Positions 1 to 64,000 of a stretch of 64,000 bases of DNA are shown piece after piece. Below the pieces are notes generated by a model. It ran no database searches. It was given only the letters and a program-made list of their open reading frames with translations, and was not told the DNA's origin. Positions within the stretch are counted from its first letter, which is position 1. Each line of letters starts with the position of its first letter. Origin of the DNA: Piromyces finnis finn. Lineage: Eukaryota > Fungi > Neocallimastigomycota. The position numbers and the translations under genes were made by a program. Location: positions 13,208 to 77,207 of the forward strand of contig MCFH01000099.1 in assembly GCA_002104945.1 (NCBI GenBank), read 5' to 3'.

Positions 1-373
1 TAGTTATTATTAGTAAAGTTGATGCATACATTTTTTTTTTCTCCATATATATGAATTATAAGTATATAAAATTTACACATTTGTAAATTTATATATTTAA
101 AGTGTGTGGGTTTCATTTTGGATGGGTATAGGGCAATAGAAATGTTATTTTTATGAGGATATCCAAGTATGATATTGATTTTACAATAAAGTTTAATATA
201 GATGAGAAATACAAGTATATTTTCGAAACTTATAATCTTTTATCTGGTAACCTAGGTTTAATTGTACACATTTTATCTTTGAATTGATATTATCTACACA
301 TCATCAATTCGAATTACTATTTTTATTTTAATGACAGCAAAATTTTTACTAAATTATTTAATCAAATTTACAA

Positions 374-1649
374 TTTTATTTTTTTTTAACGGCGGCATCA
401 AATATTTTATTGTACACATTTTCATTATTATTGATAGGACTATTGGAATTGCGTTGATTGGAAAAATTTAATAGCTGGACTATGCAATTGTAATGTTTAA
501 TACGGATATCTCTAAATGTTGGACAATCTAATAACCACTCTTGCAACATGGACAGTAGTTAGGAGTTAGGACAAACTGGATCAACAAATTTAGCAGCTTT
601 TGTAACTCTAGCATCCAACTTATATCCGGTTCTTGTTTTCAATAACAGCCAGTAGAAGCCATAGACAAACTCTGGGTACTCATAATATAATTTAATAAAA
701 TCTATAGTTTTAATAATTTTATTATTGTTGATAGTATTAAGCTTTGATTGAATTTCTTTTGAGATCTTTCCAATAGAAGTTTTTAACTGCTTTAACATCT
801 CCATGCTTCTTTAATTTTTTATCAAGTGGCCTACTTGATTTGCACCATGTATATTTTTTAAATTTAAGAATGTAATTGACAAGGTGTGAGATGATACAAT
901 TTGAGTTTTTCCACTTGTTAAAGCGTCTATCCTGAGCTAATGCGCATTTGGCTAACAATAGAGGAATATTCAAATCTTTTAAACTAGAGTATAGAGATAT
1001 AAATGATACAGCTTTATGAACTTCAGCAACTTATCGTATTCCTTTGTAAACATGCTTCTGAGCAATCCTAGACCTAGCTTTATGAAACTCTGTTGATTAC
1101 TTGTAAGTTAAGTACTAACTTTTAGAAAGGAATAGGATTATTAGGATTATCTTAAGAGTTGACTTACTAAAAAAAAAAAAATGTCCTTTCAAAACCTTGT
1201 TATTAAAAACTTTAATAACTGGTTTAAGGGTCAAATTCTTATCAAATGGAATACCAAGATAGGTGTAACAATCAGTAGTTGGAATGGATTTTCTTGCTAA
1301 GTAAAATATTAGATCTTTCTTGTTCTAATTTTCTACTGATTCAGGACGTATTATCATCGTTGAATATTACTGGATACCAAATTTCATTTCATTATACAAA
1401 GTCCATTCGATAACTCTTTTTAGCAACTTTTTTAAGTATCTTCTTAATAGAGTATAAATAACTATATTATTTGCAAAAAAAGTCCACCACAGCATCGAAT
1501 GCCTCCTAAACTGACACCGAGATCTTCGTACTCTTTAAAAATATTATTAATAAAAAGATTAATAAGAATAGGAAAAAATGGGCAAGCTTGACGGACTTTT
1601 TTCTTAACATCAAAAGATTTCGAGAATTGACCAACAAATTTGACATTAG
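374..1649 (-). pseudogene. Degenerate older relic of the non-LTR element (RT to C-terminal region, with deletions and frameshifts)
   Basis: Pieces align to about 4265-5528 of the intact element with many substitutions and deletions. Broken ORFs 559-804 and 737-973 carry element peptides (YPEFVYGFYWLLLK, KCALAQ). A T-run plus aacggc(ggc)atcaaatatttt sits at 374-408. Confidence 0.9.
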
Positions 1650-1680
1650 ATATTAAATAAAAATTTACGAAAGTTGATTA

Positions 1681-1884
1681 AATATTTTTAAACTCTATTA
1701 TTAAATTAATTAAAATTATAATACGTAATTAAAAAATTAAAAATTAAAATAAAAATAAAAAAAATAGGTTTAAAGAAACACAAATGAATAAAAATTGAAT
1801 ATAATGTATTCTAGTCATTTTAATTAAAGTAAAAAAACCACTATCATACTAAAGTATAATAATTGTATTTGACTTCCAATGGGA
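1681..1884 (-). mobile_element. Diverged 3' UTR fragment of the element
   Basis: Matches the 3' UTR at 3480-3690 with scattered substitutions and ends at gacttccaatggga. Confidence 0.85.
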
Positions 1885-1922
1885 TTTTTTTTATTTTTTT
1901 TTTATTAACGGCATTAAATATT
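1885..1922 (-). mobile_element. Ultra-short 5'-truncated insertion (poly(A) plus about 16 nt of element 3' end)
   Basis: T-run plus aacggcattaaatatt between near-identical direct repeats ttccaatggga (1874-1884) and ttccaatagga (1923-1933). Confidence 0.65.
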
Positions 1923-1930
1923 TTCCAATA

Positions 1931-1933
<3 letters not shown>

Positions 1934-1972
<39 letters not shown>

Positions 1973-2634
1973 GGCATCAAATATTTTAAACTTTATTATT
2001 AATTTAATTAAAATTATAATACATGTAATAAAAAAATTAAAATTAAAATAAAAATAAAAAAAAATATGTTTAAATAAACACAAATGAATAAAAATTGGGT
2101 ATAATGTATTCTAGTAATTTTAATTAAAGTAAGAAAGCCACTATCATACTAAAGTATAATAATTGTATTTGACTTCCAATGGGACACCGAGCCAAAGATC
2201 AAAATTTTGTCATGGAACAAAATTATGATCTCCATTGGTTGCGCTGGCCCTCCTGGCCTGTCTTACTGTTTCTTCAGCATTGACGCTCTTGGATGTTGCT
2301 TCAAACCTTTTGAACATTGACCATTGCTGGCCAATAGCAAAAGGCATGATTTTGGTTAGAAGTTCCGCGGTTACCGTCAAGAATGGTGTTCCTTCATTAG
2401 TACCAGATTGAATCTGACGCTTACAAAGTTCTTTCCATTCCCTTGAATTGTAATTAATATTGTTAAAACTTCTTCCCCCAAGAAGGAATTTAAATATTTT
2501 ACTGCACACACTAGAATAATCATACACATTAGTATTCACCGGATTATTAGAACTATTACTATCATTAACTAAATTACTATCTAAATTAGAATTATTATCT
2601 TCACTATTGTTATCATTACTAATATTATTATTTC
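1934..2634 (-). mobile_element. 5'-truncated copy B
   Basis: T-run 1934-1969, 3' UTR and ORF C-terminus (NGDHNFVP*), nearly identical to the intact copies. Confidence 0.95.
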
Positions 2635-3407
2635 TTTTTTTTTTTTTTTTTTTTTTTTTTAACGGCATCAAATATTTTAAACTTTATTATTAATTTAATT
2701 AAAATTATAATACATGTAATATAAAAATTAAAATAAAATAAAAATAAAAAAAAATATGTTTAAATAAACACAAATGAATAAAAATTGGGTATAATGTATT
2801 CTAGTAATTTTAATTAAAGTAAGAAAGCCACTATCATACTAAAGTATAATAATTGTATTTGACTTCCAATGGGACACCGAGCCAAAGATCAAAATTTTGT
2901 CATGGAACAAAATTATGATCTCCATTGGTTGCGCTGGCCCTCCTGGCCTGTCTTACTGTTTCTTCAGCATTGACGCTCTTGGATGTTGCTTCAAACCTTT
3001 TGAACATTGTCCATTGCTGGCCAATAGCAAAAGGCATGATTTTGGTTAGAAGTTTCGCGGTTACCGTCAAGAATGGTGTTCCTTCATTAGTACCAGATTG
3101 AATCTGACGCTTACAAAGTTCTTTCCATTCCCTTGAATTGTAATTAATATTGTTAAAACTTCTTCCCCCAAGAAGGAATTTAAATATTTTACTGCACACA
3201 CTAGAATAATCATACACATTAGTATTCACCGGATTATTAGAATTATTACTATCATTAACTAAATTACTATCTAAATTAGAATTATTATCATCACTATTGC
3301 TATCATTACTAATATTATTATTTCTATTACTATTATTGTTATTATTACTATTGTTACTATTACTATTGTAATTATTACTATTGTTATTATTACTATTTCT
3401 ATTACTA
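2635..3407 (-). mobile_element. 5'-truncated copy C
   Basis: T-run 2635-2660, 3' UTR and ORF C-terminus up to the Asn-rich tract. It is followed by a 37-bp diverged element fragment at 3408-3444. Confidence 0.95.
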
Positions 3408-3442
3408 TCTTCGGCATTGACGCTCTTGGATGTTACTCCAAA

Positions 3443-3444
<2 letters not shown>

Positions 3445-3482
<38 letters not shown>

Positions 3483-6400
3483 GGCATCAAATATTTTAAA
3501 CTTTATTATTAATTTAATTAAAATTATAATACATGTAATAAAAAATTAAAAATAAATAAAAATAAAAAAAATATGTTTAAATAAACACAAATGAATAAAA
3601 ATTGGGTATAATGTATTCTAGTAATTTTAATTAAAGTAAGAAAGCCACTATCATACTAAAGTATAATAATTGTATTTGACTTCCAATGGGACACCGAGCC
3701 AAAGATCAAAATTTTGTCATGGAACAAAATTATGATCTCCATTGGTTGCGCTGGCCCTCCTGGCCTGTCTTACTGTTTCTTCAGCATTGACGCTCTTGGA
3801 TGTTGCTTCAAACCTTTTGAACATTGACCATTGCTGGCCAATAGCAAAAGGCATGATTTTGGTTAGAAGTTCCGCGGTTACCGTCAAGAATGGTGCTCCT
3901 TCATTAGTACCAGATTGAATCTGACGCTTACAAAGTTCTTTCCATTCCCTTGAATTGTAATTAATATTGTTAAAACTTCTTCCCCCAAGAAGGAATTTAA
4001 ATATTTTACTGCACACACTAGAATAATCATACACATTAATATTCACCGGATTATTAGAACTATTACTATCATTAACTAAATTACTATCTAAATTAGAATT
4101 ATTATCTTCACTATTGCTATCATTATTAATATTATTATTTCTATTACTACTATTGTTATTATTACTATTTCTATTATTACTATTACTACTATTGTTATTA
4201 TTACTATTGTTATTATTATTATTGTTACTATTACTATTACTGTTATTGCTATCTCTACTGACATTATCAATTTCATTATTATTGATAGGACTATTGGAAT
4301 TACGTTGACTGAAAAAATTTAATAGCTGGACTATGGAATCATAATGTTTAATACGGATATCTCTAAATGTTGGACAATCTAATAACCAATGTTTAATACT
4401 TTGATCTCCACACTTGCAACATGGACAGTAGTTAGGACAAACTGGATCAACAAATTTGGCAGCTTTGGCAACTCTAGCATCCAACTTGTATCCGCTTCTT
4501 GCTTTCAATAGCCAGTAGAAGCCATAGGCAAACTCTGGGTACTCATAACATAATTTAATAAAATCTTTAGTTTCAATAAATTTATTATCATCATAATATT
4601 GCGCTTTGATTGAATTCCCTTTGAGATCTTTCCAATAAAAGTTTTTAACTGCTTTAACATCTCCATGTTTCTTTAATTTTTTATCAAGTGTCCTACTTGA
4701 TTTGCACCACGTGTATTTTCTAAATTTAGGAATGTAATTGACAAGGTGTGAGATAATACAATTTGAGTTTTTCCATTTGTTAAAACATCTAACCTGAGCT
4801 AACGCACATTTGGCTGACAATGGAGGAATATTCAAATCTTTTGAAATAGAGTATAAAGATATAAACGATACAGCTTTATGAACTCCGGCAACCCATCGTA
4901 TTCCTTTGTTAACATGCTTCTGAGCAATCCTAGACCTAGCTTTGTTGGATCCAAGTAATGGTGCAAAGTATGAAACTCTGCTAATCACTTGAGAGTTAAG
5001 TACTAGTTTTTTGAAAGGAATAGGAATATTAGGATTTCTTAAGAATTTACTGACTGAGAAAAGTCCTTTCAAAACCTTGTTATTAAGAACTTTAATTACT
5101 GGTTTAAGGGACAGATTCTTATCAAATGGAACACCAAGATAAGTGTAGCAGTCAGTAGTTGGAATGGGTTGTCCTGCTAAGTAAAATGTTGGATCTCTCT
5201 TGTTCTGATTTTCTATTGATTCAGGACGAATCACCATCGTTGAACATTTCTGGATACCAAATTCCATTTCATTATACAAGGCCCATTCATTAACTCTTCT
5301 AAGCATCTTTTTTAAGCATCCTCTTGTTGGAGCACAAATAACTATATCATCTGCAAAAAGTCCACCACAGCATCGAGTGTCACCTAAACTGACTCCGAGA
5401 TCTTCACACTCTCTAAATATATCATTAATAAAGAGATTAAAGAGAATAGGAGAAAGAGGGCAACCTTGACGGACTCCTTTTTTCACATCAAAAGATTTCG
5501 AGAATTGTCCATCTAATTTGACATTAGCCTTAGATGTTAAATATAAATTTTTGATAAATTGTAGACTCTTACCTCGGATTCCTAAACAATCTAATTTATG
5601 GAGAATATTACCGATTGGGACTGAATCGTATGCTTTCCTGAGATCTAAAAAGGCCAAATATGTCTCTTTATTATCTAATTGACGTCTACGGCATATTTCT
5701 TGGATTGAAATGAAAAGACTGATACTTTCTTCCTTTTTTCGAAAACCAAATTGTTCAGGTCTAATGAAATTATTCTTAAGACCATATTCTGAGATTCTAG
5801 TGGTGACAATTTTGGAGATCAACTTAATACCATTATTGATAAGTGATATACCTCGATAGTTATCACAATCTGTCAAATCTCCCTTCTTAGGAATAGAAAC
5901 AATACTGGATTCATTCCATGAGTTGGGGAAATCTCCATCCCAAATACGGTTAAATAATTTAAGAATAAAATTTAAACCATGAGCATCATTATCTGAAGTA
6001 GTATTACCAGAAGAATTATTATCTGTAGCATTATTAGAATCATTACTTGATGGAACTAATGCTTTGTAAAATTCAATTGGAATACCATCCGGACCTGATG
6101 CTTTATAATTTGGAGTAGTGAGGATAGCTGACTTGACTTCATCAATACTAATATCTTGGTTGATATCCCACTCATCAAGCATAGGAAGTGAAAAACGTTT
6201 ATTCGTTGGTTCTTCATACCAATGCTCCAAATCAAGACTTACACCACTTGGATCTGATGCAAGATTTTCGAAATGATCATGCCACACATCTAGTTGTTCT
6301 TCCGTAGCAACAACTAATTCTCCATTTTTATTTTTAATTGGTTGAGCAATAAAGAAAGAATCTTTTCCAATTTTTGCAGTTTTCTTGATCCATTTCCAGG

Positions 6401-8903
6401 CCTTCTTAGGATTATGACTCTTCATATACTCACATCCTGTTTTAATCCAATGAAGATATTCTTGTTTCCTAAATTCATTACATCTTTTGTGGATGTAATC
6501 AATGAGCTTACGGTAGATTTTAATTCTTTTAATAAATTCATCTATATCATAAATTCTTTCTTTTTTAAATCTCTTATACAACTTCATTTTGATTTTTTGG
6601 AGATTAAAAATTTGTTGTGAAATATGAAATGAAGACTTTATAACATTATTTGCTGAGGTAATACTGAGCTCGTCTGCAATTGAAAAAGCAGTTGAAGTAA
6701 ACTCTTTGGAAAGTTCATCTGTAGAAACATTAGGATCGTTGAATTTTGCTGAAAGAATTTGGAATTTATTATGACTGAGAATAGATTCCTTTTCCTCAAT
6801 ACATTTTAATCTATTCCATTTCAGAATTTTCTTAGGAACATTAAAGTCATTAGAAAAATCTTCCATAGGAATAATTTTACCATTAATAAGAAGTGGCTTA
6901 TGGTCTGATACAGGATAAAAATTATTTATAAATGATCCTGAGTGAATAAGATCTTTCATCTTCGAATTGATAAGAGCATGGTCAATGTCGGAAGATTGAT
7001 CACCTCGAGTCCAAGAGATAGTCGACCCTCTAAGCGGAAGAATTTCCCAATCTCCTAATCCATTAGTTGATAACCAGTTGGATAATTTTACTTTAGACAT
7101 ATTAAAATCACCAACAAGAATCGATGGATGGGATGAATGAGTTTGTAACCACAAGCGAACTTCTAACTTTGCATGATCAACATAGATGTTGTGATGACTA
7201 TGAGGCATATAAACATTTCCAATCGAGCATTTGAATCTATTCCAGAGACTAAAAGTATAAATAGAAATAATATACTTTCCAGAGAAGTTTTCAAGTGAGG
7301 CTTGACACGAATTGTGAAAACCTAAATATAAACCTCTCATTCCTGGAACTGATTCGTCAGCTTTCTTGAAAAAGTGTCTATAGTTTCGCAAAGTAACACG
7401 ACAAGGATAATCTGTATTCGATCCAGAACCATTACCAGTTTCTTGGAAACATAAGAATAATGGTTTGAAAATAGCTGTGAAATAGCTAATACTATCTCTC
7501 TTTTCGTGATTCCACCCATTGGTGTTCCAACTAAGACAAAAAGAAAAGTTATCAGGCTTGTTGGATGAGGAAGAATCGTTGCTATTATTATTATTATTAA
7601 AGTCATCGTTATTAATGGATGATGCATCAGAGGAATAAGTAGAACTATTATTAGATGGCTGTAAAACTGAAGAACTATCAACTATTGAACTGTTATCAGA
7701 GTTGATAGAACTATTAGAATTAATTGTTGAATGTTGAGATTGAAATTGTGTTTGCTGTAGATCTGGAATATTTTCATGATGGGAAACTTGTTGAAGATCT
7801 TGTTGAAGATCTTGTTGAAGATCGGATTGTTGATGAGATTGTTGAACTGATTGTTGAAATGATTGTTGAATAGAATGTTGATGTTTATTAGAAACTAAAA
7901 TTTTACGTTTGAGAGTGGAAAAAGTGTATTTGTGATTCCTTCTACTACGAGCTGAAAAGGAAATTGAGGTAACTGAAAGTTTCTTCTTTAACATGTGTAA
8001 GATTTTAATACAATCTTTTGATGAACCATGAACCTTGACTAAGAAAAAGTGATCATTGAAAGTCTGAAAATATTTAACACTAATAACTGAATTAAATTTA
8101 TCTTCTAGAATAACCTCGAGTTTTTCCCATAGCATATTTACTGACCATGATCGAATACCACGGATAAAGAAGGAGCGAATATCATCTAAGGGGATACCAA
8201 AAGACCGGGTACCACGTCTGATATAATTCTTATCTTTAATATAAATGACTGACATGATAATTAATTCTAATTAAAAAAAATTGAATATAAAATAAATACT
8301 AATAAAAATTACAAATATAACGTATATGGAAAAAAATCTGTCTCTCTCTCTCTTCTTAAAAGTACTGGATAGTACAAAAATTGTTACGATGCTTTGTTTA
8401 AAGTTTCTTTTTTTTTTTTTTTTTTTGAATTCTAGTTGTAAATTTTCTTTAAAAATTCTAGTTTTGGTTTGTTGTTAGTAAATTCGATTCGCTTTTTGAC
8501 ACTAAAATTGTTTGACTTTACTTTTCATTAAATATTTAAATTGGTAAAAAATTTGAATCAAGAATGTCGACACCAGAAAGCTTGTGAATAGTATTTTTAC
8601 ATGATGTAGAGTGAATCAGTCTCTTACAAGAAACAATACAACAATAGCTACATGAATATAAAAATACAATGCAAATGCTAAAGTTGACTACATTGGATTC
8701 TTACAAGAGAAGAGTAGTACTACATGAATACATGAATAAAAGAAAAAATACAGCAACAAAATGTATTACTCTTCTAATTAAATACTATACAAACTTACCT
8801 GAATATCAAACATTCAACTTATTCATCAAATACTTAATTCGATGAATAAAATGTTTTTTAATCGCTCAGTACCATGAGCTTAGTCCTAATAATTTTCCCT
8901 TGA

Positions 8904-8907
<4 letters not shown>
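3445..8907 (-). mobile_element. Non-LTR (LINE-like, APE-type) retrotransposon, element 1; intact ORF, 5' monomers absent
   Basis: Poly(A) as T-run 3445-3479, 237-nt 3' UTR, 1512-aa ORF. The 5' UTR stops at cccttgaagac, exactly where the monomers begin in elements 2 and 3. Confidence 0.97.
3717..8255 (-). CDS. Single-ORF retrotransposon protein: putative RRM, APE endonuclease, reverse transcriptase, CCHC knuckle
   Basis: APE motifs SWNTNG, FQET, GDFN, DIDH, SDH. RT motifs GPDGIP, YRGISL, QFGF, FLDLRKAYDSV, GVRQGCPLSP, FADD, YLGV. Knuckle CPCCKCGDQSIKHWLLDC. Confidence 0.97.
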   Translation of the reverse strand: MSVIYIKDKNYIRRGTRSFGIPLDDIRSFFIRGIRSWSVNMLWEKLEVILEDKFNSVISVKYFQTFNDHFFLVKVHGSSKDCIKILHMLKKKLSVTSISFSARSRRNHKYTFSTLKRKILVSNKHQHSIQQSFQQSVQQSHQQSDLQQDLQQDLQQVSHHENIPDLQQTQFQSQHSTINSNSSINSDNSSIVDSSSVLQPSNNSSTYSSDASSINNDDFNNNNNSNDSSSSNKPDNFSFCLSWNTNGWNHEKRDSISYFTAIFKPLFLCFQETGNGSGSNTDYPCRVTLRNYRHFFKKADESVPGMRGLYLGFHNSCQASLENFSGKYIISIYTFSLWNRFKCSIGNVYMPHSHHNIYVDHAKLEVRLWLQTHSSHPSILVGDFNMSKVKLSNWLSTNGLGDWEILPLRGSTISWTRGDQSSDIDHALINSKMKDLIHSGSFINNFYPVSDHKPLLINGKIIPMEDFSNDFNVPKKILKWNRLKCIEEKESILSHNKFQILSAKFNDPNVSTDELSKEFTSTAFSIADELSITSANNVIKSSFHISQQIFNLQKIKMKLYKRFKKERIYDIDEFIKRIKIYRKLIDYIHKRCNEFRKQEYLHWIKTGCEYMKSHNPKKAWKWIKKTAKIGKDSFFIAQPIKNKNGELVVATEEQLDVWHDHFENLASDPSGVSLDLEHWYEEPTNKRFSLPMLDEWDINQDISIDEVKSAILTTPNYKASGPDGIPIEFYKALVPSSNDSNNATDNNSSGNTTSDNDAHGLNFILKLFNRIWDGDFPNSWNESSIVSIPKKGDLTDCDNYRGISLINNGIKLISKIVTTRISEYGLKNNFIRPEQFGFRKKEESISLFISIQEICRRRQLDNKETYLAFLDLRKAYDSVPIGNILHKLDCLGIRGKSLQFIKNLYLTSKANVKLDGQFSKSFDVKKGVRQGCPLSPILFNLFINDIFRECEDLGVSLGDTRCCGGLFADDIVICAPTRGCLKKMLRRVNEWALYNEMEFGIQKCSTMVIRPESIENQNKRDPTFYLAGQPIPTTDCYTYLGVPFDKNLSLKPVIKVLNNKVLKGLFSVSKFLRNPNIPIPFKKLVLNSQVISRVSYFAPLLGSNKARSRIAQKHVNKGIRWVAGVHKAVSFISLYSISKDLNIPPLSAKCALAQVRCFNKWKNSNCIISHLVNYIPKFRKYTWCKSSRTLDKKLKKHGDVKAVKNFYWKDLKGNSIKAQYYDDNKFIETKDFIKLCYEYPEFAYGFYWLLKARSGYKLDARVAKAAKFVDPVCPNYCPCCKCGDQSIKHWLLDCPTFRDIRIKHYDSIVQLLNFFSQRNSNSPINNNEIDNVSRDSNNSNSNSNNNNNNNSNNNNSSNSNNRNSNNNNSSNRNNNINNDSNSEDNNSNLDSNLVNDSNSSNNPVNINVYDYSSVCSKIFKFLLGGRSFNNINYNSREWKELCKRQIQSGTNEGAPFLTVTAELLTKIMPFAIGQQWSMFKRFEATSKSVNAEETVRQARRASATNGDHNFVP

Positions 8908-8934
<27 letters not shown>

Positions 8935-9162
8935 AACGGCATCAAATATTTTAAACTTTATTATTAATTTAATTAAAATTATAATACATGTAATAAAAAA
9001 TTAAAAAATAAAAATAAAAATAAAAAAAATATGTTTAAATAAACACAAATGAATAAAATTTGGGTATAATGTATTCTAGTAATTTTAATTAAAGTAAGAA
9101 AGCCACTATCATACTAAAGTATAATAATTGTATTTGACTTCCAATGGGACACCGAGCCAAAG

Positions 9163-9199
<37 letters not shown>

Positions 9200-9635
9200 G
9201 GCATCAAATATTTTAAACTTTATTATTAATTTAATTAAAATTATAATACATGTAATAAAAAATTAAAAATAAATAAAAATAAAAAAAAAATATGTTTAAA
9301 TAAACACAAATGAATAAAAATTGGGTATAATGTATTCTAGTAATTTTAATTAAAGTAAGAAAGCCACTTTTTCCTTTAGAAAAGGAGAGGATATAATAAA
9401 AAGGTTTCAAAAAAAAAAAAAAAAAGGACAGAAAAAAACTATACTTTTTCCTTTTTTAATCCACTCTTGATTAAATCATCATCTGGTGGCATCCTCTCCT
9501 TTCTTTGTGAATAAAGCAATATTTACACCACAAAAATATAAATATTATGCCAAAGATCAAAATTTTGTCATGGAACAAAATTATGATCTCCATTGGTTGC
9601 GCTGGCCCTCCTGGCCTGTCTTACTGTTTCTTCAG

Positions 9636-9637
<2 letters not shown>
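8908..9637 (-). mobile_element. 5'-truncated copy D, interrupted by the 9169-9548 insertion
   Basis: T-run 8908-8934 and 3' UTR to 9168. It resumes at 9549 with duplicated gccaaagatcaaa and runs to cttcagca. Confidence 0.9.
9169..9548 (-). mobile_element. Chimeric insertion: poly(A), 172 nt of element 3' UTR, 180 nt of non-element sequence
   Basis: Flanked by exact 13-bp TSD gccaaagatcaaa (9156-9168 and 9549-9561). Segment 9369-9548 matches nothing in the three intact elements. Confidence 0.85.
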
Positions 9638-9680
<43 letters not shown>

Positions 9681-10114
9681 GGCATCAAATATTTTAAACT
9701 TTATTATTAATTTAATTAAAATTATAATACATGTAATATAAAAATTAAAATAAAATAAAAATAAAAAAAATATGTTTAAATAAACACAAATGAATAAAAA
9801 TTGGGTATAATGTATTCTAGTAATTTTAATTAAAGTAAGAAAGCCACTATCATACTAAAGTATAATAATTGTATTTGACTTCCAATGGGACACCGAGCCA
9901 AAGATCAAAATTTTGTCATGGAACAAAATTATGATTTCCATTGGTTGCGCTGGCCCTCCTGGCCTGTCTTACTGTTTCTTCAGCATTGACGCTCTTGGAT
10001 GTTGCTTCAAACCTTTTGAACATTGACCATTGCTGGCCAATAGCAAAAGGCATGATTTTGGTTAGAAGTTCCGCGGTTACCGTCAAGAATGGTGTTCCTT
10101 CGTTAGTACCAGAT

Positions 10115-10117
<3 letters not shown>
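9638..10117 (-). mobile_element. 5'-truncated copy E, left part (target of element 2)
   Basis: T-run 9638-9677, 3' UTR and ORF tail to agtaccagattga. Its continuation is at 21447-21509. Confidence 0.92.
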
Positions 10118-10152
<35 letters not shown>

Positions 10153-10388
10153 GGCATCAAATATTTTAAACTTTATTATTAATTTAATTAAAATTATAAT
10201 ACATGTAATAAAAAATTAAAAATAAAAATAAAAATAAAAAAAATATGTTTAAATAAACACAAATGAATAAAAATTGGGTATAATGTATTCTAGTAATTTT
10301 AATTAAAGTAAGAAAGCCACTATTATACTAAAGTATAATAATTGTATTTGACTTCCAATGGGACACCGAGCCAAAAATCAAAATTTTG

Positions 10389-13300
10389 TCATGGAACAAA
10401 ATTATGATCTCCATTGGTTGCGCTGGCCCTCCTGGCCTGTCTTACTGTTTCTTCAGCATTGACGCTCTTGGATGTTGCTTCAAACCTTTTGAACATTGAC
10501 CATTGCTGACCAATAGCAAAAGGCATGATTTTGGTTAGAAGTTCCGCGGTTACCATCAAGAATGGTGTTCCTTCGTTAGTACCAGATTGAATCTGACGCT
10601 TACAAAGTTCTTTCCATTCCCTTGAATTGTAATTAATATTGTTAAAACTTCTTCCCCCAAGAAGGAATTTAAATATTTTACTGCACACACTAGAATAATC
10701 ATACACATTAATATTCACCGGATTATTAGAACTATTACTATCATCAACTAAATTACTATCTAAATTAGAATTATTATCATCACTATTGCTATCATTACTA
10801 ATATTATTATTTCTATTATTGTTATTATTACTATTGTTATTATTAATATTATTACTATTACTATTACTGTTATTGCTATCTCTGCTGATATTAACACATT
10901 CATTATTATTGATAGGACTATTGGAATTACGTTGACTGAAAAAATTTAATAGATGGACTATAGAATCATAATGTTTAATACGGATATCTCTAAATGTTGG
11001 ACAATCTAATAACCAATGTTTAATACTTTGATCTCCACACTTGCAACATGGACAGTAGTTAGGACAAACTGGATCAACAAATTTAGCAGCTTTGGCAACT
11101 CTAGCATCCAACTTGTATCCGCTTCTTGCTTTCAATAGCCAGTAGAAGCCATAGGCAAACTCTGGGTACTCATAACATAATTTAATAAAATCTTTAGTTT
11201 CAATAAATTTATTATCATCATAATATTGCGCTTTGATTGAATTCCCTTTGAGATCTTTCCAATAAAAGTTTTTAACTGCTTTAACATCTCCATGTTTCTT
11301 TAGTTTTTTATCAAGTGTCCTACTTGATTTGCACCACGTGTATTTTCTAAATTTAGGAATGTAATTGACAAGGTGTGAGATAATACAATTTGAGTTTTTC
11401 CATTTGTTAAAACATCTAACCTGAGCTAACGCACATTTGGCTGACAATGGAGGAATATTCAAATCTTTTGAGATAGAGTATAAAGATATAAACGATACAG
11501 CTTTATGAACTCCGGCAACCCATCGTATTCCTTTGTTAACATGCTTCTGAGCAATCCTAGACCTAGCTTTGTTGGATCCAAGTAATGGTGCAAAGTATGA
11601 AACTCTGCTAATCACTTGTGAGTTAAGTACTAGTTTTTTGAAAGGAATAGGAATATTAGGATTTCTTAAGAATTTACTGACTGAGAAAAGTCCTTTCAAA
11701 ACCTTGTTATTAAGAACTTTAATTACTGGTTTAAGGGACAAATTCTTATCAAATGGAACACCAAGATAAGTGTAGCAGTCAGTAGTTGGAATGGGTTGTC
11801 CTGCTAAGTAAAATGTTGGATCTCTCTTGTTCTGATTTTCTATTGATTCAGGACGAATCACCATCGTTGAACATTTCTGGATACCAAATTCCATTTCATT
11901 ATACAAGGCCCATTCATTAACTCTTCTAAGCATCTTTTTTAAGCATCCTCTTGTTGGAGCACAAATAACTATATCATCTGCAAAAAGTCCACCACAGCAT
12001 CGAGTGTCACCTAAACTGACTCCGAGATCTTCACACTCTTTAAATATATCATTAATAAAGAGATTAAAAAGAATAGGAGAAAGTGGGCAACCTTGACGGA
12101 CTCCTTTCTTCACATCAAAAGATTTCGAGAATTGTCCATCTAATTTGACATTAGCCTTAGATGTTAAATATAAATTTTTGATAAATTGTAAACTCTTACC
12201 TCGGATTCCTAAACAATCTAATTTATGGAGAATATTACCGATAGGGACTGAATCGTATGCTTTCCTGAGATCTAAAAAGGCCAAATATGTCTCTTTATTA
12301 TCTAATTGACGTCTACGGCATATTTCTTGGATTGAAATGAAAAGACTGATACTTTCTTCCTTTTTTCGAAAACCAAATTGTTCAGGTCTAATGAAATTAT
12401 TCTTAAGACCATATTCTGAGATTCTAGTGGTGACAATTTTGGAAATCAACTTAATACCATTATTGATAAGTGATATACCTCGATAGTTATCACAATCTGT
12501 CAAATCTCCCTTCTTAGGAATAGAAACAATACTGGATTCATTCCATGAGTTGGGGAAATCTCCATCCCAAATACGGTTGAATAATTTAAGAATAAAATTT
12601 AAACCATGAGCATCATTATCTGAAGTAGTATTACCAGAAGAATTATTATCTGTAGCATTATTAGAATCATTACTTGATGGAACTAATGCTTTGTAAAATT
12701 CAATTGGAATACCATCCGGACCTGATGCTTTATAATTTGGAGTAGTGAGGATAGCTGACTTGACTTCATCAATACTAATATCTTGGTTGATATCCCACTC
12801 ATCAAGCATAGGAAGTGAAAAACGTTTATTCGTTGGTTCTTCATACCAATGCTCCAAATCAAGACTTACACCACTTGGGTCTGATGCAAGATTTTCGAAA
12901 TGATCATGCCACACATCTAGTTGTTCTTCCGTAGCAACAACTAATTCTCCATTTTTATTTTTAATTGGTTGAGCAATAAAGAAAGAATCTTTTCCAATTT
13001 TTGCAGTTTTCTTGATCCATTTCCAGGCCTTCTTAGGATTATGACTCTTCATATACTCACATCCTGTTTTAATCCAATGAAGATATTCTTGCTTCCTAAA
13101 TTCATTACATCTTTTGTGGATGTAATCAATGAGTTTACGGTAGATTTTAATTCTTTTAATAAATTCATCTATATCATAAATTCTTTCTTTTTTAAATCTC
13201 TTATACAACTTCATTTTGATTTTTTGAAGATTAAAAATTTGTTGTGAAATATGAAATGAAGACTTTATAACATTATTTGCTGAAGTAATACTGAGCTCGT

Positions 13301-14882
13301 CTGCAATTGAAAAAGCAGTTGAAGTAAACTCTTTGGAAAGTTCATCTGTAGAAACATTAGGATCGTTGGATTTTGCTGAAAGTATTTGGAATTTATTATG
13401 ACTGAGAATAGATTCCTTTTCCTCAATACATTTTAATCTATTCCATTTCAGAATTTTCTTAGGAACATTAAAGTCATTAGAAAAATCTTCCATAGGAATA
13501 ATTTTACCATTAATAAGAAGTGGCTTATGGTCTGATACAGGATAAAAATTATTTATAAATGATCCTGAGTGAATAAGATCTTTCATCTTCGAATTGATAA
13601 GAGCATGGTCAATGTCGGAAGATTGATCACCTCGAGTCCAAGAGATAGTAGACCCTCTAAGCGGAAGAATTTCCCAATCTCCTAATCCATTAGTTGATAA
13701 CCAGTTGGATAATTTTACTTTAGACATATTAAAATCACCAACAAGAATCGATGGATGGGATGAATGAGTTTGTAACCACAAGCGAACTTCTAACTTTGCA
13801 TGATCAACATAGATGTTGTGATGACTATGAGGCATATAAACATTACCAATCGAGCATTTGAATCTATTCCAGAGACTAAAAGTATAAATAGAAATAATAT
13901 ACTTTCCAGAGAAGTTTTCAAGTGAGGCTTGACATGAATTGTGAAAACCTAAATATAAACCTCTCATTCCCGGAACTGATTCGTCAGCTTTCTTGAAAAA
14001 GTGTCTATAGTTTCGCAAAGTAACACGACAAGGATAATCTGTATTCGATCCAGAACCATTACCAGTTTCTTGGAAACATAAAAATAATGGTTTGAAAATA
14101 GCTGTGAAATAGCTAATACTATCTCTCTTTTCGTGATTCCACCCATTGGTGTTCCAACTAAGACAAAAAGAAAAGTTATCAATCTTGTTGGATGAGGAAG
14201 AATCGTTGCTATTATTATTATTATTAAAGTCATCGTTATTAATGGATGATGCATCAGAGGAATAAGTAGAACTATTACTAGATGGCTGTGAAACTGAAGA
14301 ACTATCAACTATTGAACTGTTATCAGAGTTGATAGAGCTATTAGAATTAATTGTTGAATGTTGAGATTGAAATTGTGTTTGCTGTAGATCTGGAATATTT
14401 TCATGATTGGAAACTTGTTGAAGATCTTGTTGAAGATCTAGTTGAAGATCGGATTGTTGATGAGATTGTTGAACTGATTGTTGAAATGATTGTTGAATAG
14501 AATGTTGATGTTTATTAGAAACTAAAATTTTACGTTTGAGAGTGGAAAAAGTGTATTTGTGATTCCTTCTACTACGAGCTGAAAAGGAAATTGAGGTAAC
14601 TGAAAGTTTCTTCTTTAACATGTGTAAGATTTTAATACAATCTTTTGATGAACCATGAACCTTGACTAAGAAAAAGTGATCATTGAAAGTTTGAAAATAT
14701 TTAACACTAATAACTGAATTAAATTTATCTTCTAGAATAACCTCGAGTTTTTCCCATAGCATATTTACTGACCATGATCGAATACCACGGATAAAGAAGG
14801 AGCGAATATCATCTAAGGGGATACCATAAGACCGGGTACCACGTCTGATATAATTCTTATCTTTAATATAAAGGACTGACAT
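10389..14882 (-). CDS. Retrotransposon protein, element 2 (1497 aa, intact)
   Basis: Same APE, RT and CCHC motifs as element 1 and nearly identical to it. Confidence 0.97.
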   Translation of the reverse strand: MSVLYIKDKNYIRRGTRSYGIPLDDIRSFFIRGIRSWSVNMLWEKLEVILEDKFNSVISVKYFQTFNDHFFLVKVHGSSKDCIKILHMLKKKLSVTSISFSARSRRNHKYTFSTLKRKILVSNKHQHSIQQSFQQSVQQSHQQSDLQLDLQQDLQQVSNHENIPDLQQTQFQSQHSTINSNSSINSDNSSIVDSSSVSQPSSNSSTYSSDASSINNDDFNNNNNSNDSSSSNKIDNFSFCLSWNTNGWNHEKRDSISYFTAIFKPLFLCFQETGNGSGSNTDYPCRVTLRNYRHFFKKADESVPGMRGLYLGFHNSCQASLENFSGKYIISIYTFSLWNRFKCSIGNVYMPHSHHNIYVDHAKLEVRLWLQTHSSHPSILVGDFNMSKVKLSNWLSTNGLGDWEILPLRGSTISWTRGDQSSDIDHALINSKMKDLIHSGSFINNFYPVSDHKPLLINGKIIPMEDFSNDFNVPKKILKWNRLKCIEEKESILSHNKFQILSAKSNDPNVSTDELSKEFTSTAFSIADELSITSANNVIKSSFHISQQIFNLQKIKMKLYKRFKKERIYDIDEFIKRIKIYRKLIDYIHKRCNEFRKQEYLHWIKTGCEYMKSHNPKKAWKWIKKTAKIGKDSFFIAQPIKNKNGELVVATEEQLDVWHDHFENLASDPSGVSLDLEHWYEEPTNKRFSLPMLDEWDINQDISIDEVKSAILTTPNYKASGPDGIPIEFYKALVPSSNDSNNATDNNSSGNTTSDNDAHGLNFILKLFNRIWDGDFPNSWNESSIVSIPKKGDLTDCDNYRGISLINNGIKLISKIVTTRISEYGLKNNFIRPEQFGFRKKEESISLFISIQEICRRRQLDNKETYLAFLDLRKAYDSVPIGNILHKLDCLGIRGKSLQFIKNLYLTSKANVKLDGQFSKSFDVKKGVRQGCPLSPILFNLFINDIFKECEDLGVSLGDTRCCGGLFADDIVICAPTRGCLKKMLRRVNEWALYNEMEFGIQKCSTMVIRPESIENQNKRDPTFYLAGQPIPTTDCYTYLGVPFDKNLSLKPVIKVLNNKVLKGLFSVSKFLRNPNIPIPFKKLVLNSQVISRVSYFAPLLGSNKARSRIAQKHVNKGIRWVAGVHKAVSFISLYSISKDLNIPPLSAKCALAQVRCFNKWKNSNCIISHLVNYIPKFRKYTWCKSSRTLDKKLKKHGDVKAVKNFYWKDLKGNSIKAQYYDDNKFIETKDFIKLCYEYPEFAYGFYWLLKARSGYKLDARVAKAAKFVDPVCPNYCPCCKCGDQSIKHWLLDCPTFRDIRIKHYDSIVHLLNFFSQRNSNSPINNNECVNISRDSNNSNSNSNNINNNNSNNNNNRNNNISNDSNSDDNNSNLDSNLVDDSNSSNNPVNINVYDYSSVCSKIFKFLLGGRSFNNINYNSREWKELCKRQIQSGTNEGTPFLMVTAELLTKIMPFAIGQQWSMFKRFEATSKSVNAEETVRQARRASATNGDHNFVP

Positions 14883-15527
14883 GATAATAAATTCTAATTA
14901 AAAAATATTGAATATAAAATAAATACTAATAAAAATTACAAATATAACGTATATGGAAAAAAATCTGTCTCTCTCTCTCTTCTTAAAAGTACTGGATAGT
15001 ACAAAAATTGTTACGATGCTTTGTTTAAAGTTTCTTATTTTTTGAATTCTAGTTGTAAATTTTCTTTAAAAATTCTAGTTTTGGTTTGTTGTTAGTAAAT
15101 TCGAATCGCTTTTTGACACTAAACTTGTTTGACTTTACTTTTCATTAAATATTTAAATTGGTAAAAAATTTGAATCAAGAATGTCGACACCAGAAAGCTT
15201 GTGAATAGTATTTTTACATGATGTAGAGTGAATCAGTCTCTTACAAGAAACAATACAACAATAGCTACATGAATATAAAAGTACAATGCAAATGCTAAAG
15301 TTGACTACATTGGATTCTTACAAGAGAAGAGTAGTACTACATGAATACATGAGTAAAAGAAAAAATACAGCAACAAAATGTATTACTCTTCTAATTAAAT
15401 ACTATACAAACTTACCTGAAAAATCAAACATTCACTTATTCATCAAATACTTAAATTTGATGAATAAAATGTTTTTTAATCGCTCAGTACCATGAGCTTA
15501 GTCCTAATAATTTTCCCTTGAAGACTA

Positions 15528-15718
15528 ACCAAGCATCCATTGCGCAATGCTTGGATTTAATTCTTTCTACTCTCTCAGTACCATGAGCATGAGTAGACCC
15601 CTTGAGAAATTACATTTATTAAATAAATGAAGGCACATTCCTAAGAGGGCACCAAGCATCCATTGCGCAATACTTGGATTTAATTCTTTCTACTCTCTCA
15701 GTACCATGAGCATGAGTA
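15528..15718 (-). repeat. 5' UTR ~123-bp monomers of element 2 (second monomer split by element 3; remainder at 21378-21446)
   Basis: accaagcatccattgcgcaat... recurs at 15528 and 15651. Confidence 0.9.
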
Positions 15719-15919
15719 TTTTTTTTTTTTTTTTTTTTAACGGCATCAAATATTTTAAACTTTATTATTAATTTAATTAAAATTATAATACATGTAATAT
15801 AAAAAGTTAAAAATAAAATAAAATAAAAAAAAAAACATGTTTAAATAAACACAAATGAATAAAAAATGGGTATAATGTATTCTAGTAATTTTAATTAAAG
15901 TAAGAAAGCCACTATTATA

Positions 15920-18900
15920 CTAAGGTATAATAATTGTATTTGACTTCCAATGGGACACCGAGTCAAAGATCAAAATTTTATCATGGGAAAAATTATGATC
16001 TCCATTGGTTGCGCTGGCCCTCCTGGCCTGTCTTACTGTTTCTTCAGCATCGACGCTCTTGGATGTTGCTTCAAACCTTTGGAACATTGACCATTGCTGG
16101 CCAATAGCAAAAGGCATGATTTTGGTTAGAAGTTCCGCGGTTACCGTCAAGAATGGTGTTACTTCATTAGTACCAGATTGAATCTGACACTTGCAAAGTT
16201 CTTTCCATTCCCTTGAATCGTAATTGATATTGTTAAAACTTCTTCCCCCAAGAAGGAATTTAAATATTTTACTGCACACACTAGAATAATCATACACATT
16301 AATATTCACCGGATTATTAGAACTATTACTATCATTAACTAAATTACTATCTAGATTAGAATTATTATCATCACTATTGCTATCATTACTAATATTATTA
16401 TTTCTATTATTGTTATTATTACTATTGTTACTATTACTATTGTTATTACTACTATTGTTACTATTACTATTAATGTTATTACTATCTCTACTGATATTAA
16501 CATTTTCATTATTATTGATAGGACTATTGGAATTACGTTGACTGAAAAAATTTAATAGCTGGACTATGGAATCATAATGTTTAATACGGATATCTCTAAA
16601 TGTTGGACAATCTAATAACCAATGTTTAATACTTTGATCTCCACACTTGCAACATGGACAGTAGTTAGGACAAACTGGATCAACAAATTTAGCAGATTTG
16701 GCAACTCTAGCATCCAACTTGTATCCGCTTCTTGCTTTCAATAGCCAGTAGAAGCCATAGGCAAACTCTGGGTACTCATAACATAATTTAATAAAATCTT
16801 TAGTTTCAATAAATTTATTATCATCATAATATTGCGCTTTGATTGAATTCCCTTTGAGATCTTTCCAATAAAAGTTTTTAACTGCTTTAACATCTCCATG
16901 TTTCTTTAATTTTTTATCAAGTGTCCTACTTGATTTGCACCACGTGTATTTTCTAAATTTAGGAATGTAATTGACAAGGTGTGAGATAATACAATTTGAG
17001 TTTTTCCATTTGTTAAAACATCTAACCTGAGCTAACGCACATTTGGCTGACAATGGAGGAATATTCAAATCTTTTGAAATAGAGTATAAAGATATAAACG
17101 ATACAGCTTTATGAACTCCGGCAACCCATCGTATTCCTTTGTTAACATGCTTCTGAGCAATCCTAGACCTAGCTTTGTTGGATCCAAGTAATGGTGCAAA
17201 GTATGAAACTCTACTAATCACTTGTGAGTTAAGTACTAGTTTTTTGAAAGGAATAGGAATATTAGGATTTCTTAAGAATTTACTGACTGAGAAAAGTCCT
17301 TTCAAAACCTTGTTATTAAGAGCTTTAATTACTGGTTTAAGGGACAGATTCTTATCAAATGGAACACCAAGATAAGTATAGCAATCAGTAGTTGGAATGG
17401 GTTGTCCTGCTAAGTAAAATGTTGGATCTCTCTTGTTCTGATTTTCTATTGATTCAGGACGAATCACCATCGTTGAACATTTCTGGATACCAAATTCCAT
17501 TTCATTATACAATGCCCATTCATTAACTCTTCTAAGCATCTTTTTTAAGCATCCTCTTGTTGGAGCACAAATAACTATATCATCTGCAAAAAGTCCACCA
17601 CAGCATCGAGTGTCACCTAAACTGACTCCTAGATCTTCGCACTCTCTAAATATATCATTAATAAAGAGATTAAAGAGAATAGGAGAAAGAGGGCATCCTT
17701 GACGGACTCCTTTCTTCACATCAAAAGATTTCGAGAATTGTCCATCTAATTTGACATTAGCCTTAGATGTTAAATATAAATTTTTGATAAATTGTAGACT
17801 CTTACCTCGGATTCCTAAACAATCTAATTTATGGAGAATATTACCGATTGGGACTGAATCGTATGCTTTCCTGAGATCTAAAAAGGCCAAATATGTCTCT
17901 TTATTATCTAATTGACGTCTACGGCATATTTCTTGGATTGAAATGAAAAGACTAATACTTTCTTCCTTTTTTCGAAAACCAAATTGTTCAGGTCTAATGA
18001 AATTATTCTTTAAACCATATTCTGAGATTCTAGTGGTGACAATTTTGGAAATCAACTTAATGCCATTATTGATAAGTGATATACCTCGATAGTTATCACA
18101 ATCTGTCAAATCTCCCTTCTTAGGAATAGAAACAATACTGGATTCATTCCATGAGTTGGGGAAATCTCCATCCCAAATACGGTTGAATAATTTAAGAATA
18201 AAATTTAAACCATGAGCATCATTATCTGAAGTAGTATTACCAGAAGAATTATTATCTGTAGCATTATTAGAATCATTACTTGATGGAACTAATGCTTTGT
18301 AAAATTCAATTGGAATACCATCCGGACCTGATGCTTTATAATTTGGAGTAGTGAGGATAGCTGACTTGACTTCATCAATACTAATATCTTGGTTGATATC
18401 CCACTCATCAAGCATAGGAAGTGAAAAACGTTTATTCGTTGGTTCTTCATACCAATGCTCCAAATCAAGACTTACACCACTTGGGTCTGATGCAAGATTT
18501 TCGAAATGATCATGCCACACATCTAGTTGTTCTTCCGTAGCAACAACTAATTCTCCATTTTTATTTTTAATTGGTTGAGCAATAAAGAAAGAATCTTTTC
18601 CAATTTTTGCAGTTTTCTTGATCCATTTCCAGGCCTTCTTAGGATTATGACTCTTCATATACTCACATCCTGTTTTAATCCAATGAAGATATTCTTGCTT
18701 CCTAAATTCATTACATCTTTTGTGGATGTAATCAATGAGTTTACGGTAGATTTTAATTCTTTTAATAAATTCATCTATATCATAAATTCTTTCTTTTTTA
18801 AATCTCTTATACAACTTCATTTTGATTTTTTGAAGATTAAAAATTTGTTGTGAAATATGAAATGAAGACTTTATAACATTATTTGCTGAAGTAATACTGA

Positions 18901-20488
18901 GCTCGTCTGCAATTGAAAAAGCAGTTGAAGTAAACTCTTTGGAAAGTTCATCTGTAGAAACATTAGGATCGTTGGATTTTGCTGAAAGTATTTGGAATTT
19001 ATTATGACTGAGAATAGATTCCTTTTCCTCAATACATTTTAATCTATTCCATTTCAGAATTTTCTTAGGAACATTAAAGTCATTAGAAAAATCTTCCATA
19101 GGAATAATTTTACCATTAATAAGAAGTGGCTTATGGTCTGATACAGGATAAAAATTATTTATAAATGATCCTGAGTGAATAAGATCTTTCATCTTCGAAT
19201 TGATAAGAGCATGGTCAATGTCGGAAGATTGATCACCTCGAGTCCAAGAGATAGTAGACCCTCTAAGCGGAAGAATCTCCCAATCTCCTAATCTATTAGT
19301 TGATAACCAGTTGGATAATTTTACTTTAGACATATTAAAATCACCAACAAGAATCGATGGATGGGATGAATGAGTTTGTAACCACAAGCGAACTTCTAAC
19401 TTTGCATGATCAACATAGATGTTGTGATGACTATGAGGCATATAAACATTACCAATCGAGCATTTGAATCTATTCCAGAGACTAAAAGTATAAATAGAAA
19501 TAATATACTTTCCAGAGAAGTTTTCAAGTGAGGCTTGACATGAATTGTGAAAACCTAAATATAAACCTCTCATTCCCGGAACTGATTCGTCAGCTTTCTT
19601 GAAAAAGTGTCTATAGTTTCGCAAAGTAACACGACAAGGATAATCTGTATTCGATCCAGAACCATTACCAGTTTCTTGGAAACATAAAAATAATGGTTTG
19701 AAAATAGCTGTGAAATAGCTAATACTATCTCTCTTTTCGTGATTCCACCCATTGGTGTTCCAACTAAGACAAAAAGAAAAGTTATCAGGCTTGTTGGATG
19801 AGGAAGAATCGTTGCTATTATTATTATTATTAAAGTCATCGTTATTAATGGATGATGCATCAGAGGAATAAGTAGAACTATTACTAGATGGCTGTGAAAC
19901 TGAAGAACTATCAACTATTGAACTGTTATCAGAGTTGATAGAGCTATTAGAATTAATTGTTGAATGTTGAGATTGAAATTGTGTTTGCTGTAGATCTGGA
20001 ATATTTTCATGATTGGAAACTTGTTGAAGATCTTGTTGAAGATCTAGTTGAAGATCGGATTGTTGATGAGATTGTTGAACTGATTGTTGAAATGATTGTT
20101 GAATAGAATGTTGATGTTTATTAGAAACTAAAATTTTACGTTTGAGAGTGGAAAAAGTGTATTTGTGATTCCTTCTACTACGAGCTGAAAAGGAAATTGA
20201 GGTAACTGAAAGTTTCTTCTTTAACATGTGTAAGATTTTAATACAATCTTTCGATGAACCATGAACCTTGACTAAGAAAAAGTGATCATTGAAAGTCTGA
20301 AAATATTTAACACTAATAACTGAATTAAATTTATCTTCTAGAATAACCTCGAGTTTTTCCCATAGCATATTTACCGACCATGATCGAATACCACGGATAA
20401 AGAAGGAGCGAATATCATCTAAGGGGATACCATAAGACCGGGTACCACGTCTGATATAATTCTTGTCTTTAATATAAAGGACTGACAT
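15920..20488 (-). CDS. Retrotransposon protein, element 3 (1522 aa, frameshift-extended C-terminus)
   Basis: All catalytic motifs are intact. It ends NGDHNFSHDKIL...IIIP instead of NGDHNFVP. Confidence 0.97.
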   Translation of the reverse strand: MSVLYIKDKNYIRRGTRSYGIPLDDIRSFFIRGIRSWSVNMLWEKLEVILEDKFNSVISVKYFQTFNDHFFLVKVHGSSKDCIKILHMLKKKLSVTSISFSARSRRNHKYTFSTLKRKILVSNKHQHSIQQSFQQSVQQSHQQSDLQLDLQQDLQQVSNHENIPDLQQTQFQSQHSTINSNSSINSDNSSIVDSSSVSQPSSNSSTYSSDASSINNDDFNNNNNSNDSSSSNKPDNFSFCLSWNTNGWNHEKRDSISYFTAIFKPLFLCFQETGNGSGSNTDYPCRVTLRNYRHFFKKADESVPGMRGLYLGFHNSCQASLENFSGKYIISIYTFSLWNRFKCSIGNVYMPHSHHNIYVDHAKLEVRLWLQTHSSHPSILVGDFNMSKVKLSNWLSTNRLGDWEILPLRGSTISWTRGDQSSDIDHALINSKMKDLIHSGSFINNFYPVSDHKPLLINGKIIPMEDFSNDFNVPKKILKWNRLKCIEEKESILSHNKFQILSAKSNDPNVSTDELSKEFTSTAFSIADELSITSANNVIKSSFHISQQIFNLQKIKMKLYKRFKKERIYDIDEFIKRIKIYRKLIDYIHKRCNEFRKQEYLHWIKTGCEYMKSHNPKKAWKWIKKTAKIGKDSFFIAQPIKNKNGELVVATEEQLDVWHDHFENLASDPSGVSLDLEHWYEEPTNKRFSLPMLDEWDINQDISIDEVKSAILTTPNYKASGPDGIPIEFYKALVPSSNDSNNATDNNSSGNTTSDNDAHGLNFILKLFNRIWDGDFPNSWNESSIVSIPKKGDLTDCDNYRGISLINNGIKLISKIVTTRISEYGLKNNFIRPEQFGFRKKEESISLFISIQEICRRRQLDNKETYLAFLDLRKAYDSVPIGNILHKLDCLGIRGKSLQFIKNLYLTSKANVKLDGQFSKSFDVKKGVRQGCPLSPILFNLFINDIFRECEDLGVSLGDTRCCGGLFADDIVICAPTRGCLKKMLRRVNEWALYNEMEFGIQKCSTMVIRPESIENQNKRDPTFYLAGQPIPTTDCYTYLGVPFDKNLSLKPVIKALNNKVLKGLFSVSKFLRNPNIPIPFKKLVLNSQVISRVSYFAPLLGSNKARSRIAQKHVNKGIRWVAGVHKAVSFISLYSISKDLNIPPLSAKCALAQVRCFNKWKNSNCIISHLVNYIPKFRKYTWCKSSRTLDKKLKKHGDVKAVKNFYWKDLKGNSIKAQYYDDNKFIETKDFIKLCYEYPEFAYGFYWLLKARSGYKLDARVAKSAKFVDPVCPNYCPCCKCGDQSIKHWLLDCPTFRDIRIKHYDSIVQLLNFFSQRNSNSPINNNENVNISRDSNNINSNSNNSSNNNSNSNNSNNNNNRNNNISNDSNSDDNNSNLDSNLVNDSNSSNNPVNINVYDYSSVCSKIFKFLLGGRSFNNINYDSREWKELCKCQIQSGTNEVTPFLTVTAELLTKIMPFAIGQQWSMFQRFEATSKSVDAEETVRQARRASATNGDHNFSHDKILIFDSVSHWKSNTIIIP

Positions 20489-21131
20489 GATAATAAATTC
20501 TAATTAAAAATATTGAATATAAAATAAATACTAATAAAAATTATAAATATAACGTATATGGAAAAAAAAATCTGTCTCTCTCTCTCTTCTTAAAAGTACT
20601 GGATAGTACAAAAATTGTTACGATGCTTTGTTAAAAGTTTCTTTTTTTGAATTCTAGTTGTAAATTTTCTTTAAAAATTCTAGTTTTGGTTTGTTGTTAG
20701 TAAATTCGAATCGCTTTTTGACACTAAACTTGTTTGACTTTACTTTTCATTAAATATTTAAATTGGTAAAAAATTTGAATCAAGAATGTCGACACCAGAA
20801 AGCTTGTGAATAGTATTTTTACATGATGTAGAGTGAATCAGTCTCTTACAAGAAACAATACAACAATAGCTACATGAATATAAAAATACAATGCAAATGC
20901 TAAAGTTGACTACATTGGATTCTTACAAGAGAAGAGTAGTACTACATGAATACATGAATAAAAGAAAAAATACAGCAACAAAATGTATTACTCTTCTAAT
21001 TAAATACTATACAAACTTACCTGAATATCAAACATTCAACTTATTCAACAAATACTCAATTCGATGAATAAAATGTTTTTTAATCGCTCAGTACCATGAG
21101 CTTAGTCCTAATAATTTTCCCTTAAAGACTA

Positions 21132-21377
21132 ACCAAGCATCCATTGCGCAATGCTTGGATTTAATTCTTTCTACTCTCTCAGTACCATGAGCATGAGTAG
21201 ACCCCCTTGATAAACTCCATTATTAAATAAATGAAGGCACGTTCCTAAGAGGGCACCAAGCATCCATTGCGCAATACTTGGATTTAATTCTTTCTACTCT
21301 CTCAGTACCATGAGCATGAGTAGACCCCCTTGAGAAACTACATTTATTAAATAAATGAAGGCACGTTCCCAAGAGGG
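21132..21377 (-). promoter_or_regulatory. Two tandem ~123-bp 5' UTR monomers of element 3; putative internal promoter or structured RNA leader
   Basis: Repeat starts at 21132 and 21255, and both full-length elements begin at the monomer boundary. Promoter function is inferred by analogy to rodent L1 monomers. Confidence 0.6.
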
Positions 21378-21446
21378 ATGAGCATGAGTAGACCCCCTTG
21401 AGAAACTACATTTATTAAATAAATGAAGGCACGTTCCCAAGAGGGA

Positions 21447-21509
21447 AGTACCAGATTGAATCTGACGCTTACAAAGTTCTTTCCATTCCCTTGAATTGTA
21501 ATTAATATT
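21447..21509 (-). mobile_element. Remainder of truncated copy E
   Basis: agtaccagattgaatctgacgc...attaatatt matches the ORF tail and continues the sequence interrupted at 10117. Confidence 0.9.
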
Positions 21510-22000
21510 AACTTTATGCTATATACTTTTAAAATTTCCTTTCTACTTTAAAAAAAACTTAAAATGTTTATAATTTCAAACATTCCTACTTTTCAAACAT
21601 TCCTAAGTACTTACAACTTCTATTTAAATTTAAGAATCTAATTAAATAAATGAAATTTAATTTGTAATATTAAAAATGTTTTTTTTTTTTTTTTTTAATT
21701 TATTATTGAAATTCTAAAATATGTAATTTTTGTTATTTATATATATATCAAAATGAACATTTATGTAATATTTATAATGAATAATTGATATTAACATATG
21801 ATAATAAACTAAAGAAGATATTTTAATAATAAAAAGAAATTAAATATAAAACCCATATTACTTTATAATACAAGTTCACATAAAAAACATATATTAATTA
21901 CATCAACGTATTTATATATTATTTTTTATATATTTATTTATTTATTTTATTGATTGCTAAATTCTTAAAATTCATCACAATGTCAATATTTATTTCAAAT

Positions 22001-22877
22001 TTACTTTAAGGATGGGAAGTCATTAGTATCGTCGACGTTAACCTTGTTGTTGGCTGGACGCTTGTTGTTGTTTCTGTTTTGGCGACCACCGCGACCACCA
22101 CGACGACTGTCGTTGAATCTTTGTTCGATTTCGTAAACAAAAGTCTTTTCCTTTTGCTTCTTAACCTTGTGAACCTTTTCGTTACCCTTACCGGCGAAGT
22201 AAGCTTCTTCATCCTTGGATAATTCAACAGTTTCACCCCACTTAGATTCATCAACACCTTCGTTAGCAGATCTGATGGTGTTTTCGTTGGCAACAGTCTT
22301 CTTAGCTTGACTAGCAAGGTAGTCTTCTAAAGTCATTAATTTTTCTTCTGGCTTAGTTTCCTTAACTTCTTCTTCAACTTCGTTTTGTTCAACTTCAGCG
22401 GTTTCTTCTAAGTTTTCGGTATTCTTACCCCAAGAACCCTTACCAGCAACATCCTTCTTTTGACTGTCTCTTCTGGCAGAACCACTGTGACGATCGAATT
22501 CACGACCACGTCCCTTGTATTCACCACGACCACCACGACGACGGTCACCACCACGACGGTTGTCACCACCTTCAGCAGATCTAGCTGGTCTGGCTGTTTA
22601 ACAAAAGTAATAATAATAATTTAATATACGTAATTCTAAAATTTCTATTTTAAATAATACAAATTTAATATATTTAACACTTACAAGATTTACCAGCGAA
22701 ACCACCACGCTTTGGGTATTCGTTTCTTAATCTGTTTTCTCTTGGAGTAGCACGACTGTTGTCGACGACTTCGTTCTTGAGAACCTTCTTTTCATTTCTG
22801 GTGAGCTTAGTGGTGTTTTGGGTAGTTTCTTCTTCACCCAAAAGTTCGAAAGGATTTTTTGACCGGACGTCAGCCAT
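22001..22877 (-). CDS. STM1: Stm1/SERBP1 (HABP4-PAI-RBP1 family) RNA- and ribosome-binding protein, 2 exons
   Basis: N-terminal SKNPFELLGEE, RGG repeats, REFDRHSG, GSWG, MTLEDYLA and C-terminal DFPSL. GT..CAG intron at about 22594-22684. Confidence 0.85.
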
Positions 22878-24862
22878 CTTATTGTTATATTTAAATAATA
22901 TTATAAAATGAAAATATATTTATTATTATGCTGAACATTTTTTTTAATTTCTTTTAATTTAATAACAGAACAAATTCTTTTTTTTTTATATTTTTTTCTT
23001 AAAAATAAACCCATTTTACATTTCGTATTGTATCTTCACATTTATAGTTTTAAATCTTCTTATATATTTTTTTATTTGAATATATTAAAGATGGATGAAT
23101 ATTTAATATTTTCTTTCAGTTATTATGGTTATTGTTTATTTACACCTATTATTTTTGTCATTTAACATTTATTTTGTAATCATTTTGATTACAATAAACT
23201 ATATACATCCATTAAATATTACCAGTACTTCTTTAAAATAATAACTTTTCCACTTAAATTAAAAATTAAAAATAACAATTAAATACACATAAAAAACTTA
23301 TTCCACATAATCAACATCATTATATACCTTTTATTTCTAGTAAATGTATGGAAATAAAATTTAAAAAGAGAGGTAAATTTATTACAAAATTATTCAACTT
23401 TTCTAACATTTTGATTGACAAATAATATTTAAGAATTACTAGTAGGAAAAAATTTTAAAATGATTTTGACCAATCAAATCAAGTTATTCAAAGTGGGATA
23501 ATAAACAAAAATAAAATAATATTATGTAATAAATATAAAAAAAACAAAAATTAAAGAAAAAAAGTGGTGAAAAAATGGTAGTAGTGTTAGAATTATGGTA
23601 CTATGTGTTATAAAGATATATTTATATATTTTACACTATTAATAAAATTGATGATTTTTTTTTTTTAACAAACATTATGGTATTAAAAAGTAAATTTTTT
23701 GATTTTAGTATAAAGAAATTTATATTGAAAATAAATATTATTTAAAGGGTTTTTTTTCTTTTTTTTTTTTTTTGTGTGTGTGTGCTATTAATGTATTATT
23801 ATATTATAAGGGTATTTTAGTAATTATTTCTTAAATATGAAATTGTCAAATTATAGTAAATTTGTCAATCTTTTAATAGATGAATTTTCTTTAAAAAGTT
23901 AAAGAAAACTATAGTTATTTACATATCCTTAAACGTTATATTAATCTTTTTAATTTAGTATTAATTTTATTGAAGTTTTTTTTATATTAAACTAAATAGT
24001 AATGAGGAAAAAAACAAAAACTAAAAAAAAAAAATAAAAGAAAAAACAATTTATAAAAAGGCATCAAAAAAATTATTAAATTTTATTTGGGAAGGTGTTT
24101 ATTTATTTTTTTTTCTTTTAAAATATCTTTATATTTCAGCAATATTGAATGTTTTTTTTATAGTATTTTATTACATGTTTCTTTTTTTTTTTTTGTTTTA
24201 TTTCATTTGACTTTATTTGATTCTAATTCATATATCTGGTTTTTTAATATATAAAATATGATATTTTTGTATAAGACTTTTAAAATTTTATCACAATTTG
24301 ACTTTTTTTTTTGAAAAAAAAAAAAAATGAAAGTAAAGTATTCTAATGAGGAATAACTTTTTATTTTTGCTTTTCCTTTATCTATATAAATATTTCCTAA
24401 TAATGAAGAAAAAGAAAAATAGTATTTTAAATAGCGCCTTTTTCATTATTCCCTTGATTAGGTTTATAATTTTTCTTATTATTACTATTGGATTTCTTTT
24501 TGTTTCCTTTTTTCTGTATCATTGAAGTATGATTGAATTTTTTCATTAAGATTTTTTTCTGATTTTTACTTAATTTATCTGGTGCTATTTCATTTAAGTA
24601 GTATATGTATATATGATAAAAATTTTTATTTAAAACTTTTAGATCTTTAATGTGAATACGAATGAAACCTATCAAGAAAAAAATATTCCCCACAAGAGTC
24701 ATTATAAATGGAATCATACCATTACATATTAAATTTTCATGAATATAAGATCCGCTCCATGGGAAATTTGGATAACGACTTATAATATAGAAAAATAAGT
24801 GTGGAATACCAATAGTGAAGGAAGCTACAAATTGGAAAGTCTGGAAGAAAATAATGTGTTTC

Positions 24863-25057
<195 letters not shown>

Positions 25058-28000
25058 TATTTATATTTATTAGGATAAAATATGTGCAAATCAATAATTA
25101 TATTAACAAGAAGAAATTATGTAATTTTGATTTTTGTTTTTAATATTTTACCTTATAAAATGGTGCTTTCTTAATATCTTTTGATATTTTCCAAGAATAA
25201 ATGTATAAAAATGTATGAACAAAACTATTTACAAAAACAGCAAGGCTATTAAAATTTAAGTATATAAATATTGAAAAATTAGATATAATGGAAAAGCATT
25301 TTTTAATTTAGTTACAATAAATATTATGGTTATATTATTTTTTTAAAGTTTTTTTTAATATTATTTACGTTGAATAAATCATTCTATTATTTAACCAACT
25401 GTAGGTCAATGGAATTGCATAGACATGTCTCCAAATATGATAGTGTCTAAGAGATTTCTAATTACAATAAAAAAAATATAAATATTTTTATTATATTTTA
25501 TTTTATTTTATAGGGTATATAATGATTTATTATCAATAAGAAATCAAAATATAATAATATTGTATCTTGATTATTTCATATTTTAAAAAAAACTTTTTTA
25601 TCCTATAACATACACTTTATATATTCTATTTATTCTTTATATTAAAAAATAAATAAATGATAAATGGAACATTTACCTTTTTTAATGTTAATAATATGGA
25701 TCCTGATAATTGATATATTTTATTTAAATAATAGATATATGTGATGTATGGCCATAAACCTTTTATTGTAGTTTCATTTTCACAATATAATTCTTTTAGT
25801 TTAAATTTCTAAAATATTAGGAATACAATTATAAAAGCCATTTAATATTCATTTATTGCAAAGTTTTTAAATAATTTTTATATCTACTGTTTTATTATAT
25901 ATATATATATATATTTTTTTTTTATTTTAAAAGGGATATTTACTAAAAGTTTGTCAAAGACACTATATCCTGATAATAAAGTTAATATTACTGACCACGT
26001 AATAAATATTTTATTATTAATTGATGTAAGAGAATCTACATTGAAAGGTTTTTTATTTTTCATAAATAGCTATTTTTATTAGTTTATAATTAATATATTG
26101 ATTATTAATTAGTTTTTATTTAAAAATTTGTTGTATAAAATTTTTTACATTTCATTTCTATTAATTAAAATTAACACCTACTTTTATAATAGCAATTAAT
26201 GAAAAATATATAATCCATAACCATATAACACTCTTTTTTGTTTATATATTGAAATTTTGAATTAGAAATTATTTAAAGATTAAATTAATAATAAATATAG
26301 GATACCATAAGAGATTAGTTAAATAAATATTTAAAATTAAGGATATTTTAAATATTATAAAATATAATATAAAATTAATAATTCATTATTAAATTGATTA
26401 TTAAAAAACAAAAAAACAACAACAACAACAAAAACATATTTAAATGATAAATGATACATCAAATAAAATACAACTATGTATATTCAACTTACTATATAGC
26501 CTGAAAGTGGTGTTTTATTTACAGTCCATTTAAAATTATTAGGATTAAAAAATTGATTCCACTCCCACTGATTTAATGGTGGAACTATATCATTAATACT
26601 GACCATTTATATTTATATATTTTTATTTTATTATTATTGTTGTTTATTTTTTTTTTTACTTGTTTCTATTTTATTTTATTTTATTTATTTTTTATTTTTG
26701 AATTTGTATAAATATATATTTTATTTATAATTTGATTTTGATATTATAAACAATGTTCTATTTCTATATATTGTATTATACTATTATAATGGAAAGATAT
26801 TTTTCTTTTATTTATTAAATATTTTTCTTTTTATTGAAAAAATTGGTATTTAGGGATTTCTTTCTTTTTATTAAAAAGAAAATAAATTTAATAGTTGTTG
26901 TTGTTGTTATTATTGAATGAGTGATAATTATTAAGAGTTTTTTTTAAGAAGAAAAAAAAAAAAAAGAAAAAAAATTTAAAATCTAAATTTTATTGTTATG
27001 TTTTTTTTTTTTTTATTTTTTTTATTTTTTGTTTTTGTTTTTTTTTTTTTTTTTGTTTTTTCGTAAAGAAAATAATAATTTTAATTTTGAATCATGAAAT
27101 TTGATAATATAAAAGTTTAATTGTTTTTTATAGTTGCTATTATTATTAAAGTCTTAAATTATGTTTTATGTATTGATGATTGAGTTATTTTTTTTCCCTT
27201 CTAAATAACTTTATTTTAAAGAATAATAAGTATACATATATATATTTTTTTAAGGAATCTTCAATTTAAAGTGAATATCATATAAACTTTATTATAAATA
27301 TTTAATATATTATTATTTTATAATTTTTTTTTACTGTTAAAAATTTAAAATTTTTATTTAATTTATAAAAAAAAATTTTATTTAGTTTCGATTATACTTT
27401 TTTTGTTAGATGATGAAAGTTAATTTTATATTATATTAAACTATAATATAATTTAATAGTTAAATAAATTAAAAAAAAAAAAAAACCAGGAAAAAAAAAC
27501 AATATAGTAATGAATACTATAAATAAAAATAAAATTTAGTAACAACACAATTTAGATAAATAATATATTTTTATTTATTAAAATTATTATTTAAAATAAA
27601 AAGTATCTTTAAAAAAATTCATTTATTCTCTTATTTTTTATTATTTATTATTTTTAAAGTTGTTTAAGCACATTCATCGTTTCCCTTTTAACTTTGCATT
27701 CACCATCCTTTTATGCTTAATTCAGTCAAAGAATTTCGTACGACATACATTTCATATTAAATAAAGTTGAAAATTTATCCAATAAAATAAAACGATCAAA
27801 AACCTTTTTTAAAGTATTAATTCTAACCTAGAATTTGTTAAATTGTTCAAATTATAATAAAAAAAAATAGGTATATAACAATAGCTATACTTTATTTCAG
27901 TAATACTAATTAAATAAAATTTAAAAAGATTATTATTTAATACTATTAAAGATATCGTGTAGATGGGTAATATATATATTTTTACTCTATAGACTTTTTA

Positions 28001-28765
28001 TATTACTATTTATTAATATAATTTATATTTTTTAAAAATTCAACCAAATATAAACATATAAGCCATACTTTTTTTTTTTTTTTTTGTTTCCTATCTCCTT
28101 TCCCCTTTTGTTTTTCTATGGAAAATTAAATTTAAAAGAAAAAATATTTTCTTTTTTTTTCAAATGTTTTTTGGTATCCATACTATTTATTTTATATAAT
28201 TATATCTTTTTCATTTTTAAGTATAATTCCTATTCTTCTTCAGAAAGTAATTAATAATATTTTTTTCATATATTTTATCATTTTTATTTAAAGTCTAAAA
28301 TAGGTATTTATATATAAAAATAAGTATAATACATTTGTATATACATGTTTTTTTATTGTAATTTAATGGTAATATATAAATATATTTTATTTATGATTTA
28401 TGCTTTTTTTTCTTATTTTTAGATTGCATTAATAATAATAAAAAAAAAACTGTTATTAATTAATAATTATTATTATTATTATCATTTTTTTAGCAAAATA
28501 CAATATATGACATATGATTTTATTAAAAAAAAAGCCTTCTAAATTGTAATTCTATAATGAAAACAATTTAATTACTTTAATAATTTTTATAGGTATATAT
28601 ATATATTATTAAGTTCTAATAAATGTTTATATTGTATAATAATGTATAATGTGTATTTTTATTTTACTATATAACAACTATATAATAACTATATTTTTTT
28701 TAATATATTATGTAATTTTTATTTTGCTTTTTTTTCTACTATGGTATATTATTTTTAGATAATAT

Positions 28766-31207
28766 TTATTTCTTGCTACGGCAACACATAAATAAACCAA
28801 TGACAATGACAATAACAACAGCAACAATACCAGCAACAATCCAGTAGTTGAAACCACCTTCATCAGTTGATTTATCTTTGGTTTGAATATTACTGTTTAA
28901 TGGTACGGTATTGTTCATTGGAACAGTGTTTACTAAAGTATTATTAGTTGATAAAGAGTTATTTGGAAGTAAACCATTTGTGGTAACTATACCATCATCA
29001 AGATTACGTTCTTTAATAACTTGTCTAAGTCTAGCAACTTTTTCTGGTGAAACACCAGCTTCTTCAGCAACATCGGCCAATTCACTTAAAGTAAGAATTC
29101 TACCTTCAGCTTGTGCCTTAGCATCAGCTTCTCTTATTTTTTCAACCATGGCATGTGGATATCCAAGAGCTTCAGCAATATTACAAAGATCAGCAATAGT
29201 AATTGGTGTACCTTGAGCAGCAGCCAAAGCTTCATATTTCTTAACTTTTTCAAGCATTTTATCGGAGACTCCCATAGCAGCAGCTAATTCAGAAATAGAA
29301 ATAGTACTAAAAGTAGAGGATGAAGTTATACCATTTCCAGTAGTAGTGGTGGTGGTATTAGTGGCTGTAGAAGTATTTGTTTTGGAAATAATATTATCAA
29401 GAACAGTACTAACATCCTCATATGATGCATTATCCTTGGTACCAGAATCTTGTTTATCATTTAAAACATTACCGAAATTACCACTATTATTGTTTCCACT
29501 TTTATAAATATCCATGACTTGATTGATCATGGAATCTGGTATACCATATCCCTTGGCTATTTTAACAACATCATCAATAGTGAGAACTTTACCTTTTGCA
29601 GCATATTCTTTTTCAAGTTGTTTAACCTTTTCAACCAAGTATGGTGGTGCACCATTAGCAGCAGCCAATTCAGACATTGATTGTTGGCCAGAAGATGAAT
29701 TATTGTTTTTAATACCTGCATCATTTGAAATTGGTTTTTGTGTAGGTTGATTTGGTTTATTATTATTTTCAGCTGGTGTTGGTAATGGCTTAATGTTATC
29801 ATTACTATTACCATTATTACCATTATTATTACCATTAGCATTATTTATTATATCTTTAATTTGTTGAATCATATCTTCTGTGGCACCATAACTTCTGGCT
29901 AATCTAATGACTTCATCAAGAGTAAGGGTTTTACCTTGAGCTGCATATTCTTTTTCAAGTTGTCTAGCCTTTTCAACTAAAAATGCTGGTGCACCATTAG
30001 CTTCAGCCAAATCAGCAAAAGATTGTTGATTAGGTAATTTTGTTGGTTCTGATTTATGTGTACTTACAGTTTTAGTGATAATTTGAGGATGTGAAGAAGT
30101 GGTGCTTTTTTTAGTAGTAACGTTGTTACTAGTAACAGTAATGACAGGTATATTTTGAGTAGTTGCTGAAACAGTAGAAGTTTTTGTTTTAGTTTGAATG
30201 TTAGTATTAACATTTTTAATCATCTCAATGACATCATCTGGAATTCCATAAATCTTGGATAATCTAATAACTTCATCTAAGGTAAGAGTTTTACCTTGAA
30301 GAGCATAGAGAGATTCGACTTGTTTAATTTTTTGAACAATGGAAGCTGGAGCACCATTAGCTTCAGCTATTTCAGAAACAGATGGTCCATGGGTTTGAAC
30401 ACTTTTGGTTGTAGTAGTAGTTTTTGGTATTGTTGTAGTATGATGAGTTGTAGTAGTAGTATGATGAGTTGTAGTAGTAGAATGATGAGTTGTAGTAGTA
30501 GAATGATGAGTTGTAGTGGTAGAATGATGAGTTGTAGTAGTAGAATGATGAGTTGTAGTGGTAGAATGATGAGTCGTAGTAGTAGAATGATGAGTTGTAG
30601 TAGTAGAATGATGAGTTGTAGTGGTAGAATGATGAGTTTTAGTAGTAGCATGTTGAGTTGTAGTTGTGGTGTGATGAGTAGTTGTAGTAGTTGTTTTATT
30701 AGGTGTTGGAATTGGATTACTAGTTGAAGGAGGTATAAAAACATTACCACCACCGAATCCAGCTAATAATTTAAGTTTGTTAAGAGTACTTTCAGGAAGA
30801 CCAGCCTTTTCAGCAATTTCAAAGGCATCAGATAAAGTTAAGGTTTTTCCTTGGTCTTCATATTCCTTTTCGACTGCCTTTATTTTATCTACAATATCTT
30901 TTGGGGCACCATACATTTGAGCCATTGTTGATACCTTTAAAGCTCTTTTTTCAATTTTTGAAAAATTTTCAAAGAGAGAATAAACATTTTTATTTTTTTT
31001 GTTGAAATATTCTTTGTCTTTAAATTCTTTTAAATCATTTTTCAAATCTTTTAAATTAGCGATTCTAACTACATTGTTAACGTTTTGATTAATATTATCA
31101 ATGTATGCTGGTAATGCTGAAATGCAATAGATAAAAACTAGTATTTTTTTATTTTTTTAAAAAAAAAATATTAATTAACTGAAATAATTTATTTTTTTTA
31201 TTTTCAT
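28766..31207 (-). CDS. Type I membrane or cell-surface protein with five copies of an unrecognised helical domain and Thr- or Asn-rich linkers
   Basis: 28-nt exon (31180-31207), 42-nt GT..TAG intron, then an open frame giving MKIKKINYFIFIYCISALPA (signal-peptide-like). Modules such as SxxELAxANGAP..EKxKQLEKEYAAxGKxLTLDEV. (THHSTTT)n linker. C-terminal hydrophobic helix WIVAGIVAVVIVIVIGLFMCC followed by RSKK. Confidence 0.85.
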
Positions 31208-33989
31208 TATATATGATAATAATTTGTTCATATATATTCTTTTACTTACGATATGTTATCAATATAATGGACTTAACAAACATTTTTAAATTATTATTTA
31301 TTTTAAACTTAAATATTTTATTTATTTATTTATTTTTTTTTTTTTTTGTAAATTTTATTATTATTATTACTTCTAATTTATCATAAATATTTCATTTACA
31401 ATAATTTATAATAACAATAAAAATTACTAATATTATTTATTTCTTTTTTTTTCTTGATTAAAAATAGAGAATTATTTCTTCTTTTATATTTCGTATTTTT
31501 TTTAAAGTACCCAAATAGTTAATTAATAATACACAAGATTTATTTGGATATTTATTAATAAAAAAAGGCAAATTATATTTTTATAAAAGGACTAATTAAT
31601 ATAATATATTGGGATATTAATTACACATGTATTATACATTTATTATGAATCATATATAATACATAACATTCAATATTATATTTAAATTTATATATTAGGA
31701 AATTTATGTTTCACAAATAAAATAATTGTTCTATTTAATATAAATTTTAAATAATATTAAAATTTTAATTGTATATGTGATTTATAGAAATTCTTTAGTT
31801 CCTATTGGATAAAAACCTTTCTTCTAAAACCTTTTTTGTCTATAATAGGATAATAGTAGTTCAGTAATATTATATCCAATAAAAAAATATAGACATTTTA
31901 GTATTAAAATATATACACAATGTAAATATAAATATATTACAATATATTGATTCTATTCATAATGTGTAATTTGATACAAAAAGCTTTCTTTCTTTCTTTC
32001 CTTTTTTTTTTTTTGGTGAAGTCATATATTATCTTTAAAAATGTAAAATGTGATTTATATACAAAATGTACAATAGGAATTGAAAAGAATAGTAATTAAA
32101 GTTTAGCATCAAAGATATTTTTTTAATATAGTCATCTTTATTAAAATTAAAAATAATAATAAATAAACTTTATTCAAATTAAAATGGAAAATTTTTATAA
32201 AAGTTTAAAAAAATAACATGAGAATTGAAAAATAATCCATAAAAGAAGAAAAGGAATGTCTTTTCATTTATCATAGTAATTCATATATATTATAGCTAAA
32301 AAATATAGTTTATTTAAATATAAAAAATTAAAATAGTATCTATATTTTTATTTGTTTTTAAAGTTTTTATTTCTATATATTAAAAGCATTTATATATATT
32401 TTTGATTATTACTTGCTATTCAATGGCATATTTAATGCTAAAAACATACAAACGAGAAAAAAACTTTTTTTACAACACTATCAATGATAATAACAGTTAT
32501 TTCTGCTACTATTACTACCAATAACAATAAATTAGAAATCATAACATAAATTATAAATAATACTAATAATAATAGTAATGAATTAAAATAAAATATATTT
32601 TTTTTTATATTAATATTATTTAAAACTAAAATTAGTTTAATGAATTAGAATAATAATAAGTTTATTATTTTTTTTTTATTTTGAAAAAAAAATGATACTT
32701 TAAAAAAAAAGTGGGATAATTTTAATATAAATATGAATTTTTATTGCATTTTAATTAAAAAACATTTTTAGAATAATAGTAATTATTGTTTACTAAAAAT
32801 TATATTATTAAGTTATCTTTTATAGACAGAATCACGAAATTCATTACTTTCACCTATACCTACTATTCCTAATTATATAATAATAAATAAAACAAACATT
32901 ATATAATAATCAATAATAACAATGGCAATATTAATTAATTAATTAATTAGAAATTTTCGAAAATTTGAAAATATAATTTTGTATATTAAATTGACCTTAA
33001 AATTAATAATATATTTCTATATTTCATTTTTTTTATAATATGAAACTTAACTTCATTGCTTACATTATAAATAAAAGACTTTTAATTTAATCTATTTCCA
33101 AGTACTTTACTGTTTTCCTGCGTTTATATAGAGTCTTTGATTTTTTTTATATTATAAAAAATAAAATTCTTTTCATTTTTAATGGTTTTTTTAATATTAT
33201 ACTTAAAAATATTTATAATGTTGAGATCATTTTTTTTCTATTTCATTAACAACGTATGATTATATAGATATGCAGCTTTAAATTCGAATTTAATAAATTT
33301 CATAAGAAATGTAAAAAGTTCTCATTAACTGCTGCTTTATTTTTGCAATTTAGTATTGAATATTATTAAAGATATCATACCATTAGTAATTTATATAATT
33401 TTAGTAATGATGTTAATAATTCATTCCACGATGGTGCCAGACTTTATAATATTAATTTTGTTTATACAATTTTTCCTAGTGGTAAAGTCAAAAAAAAGGT
33501 TAAAGATTAATAACAAAAAAAAAAAAATAAAAGAAATAAAGATATTAAATAACTATATTAGATATAATAATTTTGATTCTACTTCCTATTATAAAATATT
33601 CATAGTATTTTTTTAAATTATTTATATATATATGTAAAATACACCATTGAAATTCATTTATGATTTTTTAATAATCAAATTAAATAGTTTTAGATTAAGG
33701 GTTAAGGGAATAACTCTATTATATTAAAAAAAAAAAAAAAAAAAGCAATTTTTTAAAGATGAATAATGTATAATATTTTATTTTTATAGTAATATTATTT
33801 TTTACTTATATATAGATGAAATAATATTACTGCTATTACAAATTGAATAATTTTAAACTTTGAATGAAAAATTAATAAATATAAAGTATGCAATTTAAAA
33901 TTTAATAGTACAAATATTTATGATGTATATAATTTATTAAAATTGAAATTGTTTAATAATCAATGGAAAATACAATTGCATATTAAAGC

Positions 33990-34058
<69 letters not shown>
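33990..34058. repeat. (TTA)n microsatellite upstream of the ankyrin gene
   Basis: Pure run. Confidence 0.95.
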
Positions 34059-34059
<1 letters not shown>

Positions 34060-34114
34060 TTTTAAAAATTATTATTTCAAAATTAAAATATAATATTATT
34101 TTTGTTTTAATAAT

Positions 34115-36886
34115 ATGGACATATTCAATAAAGATTTTGAAAATATAATTCAATTAATAGAAAATGATGATTTAAAATCTTTAAAAAGTTATTTAGAAAA
34201 TAATAATATAAAAATTGAAAAATTTAATAATTCTTTTTTTGATATATTAATATATGCAATAGAATCACGGACATCTATTAGTATTATTGATTTTATTATT
34301 GAACAATGTTCTTATTCTAATCTTAATTATACATTTTATGATAATGGAGTACTAAAGAACAAATATAATTTTTCCTATAAACATCATATAAGTGATAATG
34401 GGTGGAAAGTTCCTTTATTTTCTGCTATTGCATTTAATAATTTTGAAATTTCAAACTTATTAATTGGGAAAAAGGCAAATATTAATTATGTTATAAAAGA
34501 GAAAAAGCATTCCGAAAAAAATATACTACAGTATTTGGAACATATTTATTATCTTAATAAGAAAAATTTAAATTATGTATTAAATAATGGTTTTCATGTA
34601 AAAGGCATAACATTTGATTTAATGAATAAGTTAATTAGTGTAGATAATGATGGTTTTTTAGATATCATATTTAAACATTATATATTTAATAATTCTTTCA
34701 TTCTAGGTTTTCTATATTTTAATAAAAGTAGAACACCTTTATCAAAAAAACAATTAAAGCAAATTGTGTTTAAAGAAAAAAGTAAAATTAAGATAAAAAA
34801 AAGTATGTATCAAAATGCATTTATTCTCTGTTTTGAAAGAATGGATATTATTGAATTACTTATGGAAAACGATGTTCGAGATCCGACAGCTATATTAAAT
34901 CAAATTAATATCTATGTATTATTGGAAAATGCCCTTTTTCTTCAGTCATTAAATATGGTAAAAAGAATATTAAGTAATTCTTTTGTAAAATTTGATATTA
35001 ATAAATTAGAGAATATATTTCAACATGAAATTAGAAACAATCGATACGAGAACTTGAAATACGCTCTAGAAATTCTTGAAAAGAATTGTTCTTTTAATAT
35101 TAATCAATTAAATTTTGAAAAATTACTTTTACATGCAACTCATGATAATGATAATTCGTTATATATTAAGTATAAGGAGATAAAAGATGTCAACCATAAA
35201 ATTATTATATTTCTTCTTCAATTCATTTTGAAAGCACCGATTCATTGTATAGAACGTATTGATGTCTCATTATTAAAAAATAAAGGTCCTTCATATTTAT
35301 CATTAATATTAAATGCTTTAATAATTTTGCAAGAATTACCCTTGATTAAATTTCTATTGGAAAAGGATGAATTAAAAGTAGTCTTAAATATTAATAGTCC
35401 AGATAAAAATAATAATTTCCCTATCTTTATAGCCTTATCCAAAACTTACTCAGACGAAAATTATTTGGAGAGTTTAAAAATATTCGAATATTTATTAATA
35501 AAGGGTGCTAATTGTGCAGTGATGAAGCATGACGAAACTTTATGGTCATCCGTAATAAATGCTAGAAATTATTTTACCATTAAATGCTTATTAAAAAACT
35601 GTTGTTTAGCGCAACAAAGAAAAGATGTATTACAAGGCCAGGGATTGTTGAGAAGGCTTGAAGAAAATGAAAACTATAATGTTGATCGTACTGACGATAT
35701 TATATTAAAAATTTATGATAATTTAGATGAATGGAGACCATTAGTTTGTGCAATTTGTAATGACGATTTAAATTTGGTTCAAGATATAATTAAAGAAATG
35801 AAAATTAAGAGGTGTAATGATAAATTATTTCCCAATTTTTTAGTTATTTCTTATTTAATAGATCGTAAAGAAATTTTTAAATGGTTGATTGAAAATGTAA
35901 ATATTAATGAGTGTGATCAATATGGTTGTACCATATTATTTTATGCTATTGTTAAAGGTGATTTAGAGGTAGTTCATTTTTTAATGAATGCCAACGTCAA
36001 TGTTAACGTTGTATATTATAATAAAAAACAACCCATACGAAACCATGATAAACAATGGAATGATATTTTGGATATTGGTTTTAAAAGGTATTTATCAATG
36101 ATAGGAAACATGTATAATAATAAAAAAAATGTTCATAATCAAACAATGTATAGTGCTGGAGATTTTTCTCTTCATATATCCATTTATTGTGCAAATAAAG
36201 ATGTTACCTATTCATTACTTCATCATAACAATATTAATATAGATGTCTATAATGAACAGGAAGAAACTCCCTTAATATCTCTTATTAAAAATCAATATTT
36301 TACTATGGATGATAAAGTTGAAATAATAAAAGTACTTATTGCCAAAGGGGCTAATATTCAATATATTAACAAAAAAAGTAAAAAGTCGCCATTGGCCTAT
36401 GCCATTCAATATCATTCTTTACCCATTATAAAGTTATTAATCGAACATGGTGCTAATTTTAATAGTAATATGATGCTTCTAGAACAAAACCAATCTTTAA
36501 TTAGGTTCACTATTTTACAAGGAGATTTTGAAATTTACAAGTATTTTGTAGATTCCATCCATAAGGATATATTTAATGATAATAATTTTATATGTTCTCT
36601 AATGGAGACGTTTAATAAGCATAAGAATTTAGAGATCTTTAAGCATTTAATAAGAAATATGATCGATATTAATAATTTTTCATGTGACATTCTACCAGTG
36701 ATCATCTCTGTTAGTCATTTAGAATTATTAAAATTATTTGTGGAATATGGATTAGATTTAAAGGGAAAATCTAAAGATTTTGGTGAAAAAGCTCTTCAAT
36801 ATGCCATTAACAATGAAGTATTATCCATAGCAGAATATTTAATTGAAAATGGTGTAAATTCGTCTTATCTTTCAGAGAATATTTAA
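34115..36886 (+). CDS. Ankyrin-repeat protein, single exon, 923 aa
   Basis: Ankyrin motifs VPLFSAI, GCTILFYAIVKGDLEVVHFLM, ETPLISLI, SPLAYAIQYHSLPIIKLLIEHGAN, ALQYAI..AEYLIENG. Confidence 0.92.
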   Translation: MDIFNKDFENIIQLIENDDLKSLKSYLENNNIKIEKFNNSFFDILIYAIESRTSISIIDFIIEQCSYSNLNYTFYDNGVLKNKYNFSYKHHISDNGWKVPLFSAIAFNNFEISNLLIGKKANINYVIKEKKHSEKNILQYLEHIYYLNKKNLNYVLNNGFHVKGITFDLMNKLISVDNDGFLDIIFKHYIFNNSFILGFLYFNKSRTPLSKKQLKQIVFKEKSKIKIKKSMYQNAFILCFERMDIIELLMENDVRDPTAILNQINIYVLLENALFLQSLNMVKRILSNSFVKFDINKLENIFQHEIRNNRYENLKYALEILEKNCSFNINQLNFEKLLLHATHDNDNSLYIKYKEIKDVNHKIIIFLLQFILKAPIHCIERIDVSLLKNKGPSYLSLILNALIILQELPLIKFLLEKDELKVVLNINSPDKNNNFPIFIALSKTYSDENYLESLKIFEYLLIKGANCAVMKHDETLWSSVINARNYFTIKCLLKNCCLAQQRKDVLQGQGLLRRLEENENYNVDRTDDIILKIYDNLDEWRPLVCAICNDDLNLVQDIIKEMKIKRCNDKLFPNFLVISYLIDRKEIFKWLIENVNINECDQYGCTILFYAIVKGDLEVVHFLMNANVNVNVVYYNKKQPIRNHDKQWNDILDIGFKRYLSMIGNMYNNKKNVHNQTMYSAGDFSLHISIYCANKDVTYSLLHHNNINIDVYNEQEETPLISLIKNQYFTMDDKVEIIKVLIAKGANIQYINKKSKKSPLAYAIQYHSLPIIKLLIEHGANFNSNMMLLEQNQSLIRFTILQGDFEIYKYFVDSIHKDIFNDNNFICSLMETFNKHKNLEIFKHLIRNMIDINNFSCDILPVIISVSHLELLKLFVEYGLDLKGKSKDFGEKALQYAINNEVLSIAEYLIENGVNSSYLSENI

Positions 36887-37285
36887 TAATATTCTTTTTG
36901 TATGTGTATATAACAAAAATCATTATTTCTTTTTTTTTATATTTATATTTCCTTTCCTTCAATTTAAAGTTAGAAATACTATCTTTTATTCTTTTGTAAA
37001 TTTGAAATGATATTTAATATTATATATATTTTATATTAAATAAAAAAGATGTATAATATTAAAAAATAAAAATATTAATATATATAAAATGAAATATATA
37101 ATTAAAGATTTTGGATAGTTTTTTCAACATTTATTATTATATATATATATATATTATATTTTATTTATTTTTAATAATGTTTTAAAGATAGAAATTATTG
37201 TTATTATTATCATGAATTTTTTTTTTTTTTAAATTTTTATTTATTTATAGTTTGTTATTATTTATTAATAAAGTATAATCAATGA

Positions 37286-39190
37286 TTATTGAGCTAATTC
37301 TAATTTTTCTAGATCCTCCGGATCTTTATCATGATTTTTAATTCTACGCCTGACAATTAAAATAATTAAAAACCATGAATATAAACAAATCCAGACAGGG
37401 AAAGGAGAAAGTATAACTGTGAATATTCCACCACTTATAAAACTTGTAAGGAACGCTATTAACATTTGAAAAATACCAAGAATACTTAAAAATAATAATG
37501 AAATAATATGGTTTCGTTTTGATTTATGATTTAGATAGACAATAATAATGGTATTAATAAATGGTATCAGGAAAAATATCACCATATACATTCCATATTG
37601 ATCAAAAGTATTAGCCCACTGACCTGAACCATATAAACCGTACAAAAATTCGCCGAAAAATCGTGAAATATGTTCACTGGTTCTAGCCATTATACCTATT
37701 TTTGCAGGGAGAACAAGCAAACATATCACCAATATTTGTAATGGATAAAAAATACCATTAAATGTGAAAGCTTCTATAAATGGTAATAAGATTGCTCGTT
37801 TGAAGAAACTGTTTTGTAAACTTTTTGTTTCCTTAAGAATAACATCGCCAATATATTTAGTAGGGAGAAAAGGAAGATCTGGATGATTTGGAATGATATA
37901 TTTGATGGAATAAAATCTTGGAAGTAGAATAATCAATTCGTATATAATATATTCAATACCAAATAGTATTGGAAGCTATATTTGAAAGAATTATAATATT
38001 TATGTATAAATTCATACACCATCATAAAGAAGAAGAAGAAGAAGAAAAAAAAAAAAATAGTTAGTTTAAATTTTTTAATCTTACAAGAAAAATTTATCAA
38101 TGGATGAAAATTAAATTTATTAAAAATAAATATACTAACAGATTTAACTAAAACTGATGTTAATACAAGTTTACTAAAGAATGTTGTATTCAAATCATCT
38201 TTTTTTCCATCATGACGAAACGTTATGGCATTTTCACCTTTTTGATTATTATTATCAATGGCCACAATTTTTAACTGATGTGACTTACCATCATTATATA
38301 ATGAACTATCCCATTTTGCAATCCAGAGTGGGGGTGTATTAAATTCATATGTGTATTTTTCATCTATGGATTGATTTTTTTCATTTCTAGAATTAATATT
38401 TATGACATCGTTAGATCTTTTGTTCAAACTCTTATTTCCTACATATTCAAATTGTGTTGATTGAAGCTTATTATCAATATAGAAAGAAAGTTTTAAATTT
38501 TCTGAAGATTGACTACTAAATACCAAAACTCTAATGATATTTGATGCTAAAGCTTCATTAACCGGTTCTTTTGTTTTTAATATAAATTTACTATTTTTAG
38601 GTGAAGTGATATGAACAATAGGTGGTATGTTTTGTTTAAATACCTCTGGTGGGTTATTATTTAATTCTTCTATCACAGAAGTTTTAAAATCATATGGTAA
38701 TTTTGGCAATGGAAGTACATTATCCGTTACAGATACAATATCATTATCAACTGCAATAATACGATATTTACCATGTAATTTGAAATCGTTTAATTCTAGT
38801 TCTAAGAAATTGTTGTGGTAAGCATACATATATTCTCCTATATATATATATATATTTAAATATTATTATAAATAAATATATTCTGTATTCTATTATAAAT
38901 TAAAGTCTAAATAAAAAAAAAATTTTTTTTTCTTCTTACCAGCAATATTATGAAAATGACCACTAAGTAATAATGAAATATCTTTGGTATAATCTTCCCA
39001 TTTTTTACCCGAAGAAGATTTTCCGAATTTTGCAGTTGTTTCAGGATAGTGTATAAATACAAAATTGTGTTTATTTTGTGGTTGTTCCTTTGCTTTGTCC
39101 ATTGATTCACTAAACATATCCATTGTTATTTCATCAATAACACCAAAAAATGGATTTGTTGCTGTATATATAGGACTTTAAATTCAAAAA

Positions 39191-39250
<60 letters not shown>

Positions 39251-40256
39251 AATAATATAGGATATTGAACATTTATTTGATAGAATCGAAGAAAGAAAAA
39301 TAATATTTTTTATTTTTATTTTATTCTATTTTATCTATCTATATAATTTATAATTATATTAATGACTTACCATCCATCTAAACCAATAAATGAATAAGAG
39401 CCAAAAGACGTTTCATAATTAAATGAAAAACCTCTTGTTTTTGTTTTAGAATAATCTTTAAAATAATTGTATTGATGATTCCATTCAGGCACTAAAAAGC
39501 AGTCGTGGTTACCTCTTAAGTCCCATAAAAAAGTTCCATTATTTTTATTTAAAACACCGGTATACTCGAGAATTTTATGATACATTTTCCATTCCACTTC
39601 ATGTGTTCCAAATTTTACACCTCCTAAATTTTTTGAGTTTGTTATGTCACCGGTAATAAAAAGAAAATTGGGTTCAATGATAGGTATTAACTTTTTTAAA
39701 AAGTAAAATAAATGACCTTGAGCACCTTTTGTAAAAACATCGGACATATGAATATCTGAAATCTTTATTGTTTTATATATTATATAAAGATATTTAAATA
39801 ATTTCAATTAAGAAATTTTTATTAATTATTAATGAATTTCATTTTGTTTGTTATATTAAATAGAAATAATCATCACAGTAAAGAAATATCAACTATTTTC
39901 TCAAATATAATATGTTTAATATATTAAAATTCCTTAGCTCTAAAATACTATATTTATTTATATATTTTAAAAAAAAAACAAAGAAAATGATTTATAATTC
40001 AAACCTGAGCAAAGTATAACAAATTATCCGGTTTAGAATATTTTAATTCTGAATTTTCTATTACATTGCTGTTATTTGAAGTGGTATCATAAATCTTACT
40101 TATATTTGGGGAAGCATTTTTTAAGTCTTCTTTTCCAATATGAGGTTTCGTACCTTCATGTTGTGCAATAAAATGTATCGAGAAACCAATACAATAAAAT
40201 ATTATTGTTATTAAAAATATCCAGTAATGTTTTAATTTTATTATAGTGTCATTCAT
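37286..40256 (-). CDS. TMEM62-like calcineurin-type metallophosphoesterase, multi-exon membrane protein
   Basis: Motifs ISDIH, ITGDIT, LRGNHD and LSGHFH lie in successive in-frame exons, with an N-terminal TM and several C-terminal TM helices. The start Met is uncertain (40256 or 40316). Confidence 0.8.
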
Positions 40257-40539
40257 TGGTTTTATATATAATTTTTTTTTTTTTTCAGAATTATAAAACT
40301 GATTCAAAAATGTCAATATATATATATATACTGGTTTTGTTTATATTATTATTTTATGATATTTCTATAATAATAAACTAAATAATAATTATTCATTTAT
40401 TTTTTTTTTTTTTTTCAGATTAATTCCATTTTTTAAAATTTGGATTTCAAAATCTTTAAAACTATATTTTATCTGGTAACCCTTGGAAAGTGGAAAGAAT
40501 AACGTGACAAATTTTAATTTAAAATATAATAAAAAAATA

Positions 40540-40740
<201 letters not shown>

Positions 40741-40982
40741 ATATAAATACAATTTAACTCTATTAAAATAACTAAATTTTTAATATTCTTTTGTGGTACA
40801 TCAAAGGAAAATTAAAAATCATGCTGCTGTAATTAAAATCGTTATCAAGATATATAAATATTTTCTAGTCACATTATATTTAATTTATAATTATCAGAAA
40901 ATAGTAAATAACAATTAACGAGTAAATATTACTAAGAACACGATACTATATCCATATTATTTTGAGTGAATAAAAATGATTA

Positions 40983-41015
<33 letters not shown>

Positions 41016-41302
41016 TTTTCGTATTTATATACTTTTATTTAATTATTATATTTGCAAAAATCTAATTTCTTTTATGTAGTTTATAAATAGTGAAAGAGTT
41101 ATAACTTAAATAAATATAAATAATAAATAATTTACTTATGTAACAAAAAAGAATTCTTAAATAATTGAAAAAAAAAAAAAAAAATTAAACAAAAATGGAT
41201 TTACGAAATCCAACTTTTTTTTTTATTCTGAAAAATAAAAATTTTCAATGTAGCAGTAGATTTCATTTAATTAGTATTTATAAAATTTATTTATTTACGC
41301 AA

Positions 41303-42310
41303 TTAAACGGAATCTTGAATAGCTGGTTCCTTAAAAGCTCTAGAAACCTTTGAACCCATATCATCATTACCTCCGTGAAGTTCCATAAGTTTTCCGACAT
41401 CGAATTTTGGAGCCTTAAGAATTTTAACCTTACGAACATAAACATTTTGTAATGGATAAATATTTTGACATTCCTTTTCAATTCTTTTACCCATAACTTC
41501 AAGAGTTAATTTTTGAACTAATTCTTTAATATCACAGTTAGAAGCTTCCTTTTGGACAATATCAAAAATCTTCTTTCTAATTTGTCTAATTTGAGCGGTT
41601 TGGGCATAAGTAGTTTTTCTAAGTTGATTTCTACGTCTTTGAGTGAAAGCAATAACGAAGAAACGAAGAAGATAACCATCATTAGTCTTAACATCTAAAT
41701 AGGCTTCAATTAAAGATTGCCATTTCTTAACCATAGACTTTAATTTGTCGGAAGTAATGTTCATTCCATGGAAGTTTGTAAGACAGTTTTTACCTTGGAC
41801 TTCATCAACTCTAAGCTTGATCTTACGGAAGGCATCTTCTTGGTTACCAGTGAGATCAGCAACTGAAACGTCAACAACACTACCCTTAAGATAATCAGAT
41901 GAATTTTCTTTAAAAAGGATAAATAAATAATGAAAGGTTAATATAAATATATATTTTCAATTATATTTTCTTTTTTTTTTTTTTTTTTTATCCTTATCTA
42001 CCCTAAAAATTAAAGTTTACTTACTTAAACCTTGAGTACGGTTAACAAGAGTCTTACCAATATCTCTGTTTTCATAGAAATTTGGAGCCTTGATATCATA
42101 CCATTCTTTTCTGGTAAATGGATCGATACTAAGTTAAAATATAATTTTAATTCACACGTTAATATTTAAAAATTTCTAAAATTGAATAACGACTTATCAA
42201 CAAAAATTATAATACATATGAAATCTTACATCTTCTTCTTGAGACCTTTTTTACCTTTAGAAAGACGCCTAATTAATTGTTACATTATAATAACACAAAT
42301 TACAAATAGA

Positions 42311-42385
<75 letters not shown>

Positions 42386-43064
42386 TTATAACTATTTAAT
42401 ATTATAAAAATGGATATAATTGCATATTCATATTTATGTTCATATTTAATTAAAAATAAATTCATTAAAAAAGAAAGTTAAAAACTATTTAAATTAAAAG
42501 TAATAATTATTATATCAAGAATAATTCTATAATTACTCTTGAAATTTATTCTAACCTATTTTCCAACACTACATAATGTTTGTAACAACTACTTAATAAT
42601 TATATAAATTTCAAAAAAAAAAAAAAACTCTACAATAATTAAATTATATTATTGTGTTTAAATAATATTAAATTAATGATGGACTTTAAATAAAATAATT
42701 ATATATATTTATTTTAATTCTATTAATAATTGGACTTAAAATTAAATATATAATAATTATTAGACAAAAATACTTTTTAATGTTTTAATAAAACCATTTC
42801 TAATTTAAAAAAGAAATGAATTTCTATTAAAATAAAAGGAATTTCTGAATCAGCACCACATTATTTAAAATATAAAAAATAAAACACTTTATTATTAATA
42901 ATTCATACTCAAAAAATTTTATTCAAATAAATTATTTAATTCATTCTTTTAATATATTTCAAATATTTTATTAGCAAAAAATGAATTTGAATTACTTTAA
43001 ATATATATATTTTTTAAATTATGAGTTGAATTTTTAAAATTTACTTGTTTTTTCCAACGGCCAT
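41303..43064 (-). CDS. RPS1: 40S ribosomal protein eS1 (S1/S3a), 4 exons
   Basis: Spliced MAVGKNK|[13 protein letters not shown]|[15 protein letters not shown]... through [21 protein letters not shown]. 20-nt first exon and 776-nt first intron (42269-43044). Confidence 0.96.
42314..42384. repeat. (AAT)n in RPS1 intron 1
   Basis: Pure run. Confidence 0.95.
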
Positions 43065-43738
43065 TTTTTTTTTTTTTACTTTTCCTTTACAATTAATTTA
43101 AAATAAATTATATATATAAAAAAAAAAAAAAAAAAAATTCTTTGTGTGTTTTTAAAGTAAGATGGTAAAACATAATATGATTGGTCTAGAATTAATTAGT
43201 TTGTTGGTTTTTTTCCTTATTTTTTTATATTTTTATTTATATTTTTTTCCACATTATTAATGCCTTTTAAAGAAGGTTCTTATTTTAATATTCACAATAC
43301 TTTTAAAAATAAAAGAAAAATAATAATATATAGTTTGACAAAAAAAATATATATATTATAAATTATAATATTCTTTTCATTATATATGGAATTGATTTGA
43401 AGAGTTTCAATGTTATAATTTATATATCTATATTTTTAAGAAAATATGATGATTTGTTATAGAAGAAAATGGTCAATTATTTTAATTAGTATTAATAATA
43501 TTAATGAAATTATAGAAATCCTTTAATTGTAAATAATTTATTGTAAAATATTATAAGTCCAAAGAGTCTTTAGGTATATCCTTACTATTTTATAAAATTT
43601 AAAATATTCCTATTTCATCATAACTTTTTTCTTTTTAAATATTAAAGACTGAATTTTTTGTTACTAATACATAAAATATTTCAAGTTATATGATAAAAAA
43701 TAGATTTTTTTATAAATGTTTAATTTCTTCTTTTTTTT

Positions 43739-43782
<44 letters not shown>

Positions 43783-44067
43783 AAATATATATTTAATTAT
43801 TTTTATTGTTTTAAAATGTTTTTTATTATTATTTTTTCTTTTTTTTTTTTTATTATTATCAATATTTTATTATTTATATAAAATAAATACTATTTTTTTT
43901 TTTTTTAGTTTTTTAAATATTTCTTCAAGTGTATTTAATTTTATATTTATGCTAATGCTAATTATTATTTTTTGATTCCTAAATCTAATTAATAAATAGT
44001 TACTATAATTATTATTATTAATTATTTGATTTATTAATACACTTTTTTTTTATTATTATTACAAAAT

Positions 44068-46041
44068 TTATTTTCCATTATCAAGATTATAAATTTGTTT
44101 TATTAAGAATGCCTTTTCTTCATTGAATTGTTCATCATCTTTTTTTTTATTTATTTTGAGGTTATTGGTATATAAAAATAAAATTAAATATTTTGTTAAT
44201 ATTAAATTTGTTTATTAAATAAAGATATTATATTTCATATAGAAATGATGATGGTTATGTTTACCTGAACGATCATTATGGAAGTTACGTAAAAAGGTTA
44301 AAAGCTTTTCTTTATTCTTTTGTAATATATCTAAAATTGGTGGAGTCTTATTTGGGTTGGCAACAAAGACCTTTTAATATTAAATATTTAAAAAAAAAAG
44401 TTTTATAATTAAGATTTTTTTTTAAAAAAAAAAGAAAAAAAAATTAATAAAACTTGAAATTACCTTGAATACATGGAAGGCTTCGAATTGAATATTTCTA
44501 CTTTTATCTCTTAATAAATTCATCATTAATTTTAAGTTTTCTGCGTTTGTAATATATCTACTCATAATGTTGAAATTTGTACGATCAAGTAATAATTCAC
44601 CAAGAAGCTTTATATAGAAATATTTAAAAAAGGATAGATTAATATATTCATATATATTAAAATCGTCAATAATTCTTACTACTATTATACTATTACACTA
44701 TTATACTATTATATTATTTTACCTTTAAAGATTGTCTCTTGGTAACATAATTATTGGAAACAAGTAATTGTGTGTAGTGTTCAAAAACCTAATAATATAT
44801 ATATATGTATATTTTTTTTTTAAATTTTTATATAAATAGTAAAATTTAATATTTTGGTATAAGAAAATAAATATTTATTATATTAATTTTTTAAAAGTTT
44901 ATATAATATTATGTACTTGATCATAGTTAGCTTCTAAAAACTCAGCGACTAAAGCCTTATGTCTTGTCAAAAGATCCTTTATTATATTGAATAACCATTA
45001 TTATTAGTTTAAAATAATTTATTATTAAAAGTTTATATTTATTTTTTATAGTTTAACAATTTTAATTGTCTAATTACTTTAAAGGTAGCAAATGCATCAG
45101 ATGCAATATCAAAAGTTGAAAGTTCTACATAACTAAAGAATCTCCAAAAATGTTGAGAGTATAATACAATTTTAGCTAATGGTTCATGTCTTATACATTC
45201 TCTGAGCATAATACCACAATTTAATGCGATATCTTGATTATCGTAGCTAATTATCAATAAAATAAAAAAATTTATATAATTTTATAAATATTAATGAGAT
45301 ATTTTTAGTTTTTCTTTTTTTTTTTTTTATTTTCCATTTTTCTTATTGCTATTAATGATCCATACCCATTAATTAATTGAAATATTATTTCTTCCTTGTT
45401 AGCAATATATTCGACGGTTGGGGAACGTGTTCCTATTTGTCTACGTAATATATTATTGAAAATTTGAGCAACATCTTTCTTGGCCTTAAATTATTATTAT
45501 AATGATAATGACATAGACAATGAAAAACAAAAAGAATATCAAAAATAACAATTATAATATAAAAACGAGAGTTTTAATATTAATATTTTCATCTTATAAT
45601 ATTGACAGTTATTTAAATATTTACTTCAAATTCAAATTTTCCAATATTCTGAACAAGTAATTGTAATAAATCGTTTCCATAAACTTCTTGTGATAATTGA
45701 ACGACTAATTCTGGTACTGGGTCATTTTCTTTTTATTGTATGTAAATATAAAACATTAAATGTTGAATAATAGTTTATATCATATTCATTATTTTTATTA
45801 TTATAATAATCGTAAAAACAAAAGGATATATAAAATATGAATATATTTAGAATAATAAGGAAAATATTTCGAAATCATTTAAAATAAATGAGTAAAGTAT
45901 TGACTAATTTAAATAAATTAAATATTTTTATCACTTTATTTTTCGTACCTCCATCACCATAAAGAATATTTTTCATTGATACTAAATTTCTTGAAATTTC
46001 TTCATTTGACTTTTAAATTATCAATTAATATAAATAATAAG

Positions 46042-46074
<33 letters not shown>

Positions 46075-46245
46075 ATAATTAATCAATATTTATTTCATAT
46101 TGCAAAAAGGAATATATATTGAAATTTATTTATAATTTACCTTTCTTTTATCACCTCCAGAAGCCTCTAATTTGATAATTGCATCTCTTGTATTTTTAAC
46201 TAATTCTTGTGGAGTCTTAGTTTTCGTTTTGAATAAGAAACTCAT
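44068..46245 (-). CDS. MO25: Mo25/CAB39/Hym1 family kinase scaffold, multi-exon
   Basis: [84 protein letters not shown]. Confidence 0.93.
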
Positions 46246-48042
46246 TTTGGTGAGATTTTATATACTTTTTTAAAATCTTTTTTTAATTATATATTTGTTA
46301 CATATATAAAAAAATTAGTATTATATATATAAAATAATATTTAACGTTAATACTAATGATATGGTGATTAAATAATTTATAGTTTTTATTTATATAGTAT
46401 ATAACATATAATTATATATCCATTTATAAAAAAACATAAAATAAATAGTAAAATGGTCCATCTAATATTTTTATTTTATAATTCAATTTTTTTTTTTTAA
46501 TAAATTTTACTAATAAGTACTGTTTTTTTATGATGAAAAAATTAAACATTGATATATATATATCATATTCTACTATTTTTATTAGTGATTATTTTTATAT
46601 TTTTTAGTATTTATATATGCATATATTGACGTTCCATATACTAATGATAAAACATCAATATTTTGAATTTGTGAATGTTATTTATTTTTAATTATATTGT
46701 CTATATTTTAATATATTCTTCTTTTTCTTGTTGTTATTGTTGTTATTATCATTGTGACTTTTAATATTTTATTTATTGTTTAAAAGCTTGTATTAAACAA
46801 ACGTCTTTATTCATTTATTCTAATTAATATGTTGTTAAAATGGTTTTATATTTTGTAATAATTATTTTTGAAATAAATACATATATACACTATATATACT
46901 TTTATTTCTGATTTATATATATATAGATATTAAACATTAATAACTAGAGAATAATAAATATTTGATAATATTAATGTCTTTTTACTAATTATGCTTTTAA
47001 TTTATTTTTATTATTTAAAATTTTTAAAATACTGAAAATGGTATGTATTGTATGTATTGATATTTTATATATCCTATTTTTTTTTTAAAGGTTTATAAAT
47101 AGGATATTGACTTTTCATTTATATTTATATATATTTATATATATATTCACTTGTCATTTATAATATGCATTGAATATTACTTTTTTTTATAAATTCTCTT
47201 TGGTGAAAAGACAATAGTTTTCTTAATAATAAAATTATATAATATATATTAGATATTAGAATAAGAATCTTTACTTTTATATAAAAGAAAAAAAAAAAAA
47301 CCAAAGTAATTGTTTTATTATTATTAATTATTAATGAAATAATTAATGTTTTAATTACTTTTTTTTTACTTTTTTTTTATTATTCTTTTTTATTATTATT
47401 ATTATTAATATTAATATTAATATTAATATTAATTTTTTTTTTTTTTTAAAAAAATTTATTTAAAAAAAAAGTTTGGAATTCATACCTAATACTAATAATT
47501 ATAATTTTGTTATATATTAAAAGTTAATGGGAATATATAAATTCAACTATACTATTTAAAATATTAACAACCTGATAATTATCTCTAAATTATTATTTAT
47601 TATACTTTATTTATAAATATAAATAAATAAAAAACTAGTTTATTTAAAAAAAAAAAAAAGACTACCCTCTTGATAATTAATCTTTAAATGGTTTCTGCAA
47701 TGATTCTTATATTTATATATATTATAATATATTGTACAATTGAGTTAAAACTATAAATATAAATAAGAATAATATATGGTGTTAAAACTATATAATATAT
47801 GAGTGATAAAAATTTTAAATACAATTGTAATACTATGTATTATATGTATGATACATTCCACTAAATATGGGTATGCTATGTATATTTAGTGGATATTCTA
47901 TATAACCATACAATATATAGAATATCTTGAAAAAGTAAAAAAAAAAAAAAAAAAACTAGAATAGAATAGAACAGGTAGGTTTACTCTATACTATTCCCCT
48001 TTACACGTGCAACTGTATTGGAAAAAAAAAGAGAGAATCATG

Positions 48043-48073
<31 letters not shown>

Positions 48074-48137
48074 TTTAATATGCTTTATTTCATCATTGAT
48101 AACTAAAAAAAAAAAATTAAAATAAAAAAAAATATTC

Positions 48138-48138
<1 letters not shown>

Positions 48139-48169
<31 letters not shown>

Positions 48170-48189
48170 TAGAATAATAATAATAATTA

Positions 48190-48236
<47 letters not shown>
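48139..48236. repeat. (AAT)n microsatellite with two tagaat interruptions
   Basis: Seen directly. Confidence 0.9.
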
Positions 48237-48240
<4 letters not shown>

Positions 48241-48662
48241 GAATACATTATATATTATTATTACAATATAAAAAAGTTGGTATATTAATATTTATTAAGA
48301 AAAACGTTAAAATACTTAAAATTATGTTTACATTATAATTTTATGTAAAAAGTTTTTTTTTCTTTTCTTTTCAGATAATATCATCATTAGTAAAACGTAA
48401 TTTAATAAAAAAGAAATTAAAGAAATAAATATATAATAATAGTAATAGTAAAATTAATATATATATATAATATGTACATCTTTAATTTTTTTTTTTTTTT
48501 TTCATTTTTTTTTTTCAATAAATATATTATAATGTTGCTTTCAAAAAAAAAAAAAAAAAAAAAAAGATATGTAATTATCTTTCTCATGAGATGATGACTT
48601 ATCCTTGTAGTGTATTTTTTACCAATTAATACATAATTTTTTTTAATAATTTTTCTTAATAA

Positions 48663-51646
48663 TTACTTTTCTTCAAAATTTAATATTTGGTCTTTGATTA
48701 GACAAGCAGAATAATTATAAGTAATTAATTCTTTCAAGATACATATACCATTAAAGTATATACCTAATTCCATAGTTACTATTCTTAAAGTCCATTTAGC
48801 TATAAATATTGAATATTCAATCAATTCTGGGACCCAGCCATCTTTGAATGAAATTATTGTTTCAAATTTTTGAGCAACGGCATATTCATTTATACCAATA
48901 AAATCTTCAAAGGCAGCCGAACAATAAATCCACCAGAAATATATAATGACAATTAAAAGTAAGGGTTTTAACTTGAGATCTCTGTTGAAATGATGTCTAA
49001 TGACCATTTCAATACTATCATAAAGTATAATAGTATTTATTATACTGGATTATATATATATTATATATATATTGTATAGTATGTTTATGAAGAAAAAATT
49101 TATTAGTGTCCATGTCAAAAAAAAAAAAAAAAAGAAAAAAAAAAATAGGAATAATTTTATTTTATATAATTTATGAGATAAAAAAAAAAGGAAAGAAAAA
49201 TTGTGAATTCTATTATATACCTTCCCCAGAAAAACATTCCTGCTAATACATGATAAATTATAGAAGATAAAACATTAATACCTCGTAAAAAACCTGTTGA
49301 AAACAATATTTCATGGAGAGTCAAATCTTCTGATGTATTATCTACCGTTTCTTCAAAACTATAAATTATATTTTCCTCTGGGTATAAATTTTGATTTTCT
49401 GAAAGTTGTAATTGACAATTATCTTGATTTAAAATAGAATCATCATAATTATTAATATCCCATAAAGAAGAATTGGCATGTTCGGAATATTCCTCATATT
49501 CTATACCTATATCCAAATATTTATAGGTAATATCCAATATATATTTCATGATAAATCCACCAAACACAACTAATGCTATTATCATTAAGAAAAGTAGGAT
49601 ATTTTGAATTTTCTTATTTTGAAGTTTAGTATACCACTTATTATTATCTTTTTTTCTGTAACTTTGCCTTTTTTTTTTTTTATAGAAGAGGTGAAAATAA
49701 AAATGGGATAATATAGAAATAGTATTATGTGTTAAATAGATGAAGATTAAAATTGGTTAATAATAAAAGATACATTAACTATTTATTAAAAATAAATTTA
49801 CCTGCATAAAATACAATTTTCTTGTTGTCCAACTTCAAGGGATGTTTTCATTCTCCATTCATCTAAACAATAACTATGAACATATTTCTAATTTATTAAA
49901 TATTAAAAAAAAAATGGATATAAATAAAAATATTTTTTATTTTATAATATTTAATCTTAATAATGGGATAATTCTATAGACTAATAAAAATTTATATGTA
50001 TATAATATTAATCAACATTATTAAAAATATACCTGACTTCCTTTACAATTACAAGGAGATATTAATTTATCTATATAATAATTAACATCTTCTGGTATAC
50101 GATTTAAGAAAAAGTATTTTTTTTGATAATTTTTAATTTTATTCTGATTTTTCCACCAACTTTTTTGTATGTTTTTTTGTACATTTATGGAAAAACTTAA
50201 TTTATTTTTTTTGTAATGAAAAAGCTTACGGGTATCGTCAAATCGTACTTTTAAGGGGTAAATGCATGTGCAATATATTTTGTTAGAAATAGGTTGATTA
50301 ATAATTCTTTTTTCAAAACTTGAAATGGTATTGTAGAGAGAATGTTTAATTTTTTGTTTTTGAGAATGGATATTTTTTTGGTAGGAAGAATCCGTATTAT
50401 CGGTAGGTACGTTTTCATGACTATCTGAATTTTTAAAGAATTCATCTAAACTCATATAAGATGAACGTAATATATTTTTTTCTTTTTCCACCCCAAGACT
50501 TGATTTATTCGTATCATTAAATGGATGGAAAAAACTACCTGAATTTGATTTTCTTAATGGTATTTCCAAAGAATTAGCCTTTTTAATGGTTCTTTCTACT
50601 ATATTTAGACTACTGAGACTACTACTCGTTCTCATAACTGACTTTTTTAAATAGTATAACCTATTAAAACTGCTATTTATTTCAATATTTTTTCTAATGT
50701 CATCATTATTATTGTTATTACTATTAATATCATAGGAATAATCATCATCATCATTATTATTATCATTATGCTGATTATGCTTTATACTAGTTTTATCATT
50801 TTCTTTGTTGTCATGCTCAAAAACAATTTTATTATCCTTATTAATACCATTATTCTGATTCTTTAGTGGATCATTCACATTACTTGCAGTTTCTGTATTT
50901 AATTTAAAAGCGGCATCATTATATATTCTTTTTTTAGATGGAATTCCTTCCCCTTCCTTTCCTTCCTTATTCAAATAGGGTTGTTGTTTTTTATCATTTA
51001 AAAATGGTTTTCTTTTTAAATAGGTCATTTCTGACAAATACGTTTCATCGATATCATCAGAATTATGCTTAAAGCATGACTTATTATAATATAAAAATGG
51101 ATTTTTCCAAATATCAAAAAAGAATAAATTTTGTGACATCCAATAAATCCACTTGGGTATGAATAAAAGATAGATGAAAAGACGAATTATTGAATTATAG
51201 GTATTTTCTATGAAACTGAAAAGATCATTCCTGTTATTTTCATAGAAGTAATCATAGATACATTTTTTAATGATATTTTTATCAACAGTTTTTATTCGAT
51301 TCCAAATATTTTCTGTTTCTCTTTCTTGTTCTTTTTCTTTTTTTTCATTATTACATCCATTTTTGGAAGAGTCTTTTCTATTTTCATTTTCTATATTATC
51401 AAAATCGTTACAATGACTATATTCATTTTCATTATCTTTACAACATTTATGGTCTTTTTTTTCATTTTCTTCAATTTCAGAATTACCATTTTCATTTTCA
51501 TAATTGTTGAATGAATGATCTTGTTGGTTATTTTGATTTTCCTTTTTAACTTTCTCTGATTGTTTGAATATTTTTTTTATCAAGTCATCATCAAACAAGT
51601 TTAATGTATTAGAGAGACATATACGACATACTTTTTCATCCTTCAT
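48663..51646 (-). CDS. RING-CH (RINGv/MARCH-type) membrane E3 ubiquitin ligase, 4 or more exons
   Basis: CRICL near the start. LISPCNCKGSQ splices to KYVHSYCLDEW...CILC (exon at about 49800-49886). Hydrophobic helices follow in later exons. Confidence 0.82.
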
Positions 51647-51886
51647 CTTTTATTAAAATTTTTAATTATTAGTTTACCAATATTAAATGATACCTATTAT
51701 TTTTTTGGTGGATTTTTTTTTTTTTTTTGATTTATTTCTTTATTTTTCTTTTTTATTCATCCACAATAAATTAAATAGAAAAAAAAAAAAACTGCTTCTT
51801 TTTTTTTTTTTTTTTATTAATAGTTTTTGATAGTATTCATTATTTTATAATTATAATTAAAATGGTATATTTTTAAATTTCTTTTC

Positions 51887-51917
<31 letters not shown>

Positions 51918-52914
51918 TACTCTTTTTTTCTTCTTCTTCTTTCTTCTTCCTCCCCCTTTTTTTTTTCGTTCTTTCAGTGATACCTTTTATTATTAAATAA
52001 TTAAAGACTTGAACGAGATAATAATTTAAATAATGATTATTAATAAAATTACCACTTTTTTTTTTAATATATTAAAATAGTATTAATAAATATTATCCAT
52101 TTCATTACTTTTTTTTTTATTCTTCTTCCTTTTCTTCTCTTTATATTATTTAATTTATTGTAAACTTTTTCGTTTTCCCTTCTTATATAAATAATATTCC
52201 AAATAATATTCTTTTCTTTATAATTATAAAATTAATTTTTTTTTTTCTTAATAAAAAAGCGAAAAACTTTATTAAAATTAATATTTTAATTATTTTTGAT
52301 TAAATATTATTTGTTTTTTTTTTTTTTTTTTGTTTTTTTATCTTTTTTTTTTTTTAGTAAACATAATTAATATAAATTATTATTATATATATATATTTTT
52401 ATTTTTATAACATTTTAACTATTATTAAAATTGGTTTATTTCTTTTTTTATTTTTATATTTTAATTAACTTTATAATTTTATTTGAAATATTGATTTTGT
52501 TTGTTTTTTTTTTTTTTTTTAATTAAAGTTAAATATTTAAATGTTTAAAAAAATTTGTTACCCAACCTACAAAATCAAATTATTTTAATTCTTATTTGGT
52601 ACATTTTTTTTTTTTTTGTATATTTTATAATTTAGGTTTAAATGTTTTCTAATTATTATTATCAACATTAGCACCTTTTTCAAAAAGTTTAAAATTTTTA
52701 TAGTTACTCATTCATTCCCTTTAAATAATGATATTAGTGTTAATATGAAATAAATAAAGCCTATCTTTATAAAAAAAATTTTTTTTGTTCAATTTTAAAC
52801 AATATATTAGCTATAGCATAGAATTAGTATTAGCAATCTTATTTATTATCATATGAAATTTATTGTAGTTCTCTCGTTTTAATGTTTTAATTTTGAAAAT
52901 ATAAACAAAAACTA

Positions 52915-52955
<41 letters not shown>

Positions 52956-52994
52956 GTATTATTATTATAATTATTATTATAATTATTATTATTA

Positions 52995-53010
<16 letters not shown>
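52915..53010. repeat. Imperfect (TTA)n microsatellite
   Basis: Seen directly. Confidence 0.9.
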
Positions 53011-53025
<15 letters not shown>

Positions 53026-53589
53026 TTTTTATTTCATGAAAAGATATTTTACAATTTATTTAATTATTTAATATGTATATTTAATATACAATTTCAAATT
53101 TATTAGACATCTTAATAAATGAAAAAAGAAAGAAAAAAGAATAAAAAGGTATTAAGTACTAGTCTTGACGGTACTTCTCCATAGTATTTAGATCAACTAA
53201 ATAATAATAATAATAAAAAAATTTATATATATATACATATATATAAAATTAAAGGGAGCTAGAAATCTCATTAATTTAATTTTTTTATTATTGTAAAATA
53301 TTATGTATTAAAAGTATTAGGTATATATTTACATATAAATATATATAATGAAATATATATATATATCCTTTGTTATCTCCCATATCAATCATTTTTTTAT
53401 TACCTAATAATATAAATGTATATTAATGTTGGTGACTTTTTTTAATTTATTTGAAATCAAATATATATCTGTTAGGAAGGTAATATTTAATTCTTAATAC
53501 AGAATAACAGAATTATTTCTTATTTCTTATTATTATTATTTCTTTAAAGGAAAAAAAACAAAACAAAACAAAACTATAAACTATGGTAT

Positions 53590-55188
53590 TTAAAAGGTAT
53601 GATGCTTTATTAGATTGTCCAATATAATATTCCTTTCTAATTTTAAACGTGATAATTGTCTATAATTATGTTGATATTCTTCTTCCAATATCATATTTTC
53701 TTGTAAAGAATGACGGTATTTCGCTTTCAATTCATTATACCTGTCTTTAAAGGATTGAGATGTGTTTGAAGAAGAAGATGAGGATAATGGTATATTATTA
53801 TCAATACTTGATTTTTCACGGTGTTTTCCACCTTGTTTTTGTATTATATCTGAATTACTTTTATGTTTTAAATTTTTTATGACGTTAAATTTCAGTGATG
53901 ACATATCCGTGTCCGATGAGAATGTATATTTATTGACTTTCTTTTTGGATGAATGTGGTGAGTCATAATCTTCTTCTCTTTTTCTTTTGGTTAATTTTGC
54001 ATCTGGTGGTAAACACTTTTTCGAATGCTTATTTAAGGCATCCGACCGTGTAAATTTTTTTTCACAAATTTTACATATGTATGGTTTTTCACCTGTAATA
54101 CACACATATTTATATAATATATTTATTAGAAAAAACATTATTGATAAAGTAATAGTTGTAACAAACAAACAAACAAAAAAAAAAGTTCATAGTATTTTTA
54201 TTTTATTTTTTTTATATTTATTTAATAAGAATATCTATTAATTCTTACCAGTATGAACTCTAACATGATTTCTTAATGCAGCTCTACTTCCTATATAATT
54301 TTTTATTTTAATTAAAAAAAAAAAAAACATTGAATTTAAATTATACAATTATTTATTATTATTATTATTTTTTTTAAAAAAAACCATATATTATACATAT
54401 ACTATAAATAATAGTAATAATACATACCATTTGGCTATAATGTTTAAAAAAGAGATAATATTTATTTTTTTAAAAAAATATAAAAAGTTAAGAATTAATT
54501 TACTTTTTCATTTCTATATTTTAAAATACTTTATAATGATTTAACTATTCCAAAATACCTTGTCCCTTCTTTGACAGCTTCTCCATAAACATCCATATTC
54601 TGTACTTTTATCAATGGTATCTATATGGTCTTCATTCAAATGTTTAATGAGTTCATCAAACAACTCATAACTATTATAACAATCATTCCATTGACATTTA
54701 TATATTCTTGCATCATCATTTATGCCTCTAGTTTCATTTATCACTTTACTTGGTCTCTTATTATGTACCCTTGGTTTAGTTACCTTATTATTATTATCAG
54801 TCTTATTACTATCAATTATATTATTATTATTATTATTATTATTATTTAAGCTATTAGTGGCGTTATTATCCTCTGTATTATAGTTGTAACTTTCTTTTTC
54901 ATTGGCTTGATTATCTACATTTTCAATATCAGTATCTATTTCATTTGTCATGGTATCAATATTATGATTTTCATTATCTGAATCAATTTCATTATGCATT
55001 TCAATATCAGTTTCATCATTTATTTCTGAACCTTTATCAGCATTAGCATTTCCGTTATATTCTGAAATAGCTTCAGAAGCTAAATTGTTATTCTCATTGA
55101 AATTACTATCATTTTTTAAATTTTCTTGATCATTAGTATTATTATCTTCTATTAATATATTTTCATCAACAATACCATTGAAGGACAT
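53590..55188 (-). CDS. GLI/YY1-type C2H2 zinc-finger protein with C-terminal coiled coil, Iec1-like (INO80-associated), 4 exons
   Basis: [54 protein letters not shown], and coil YNELKAKY..LKLERNIILDNL. Exons 55188-54559, 54434-54428, 54290-54249, 54092-53590. Confidence 0.82.
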
Positions 55189-56134
55189 TTTTATTTATAA
55201 ATGTGGTAATTTAAATTCAATTAAAATGGAATGTATTATATTATACTTTTTATTTACAAAAATTAATTATTATTATTATTCTTTTCTTTAATTTTAAATA
55301 AAATTAATGGGTCAATTTTAAACACATAAAGTTCAAATATATTTATTCTTTTTTTTTTTTTATTTATTAAAGTTGATTCTTTATATGAGAAGAAAAGAAA
55401 AGAAAAAATTTTTTTAAAGTTTAATTATTACTAAGTAAAATATTTAAATTTTTTTTTTTTCCACAATAAAATATAGTATATATTGAAATTAAACTAGACG
55501 TTAATTCTTATCCGTATATTTTCAAAAAATAAGTTTAACCTAAAAAAGAAAAAAAAGATACCATAACCATAACCAAATTGGATAATAAAGTAATATACTT
55601 ATTTTTTTTTAAAAAAAAAAAAAAGAAAAAGAAAAAAGCCAAGAAATTTACTATATCCTTTGTTTTTCTAACCAATACAATAGGAAAAAGAAATATTCTA
55701 CAGTTTTTAATAGAGATATACAACATTAATAATTTAGTTTAATATAAATCTTTTATAATATTACATTTATTATAATTATTGTTGTTGTTGTTGTTGGCGT
55801 CGTCATTATTCCTATAGTAAAATAGTTATAGTTTATTTATTTTCATAATTAAAAGATTTTAAATAATTATGTAAAGGGAAGGGGAGGGAGAGTGCATTTA
55901 AAGATAAAAATAAATGAATTAAAACGATATTGTACATTAATAAATAAAGAAAAAAAAATAAAAATAAAAAACAGTTTTAATCAGTTGAACTAACTATGAA
56001 AACAATGAACATGGCCAATTAAAATAAATAAATAAATAATATTACATGGATTACTAAAAGAATTTTACTTTTTATATTGTTATTTAATAAAGAAAAAATG
56101 ATAAAGTAAAAAAAAAAGTTGATTCTTTAACGTC

Positions 56135-56170
<36 letters not shown>

Positions 56171-56231
56171 ATTCACAATCTATATTTTTATATATATACG
56201 TGTGTATTCATTATTTAACTTTTTATTTTTG

Positions 56232-57144
56232 TTAAATAATTAATTTTGTATCAAATATTTTTTGTCTTATACCTTGGGTATTTTTATATCTTTCAATACA
56301 TACATCAAAGAAATTTCCACACAATATTGTTTTTGTATGACGTATTGTTTTTTCTTTGTTAATAAAATAACTTTGGGTTTTAAACGTCCATAATTTACTT
56401 AGACGTCTTCTTAAGTTTTCTATGTCCTTTGAATTATCTAAACTTGTGGCCGGTAAACCAAGGAATTCCGACTAATTTAATTCAATATAATATATAATAA
56501 TATAATAGAGGTAAGTGATATTTTCTAAAACTGAATACTTTTTTTTATTATTATTATTATTGACATAATATGTAGAGTTGAAGGGTAGTAAACTTACTTT
56601 TTCTATTTCGAATATTATAATTGGGAGAAAAGCTTTACTGTCATCTTCAACTAACAATGAAAATAAAAATGCATATTTAATTTTATCTTTTGTTGATTGA
56701 CATCGAGGGCATTGTAAAAGTTCGGTTTTATCAAAACTAGTATTAAATTTATATATATTATTTAGGAATAGAGTTATTAACCAATTTACCACGATAATTA
56801 GTATAAAACTACTTACGTTTTTTTACAAACAGTACAATACGGTCTTGTAAAACTTTCAAATTTTCTTGGCATAAAATCAACTACTTTAACTCTACATCTA
56901 TATCTATTTGGTATCTTTTAAATAGTAATTTAGAAAGAAGGAGAAGAAAAAGAATTAAAAGGATATAACATTAATGATTAGAAATATACAAATATAAATA
57001 ATTACCTGTTTAGAATCTAAAATAGCTTTAATTTTTGTAATTGGCATATGACAATGATTAATACCTACATTTAAAAGATTTACAAAATAAAGGTATTAAA
57101 ATTATATTTTGTATTTTTTAAATAAAATATATCTATATTCGTTT

Positions 57145-57183
<39 letters not shown>

Positions 57184-59384
57184 ATACTAGTTAATTTACG
57201 AATTGGCATTGAAAAAACTAAAATTAAGAAAATATATATAGCAAATAAGAATAAATTAATAAATAAAATAATAAATAAAAAAAAGTAATCTATTATTATT
57301 TAATTATTATTCCTTATTTAGATTAAAAGGCGTACATTCAATATTTTTGTTTTTATCATTAGTATTATTTATTGGGGAACTTATGAATAAATTTTTGGAA
57401 GTTTTTATTTTCTTTTTTGGGGTTGATGTTGTTATATTGTTATTATCGTTAATGGAAGGCTCATTTGAATGAATTAAATTACGAATTCCTTCTGAAATTA
57501 TTAAAGAATCATTAATTAAATTATTAATTTGATCTGCATTTTTTCTTTTATCTTTAGGTGATGGTGGAGTAGACGGAAGTTCTAAACTATTTTTAATAAA
57601 ATTTTCTCGATTCCTTTATTTTTTTTTTTATTTTTTTTTTTTTTTAAATATATATATATATATATACAAAATAGATAAAGAGTTAATTTAGTTTATGAAT
57701 TTATTATCATTATGATTTATAATTTATTAAAGATTTACTAAATATATTTAAAACAATATATAATAATAAACTAATCTTAGAATCATAAGAACTTCAATAT
57801 TTACTCATTTATTATTTTAGAATCATTATCATCTAATAGATAGATATGAACCCAATTAGTATTACCGTGAAGATTTCCTTCTATAATACCATTTTTTAAC
57901 TTTAGCTTAATATTTTTAATAAAAATATAATCTCCTTCTGAATATTTTCTTATTTCATTTACATTTTCATCCCTTTTAAATATATATATATATATTTATA
58001 ATTTAAAGATTAATAATTAAACATCTTATATATTATTCTTTTATTAATATTTATTAAATATTACCAAAAAGTACATGCAAAATATATCTTTGCACGAATA
58101 TCGGGGTTTTCATGAAATTCTCTTGATCTACATATAAAATAAAATTCATGATGACGATTAGTAATCATTAATTTTTTTTTTTTTTTTTAAAAAAAACTGC
58201 TTATAATGAAACTGATATGGTCTATTTGTTGTTTATTACTCTAATAATTCATTCTCAGTATAATCTGTTACAATTGCTGTTATACGATTATCATTTCCAT
58301 AATCAAAAAGTTTAATAAGCTATCAATTATATATATATATATAAAAAGGTTTATAATAGGTTATTTAAATAAACCATTGTATTATTGAAAATATTATAAA
58401 AATAAAAAAAAAAAAGTAATAAAAATTTATGATAAATACTTGACAATAAATATCCACATATTTTATGTCTGGATGTAACTCTGAAATTTTTTTACGTCTA
58501 TCATTGGAACTCTCTGGATTTTTTTTATGATACTTGTATTCATTCGTATTCCACCAAATCCGGTAAATATCTATAATTGAATCTTCATTTCCAGAATTAT
58601 TTTTTTTAATTTTTGGATAAACTTCAAAAAAGGAAGCAATGTTTGATATTAGTTGAACTTTATCATTAAATTGTTGAACCTAAAATTTATATATATTATA
58701 TTATTTATTTATTTGATAAATATCAATATTAATTTTACTTTTATTTTAATATTATTGATTTACATAGTTGTTAATACTACTTTTTAATAACTGAAATAAA
58801 TATTTGTATATATTTATATATAAATAATTAAAATGAATTTAAACCAAAAAAAAAATTAATAATAATTTTGATATTACCTTTACACCTTTGCACAATAGAA
58901 CATCTCCTTTATCTTTTATATTTGGAAATGCTTTAAGGTCTGAGTTAAAAATTAATAATTTTATGAATTTTCCATTTGTGGAAGGATCAACTAATGATAT
59001 AGCTTGATAAAATTCTATTATAATATAAAATGTAATAGTTGAATGTTTATATTGTGTAAAATACCAATTATATACAATAAAATACAATTTTTAAGAGTAA
59101 ATCATTAATAAATTAAATGATTTTTTTTTTTCAAATTGAATTAATAATTTTCAATTTTTAATTGAAAAATAATAATATACATATATATTCAAAGAATTAC
59201 ATTCAAAATTTTATAGCAATATATTTAATTGTTATAAAAATATCTTTTATTAATTTTTATATATACAAACATTTATACCTTTAGTTTTTGTATTTTTTGG
59301 TGTAGTAAAATCAACCACTATACCGATACAAGTTGAAATGCTTCCATACTGTAATTGCGATAAATTCTTTGCATCTAATAACAT
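56232..59384 (-). CDS. POT1: Protection of telomeres 1 (OB-fold telomere end-binding protein), many exons
   Basis: OB1-like CIGIVVDFTTPKNTK and AISLVDPS..KLLIF..AFPNIKDKGDVLL. C-terminal YRCRVKVVDFMP, PYCTVC..CPRC and end QKIFDTKL. Internal exon boundaries are only partly traced. Confidence 0.78.
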
Positions 59385-60096
59385 TTCAAGTAGTATTTAT
59401 ATTGTCTATATTATTTTCCTTCAATTTATTAACTATATATATATAAAAGGAATTAGAAATGAATGTAATTTTTTTCATGAATCTTTTTATAAAAAAAAAA
59501 AAAAACTTTAAATTATATTTCATTTACATGTATTATATACTTATTATACTTACAAATCTTTTAAAATAAAAAAAAAAAAATATTATTACTATTATTGTAT
59601 TTTTTTATGGGTATTATATTAGTAACAATCTTTAATTCCTTTTAAATATTTTTTTTAAAAAAAGTTGTTTTTTTTTTTTTTTTTATTTTTTTGCTTAGCT
59701 TAGTAATTTTTGGTTACACAAATTTTTTAAAAAAAGATTCTTTGTTGTAACCTTTAAAAGGTGTGTGTATAAAACACGATAACCAGGGAATATTAAGTGA
59801 ATTTGTGTGTATATATATGTTAAAAAAAAGATATTATCAATTATCTAAAAACAACAAGCACATAATAAAGTTTTATAAAGGGTATGAATTATAATTATGA
59901 GAAAATATTATTAAATCTTTATCAAAAAAAAATTGTTATTTTTTAAATATCTATCTATACATAAATATGTTAGTATCGAAAAGAAAAAATAAAGATTTAT
60001 AAGTTTTCATCAAGTTTCATTAAATATAAAAAGAAAATAATTACAAAAAAATAATTATATTACTCATAAAATAATATCATTTGTCTCATTGATATA

Positions 60097-60220
60097 AATG
60101 TTTAACTATTCTCTCTCTATATATAAAGTATAGGACTTTTGTTACTAAACATTATTTTTTTAATGTTAAACTATTCTCTCTCTATATATAATATAGGAAT
60201 TTTACTATACATTATTTTTT
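60097..60220. repeat. Imperfect ~65-bp tandem duplication
   Basis: aatgtt(t/a)aactattctctctctatatataa...tatagga...tact..acattatttttt starts at 60097 and 60162. Confidence 0.85.
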
Positions 60221-60684
60221 GCATAATAATATAATAATCAAAATGAATTATAATTAAATTTATTTAAAAATATAATTAAAATATTATCTTTACATCATTT
60301 ATATTTGAAAATAATCTTGAGTTATAGGTTAATAGAAAAAAAAAATCAATCATTTTTATATTCGTCCAAGAATCAAATCTTATTATAATGTAAAATGAAC
60401 TGTTTTTTCCATATAAAATACCATTATATATATTATATATAATAAACTATATTTTTCAAGAATAAAACATATTAATAATAAAACGAATGAAAGCAATTTT
60501 TACTAAAAGTATTAAATGAATATGAAAGAAAACAAATCATTTACAATTTATAATTAAATATAGAATATATCGAGTTTTTTTATATATATTAATAAGAGTA
60601 ATTAGATTAAATAATTATAACAAATATTATTACTTTAAAAATAGTATAGAAAGAAAAAACAAATGATTTAAATAAATAAATAAG

Positions 60685-60715
<31 letters not shown>

Positions 60716-61665
60716 ATAGTTCTTCATTCAAAATATGTCCTTAAAAAGGGTTATTAAGTGGTATCATTAATCTAAAGATATATTTGTATTTGTATTTTAT
60801 ATAAATGGAAAATAAAAGATGATAGTTATTAACAAATTAAGTATTTATTTTTTTTTAATTAAAACACTCTAATATTTAAACCAATGTTAATAATGATCTT
60901 TTAATTTATCATTTTAAATACTAAATTTCAATAAATAGTTTTTATTCATTTGAATTAGTATAAATTCAATCATTAATTAAATAAAATGGTGATGTATTAT
61001 TCATATCATACTATAAATCTATCTTATTAAATCTATCTATCTATATAAAAGAGAGAAAGAAAGAGATTATTAAAATATACAGAATTTAAAAAAAAAATAA
61101 TTAATTTTTATTGGGAAAATAAAACTTTATTTAATACTAAAAGCATTCCTTTTGATTTAAAGTGTAATTTAATAAATAAAAGATAAATTTGGATAAATTA
61201 AAAATTTTATACTTGAACTTCATCTTTTTTTTTTTTAAAAGTATAACAAACAACGAATCAGGAAAAAAAAAAATAACATTACCACTCTAATTATTAACTT
61301 TTTATTTAAGAAATAGAACAAGTTAAATTAATTTCCAAACTATATCTATTATATCTATTATTTTTTATACATAAAATAATAAAAAGCTATTTTAATATTT
61401 TAGTAATTAAGAATAATTTCATTAAGAAAATAACTATTTATTCAGTGAGTAGGATTAAAATCTTTTTTTTTTTTTTTGTTTTTCCAATAAATATTTTATG
61501 GGGTGTTAAACGTAAAACTATAAATCCTAATATTTTCTAAATAAAAAAAAATTACTTTTAATACTATTATTTTAAACGGTAAATAATTCTATCAATAAAA
61601 TTACCTTTGTATTCAATATTTTTTTTTATTTCTTACATATTCCCTGATTTATCTTTTACTTTTCT

Positions 61666-61885
<220 letters not shown>

Positions 61886-64000
61886 ACTATATAATACTGA
61901 AAAAAATAATAATAATGTGTATTTTTATTTTATTTCACTTTAAACCAACTGGAAAAATAAAAAAACTGAACAATTATGATTTTAAAATTTTAAACAACAT
62001 TATCTCTAATTTTATTATCTTTATGTATTAAAAGGTTAAATTACCCATTAACTTTTTAGATAGTTTATTTTTTTTTTTTTTTAAAAAAAAGTTAAATTAT
62101 TAGTAAACATATTTTTTTAATGTAGTAAATGATTATTTTAATAAAAGTACAATAATAATAAACAATTTCAAAGATTACATATAAAGAGTAAATTTAAAAG
62201 TATAAAAGATATTAAATAATAATATAATAGTAAAAAAAATGATCATAATATAATCCTAATTTATTATTATTAGTATTAATAACCATTTTAATATTAAAAG
62301 TATTAATCTTAACAATTATTATAATAATTAGTATTTATGTATTTTTTATTTTTTTTTAAAAAAAATTAGAAAAGCCATAAAAACAAAAAATATTATTATT
62401 ATTAAATAAAATTGATATAAATTTAAAGTTTAAACAAAACAAAAGATGAGCAAAAAAAAAAAAGAATGTCAATAATTTGCATGGTTTGTAGAAATGATAT
62501 TTTTTAAATAGTTAAAAAAAGAATAATTTATATTTTAATTTATATGAAATACTGAAAATCAACTAATAGGCATTTTTTTCCCCATAATATTGAATTTTAA
62601 TTAGTTTTTTTTTTTTATTTTTTATATTTATAAAATAGTCAAGTTTAATTAATATTAAAAAAACATAATATCTTTTTTTTTTTAATAAACACCTAGTATT
62701 TGTTTATGTATTGCTAGATACAGAATTAAAAATAAATAAATAAATAAATAAATCATTAAATAAATAATAATACATTTATCAATGATTATATATTTATTTT
62801 ATAAAATAAACTATTGAACAGTTATATACCACAACTAACCAAATATACGATTTAAAATTAATAATTAAAATTTAAAAAAAAAAAAAAAATGGTTTATTAA
62901 CTAATTAAAATATTTAATTATTTAAAGTTTTTTAATAACATATAAATAAATAGGAAAGTATCTTTATATTTTTTTTTAAAAAAAAAAATAAAAACCTTTT
63001 TGATTTTTTTTTTCTTTTTCTTTTTAATTTTAATACTAAGATTAAAAAAAAAAGAAATTACCAAAAAAATATAATAAAAAAAAACATTTTTATAAAGCAA
63101 TTAAAAAAAAAAACCTGTTTAAGGGAATAAAATAAAAAAATAGGTTTTATTTTTTTATTTAGTTTTAATAAAAAAAATAAAATTACAATATGTTTTAATA
63201 ATTAATACTATTAATTATTAAAATATACATATTTTTTTTATTTTACAAAAAGAATACTTAAAAAAGTAATAAAATATATAAAGTAAAAGAAGATTAAGTG
63301 CAAGTGACACACTGAATTGAATAATGTATATATTAAAAAAATTTAATTAATAATGCTATTTTTATTTTTGTTAATAACAAAAAATTAAATTAATTGAAAA
63401 AAGTGATAACTCTTTTAATTATTTCACCAAAAATATAGAAACATACAGTTTTTTTTTTAATATTTTATTAAAATAAATCATTTTTCAATAAAATATGAAA
63501 TATACCTAGTATAAAACATAGTATAGAAATAATAATGAACAATATAAACACCTACTATTTAAATACTATTGATATATACCTAAAAAGAAACAAAAAAAAG
63601 AGTATGAATCATCATCCAAATTAAAGATATTTAACTAATTAAAATTTTTCAACTCAGTTTCAAATAGATTAAATTTTATTAAAGTTTTTTTATTAATTAA
63701 ATTTTATATGAAAAAAGATCATTAAAATTGATAAAAGTTAAATATATTCAAAGTTAATAAAAAGTAATTCACCAAAAAAAGAAATATTAACATCTTATTA
63801 AAATTAAATATAAAATCAATAAATAATCAAAAGGATAACAACAACAACAACAACAACATTAAAAAACTTTTTATAATTTTAAAGTTAATTAATTAAGTTT
63901 ATATGGAAAATTAATAAATAGTCAAAAAGAAAGTATTAAAAACTAATTTAAATTAATTAGCAATGTTCATTTATTTTAAAAAGTTATATTTAATTTTTTA

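Follow-up and report, generated by a model that had tools for sequence, protein, structure and literature searches.

A single-orientation LINE array in Piromyces finnis containing copies of an L1-like element nested within its own kind

How does a retrotransposon come to lie inside earlier copies of itself, repeatedly and always facing the same way? The question is raised by a 21-kb locus in Piromyces finnis, an anaerobic gut fungus with a very AT-rich genome. In the window (the 64,000-nucleotide stretch of DNA that was analysed), positions 374-21509 form a gap-free array in which one LINE is represented by about 12 pieces, all on the minus strand. Seven copies are truncated, and 3' fragments account for 7 of the roughly 12 pieces. 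Unique DNA lies on both sides: the contig extends at least 13 kb to the left, and the 42 kb on the right contain genes. A tblastn search with the LINE ORF as query finds no copy in 21510-64000, in agreement with a preliminary description of the locus, and Rfam gives no matches in 1-24000. The ten T-runs of that description are all in place, each belonging to a minus-strand copy, and nine have element sequence at their left as it had claimed; the exception is the run at 374, where the base to the left is unique flank. The runs are pure and 20-40 nt long. Nine of them are followed by AACGGCAT(C/T)AAATATTTT, and the run at 374 by the variant AACGGCGGCATCAAATATTTT.

The LINE unit measures about 5.64 kb plus a poly(A) tail. 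Its single ORF encodes an APE endonuclease, a reverse transcriptase (RT) and a CCHC motif. The endonuclease matches Pfam PF03372 at aa 241-452 with 28.9 bits (cut-off 24.5), which upholds the earlier assignment to the APE type, and the domain is also carried by relatives. The RT matches PF00078 (1e-35), and the closest solved structure to it is human L1 ORF2p (4e-33; R2, 3e-18). Residues C1277, C1280, H1289 and C1294 are invariant in a 12-sequence alignment; the zf-RVT match is weak. A separate ORF1 is absent: the 889-nt 5' leader holds no ORF of 60 aa or more, and the N-terminal ~125 aa of the single ORF are conserved. Poly(A) tail, TSDs and frequent 5' truncation, the set of traits seen in the L1 clade, are all present. 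Judged by its domain and RT similarity rather than by formal phylogeny, the element classifies as an L1-clade APE-type non-LTR retrotransposon.

The 5' end of the element consists of two 123-bp repeat units. Mouse L1 promoters are built from monomeric tandem units, which the 5' units of the Piromyces LINE, with their one fixed transcript start, resemble; the repeat may be promoter-like. At the 3' end of the ORF, different LINE families conserve the synonymous sites of the last ~30 codons (3717..3810, minus strand, in copy X3), and compensatory changes occur in a small GGCC/GGCC hairpin. This pattern points to a probable 3' cis-element, around which the internal insertion sites group.

Nesting can be demonstrated by removing an insert together with one TSD copy and reading through the host. 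The preliminary description named three exact nesting TSDs; each is indeed exact and 13 bp long, and all three hosts rejoin after excision. The innermost copy at the right, X8 (15719..21377), is full-length, with 5,659 nt including a T20 run, an ORF of 1522 aa (15920-20488) and 5' repeat units at 21132-21254 and 21255-21377. X7 is its host, interrupted in the outer 5' repeat unit, and ATGAGCATGAGTA flanks the insert at 15706-15718 and 21378-21390. After excision, the outer unit of X7 equals that of X8 in 123/123 bases. X7 is likewise full-length (ORF of 1497 aa, 10389-14882): its main part occupies 10118..15718 and its 5' end 21391..21446, with the same terminus as X8 (...CCCAAGAGGG) and one base extra. 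X7, with X8 inside, sits in copy E between two copies of AGTACCAGATTGA (10105-10117 and 21447-21459). The 3' part of E (9639..10117) and its 5' end (21460..21509, truncated 492 nt from the 3' end) rejoin without a gap, the rejoined copy being identical at 106/108 bases. Unique flank (AACTTTATGC...) follows the 5' end of E, and a matching TSD is found nowhere in the window.

The third nest lies in copy D. Its 3' part (8908..9168) and 5' part (9562..9638, ending 311 nt from the 3' end and against the T-run of E) are separated by an insert with the TSD GCCAAAGATCAAA at 9156-9168 and 9549-9561; after excision, D matches X3 in 146/146 bases without a gap. The insert (9169..9548) is a chimera of T28, 172 nt of LINE tail (9197-9368) and 180 nt of foreign sequence (9369-9548). 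Since tail and foreign sequence lie within one TSD, the RT switches templates in vivo.

The left half contributes two more insertions, whose TSDs are imperfect. Copy A (374..1657) is old and degenerate, with frameshifts and 85% DNA identity; its T-run and 23-nt 3' tip are fused directly to ORF sequence (reference ~4947 to 3687). A probable TSD, AAATTTAC(A/G)AA at 364-373 and 1658-1668, places A at the 3' tip of fragment B (1669..1884). B is an old 3'-UTR fragment lacking a T-run, diverged by ~8-11% from the young copies, which stops at CCAATGGGA, 216 nt from the 3' end. Copy t follows (1885..1924), a T-run with only 18 nt of 3' tip. Its flanks, CCAATGGGA (1876-1884) and CCAATAGGA (1925-1933), make up a TSD of 9-11 bp with one mismatch. 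Thus at least five insertions lie within or at the tip of earlier copies, in the same orientation throughout.

The other pieces adjoin one another more abruptly. X1 (1934..2634; T36 and the 3' 665 nt) has a truncated 5' end against the T-run of X2, with no visible TSD. X2 (2635..3407; T26 and the 3' 750 nt) is joined at its 5' end to Z (3408..3444), 37 nt from 302-341 nt before the 3' end. Z has 3 mismatches to the young copies in 35 nt and is probably the continuation of B, 85 nt of B having been lost between them. Z was also considered as a displaced continuation of D and rejected: over 146 nt D has no mismatches, against 3 in 35 nt of Z. X3 (3445..8907) consists of T35 and the whole element minus the 5' repeat units, with an intact ORF of 1512 aa (3717-8255), and its 5' end adjoins the T-run of D. 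In all, 5 of the 10 junctions are without a TSD, so that proof of homing covers only about half of the events. The array as a whole, the X1|X2 block and the X3|D|E block all lack flanking TSDs, and target deletions must be assumed. Adjacent copies differ in their 3'-UTR variants, one of which is shared by X2 and E and missing from X1; this identifies the copies as independent insertions, not local duplications.

The insertion sites are not spread evenly. Those internal to copies are found either in the 5' repeat or 216-438 nt before the 3' end; the three 4.5-kb ORFs contain none. The old B+Z fragment, only about 340 nt long, received at least three insertions within 125 nt and one more at its tip. 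The claim that the nick sites always differ does not hold, as copy t and the X1 block both begin right after CCAAT(G/A)GGA. The nick context on the priming strand is A^R only, which is ubiquitous in the genome. Homopolymers are also common: the 42.5-kb flank has nine runs of at least 20 nt (3 T, 6 A) and 35 of at least 15 nt. None of these carries an insertion, so T-runs alone are not the target.

The family appears to be both active and abundant. Recent activity is indicated by three intact ORFs of ~1500 aa (X3, X7 and X8) and by the pure 20-40-nt T-runs, and RNA runs contain the LINE at high depth. The summed word depth over the LINE is about 350,000-700,000, against about 120-200 for single-copy contigs, a rough depth ratio that suggests an apparent copy number in the thousands. 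This array was selected for being an array, in one 64-kb window, and the family may account for several per cent of the genome, if not more; at such abundance, an excess of nesting over chance is measurable only genome-wide.

Similar junctions occur elsewhere. DNA contigs from other loci join the 5' terminus (21377) back to internal positions 18373 and 21347, and a further joint connects 17713 to 15899. These joints are co-oriented nested junctions. Among metagenome relatives from rumen and gut, contigs L005, L006, L008 and L013 have a poly(A) tract directly upstream of a full 5' end, and in L006 the host 3' region picks up again after the poly(A). In L008 and L023, co-oriented nesting joins LINE families that are only ~72% identical in DNA, which weakens an RNA-pairing model that needs long homology. 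An inverted arrangement is found among these relatives in L024 only.

The best-supported explanation, and a probable one, is that the array was built by repeated insertions which favour resident copies, whether of the LINE's own family or of a related one, in one orientation. An active, very abundant L1-like LINE would have added copies by repeated target-primed reverse transcription, each new copy settling preferentially in or against an existing one, in the same orientation. The junctions X1|X2, X2|Z, X3|D and D|E would then most simply reflect insertion into the neighbour's poly(A) tail, where a TSD is all T and so invisible; template jumps inside one event would account for the TSD-less junctions equally well. 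Targeting is probably not set by the endonuclease, because A^R occurs everywhere in the genome. Instead, the ends of resident copies may carry some mark, with favoured zones in the poly(A) tail, 200-450 nt before it around the GC-rich cis-element, and in the 5' repeat. In the version we prefer, which is conjectural, resident copies that are transcribed would offer the particle a strand-asymmetric anchor, for example the cis-element or the ends at which promoter and terminator lie open. Tethering of this kind would account for both clustering and single orientation.

Template-jump concatemers are the leading alternative. RT could jump from the end of one LINE RNA onto the poly(A) of another and lay down a TSD-less, head-to-tail string of co-oriented copies, truncated to varying degrees, per event, making homing unnecessary at the TSD-less junctions and leaving as true insertions the few TSD-bounded events. 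At X1|X2, X3|D and D|E, truncated 5' ends do lie right against full T-runs without a TSD; the 5' end of X2 bears a 37-nt piece of another LINE position, and the chimera inside one TSD demonstrates that the RT switches templates. Jumping leaves unexplained the three exact 13-bp nests, copy t and copy A. Block X1|X2, block X3|D|E and copy t would still have fallen in the old 340-nt B/Z fragment, the two blocks within 125 nt of each other, and Z, ~9% diverged like B, fits a target remnant better than a jumped template. Concatemers are thus rather unlikely to account for the array, though they deserve more credit than any other alternative.

A bolder form of preferential insertion assigns two roles to the GC-rich cis-element at the ORF end: a signal for RT on the RNA, and an address on resident DNA, with the arrays perhaps marking centromeres. 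The particle would recognise the element as DNA, or by RNA-DNA pairing with the antisense strand. We regard this proposal as improbable. If true, it would mean strand-specific homing of an APE-type LINE to its own and related families, with nicks placed loosely nearby, and such arrays could mark special chromosome domains, perhaps the centromeres of anaerobic fungi.

It is slightly less credible still that there is no targeting at all. Insertion would then be random, with insertions at or close to genes purged and inverted neighbours removed through the instability of long inverted repeats or the silencing that they set off, so that only co-oriented piles remain. In a very abundant family nesting by chance is not rare, and the right half of the window does contain genes. 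Yet the insertions are very young (exact TSDs, identical hosts, intact ORFs), leaving little time for sorting; long AT-rich intergenic stretches of the flank have no copy; the old 340-nt fragment was hit four or five times; and the same nick site was used twice. Least probable is misassembly of a high-copy repeat, or shuffling by unequal crossing-over or tandem duplication: of the 31-mers sampled from 21345-21545, where about half of the possible words cross a junction, a fraction of only 0.56 is present in the likely source DNA run, in a check whose contigs lose rare branches, and the left half of the array is not resolvable as a clean nest, but neither process makes exact 13-bp duplications round poly(A)-to-5'-terminus units with host continuity, and adjacent copies differ in 3'-UTR variants.

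Self-insertion by an APE-type LINE is not new, contrary to what the preliminary description had implied by omitting Zepp and ZeppL from its comparison. Both belong to the L1 clade and have been described as LINEs that target existing copies; Cnl1 nests in itself in tandem (PMC8226300, PMC3446292, PMC9942834). By analogy, the array behaves as has been described for these elements. Like Zepp (Chlorella/Coccomyxa) and ZeppL (Chlamydomonas), the Piromyces LINE is L1-type with a poly(A) tail and, by inserting into its own copies, builds nested arrays in which 3' ends abound. Within their genome, Zepp clusters stand out as local peaks of GC content (PMC3446292), and the Piromyces array similarly has 25-33% GC against 13-27% in the flank. 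The likeness is one of behaviour, and the Piromyces element differs in its fungal host and in having one ORF and no ORF1. Zepp and ZeppL also form strictly one cluster per chromosome, at putative centromeres. Such a pattern is unlikely for the Piromyces LINE, given its apparent thousands of copies and the gene-bearing right flank. That flank is ordinary DNA and, on the right side at least, does not indicate a special chromosomal domain.

Other systems are less similar. Cnl1 of Cryptococcus belongs to the CRE clade, which has a different endonuclease type: restriction-enzyme-like, C-terminal to the RT, and with no APE domain. In the Piromyces LINE an APE domain lies on the N-terminal side. Cnl1 is also subtelomeric, adjoins telomere repeats and measures 3.4 kb, whereas the Piromyces array is contig-internal with genes in its right flank. 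HeT-A/TART-type elements form head-to-tail chromosome-end arrays added without TSDs; here there are TSDs, and unique DNA on both sides. Dictyostelium TRE-type elements insert at a fixed distance from a tRNA gene, and ARAGORN finds no tRNA gene in the window. Grem-LINE1 of Mucor circinelloides is, like the Piromyces LINE, an L1-clade element of an early-diverging fungus. According to the available part of its description, it has AP endonuclease, RT and zf-RVT domains and is confined to pericentric regions; there it is interspersed in gene-free DNA, has a separate zinc-finger ORF1, and self-nesting is not reported (10.1101/706580).

We found no description of LINE arrays in anaerobic gut fungi in the literature. 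If the pattern holds genome-wide, the family would stand beside Zepp as its fungal counterpart, far larger and active at present. It could be used to study the way in which an APE-type LINE of almost no nick-site specificity finds its own kind and keeps one orientation. Such arrays would account for assembly breaks in these genomes. In a phylum without maps of heterochromatin or centromeres, they are candidate markers of either.

Some details can also be compared with mammalian L1, which has variable TSDs and a TTTT/AA nick. The Piromyces LINE differs in its constant 13-bp TSD and its A^R nick context. The chimera of LINE tail and foreign RNA within one TSD resembles the template-switch chimeras (U6/L1-type) reported for L1 in the available part of one source (10.1101/2025.02.02.635956).

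The LINE array at 374–21509 of the window is confirmed. All of its pieces were mapped onto one copy, X8, as the reference, and the junctions were read from the sequence. Every piece lies on the minus strand; in plus-strand reading, a T-run and then AACGGCATCAAATATTTT open each copy. In the same reading, from left to right, unique flank gives way to A (374–1657), an old copy that is 85% identical and carries frameshifts; B (1669–1884), an old fragment of the 3' UTR; t (1885–1924), which consists of a T-run and only 18 nt of the tip; X1 (1934–2634); X2 (2635–3407); Z (3408–3444), a 37-nt piece about 9% diverged, as is B; and X3 (3445–8907), which is whole except for the 5' repeat. The remaining copies, D, E, X7 and X8, are nested before the unique flank resumes. 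D (8908–9168 and 9562–9638) hosts a chimera of LINE tail and foreign sequence (9169–9548), E (9639–10117 and 21460–21509) hosts the full-length X7 (10118–15718 and 21391–21446), and the outer 5' repeat unit of X7 in turn holds the full-length X8 (15719–21377).

A full-length copy measures about 5.64 kb plus its tail, and its 5' end is formed by two tandem 123-bp repeat units. The 5' terminus is exactly identical in both complete copies, X7 and X8. Minus-strand ORFs of 1512, 1497 and 1522 aa are found in X3, X7 and X8, respectively, and all three contain a reverse transcriptase (RT) domain (PF00078, about 1e-35). The best solved-structure relative of this RT is human L1 ORF2p (4e-33), with R2 far behind. 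An APE-type endonuclease (PF03372, aa 241–452) scores above the curated cut-off within the N-terminal 700 aa, and alignment with eleven relatives shows an invariant Cys/His motif C-terminal of the RT. The element has no separate ORF1. The N-terminal ~125 aa (aa 1–125, window 20117–20488) are conserved and have no Pfam match; they are followed by a long Q/S/N-rich linker and then by the endonuclease. When the three ORF products were looked up in public assemblies, no exact match was on record. In X8 the usual stop codon is lost (15920–15985), making its ORF 21–22 codons longer (1522 versus about 1500 aa).

Self-nesting by this APE-type LINE is real. The three nests reported in the preliminary description each have an exact target-site duplication (TSD) of 13 bp, and each host can be restored by removing the insert together with one copy of the TSD. 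The restored D is gap-free and matches X3 at 146 of 146 bases. E, after the same excision, is also gap-free (106 of 108 bases identical), as is the outer repeat unit of X7 after excision of X8 (123 of 123 bases matching that of X8). Exact 13-bp TSDs together with read-through of the hosts are not what misassembly or crossing-over would produce. Two further insertions have imperfect TSDs: t, with the flanks CCAATGGGA and CCAATAGGA, and A, with the flanks AAATTTACAA and AAATTTACGAA, whose site is the 3' tip of B. All five TSD-bounded insertions have the same orientation as their host.

Five other junctions (X1|X2, X2|Z, Z|X3, X3|D and D|E) have no visible TSD. At these, the next T-run begins directly after a 5' truncation or after a short old piece. 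One explanation that fits is a template jump, in which the RT passes from one LINE RNA to the tail of another in a single event. The chimera speaks for this explanation: it joins a LINE tail to 180 nt of foreign sequence within one TSD, and thus the RT does switch templates. The foreign part (9369–9548) folds well (z = -4.4), contains an internal stretch of 17 consecutive U and has no convincing match to an Rfam family. Two other explanations fit as well: the insertions may have gone into a neighbor's poly(A) tail, where the TSD would be all T, or target sequence may have been lost at the 5' join. Two simpler arrangements fail. X1 is not a tandem duplicate of X2, since their 3' UTR variants differ, and Z is not a displaced continuation of D (7-nt overlap TGCYGAA), being on the wrong side and having mismatches at 3 of 35 nt versus 0 of 146 for D.

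A TSD was found neither around the whole array nor around E; words from the right flank, AACTTTATGC and ATGCTATATAC among them, have no second occurrence in the window. We infer the order of the insertions at the left of the array as the most economical history. B and Z would have been one old fragment, with A at its tip before the other hits. A stretch of 125 nt in this fragment would then have received t and two blocks, X1|X2 (at the cost of 85 nt of B) and X3|D|E.

The preliminary description took the nick sites to differ in every case, and the junctions do not bear this out. Copy t and the X1 block begin after the identical base, and the chimera lies 19 nt from this shared site. Internal junctions are found at 216, 216, 228, 302, 341 and 438 nt from the 3' end, while the one remaining internal junction lies within the 5' repeat. 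The intact ORF contains no insertion junction in 13.6 kb, a count that is biased because the early targets were short 3' fragments only. On the priming strand, the nicks share no more than A^R as their context (AAA^AT, TGA^AT, GTA^GA), which is far too common in the genome to act as a target. Plain T-runs were also rejected as the target: the flank offers 9 homopolymer runs of at least 20 nt and 35 of at least 15 nt, and contains no insertions.

The array is internal to its contig, with 13,207 nt of further contig DNA to the left of the window. GC content in this extremely AT-rich window is 13–27% outside the array versus 24–33% inside. As previously described, the rest of the window is without copies: tblastn found no further LINE copy to the right of the array up to position 64000. 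The right 42 kb holds ordinary ORFs. Searches in and around the array turned up neither tRNA genes nor Rfam families. Long low-complexity repeats with a period of 3, 6 or 9 nt are common to several places, including 24860–25060 and 61660–61920, in the half of the window that bears genes.

Copies beyond the window were sought in 11,938 contigs from the DNA run that is the likely source, mapped on X8. Summed word depth is about 350,000–700,000 over the element versus about 120–200 for single-copy contigs; such depth is not itself a copy number, and the ratio suggests that the LINE is present in thousands of copies. In these contigs the exact 5' terminus (21377) is joined back to positions 18373 and 21347 inside the element, and 17713 is joined to 15899; all three joints are nested, co-oriented junctions belonging to other loci. 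The share of sampled 31-mers across the junctions of the present locus found in the DNA-run contigs is 0.56, and such contigs drop rare branches. In the region 21508–21690, the right-flank contig of this run stops at 21508, 2 nt into copy E, where about 30 nt was expected; a branch at this point could reflect a second allele without the array.

The element is also present at high depth in RNA runs, and the flank is partly present in rumen and gut sequencing runs. The nearest protein relatives come from metagenome and transcriptome contigs. A protein-based scan yielded 25 metagenome contigs with related LINEs, all of at most 6.3 kb, which show the neighborhoods of copies and not whole arrays. 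Four of the 25 have a poly(A) tract directly upstream of a full 5' end. In L006, the 3' region of the host continues immediately after the poly(A). In L008 (5354–6024) and L023 (274–2065), a LINE is nested co-oriented in a different family, at about 72% DNA identity. One inverted neighbor was seen, in L024. The 3' tip of the LINE had no match in an exact scan of the metagenome contigs.

The preliminary description contrasted the array with self-inserting arrays known for elements with a different endonuclease type or a fixed target. This contrast fails, because the L1 LINEs Zepp and ZeppL, described as targeting existing copies, are close precedents for the self-targeting behavior of the array element. 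On each chromosome they make up a single GC-rich cluster (PMC3446292; 10.1101/2022.06.16.496473). Grem-LINE1 marks pericentric DNA in Mucor (10.1101/706580). The literature search found no description of LINE arrays for anaerobic fungi. The self-nesting in the proposed homing to the element's own family stands; the proposal is weakened in that half of the junctions need no homing, the sites are not free and close precedents exist. The element is best filed as a Zepp-like self-targeting LINE that is unusually abundant and active.

The final ~30 codons of the ORF (3717–3810, minus strand, with equivalents in X7, X8 and the metagenome contigs L001, L002 and L004–L008) are conserved at synonymous sites across LINE families that have only about 50–60% of their amino acids in common. 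The fraction of identical codons is 0.84–1.00 here versus 0.48–0.55 overall, and the ORF end ranks first among all windows in three of the four comparisons. Within it lies a small GGCC-loop-GGCC hairpin, for which three relatives show compensatory changes (single-sequence fold z = -2.4). Judging from this conservation, the stretch is probably a 3' cis-element and would most simply be an RNA signal for the RT; it could conceivably label DNA copies as targets as well. It lies near the zone in which the insertion sites are clustered.
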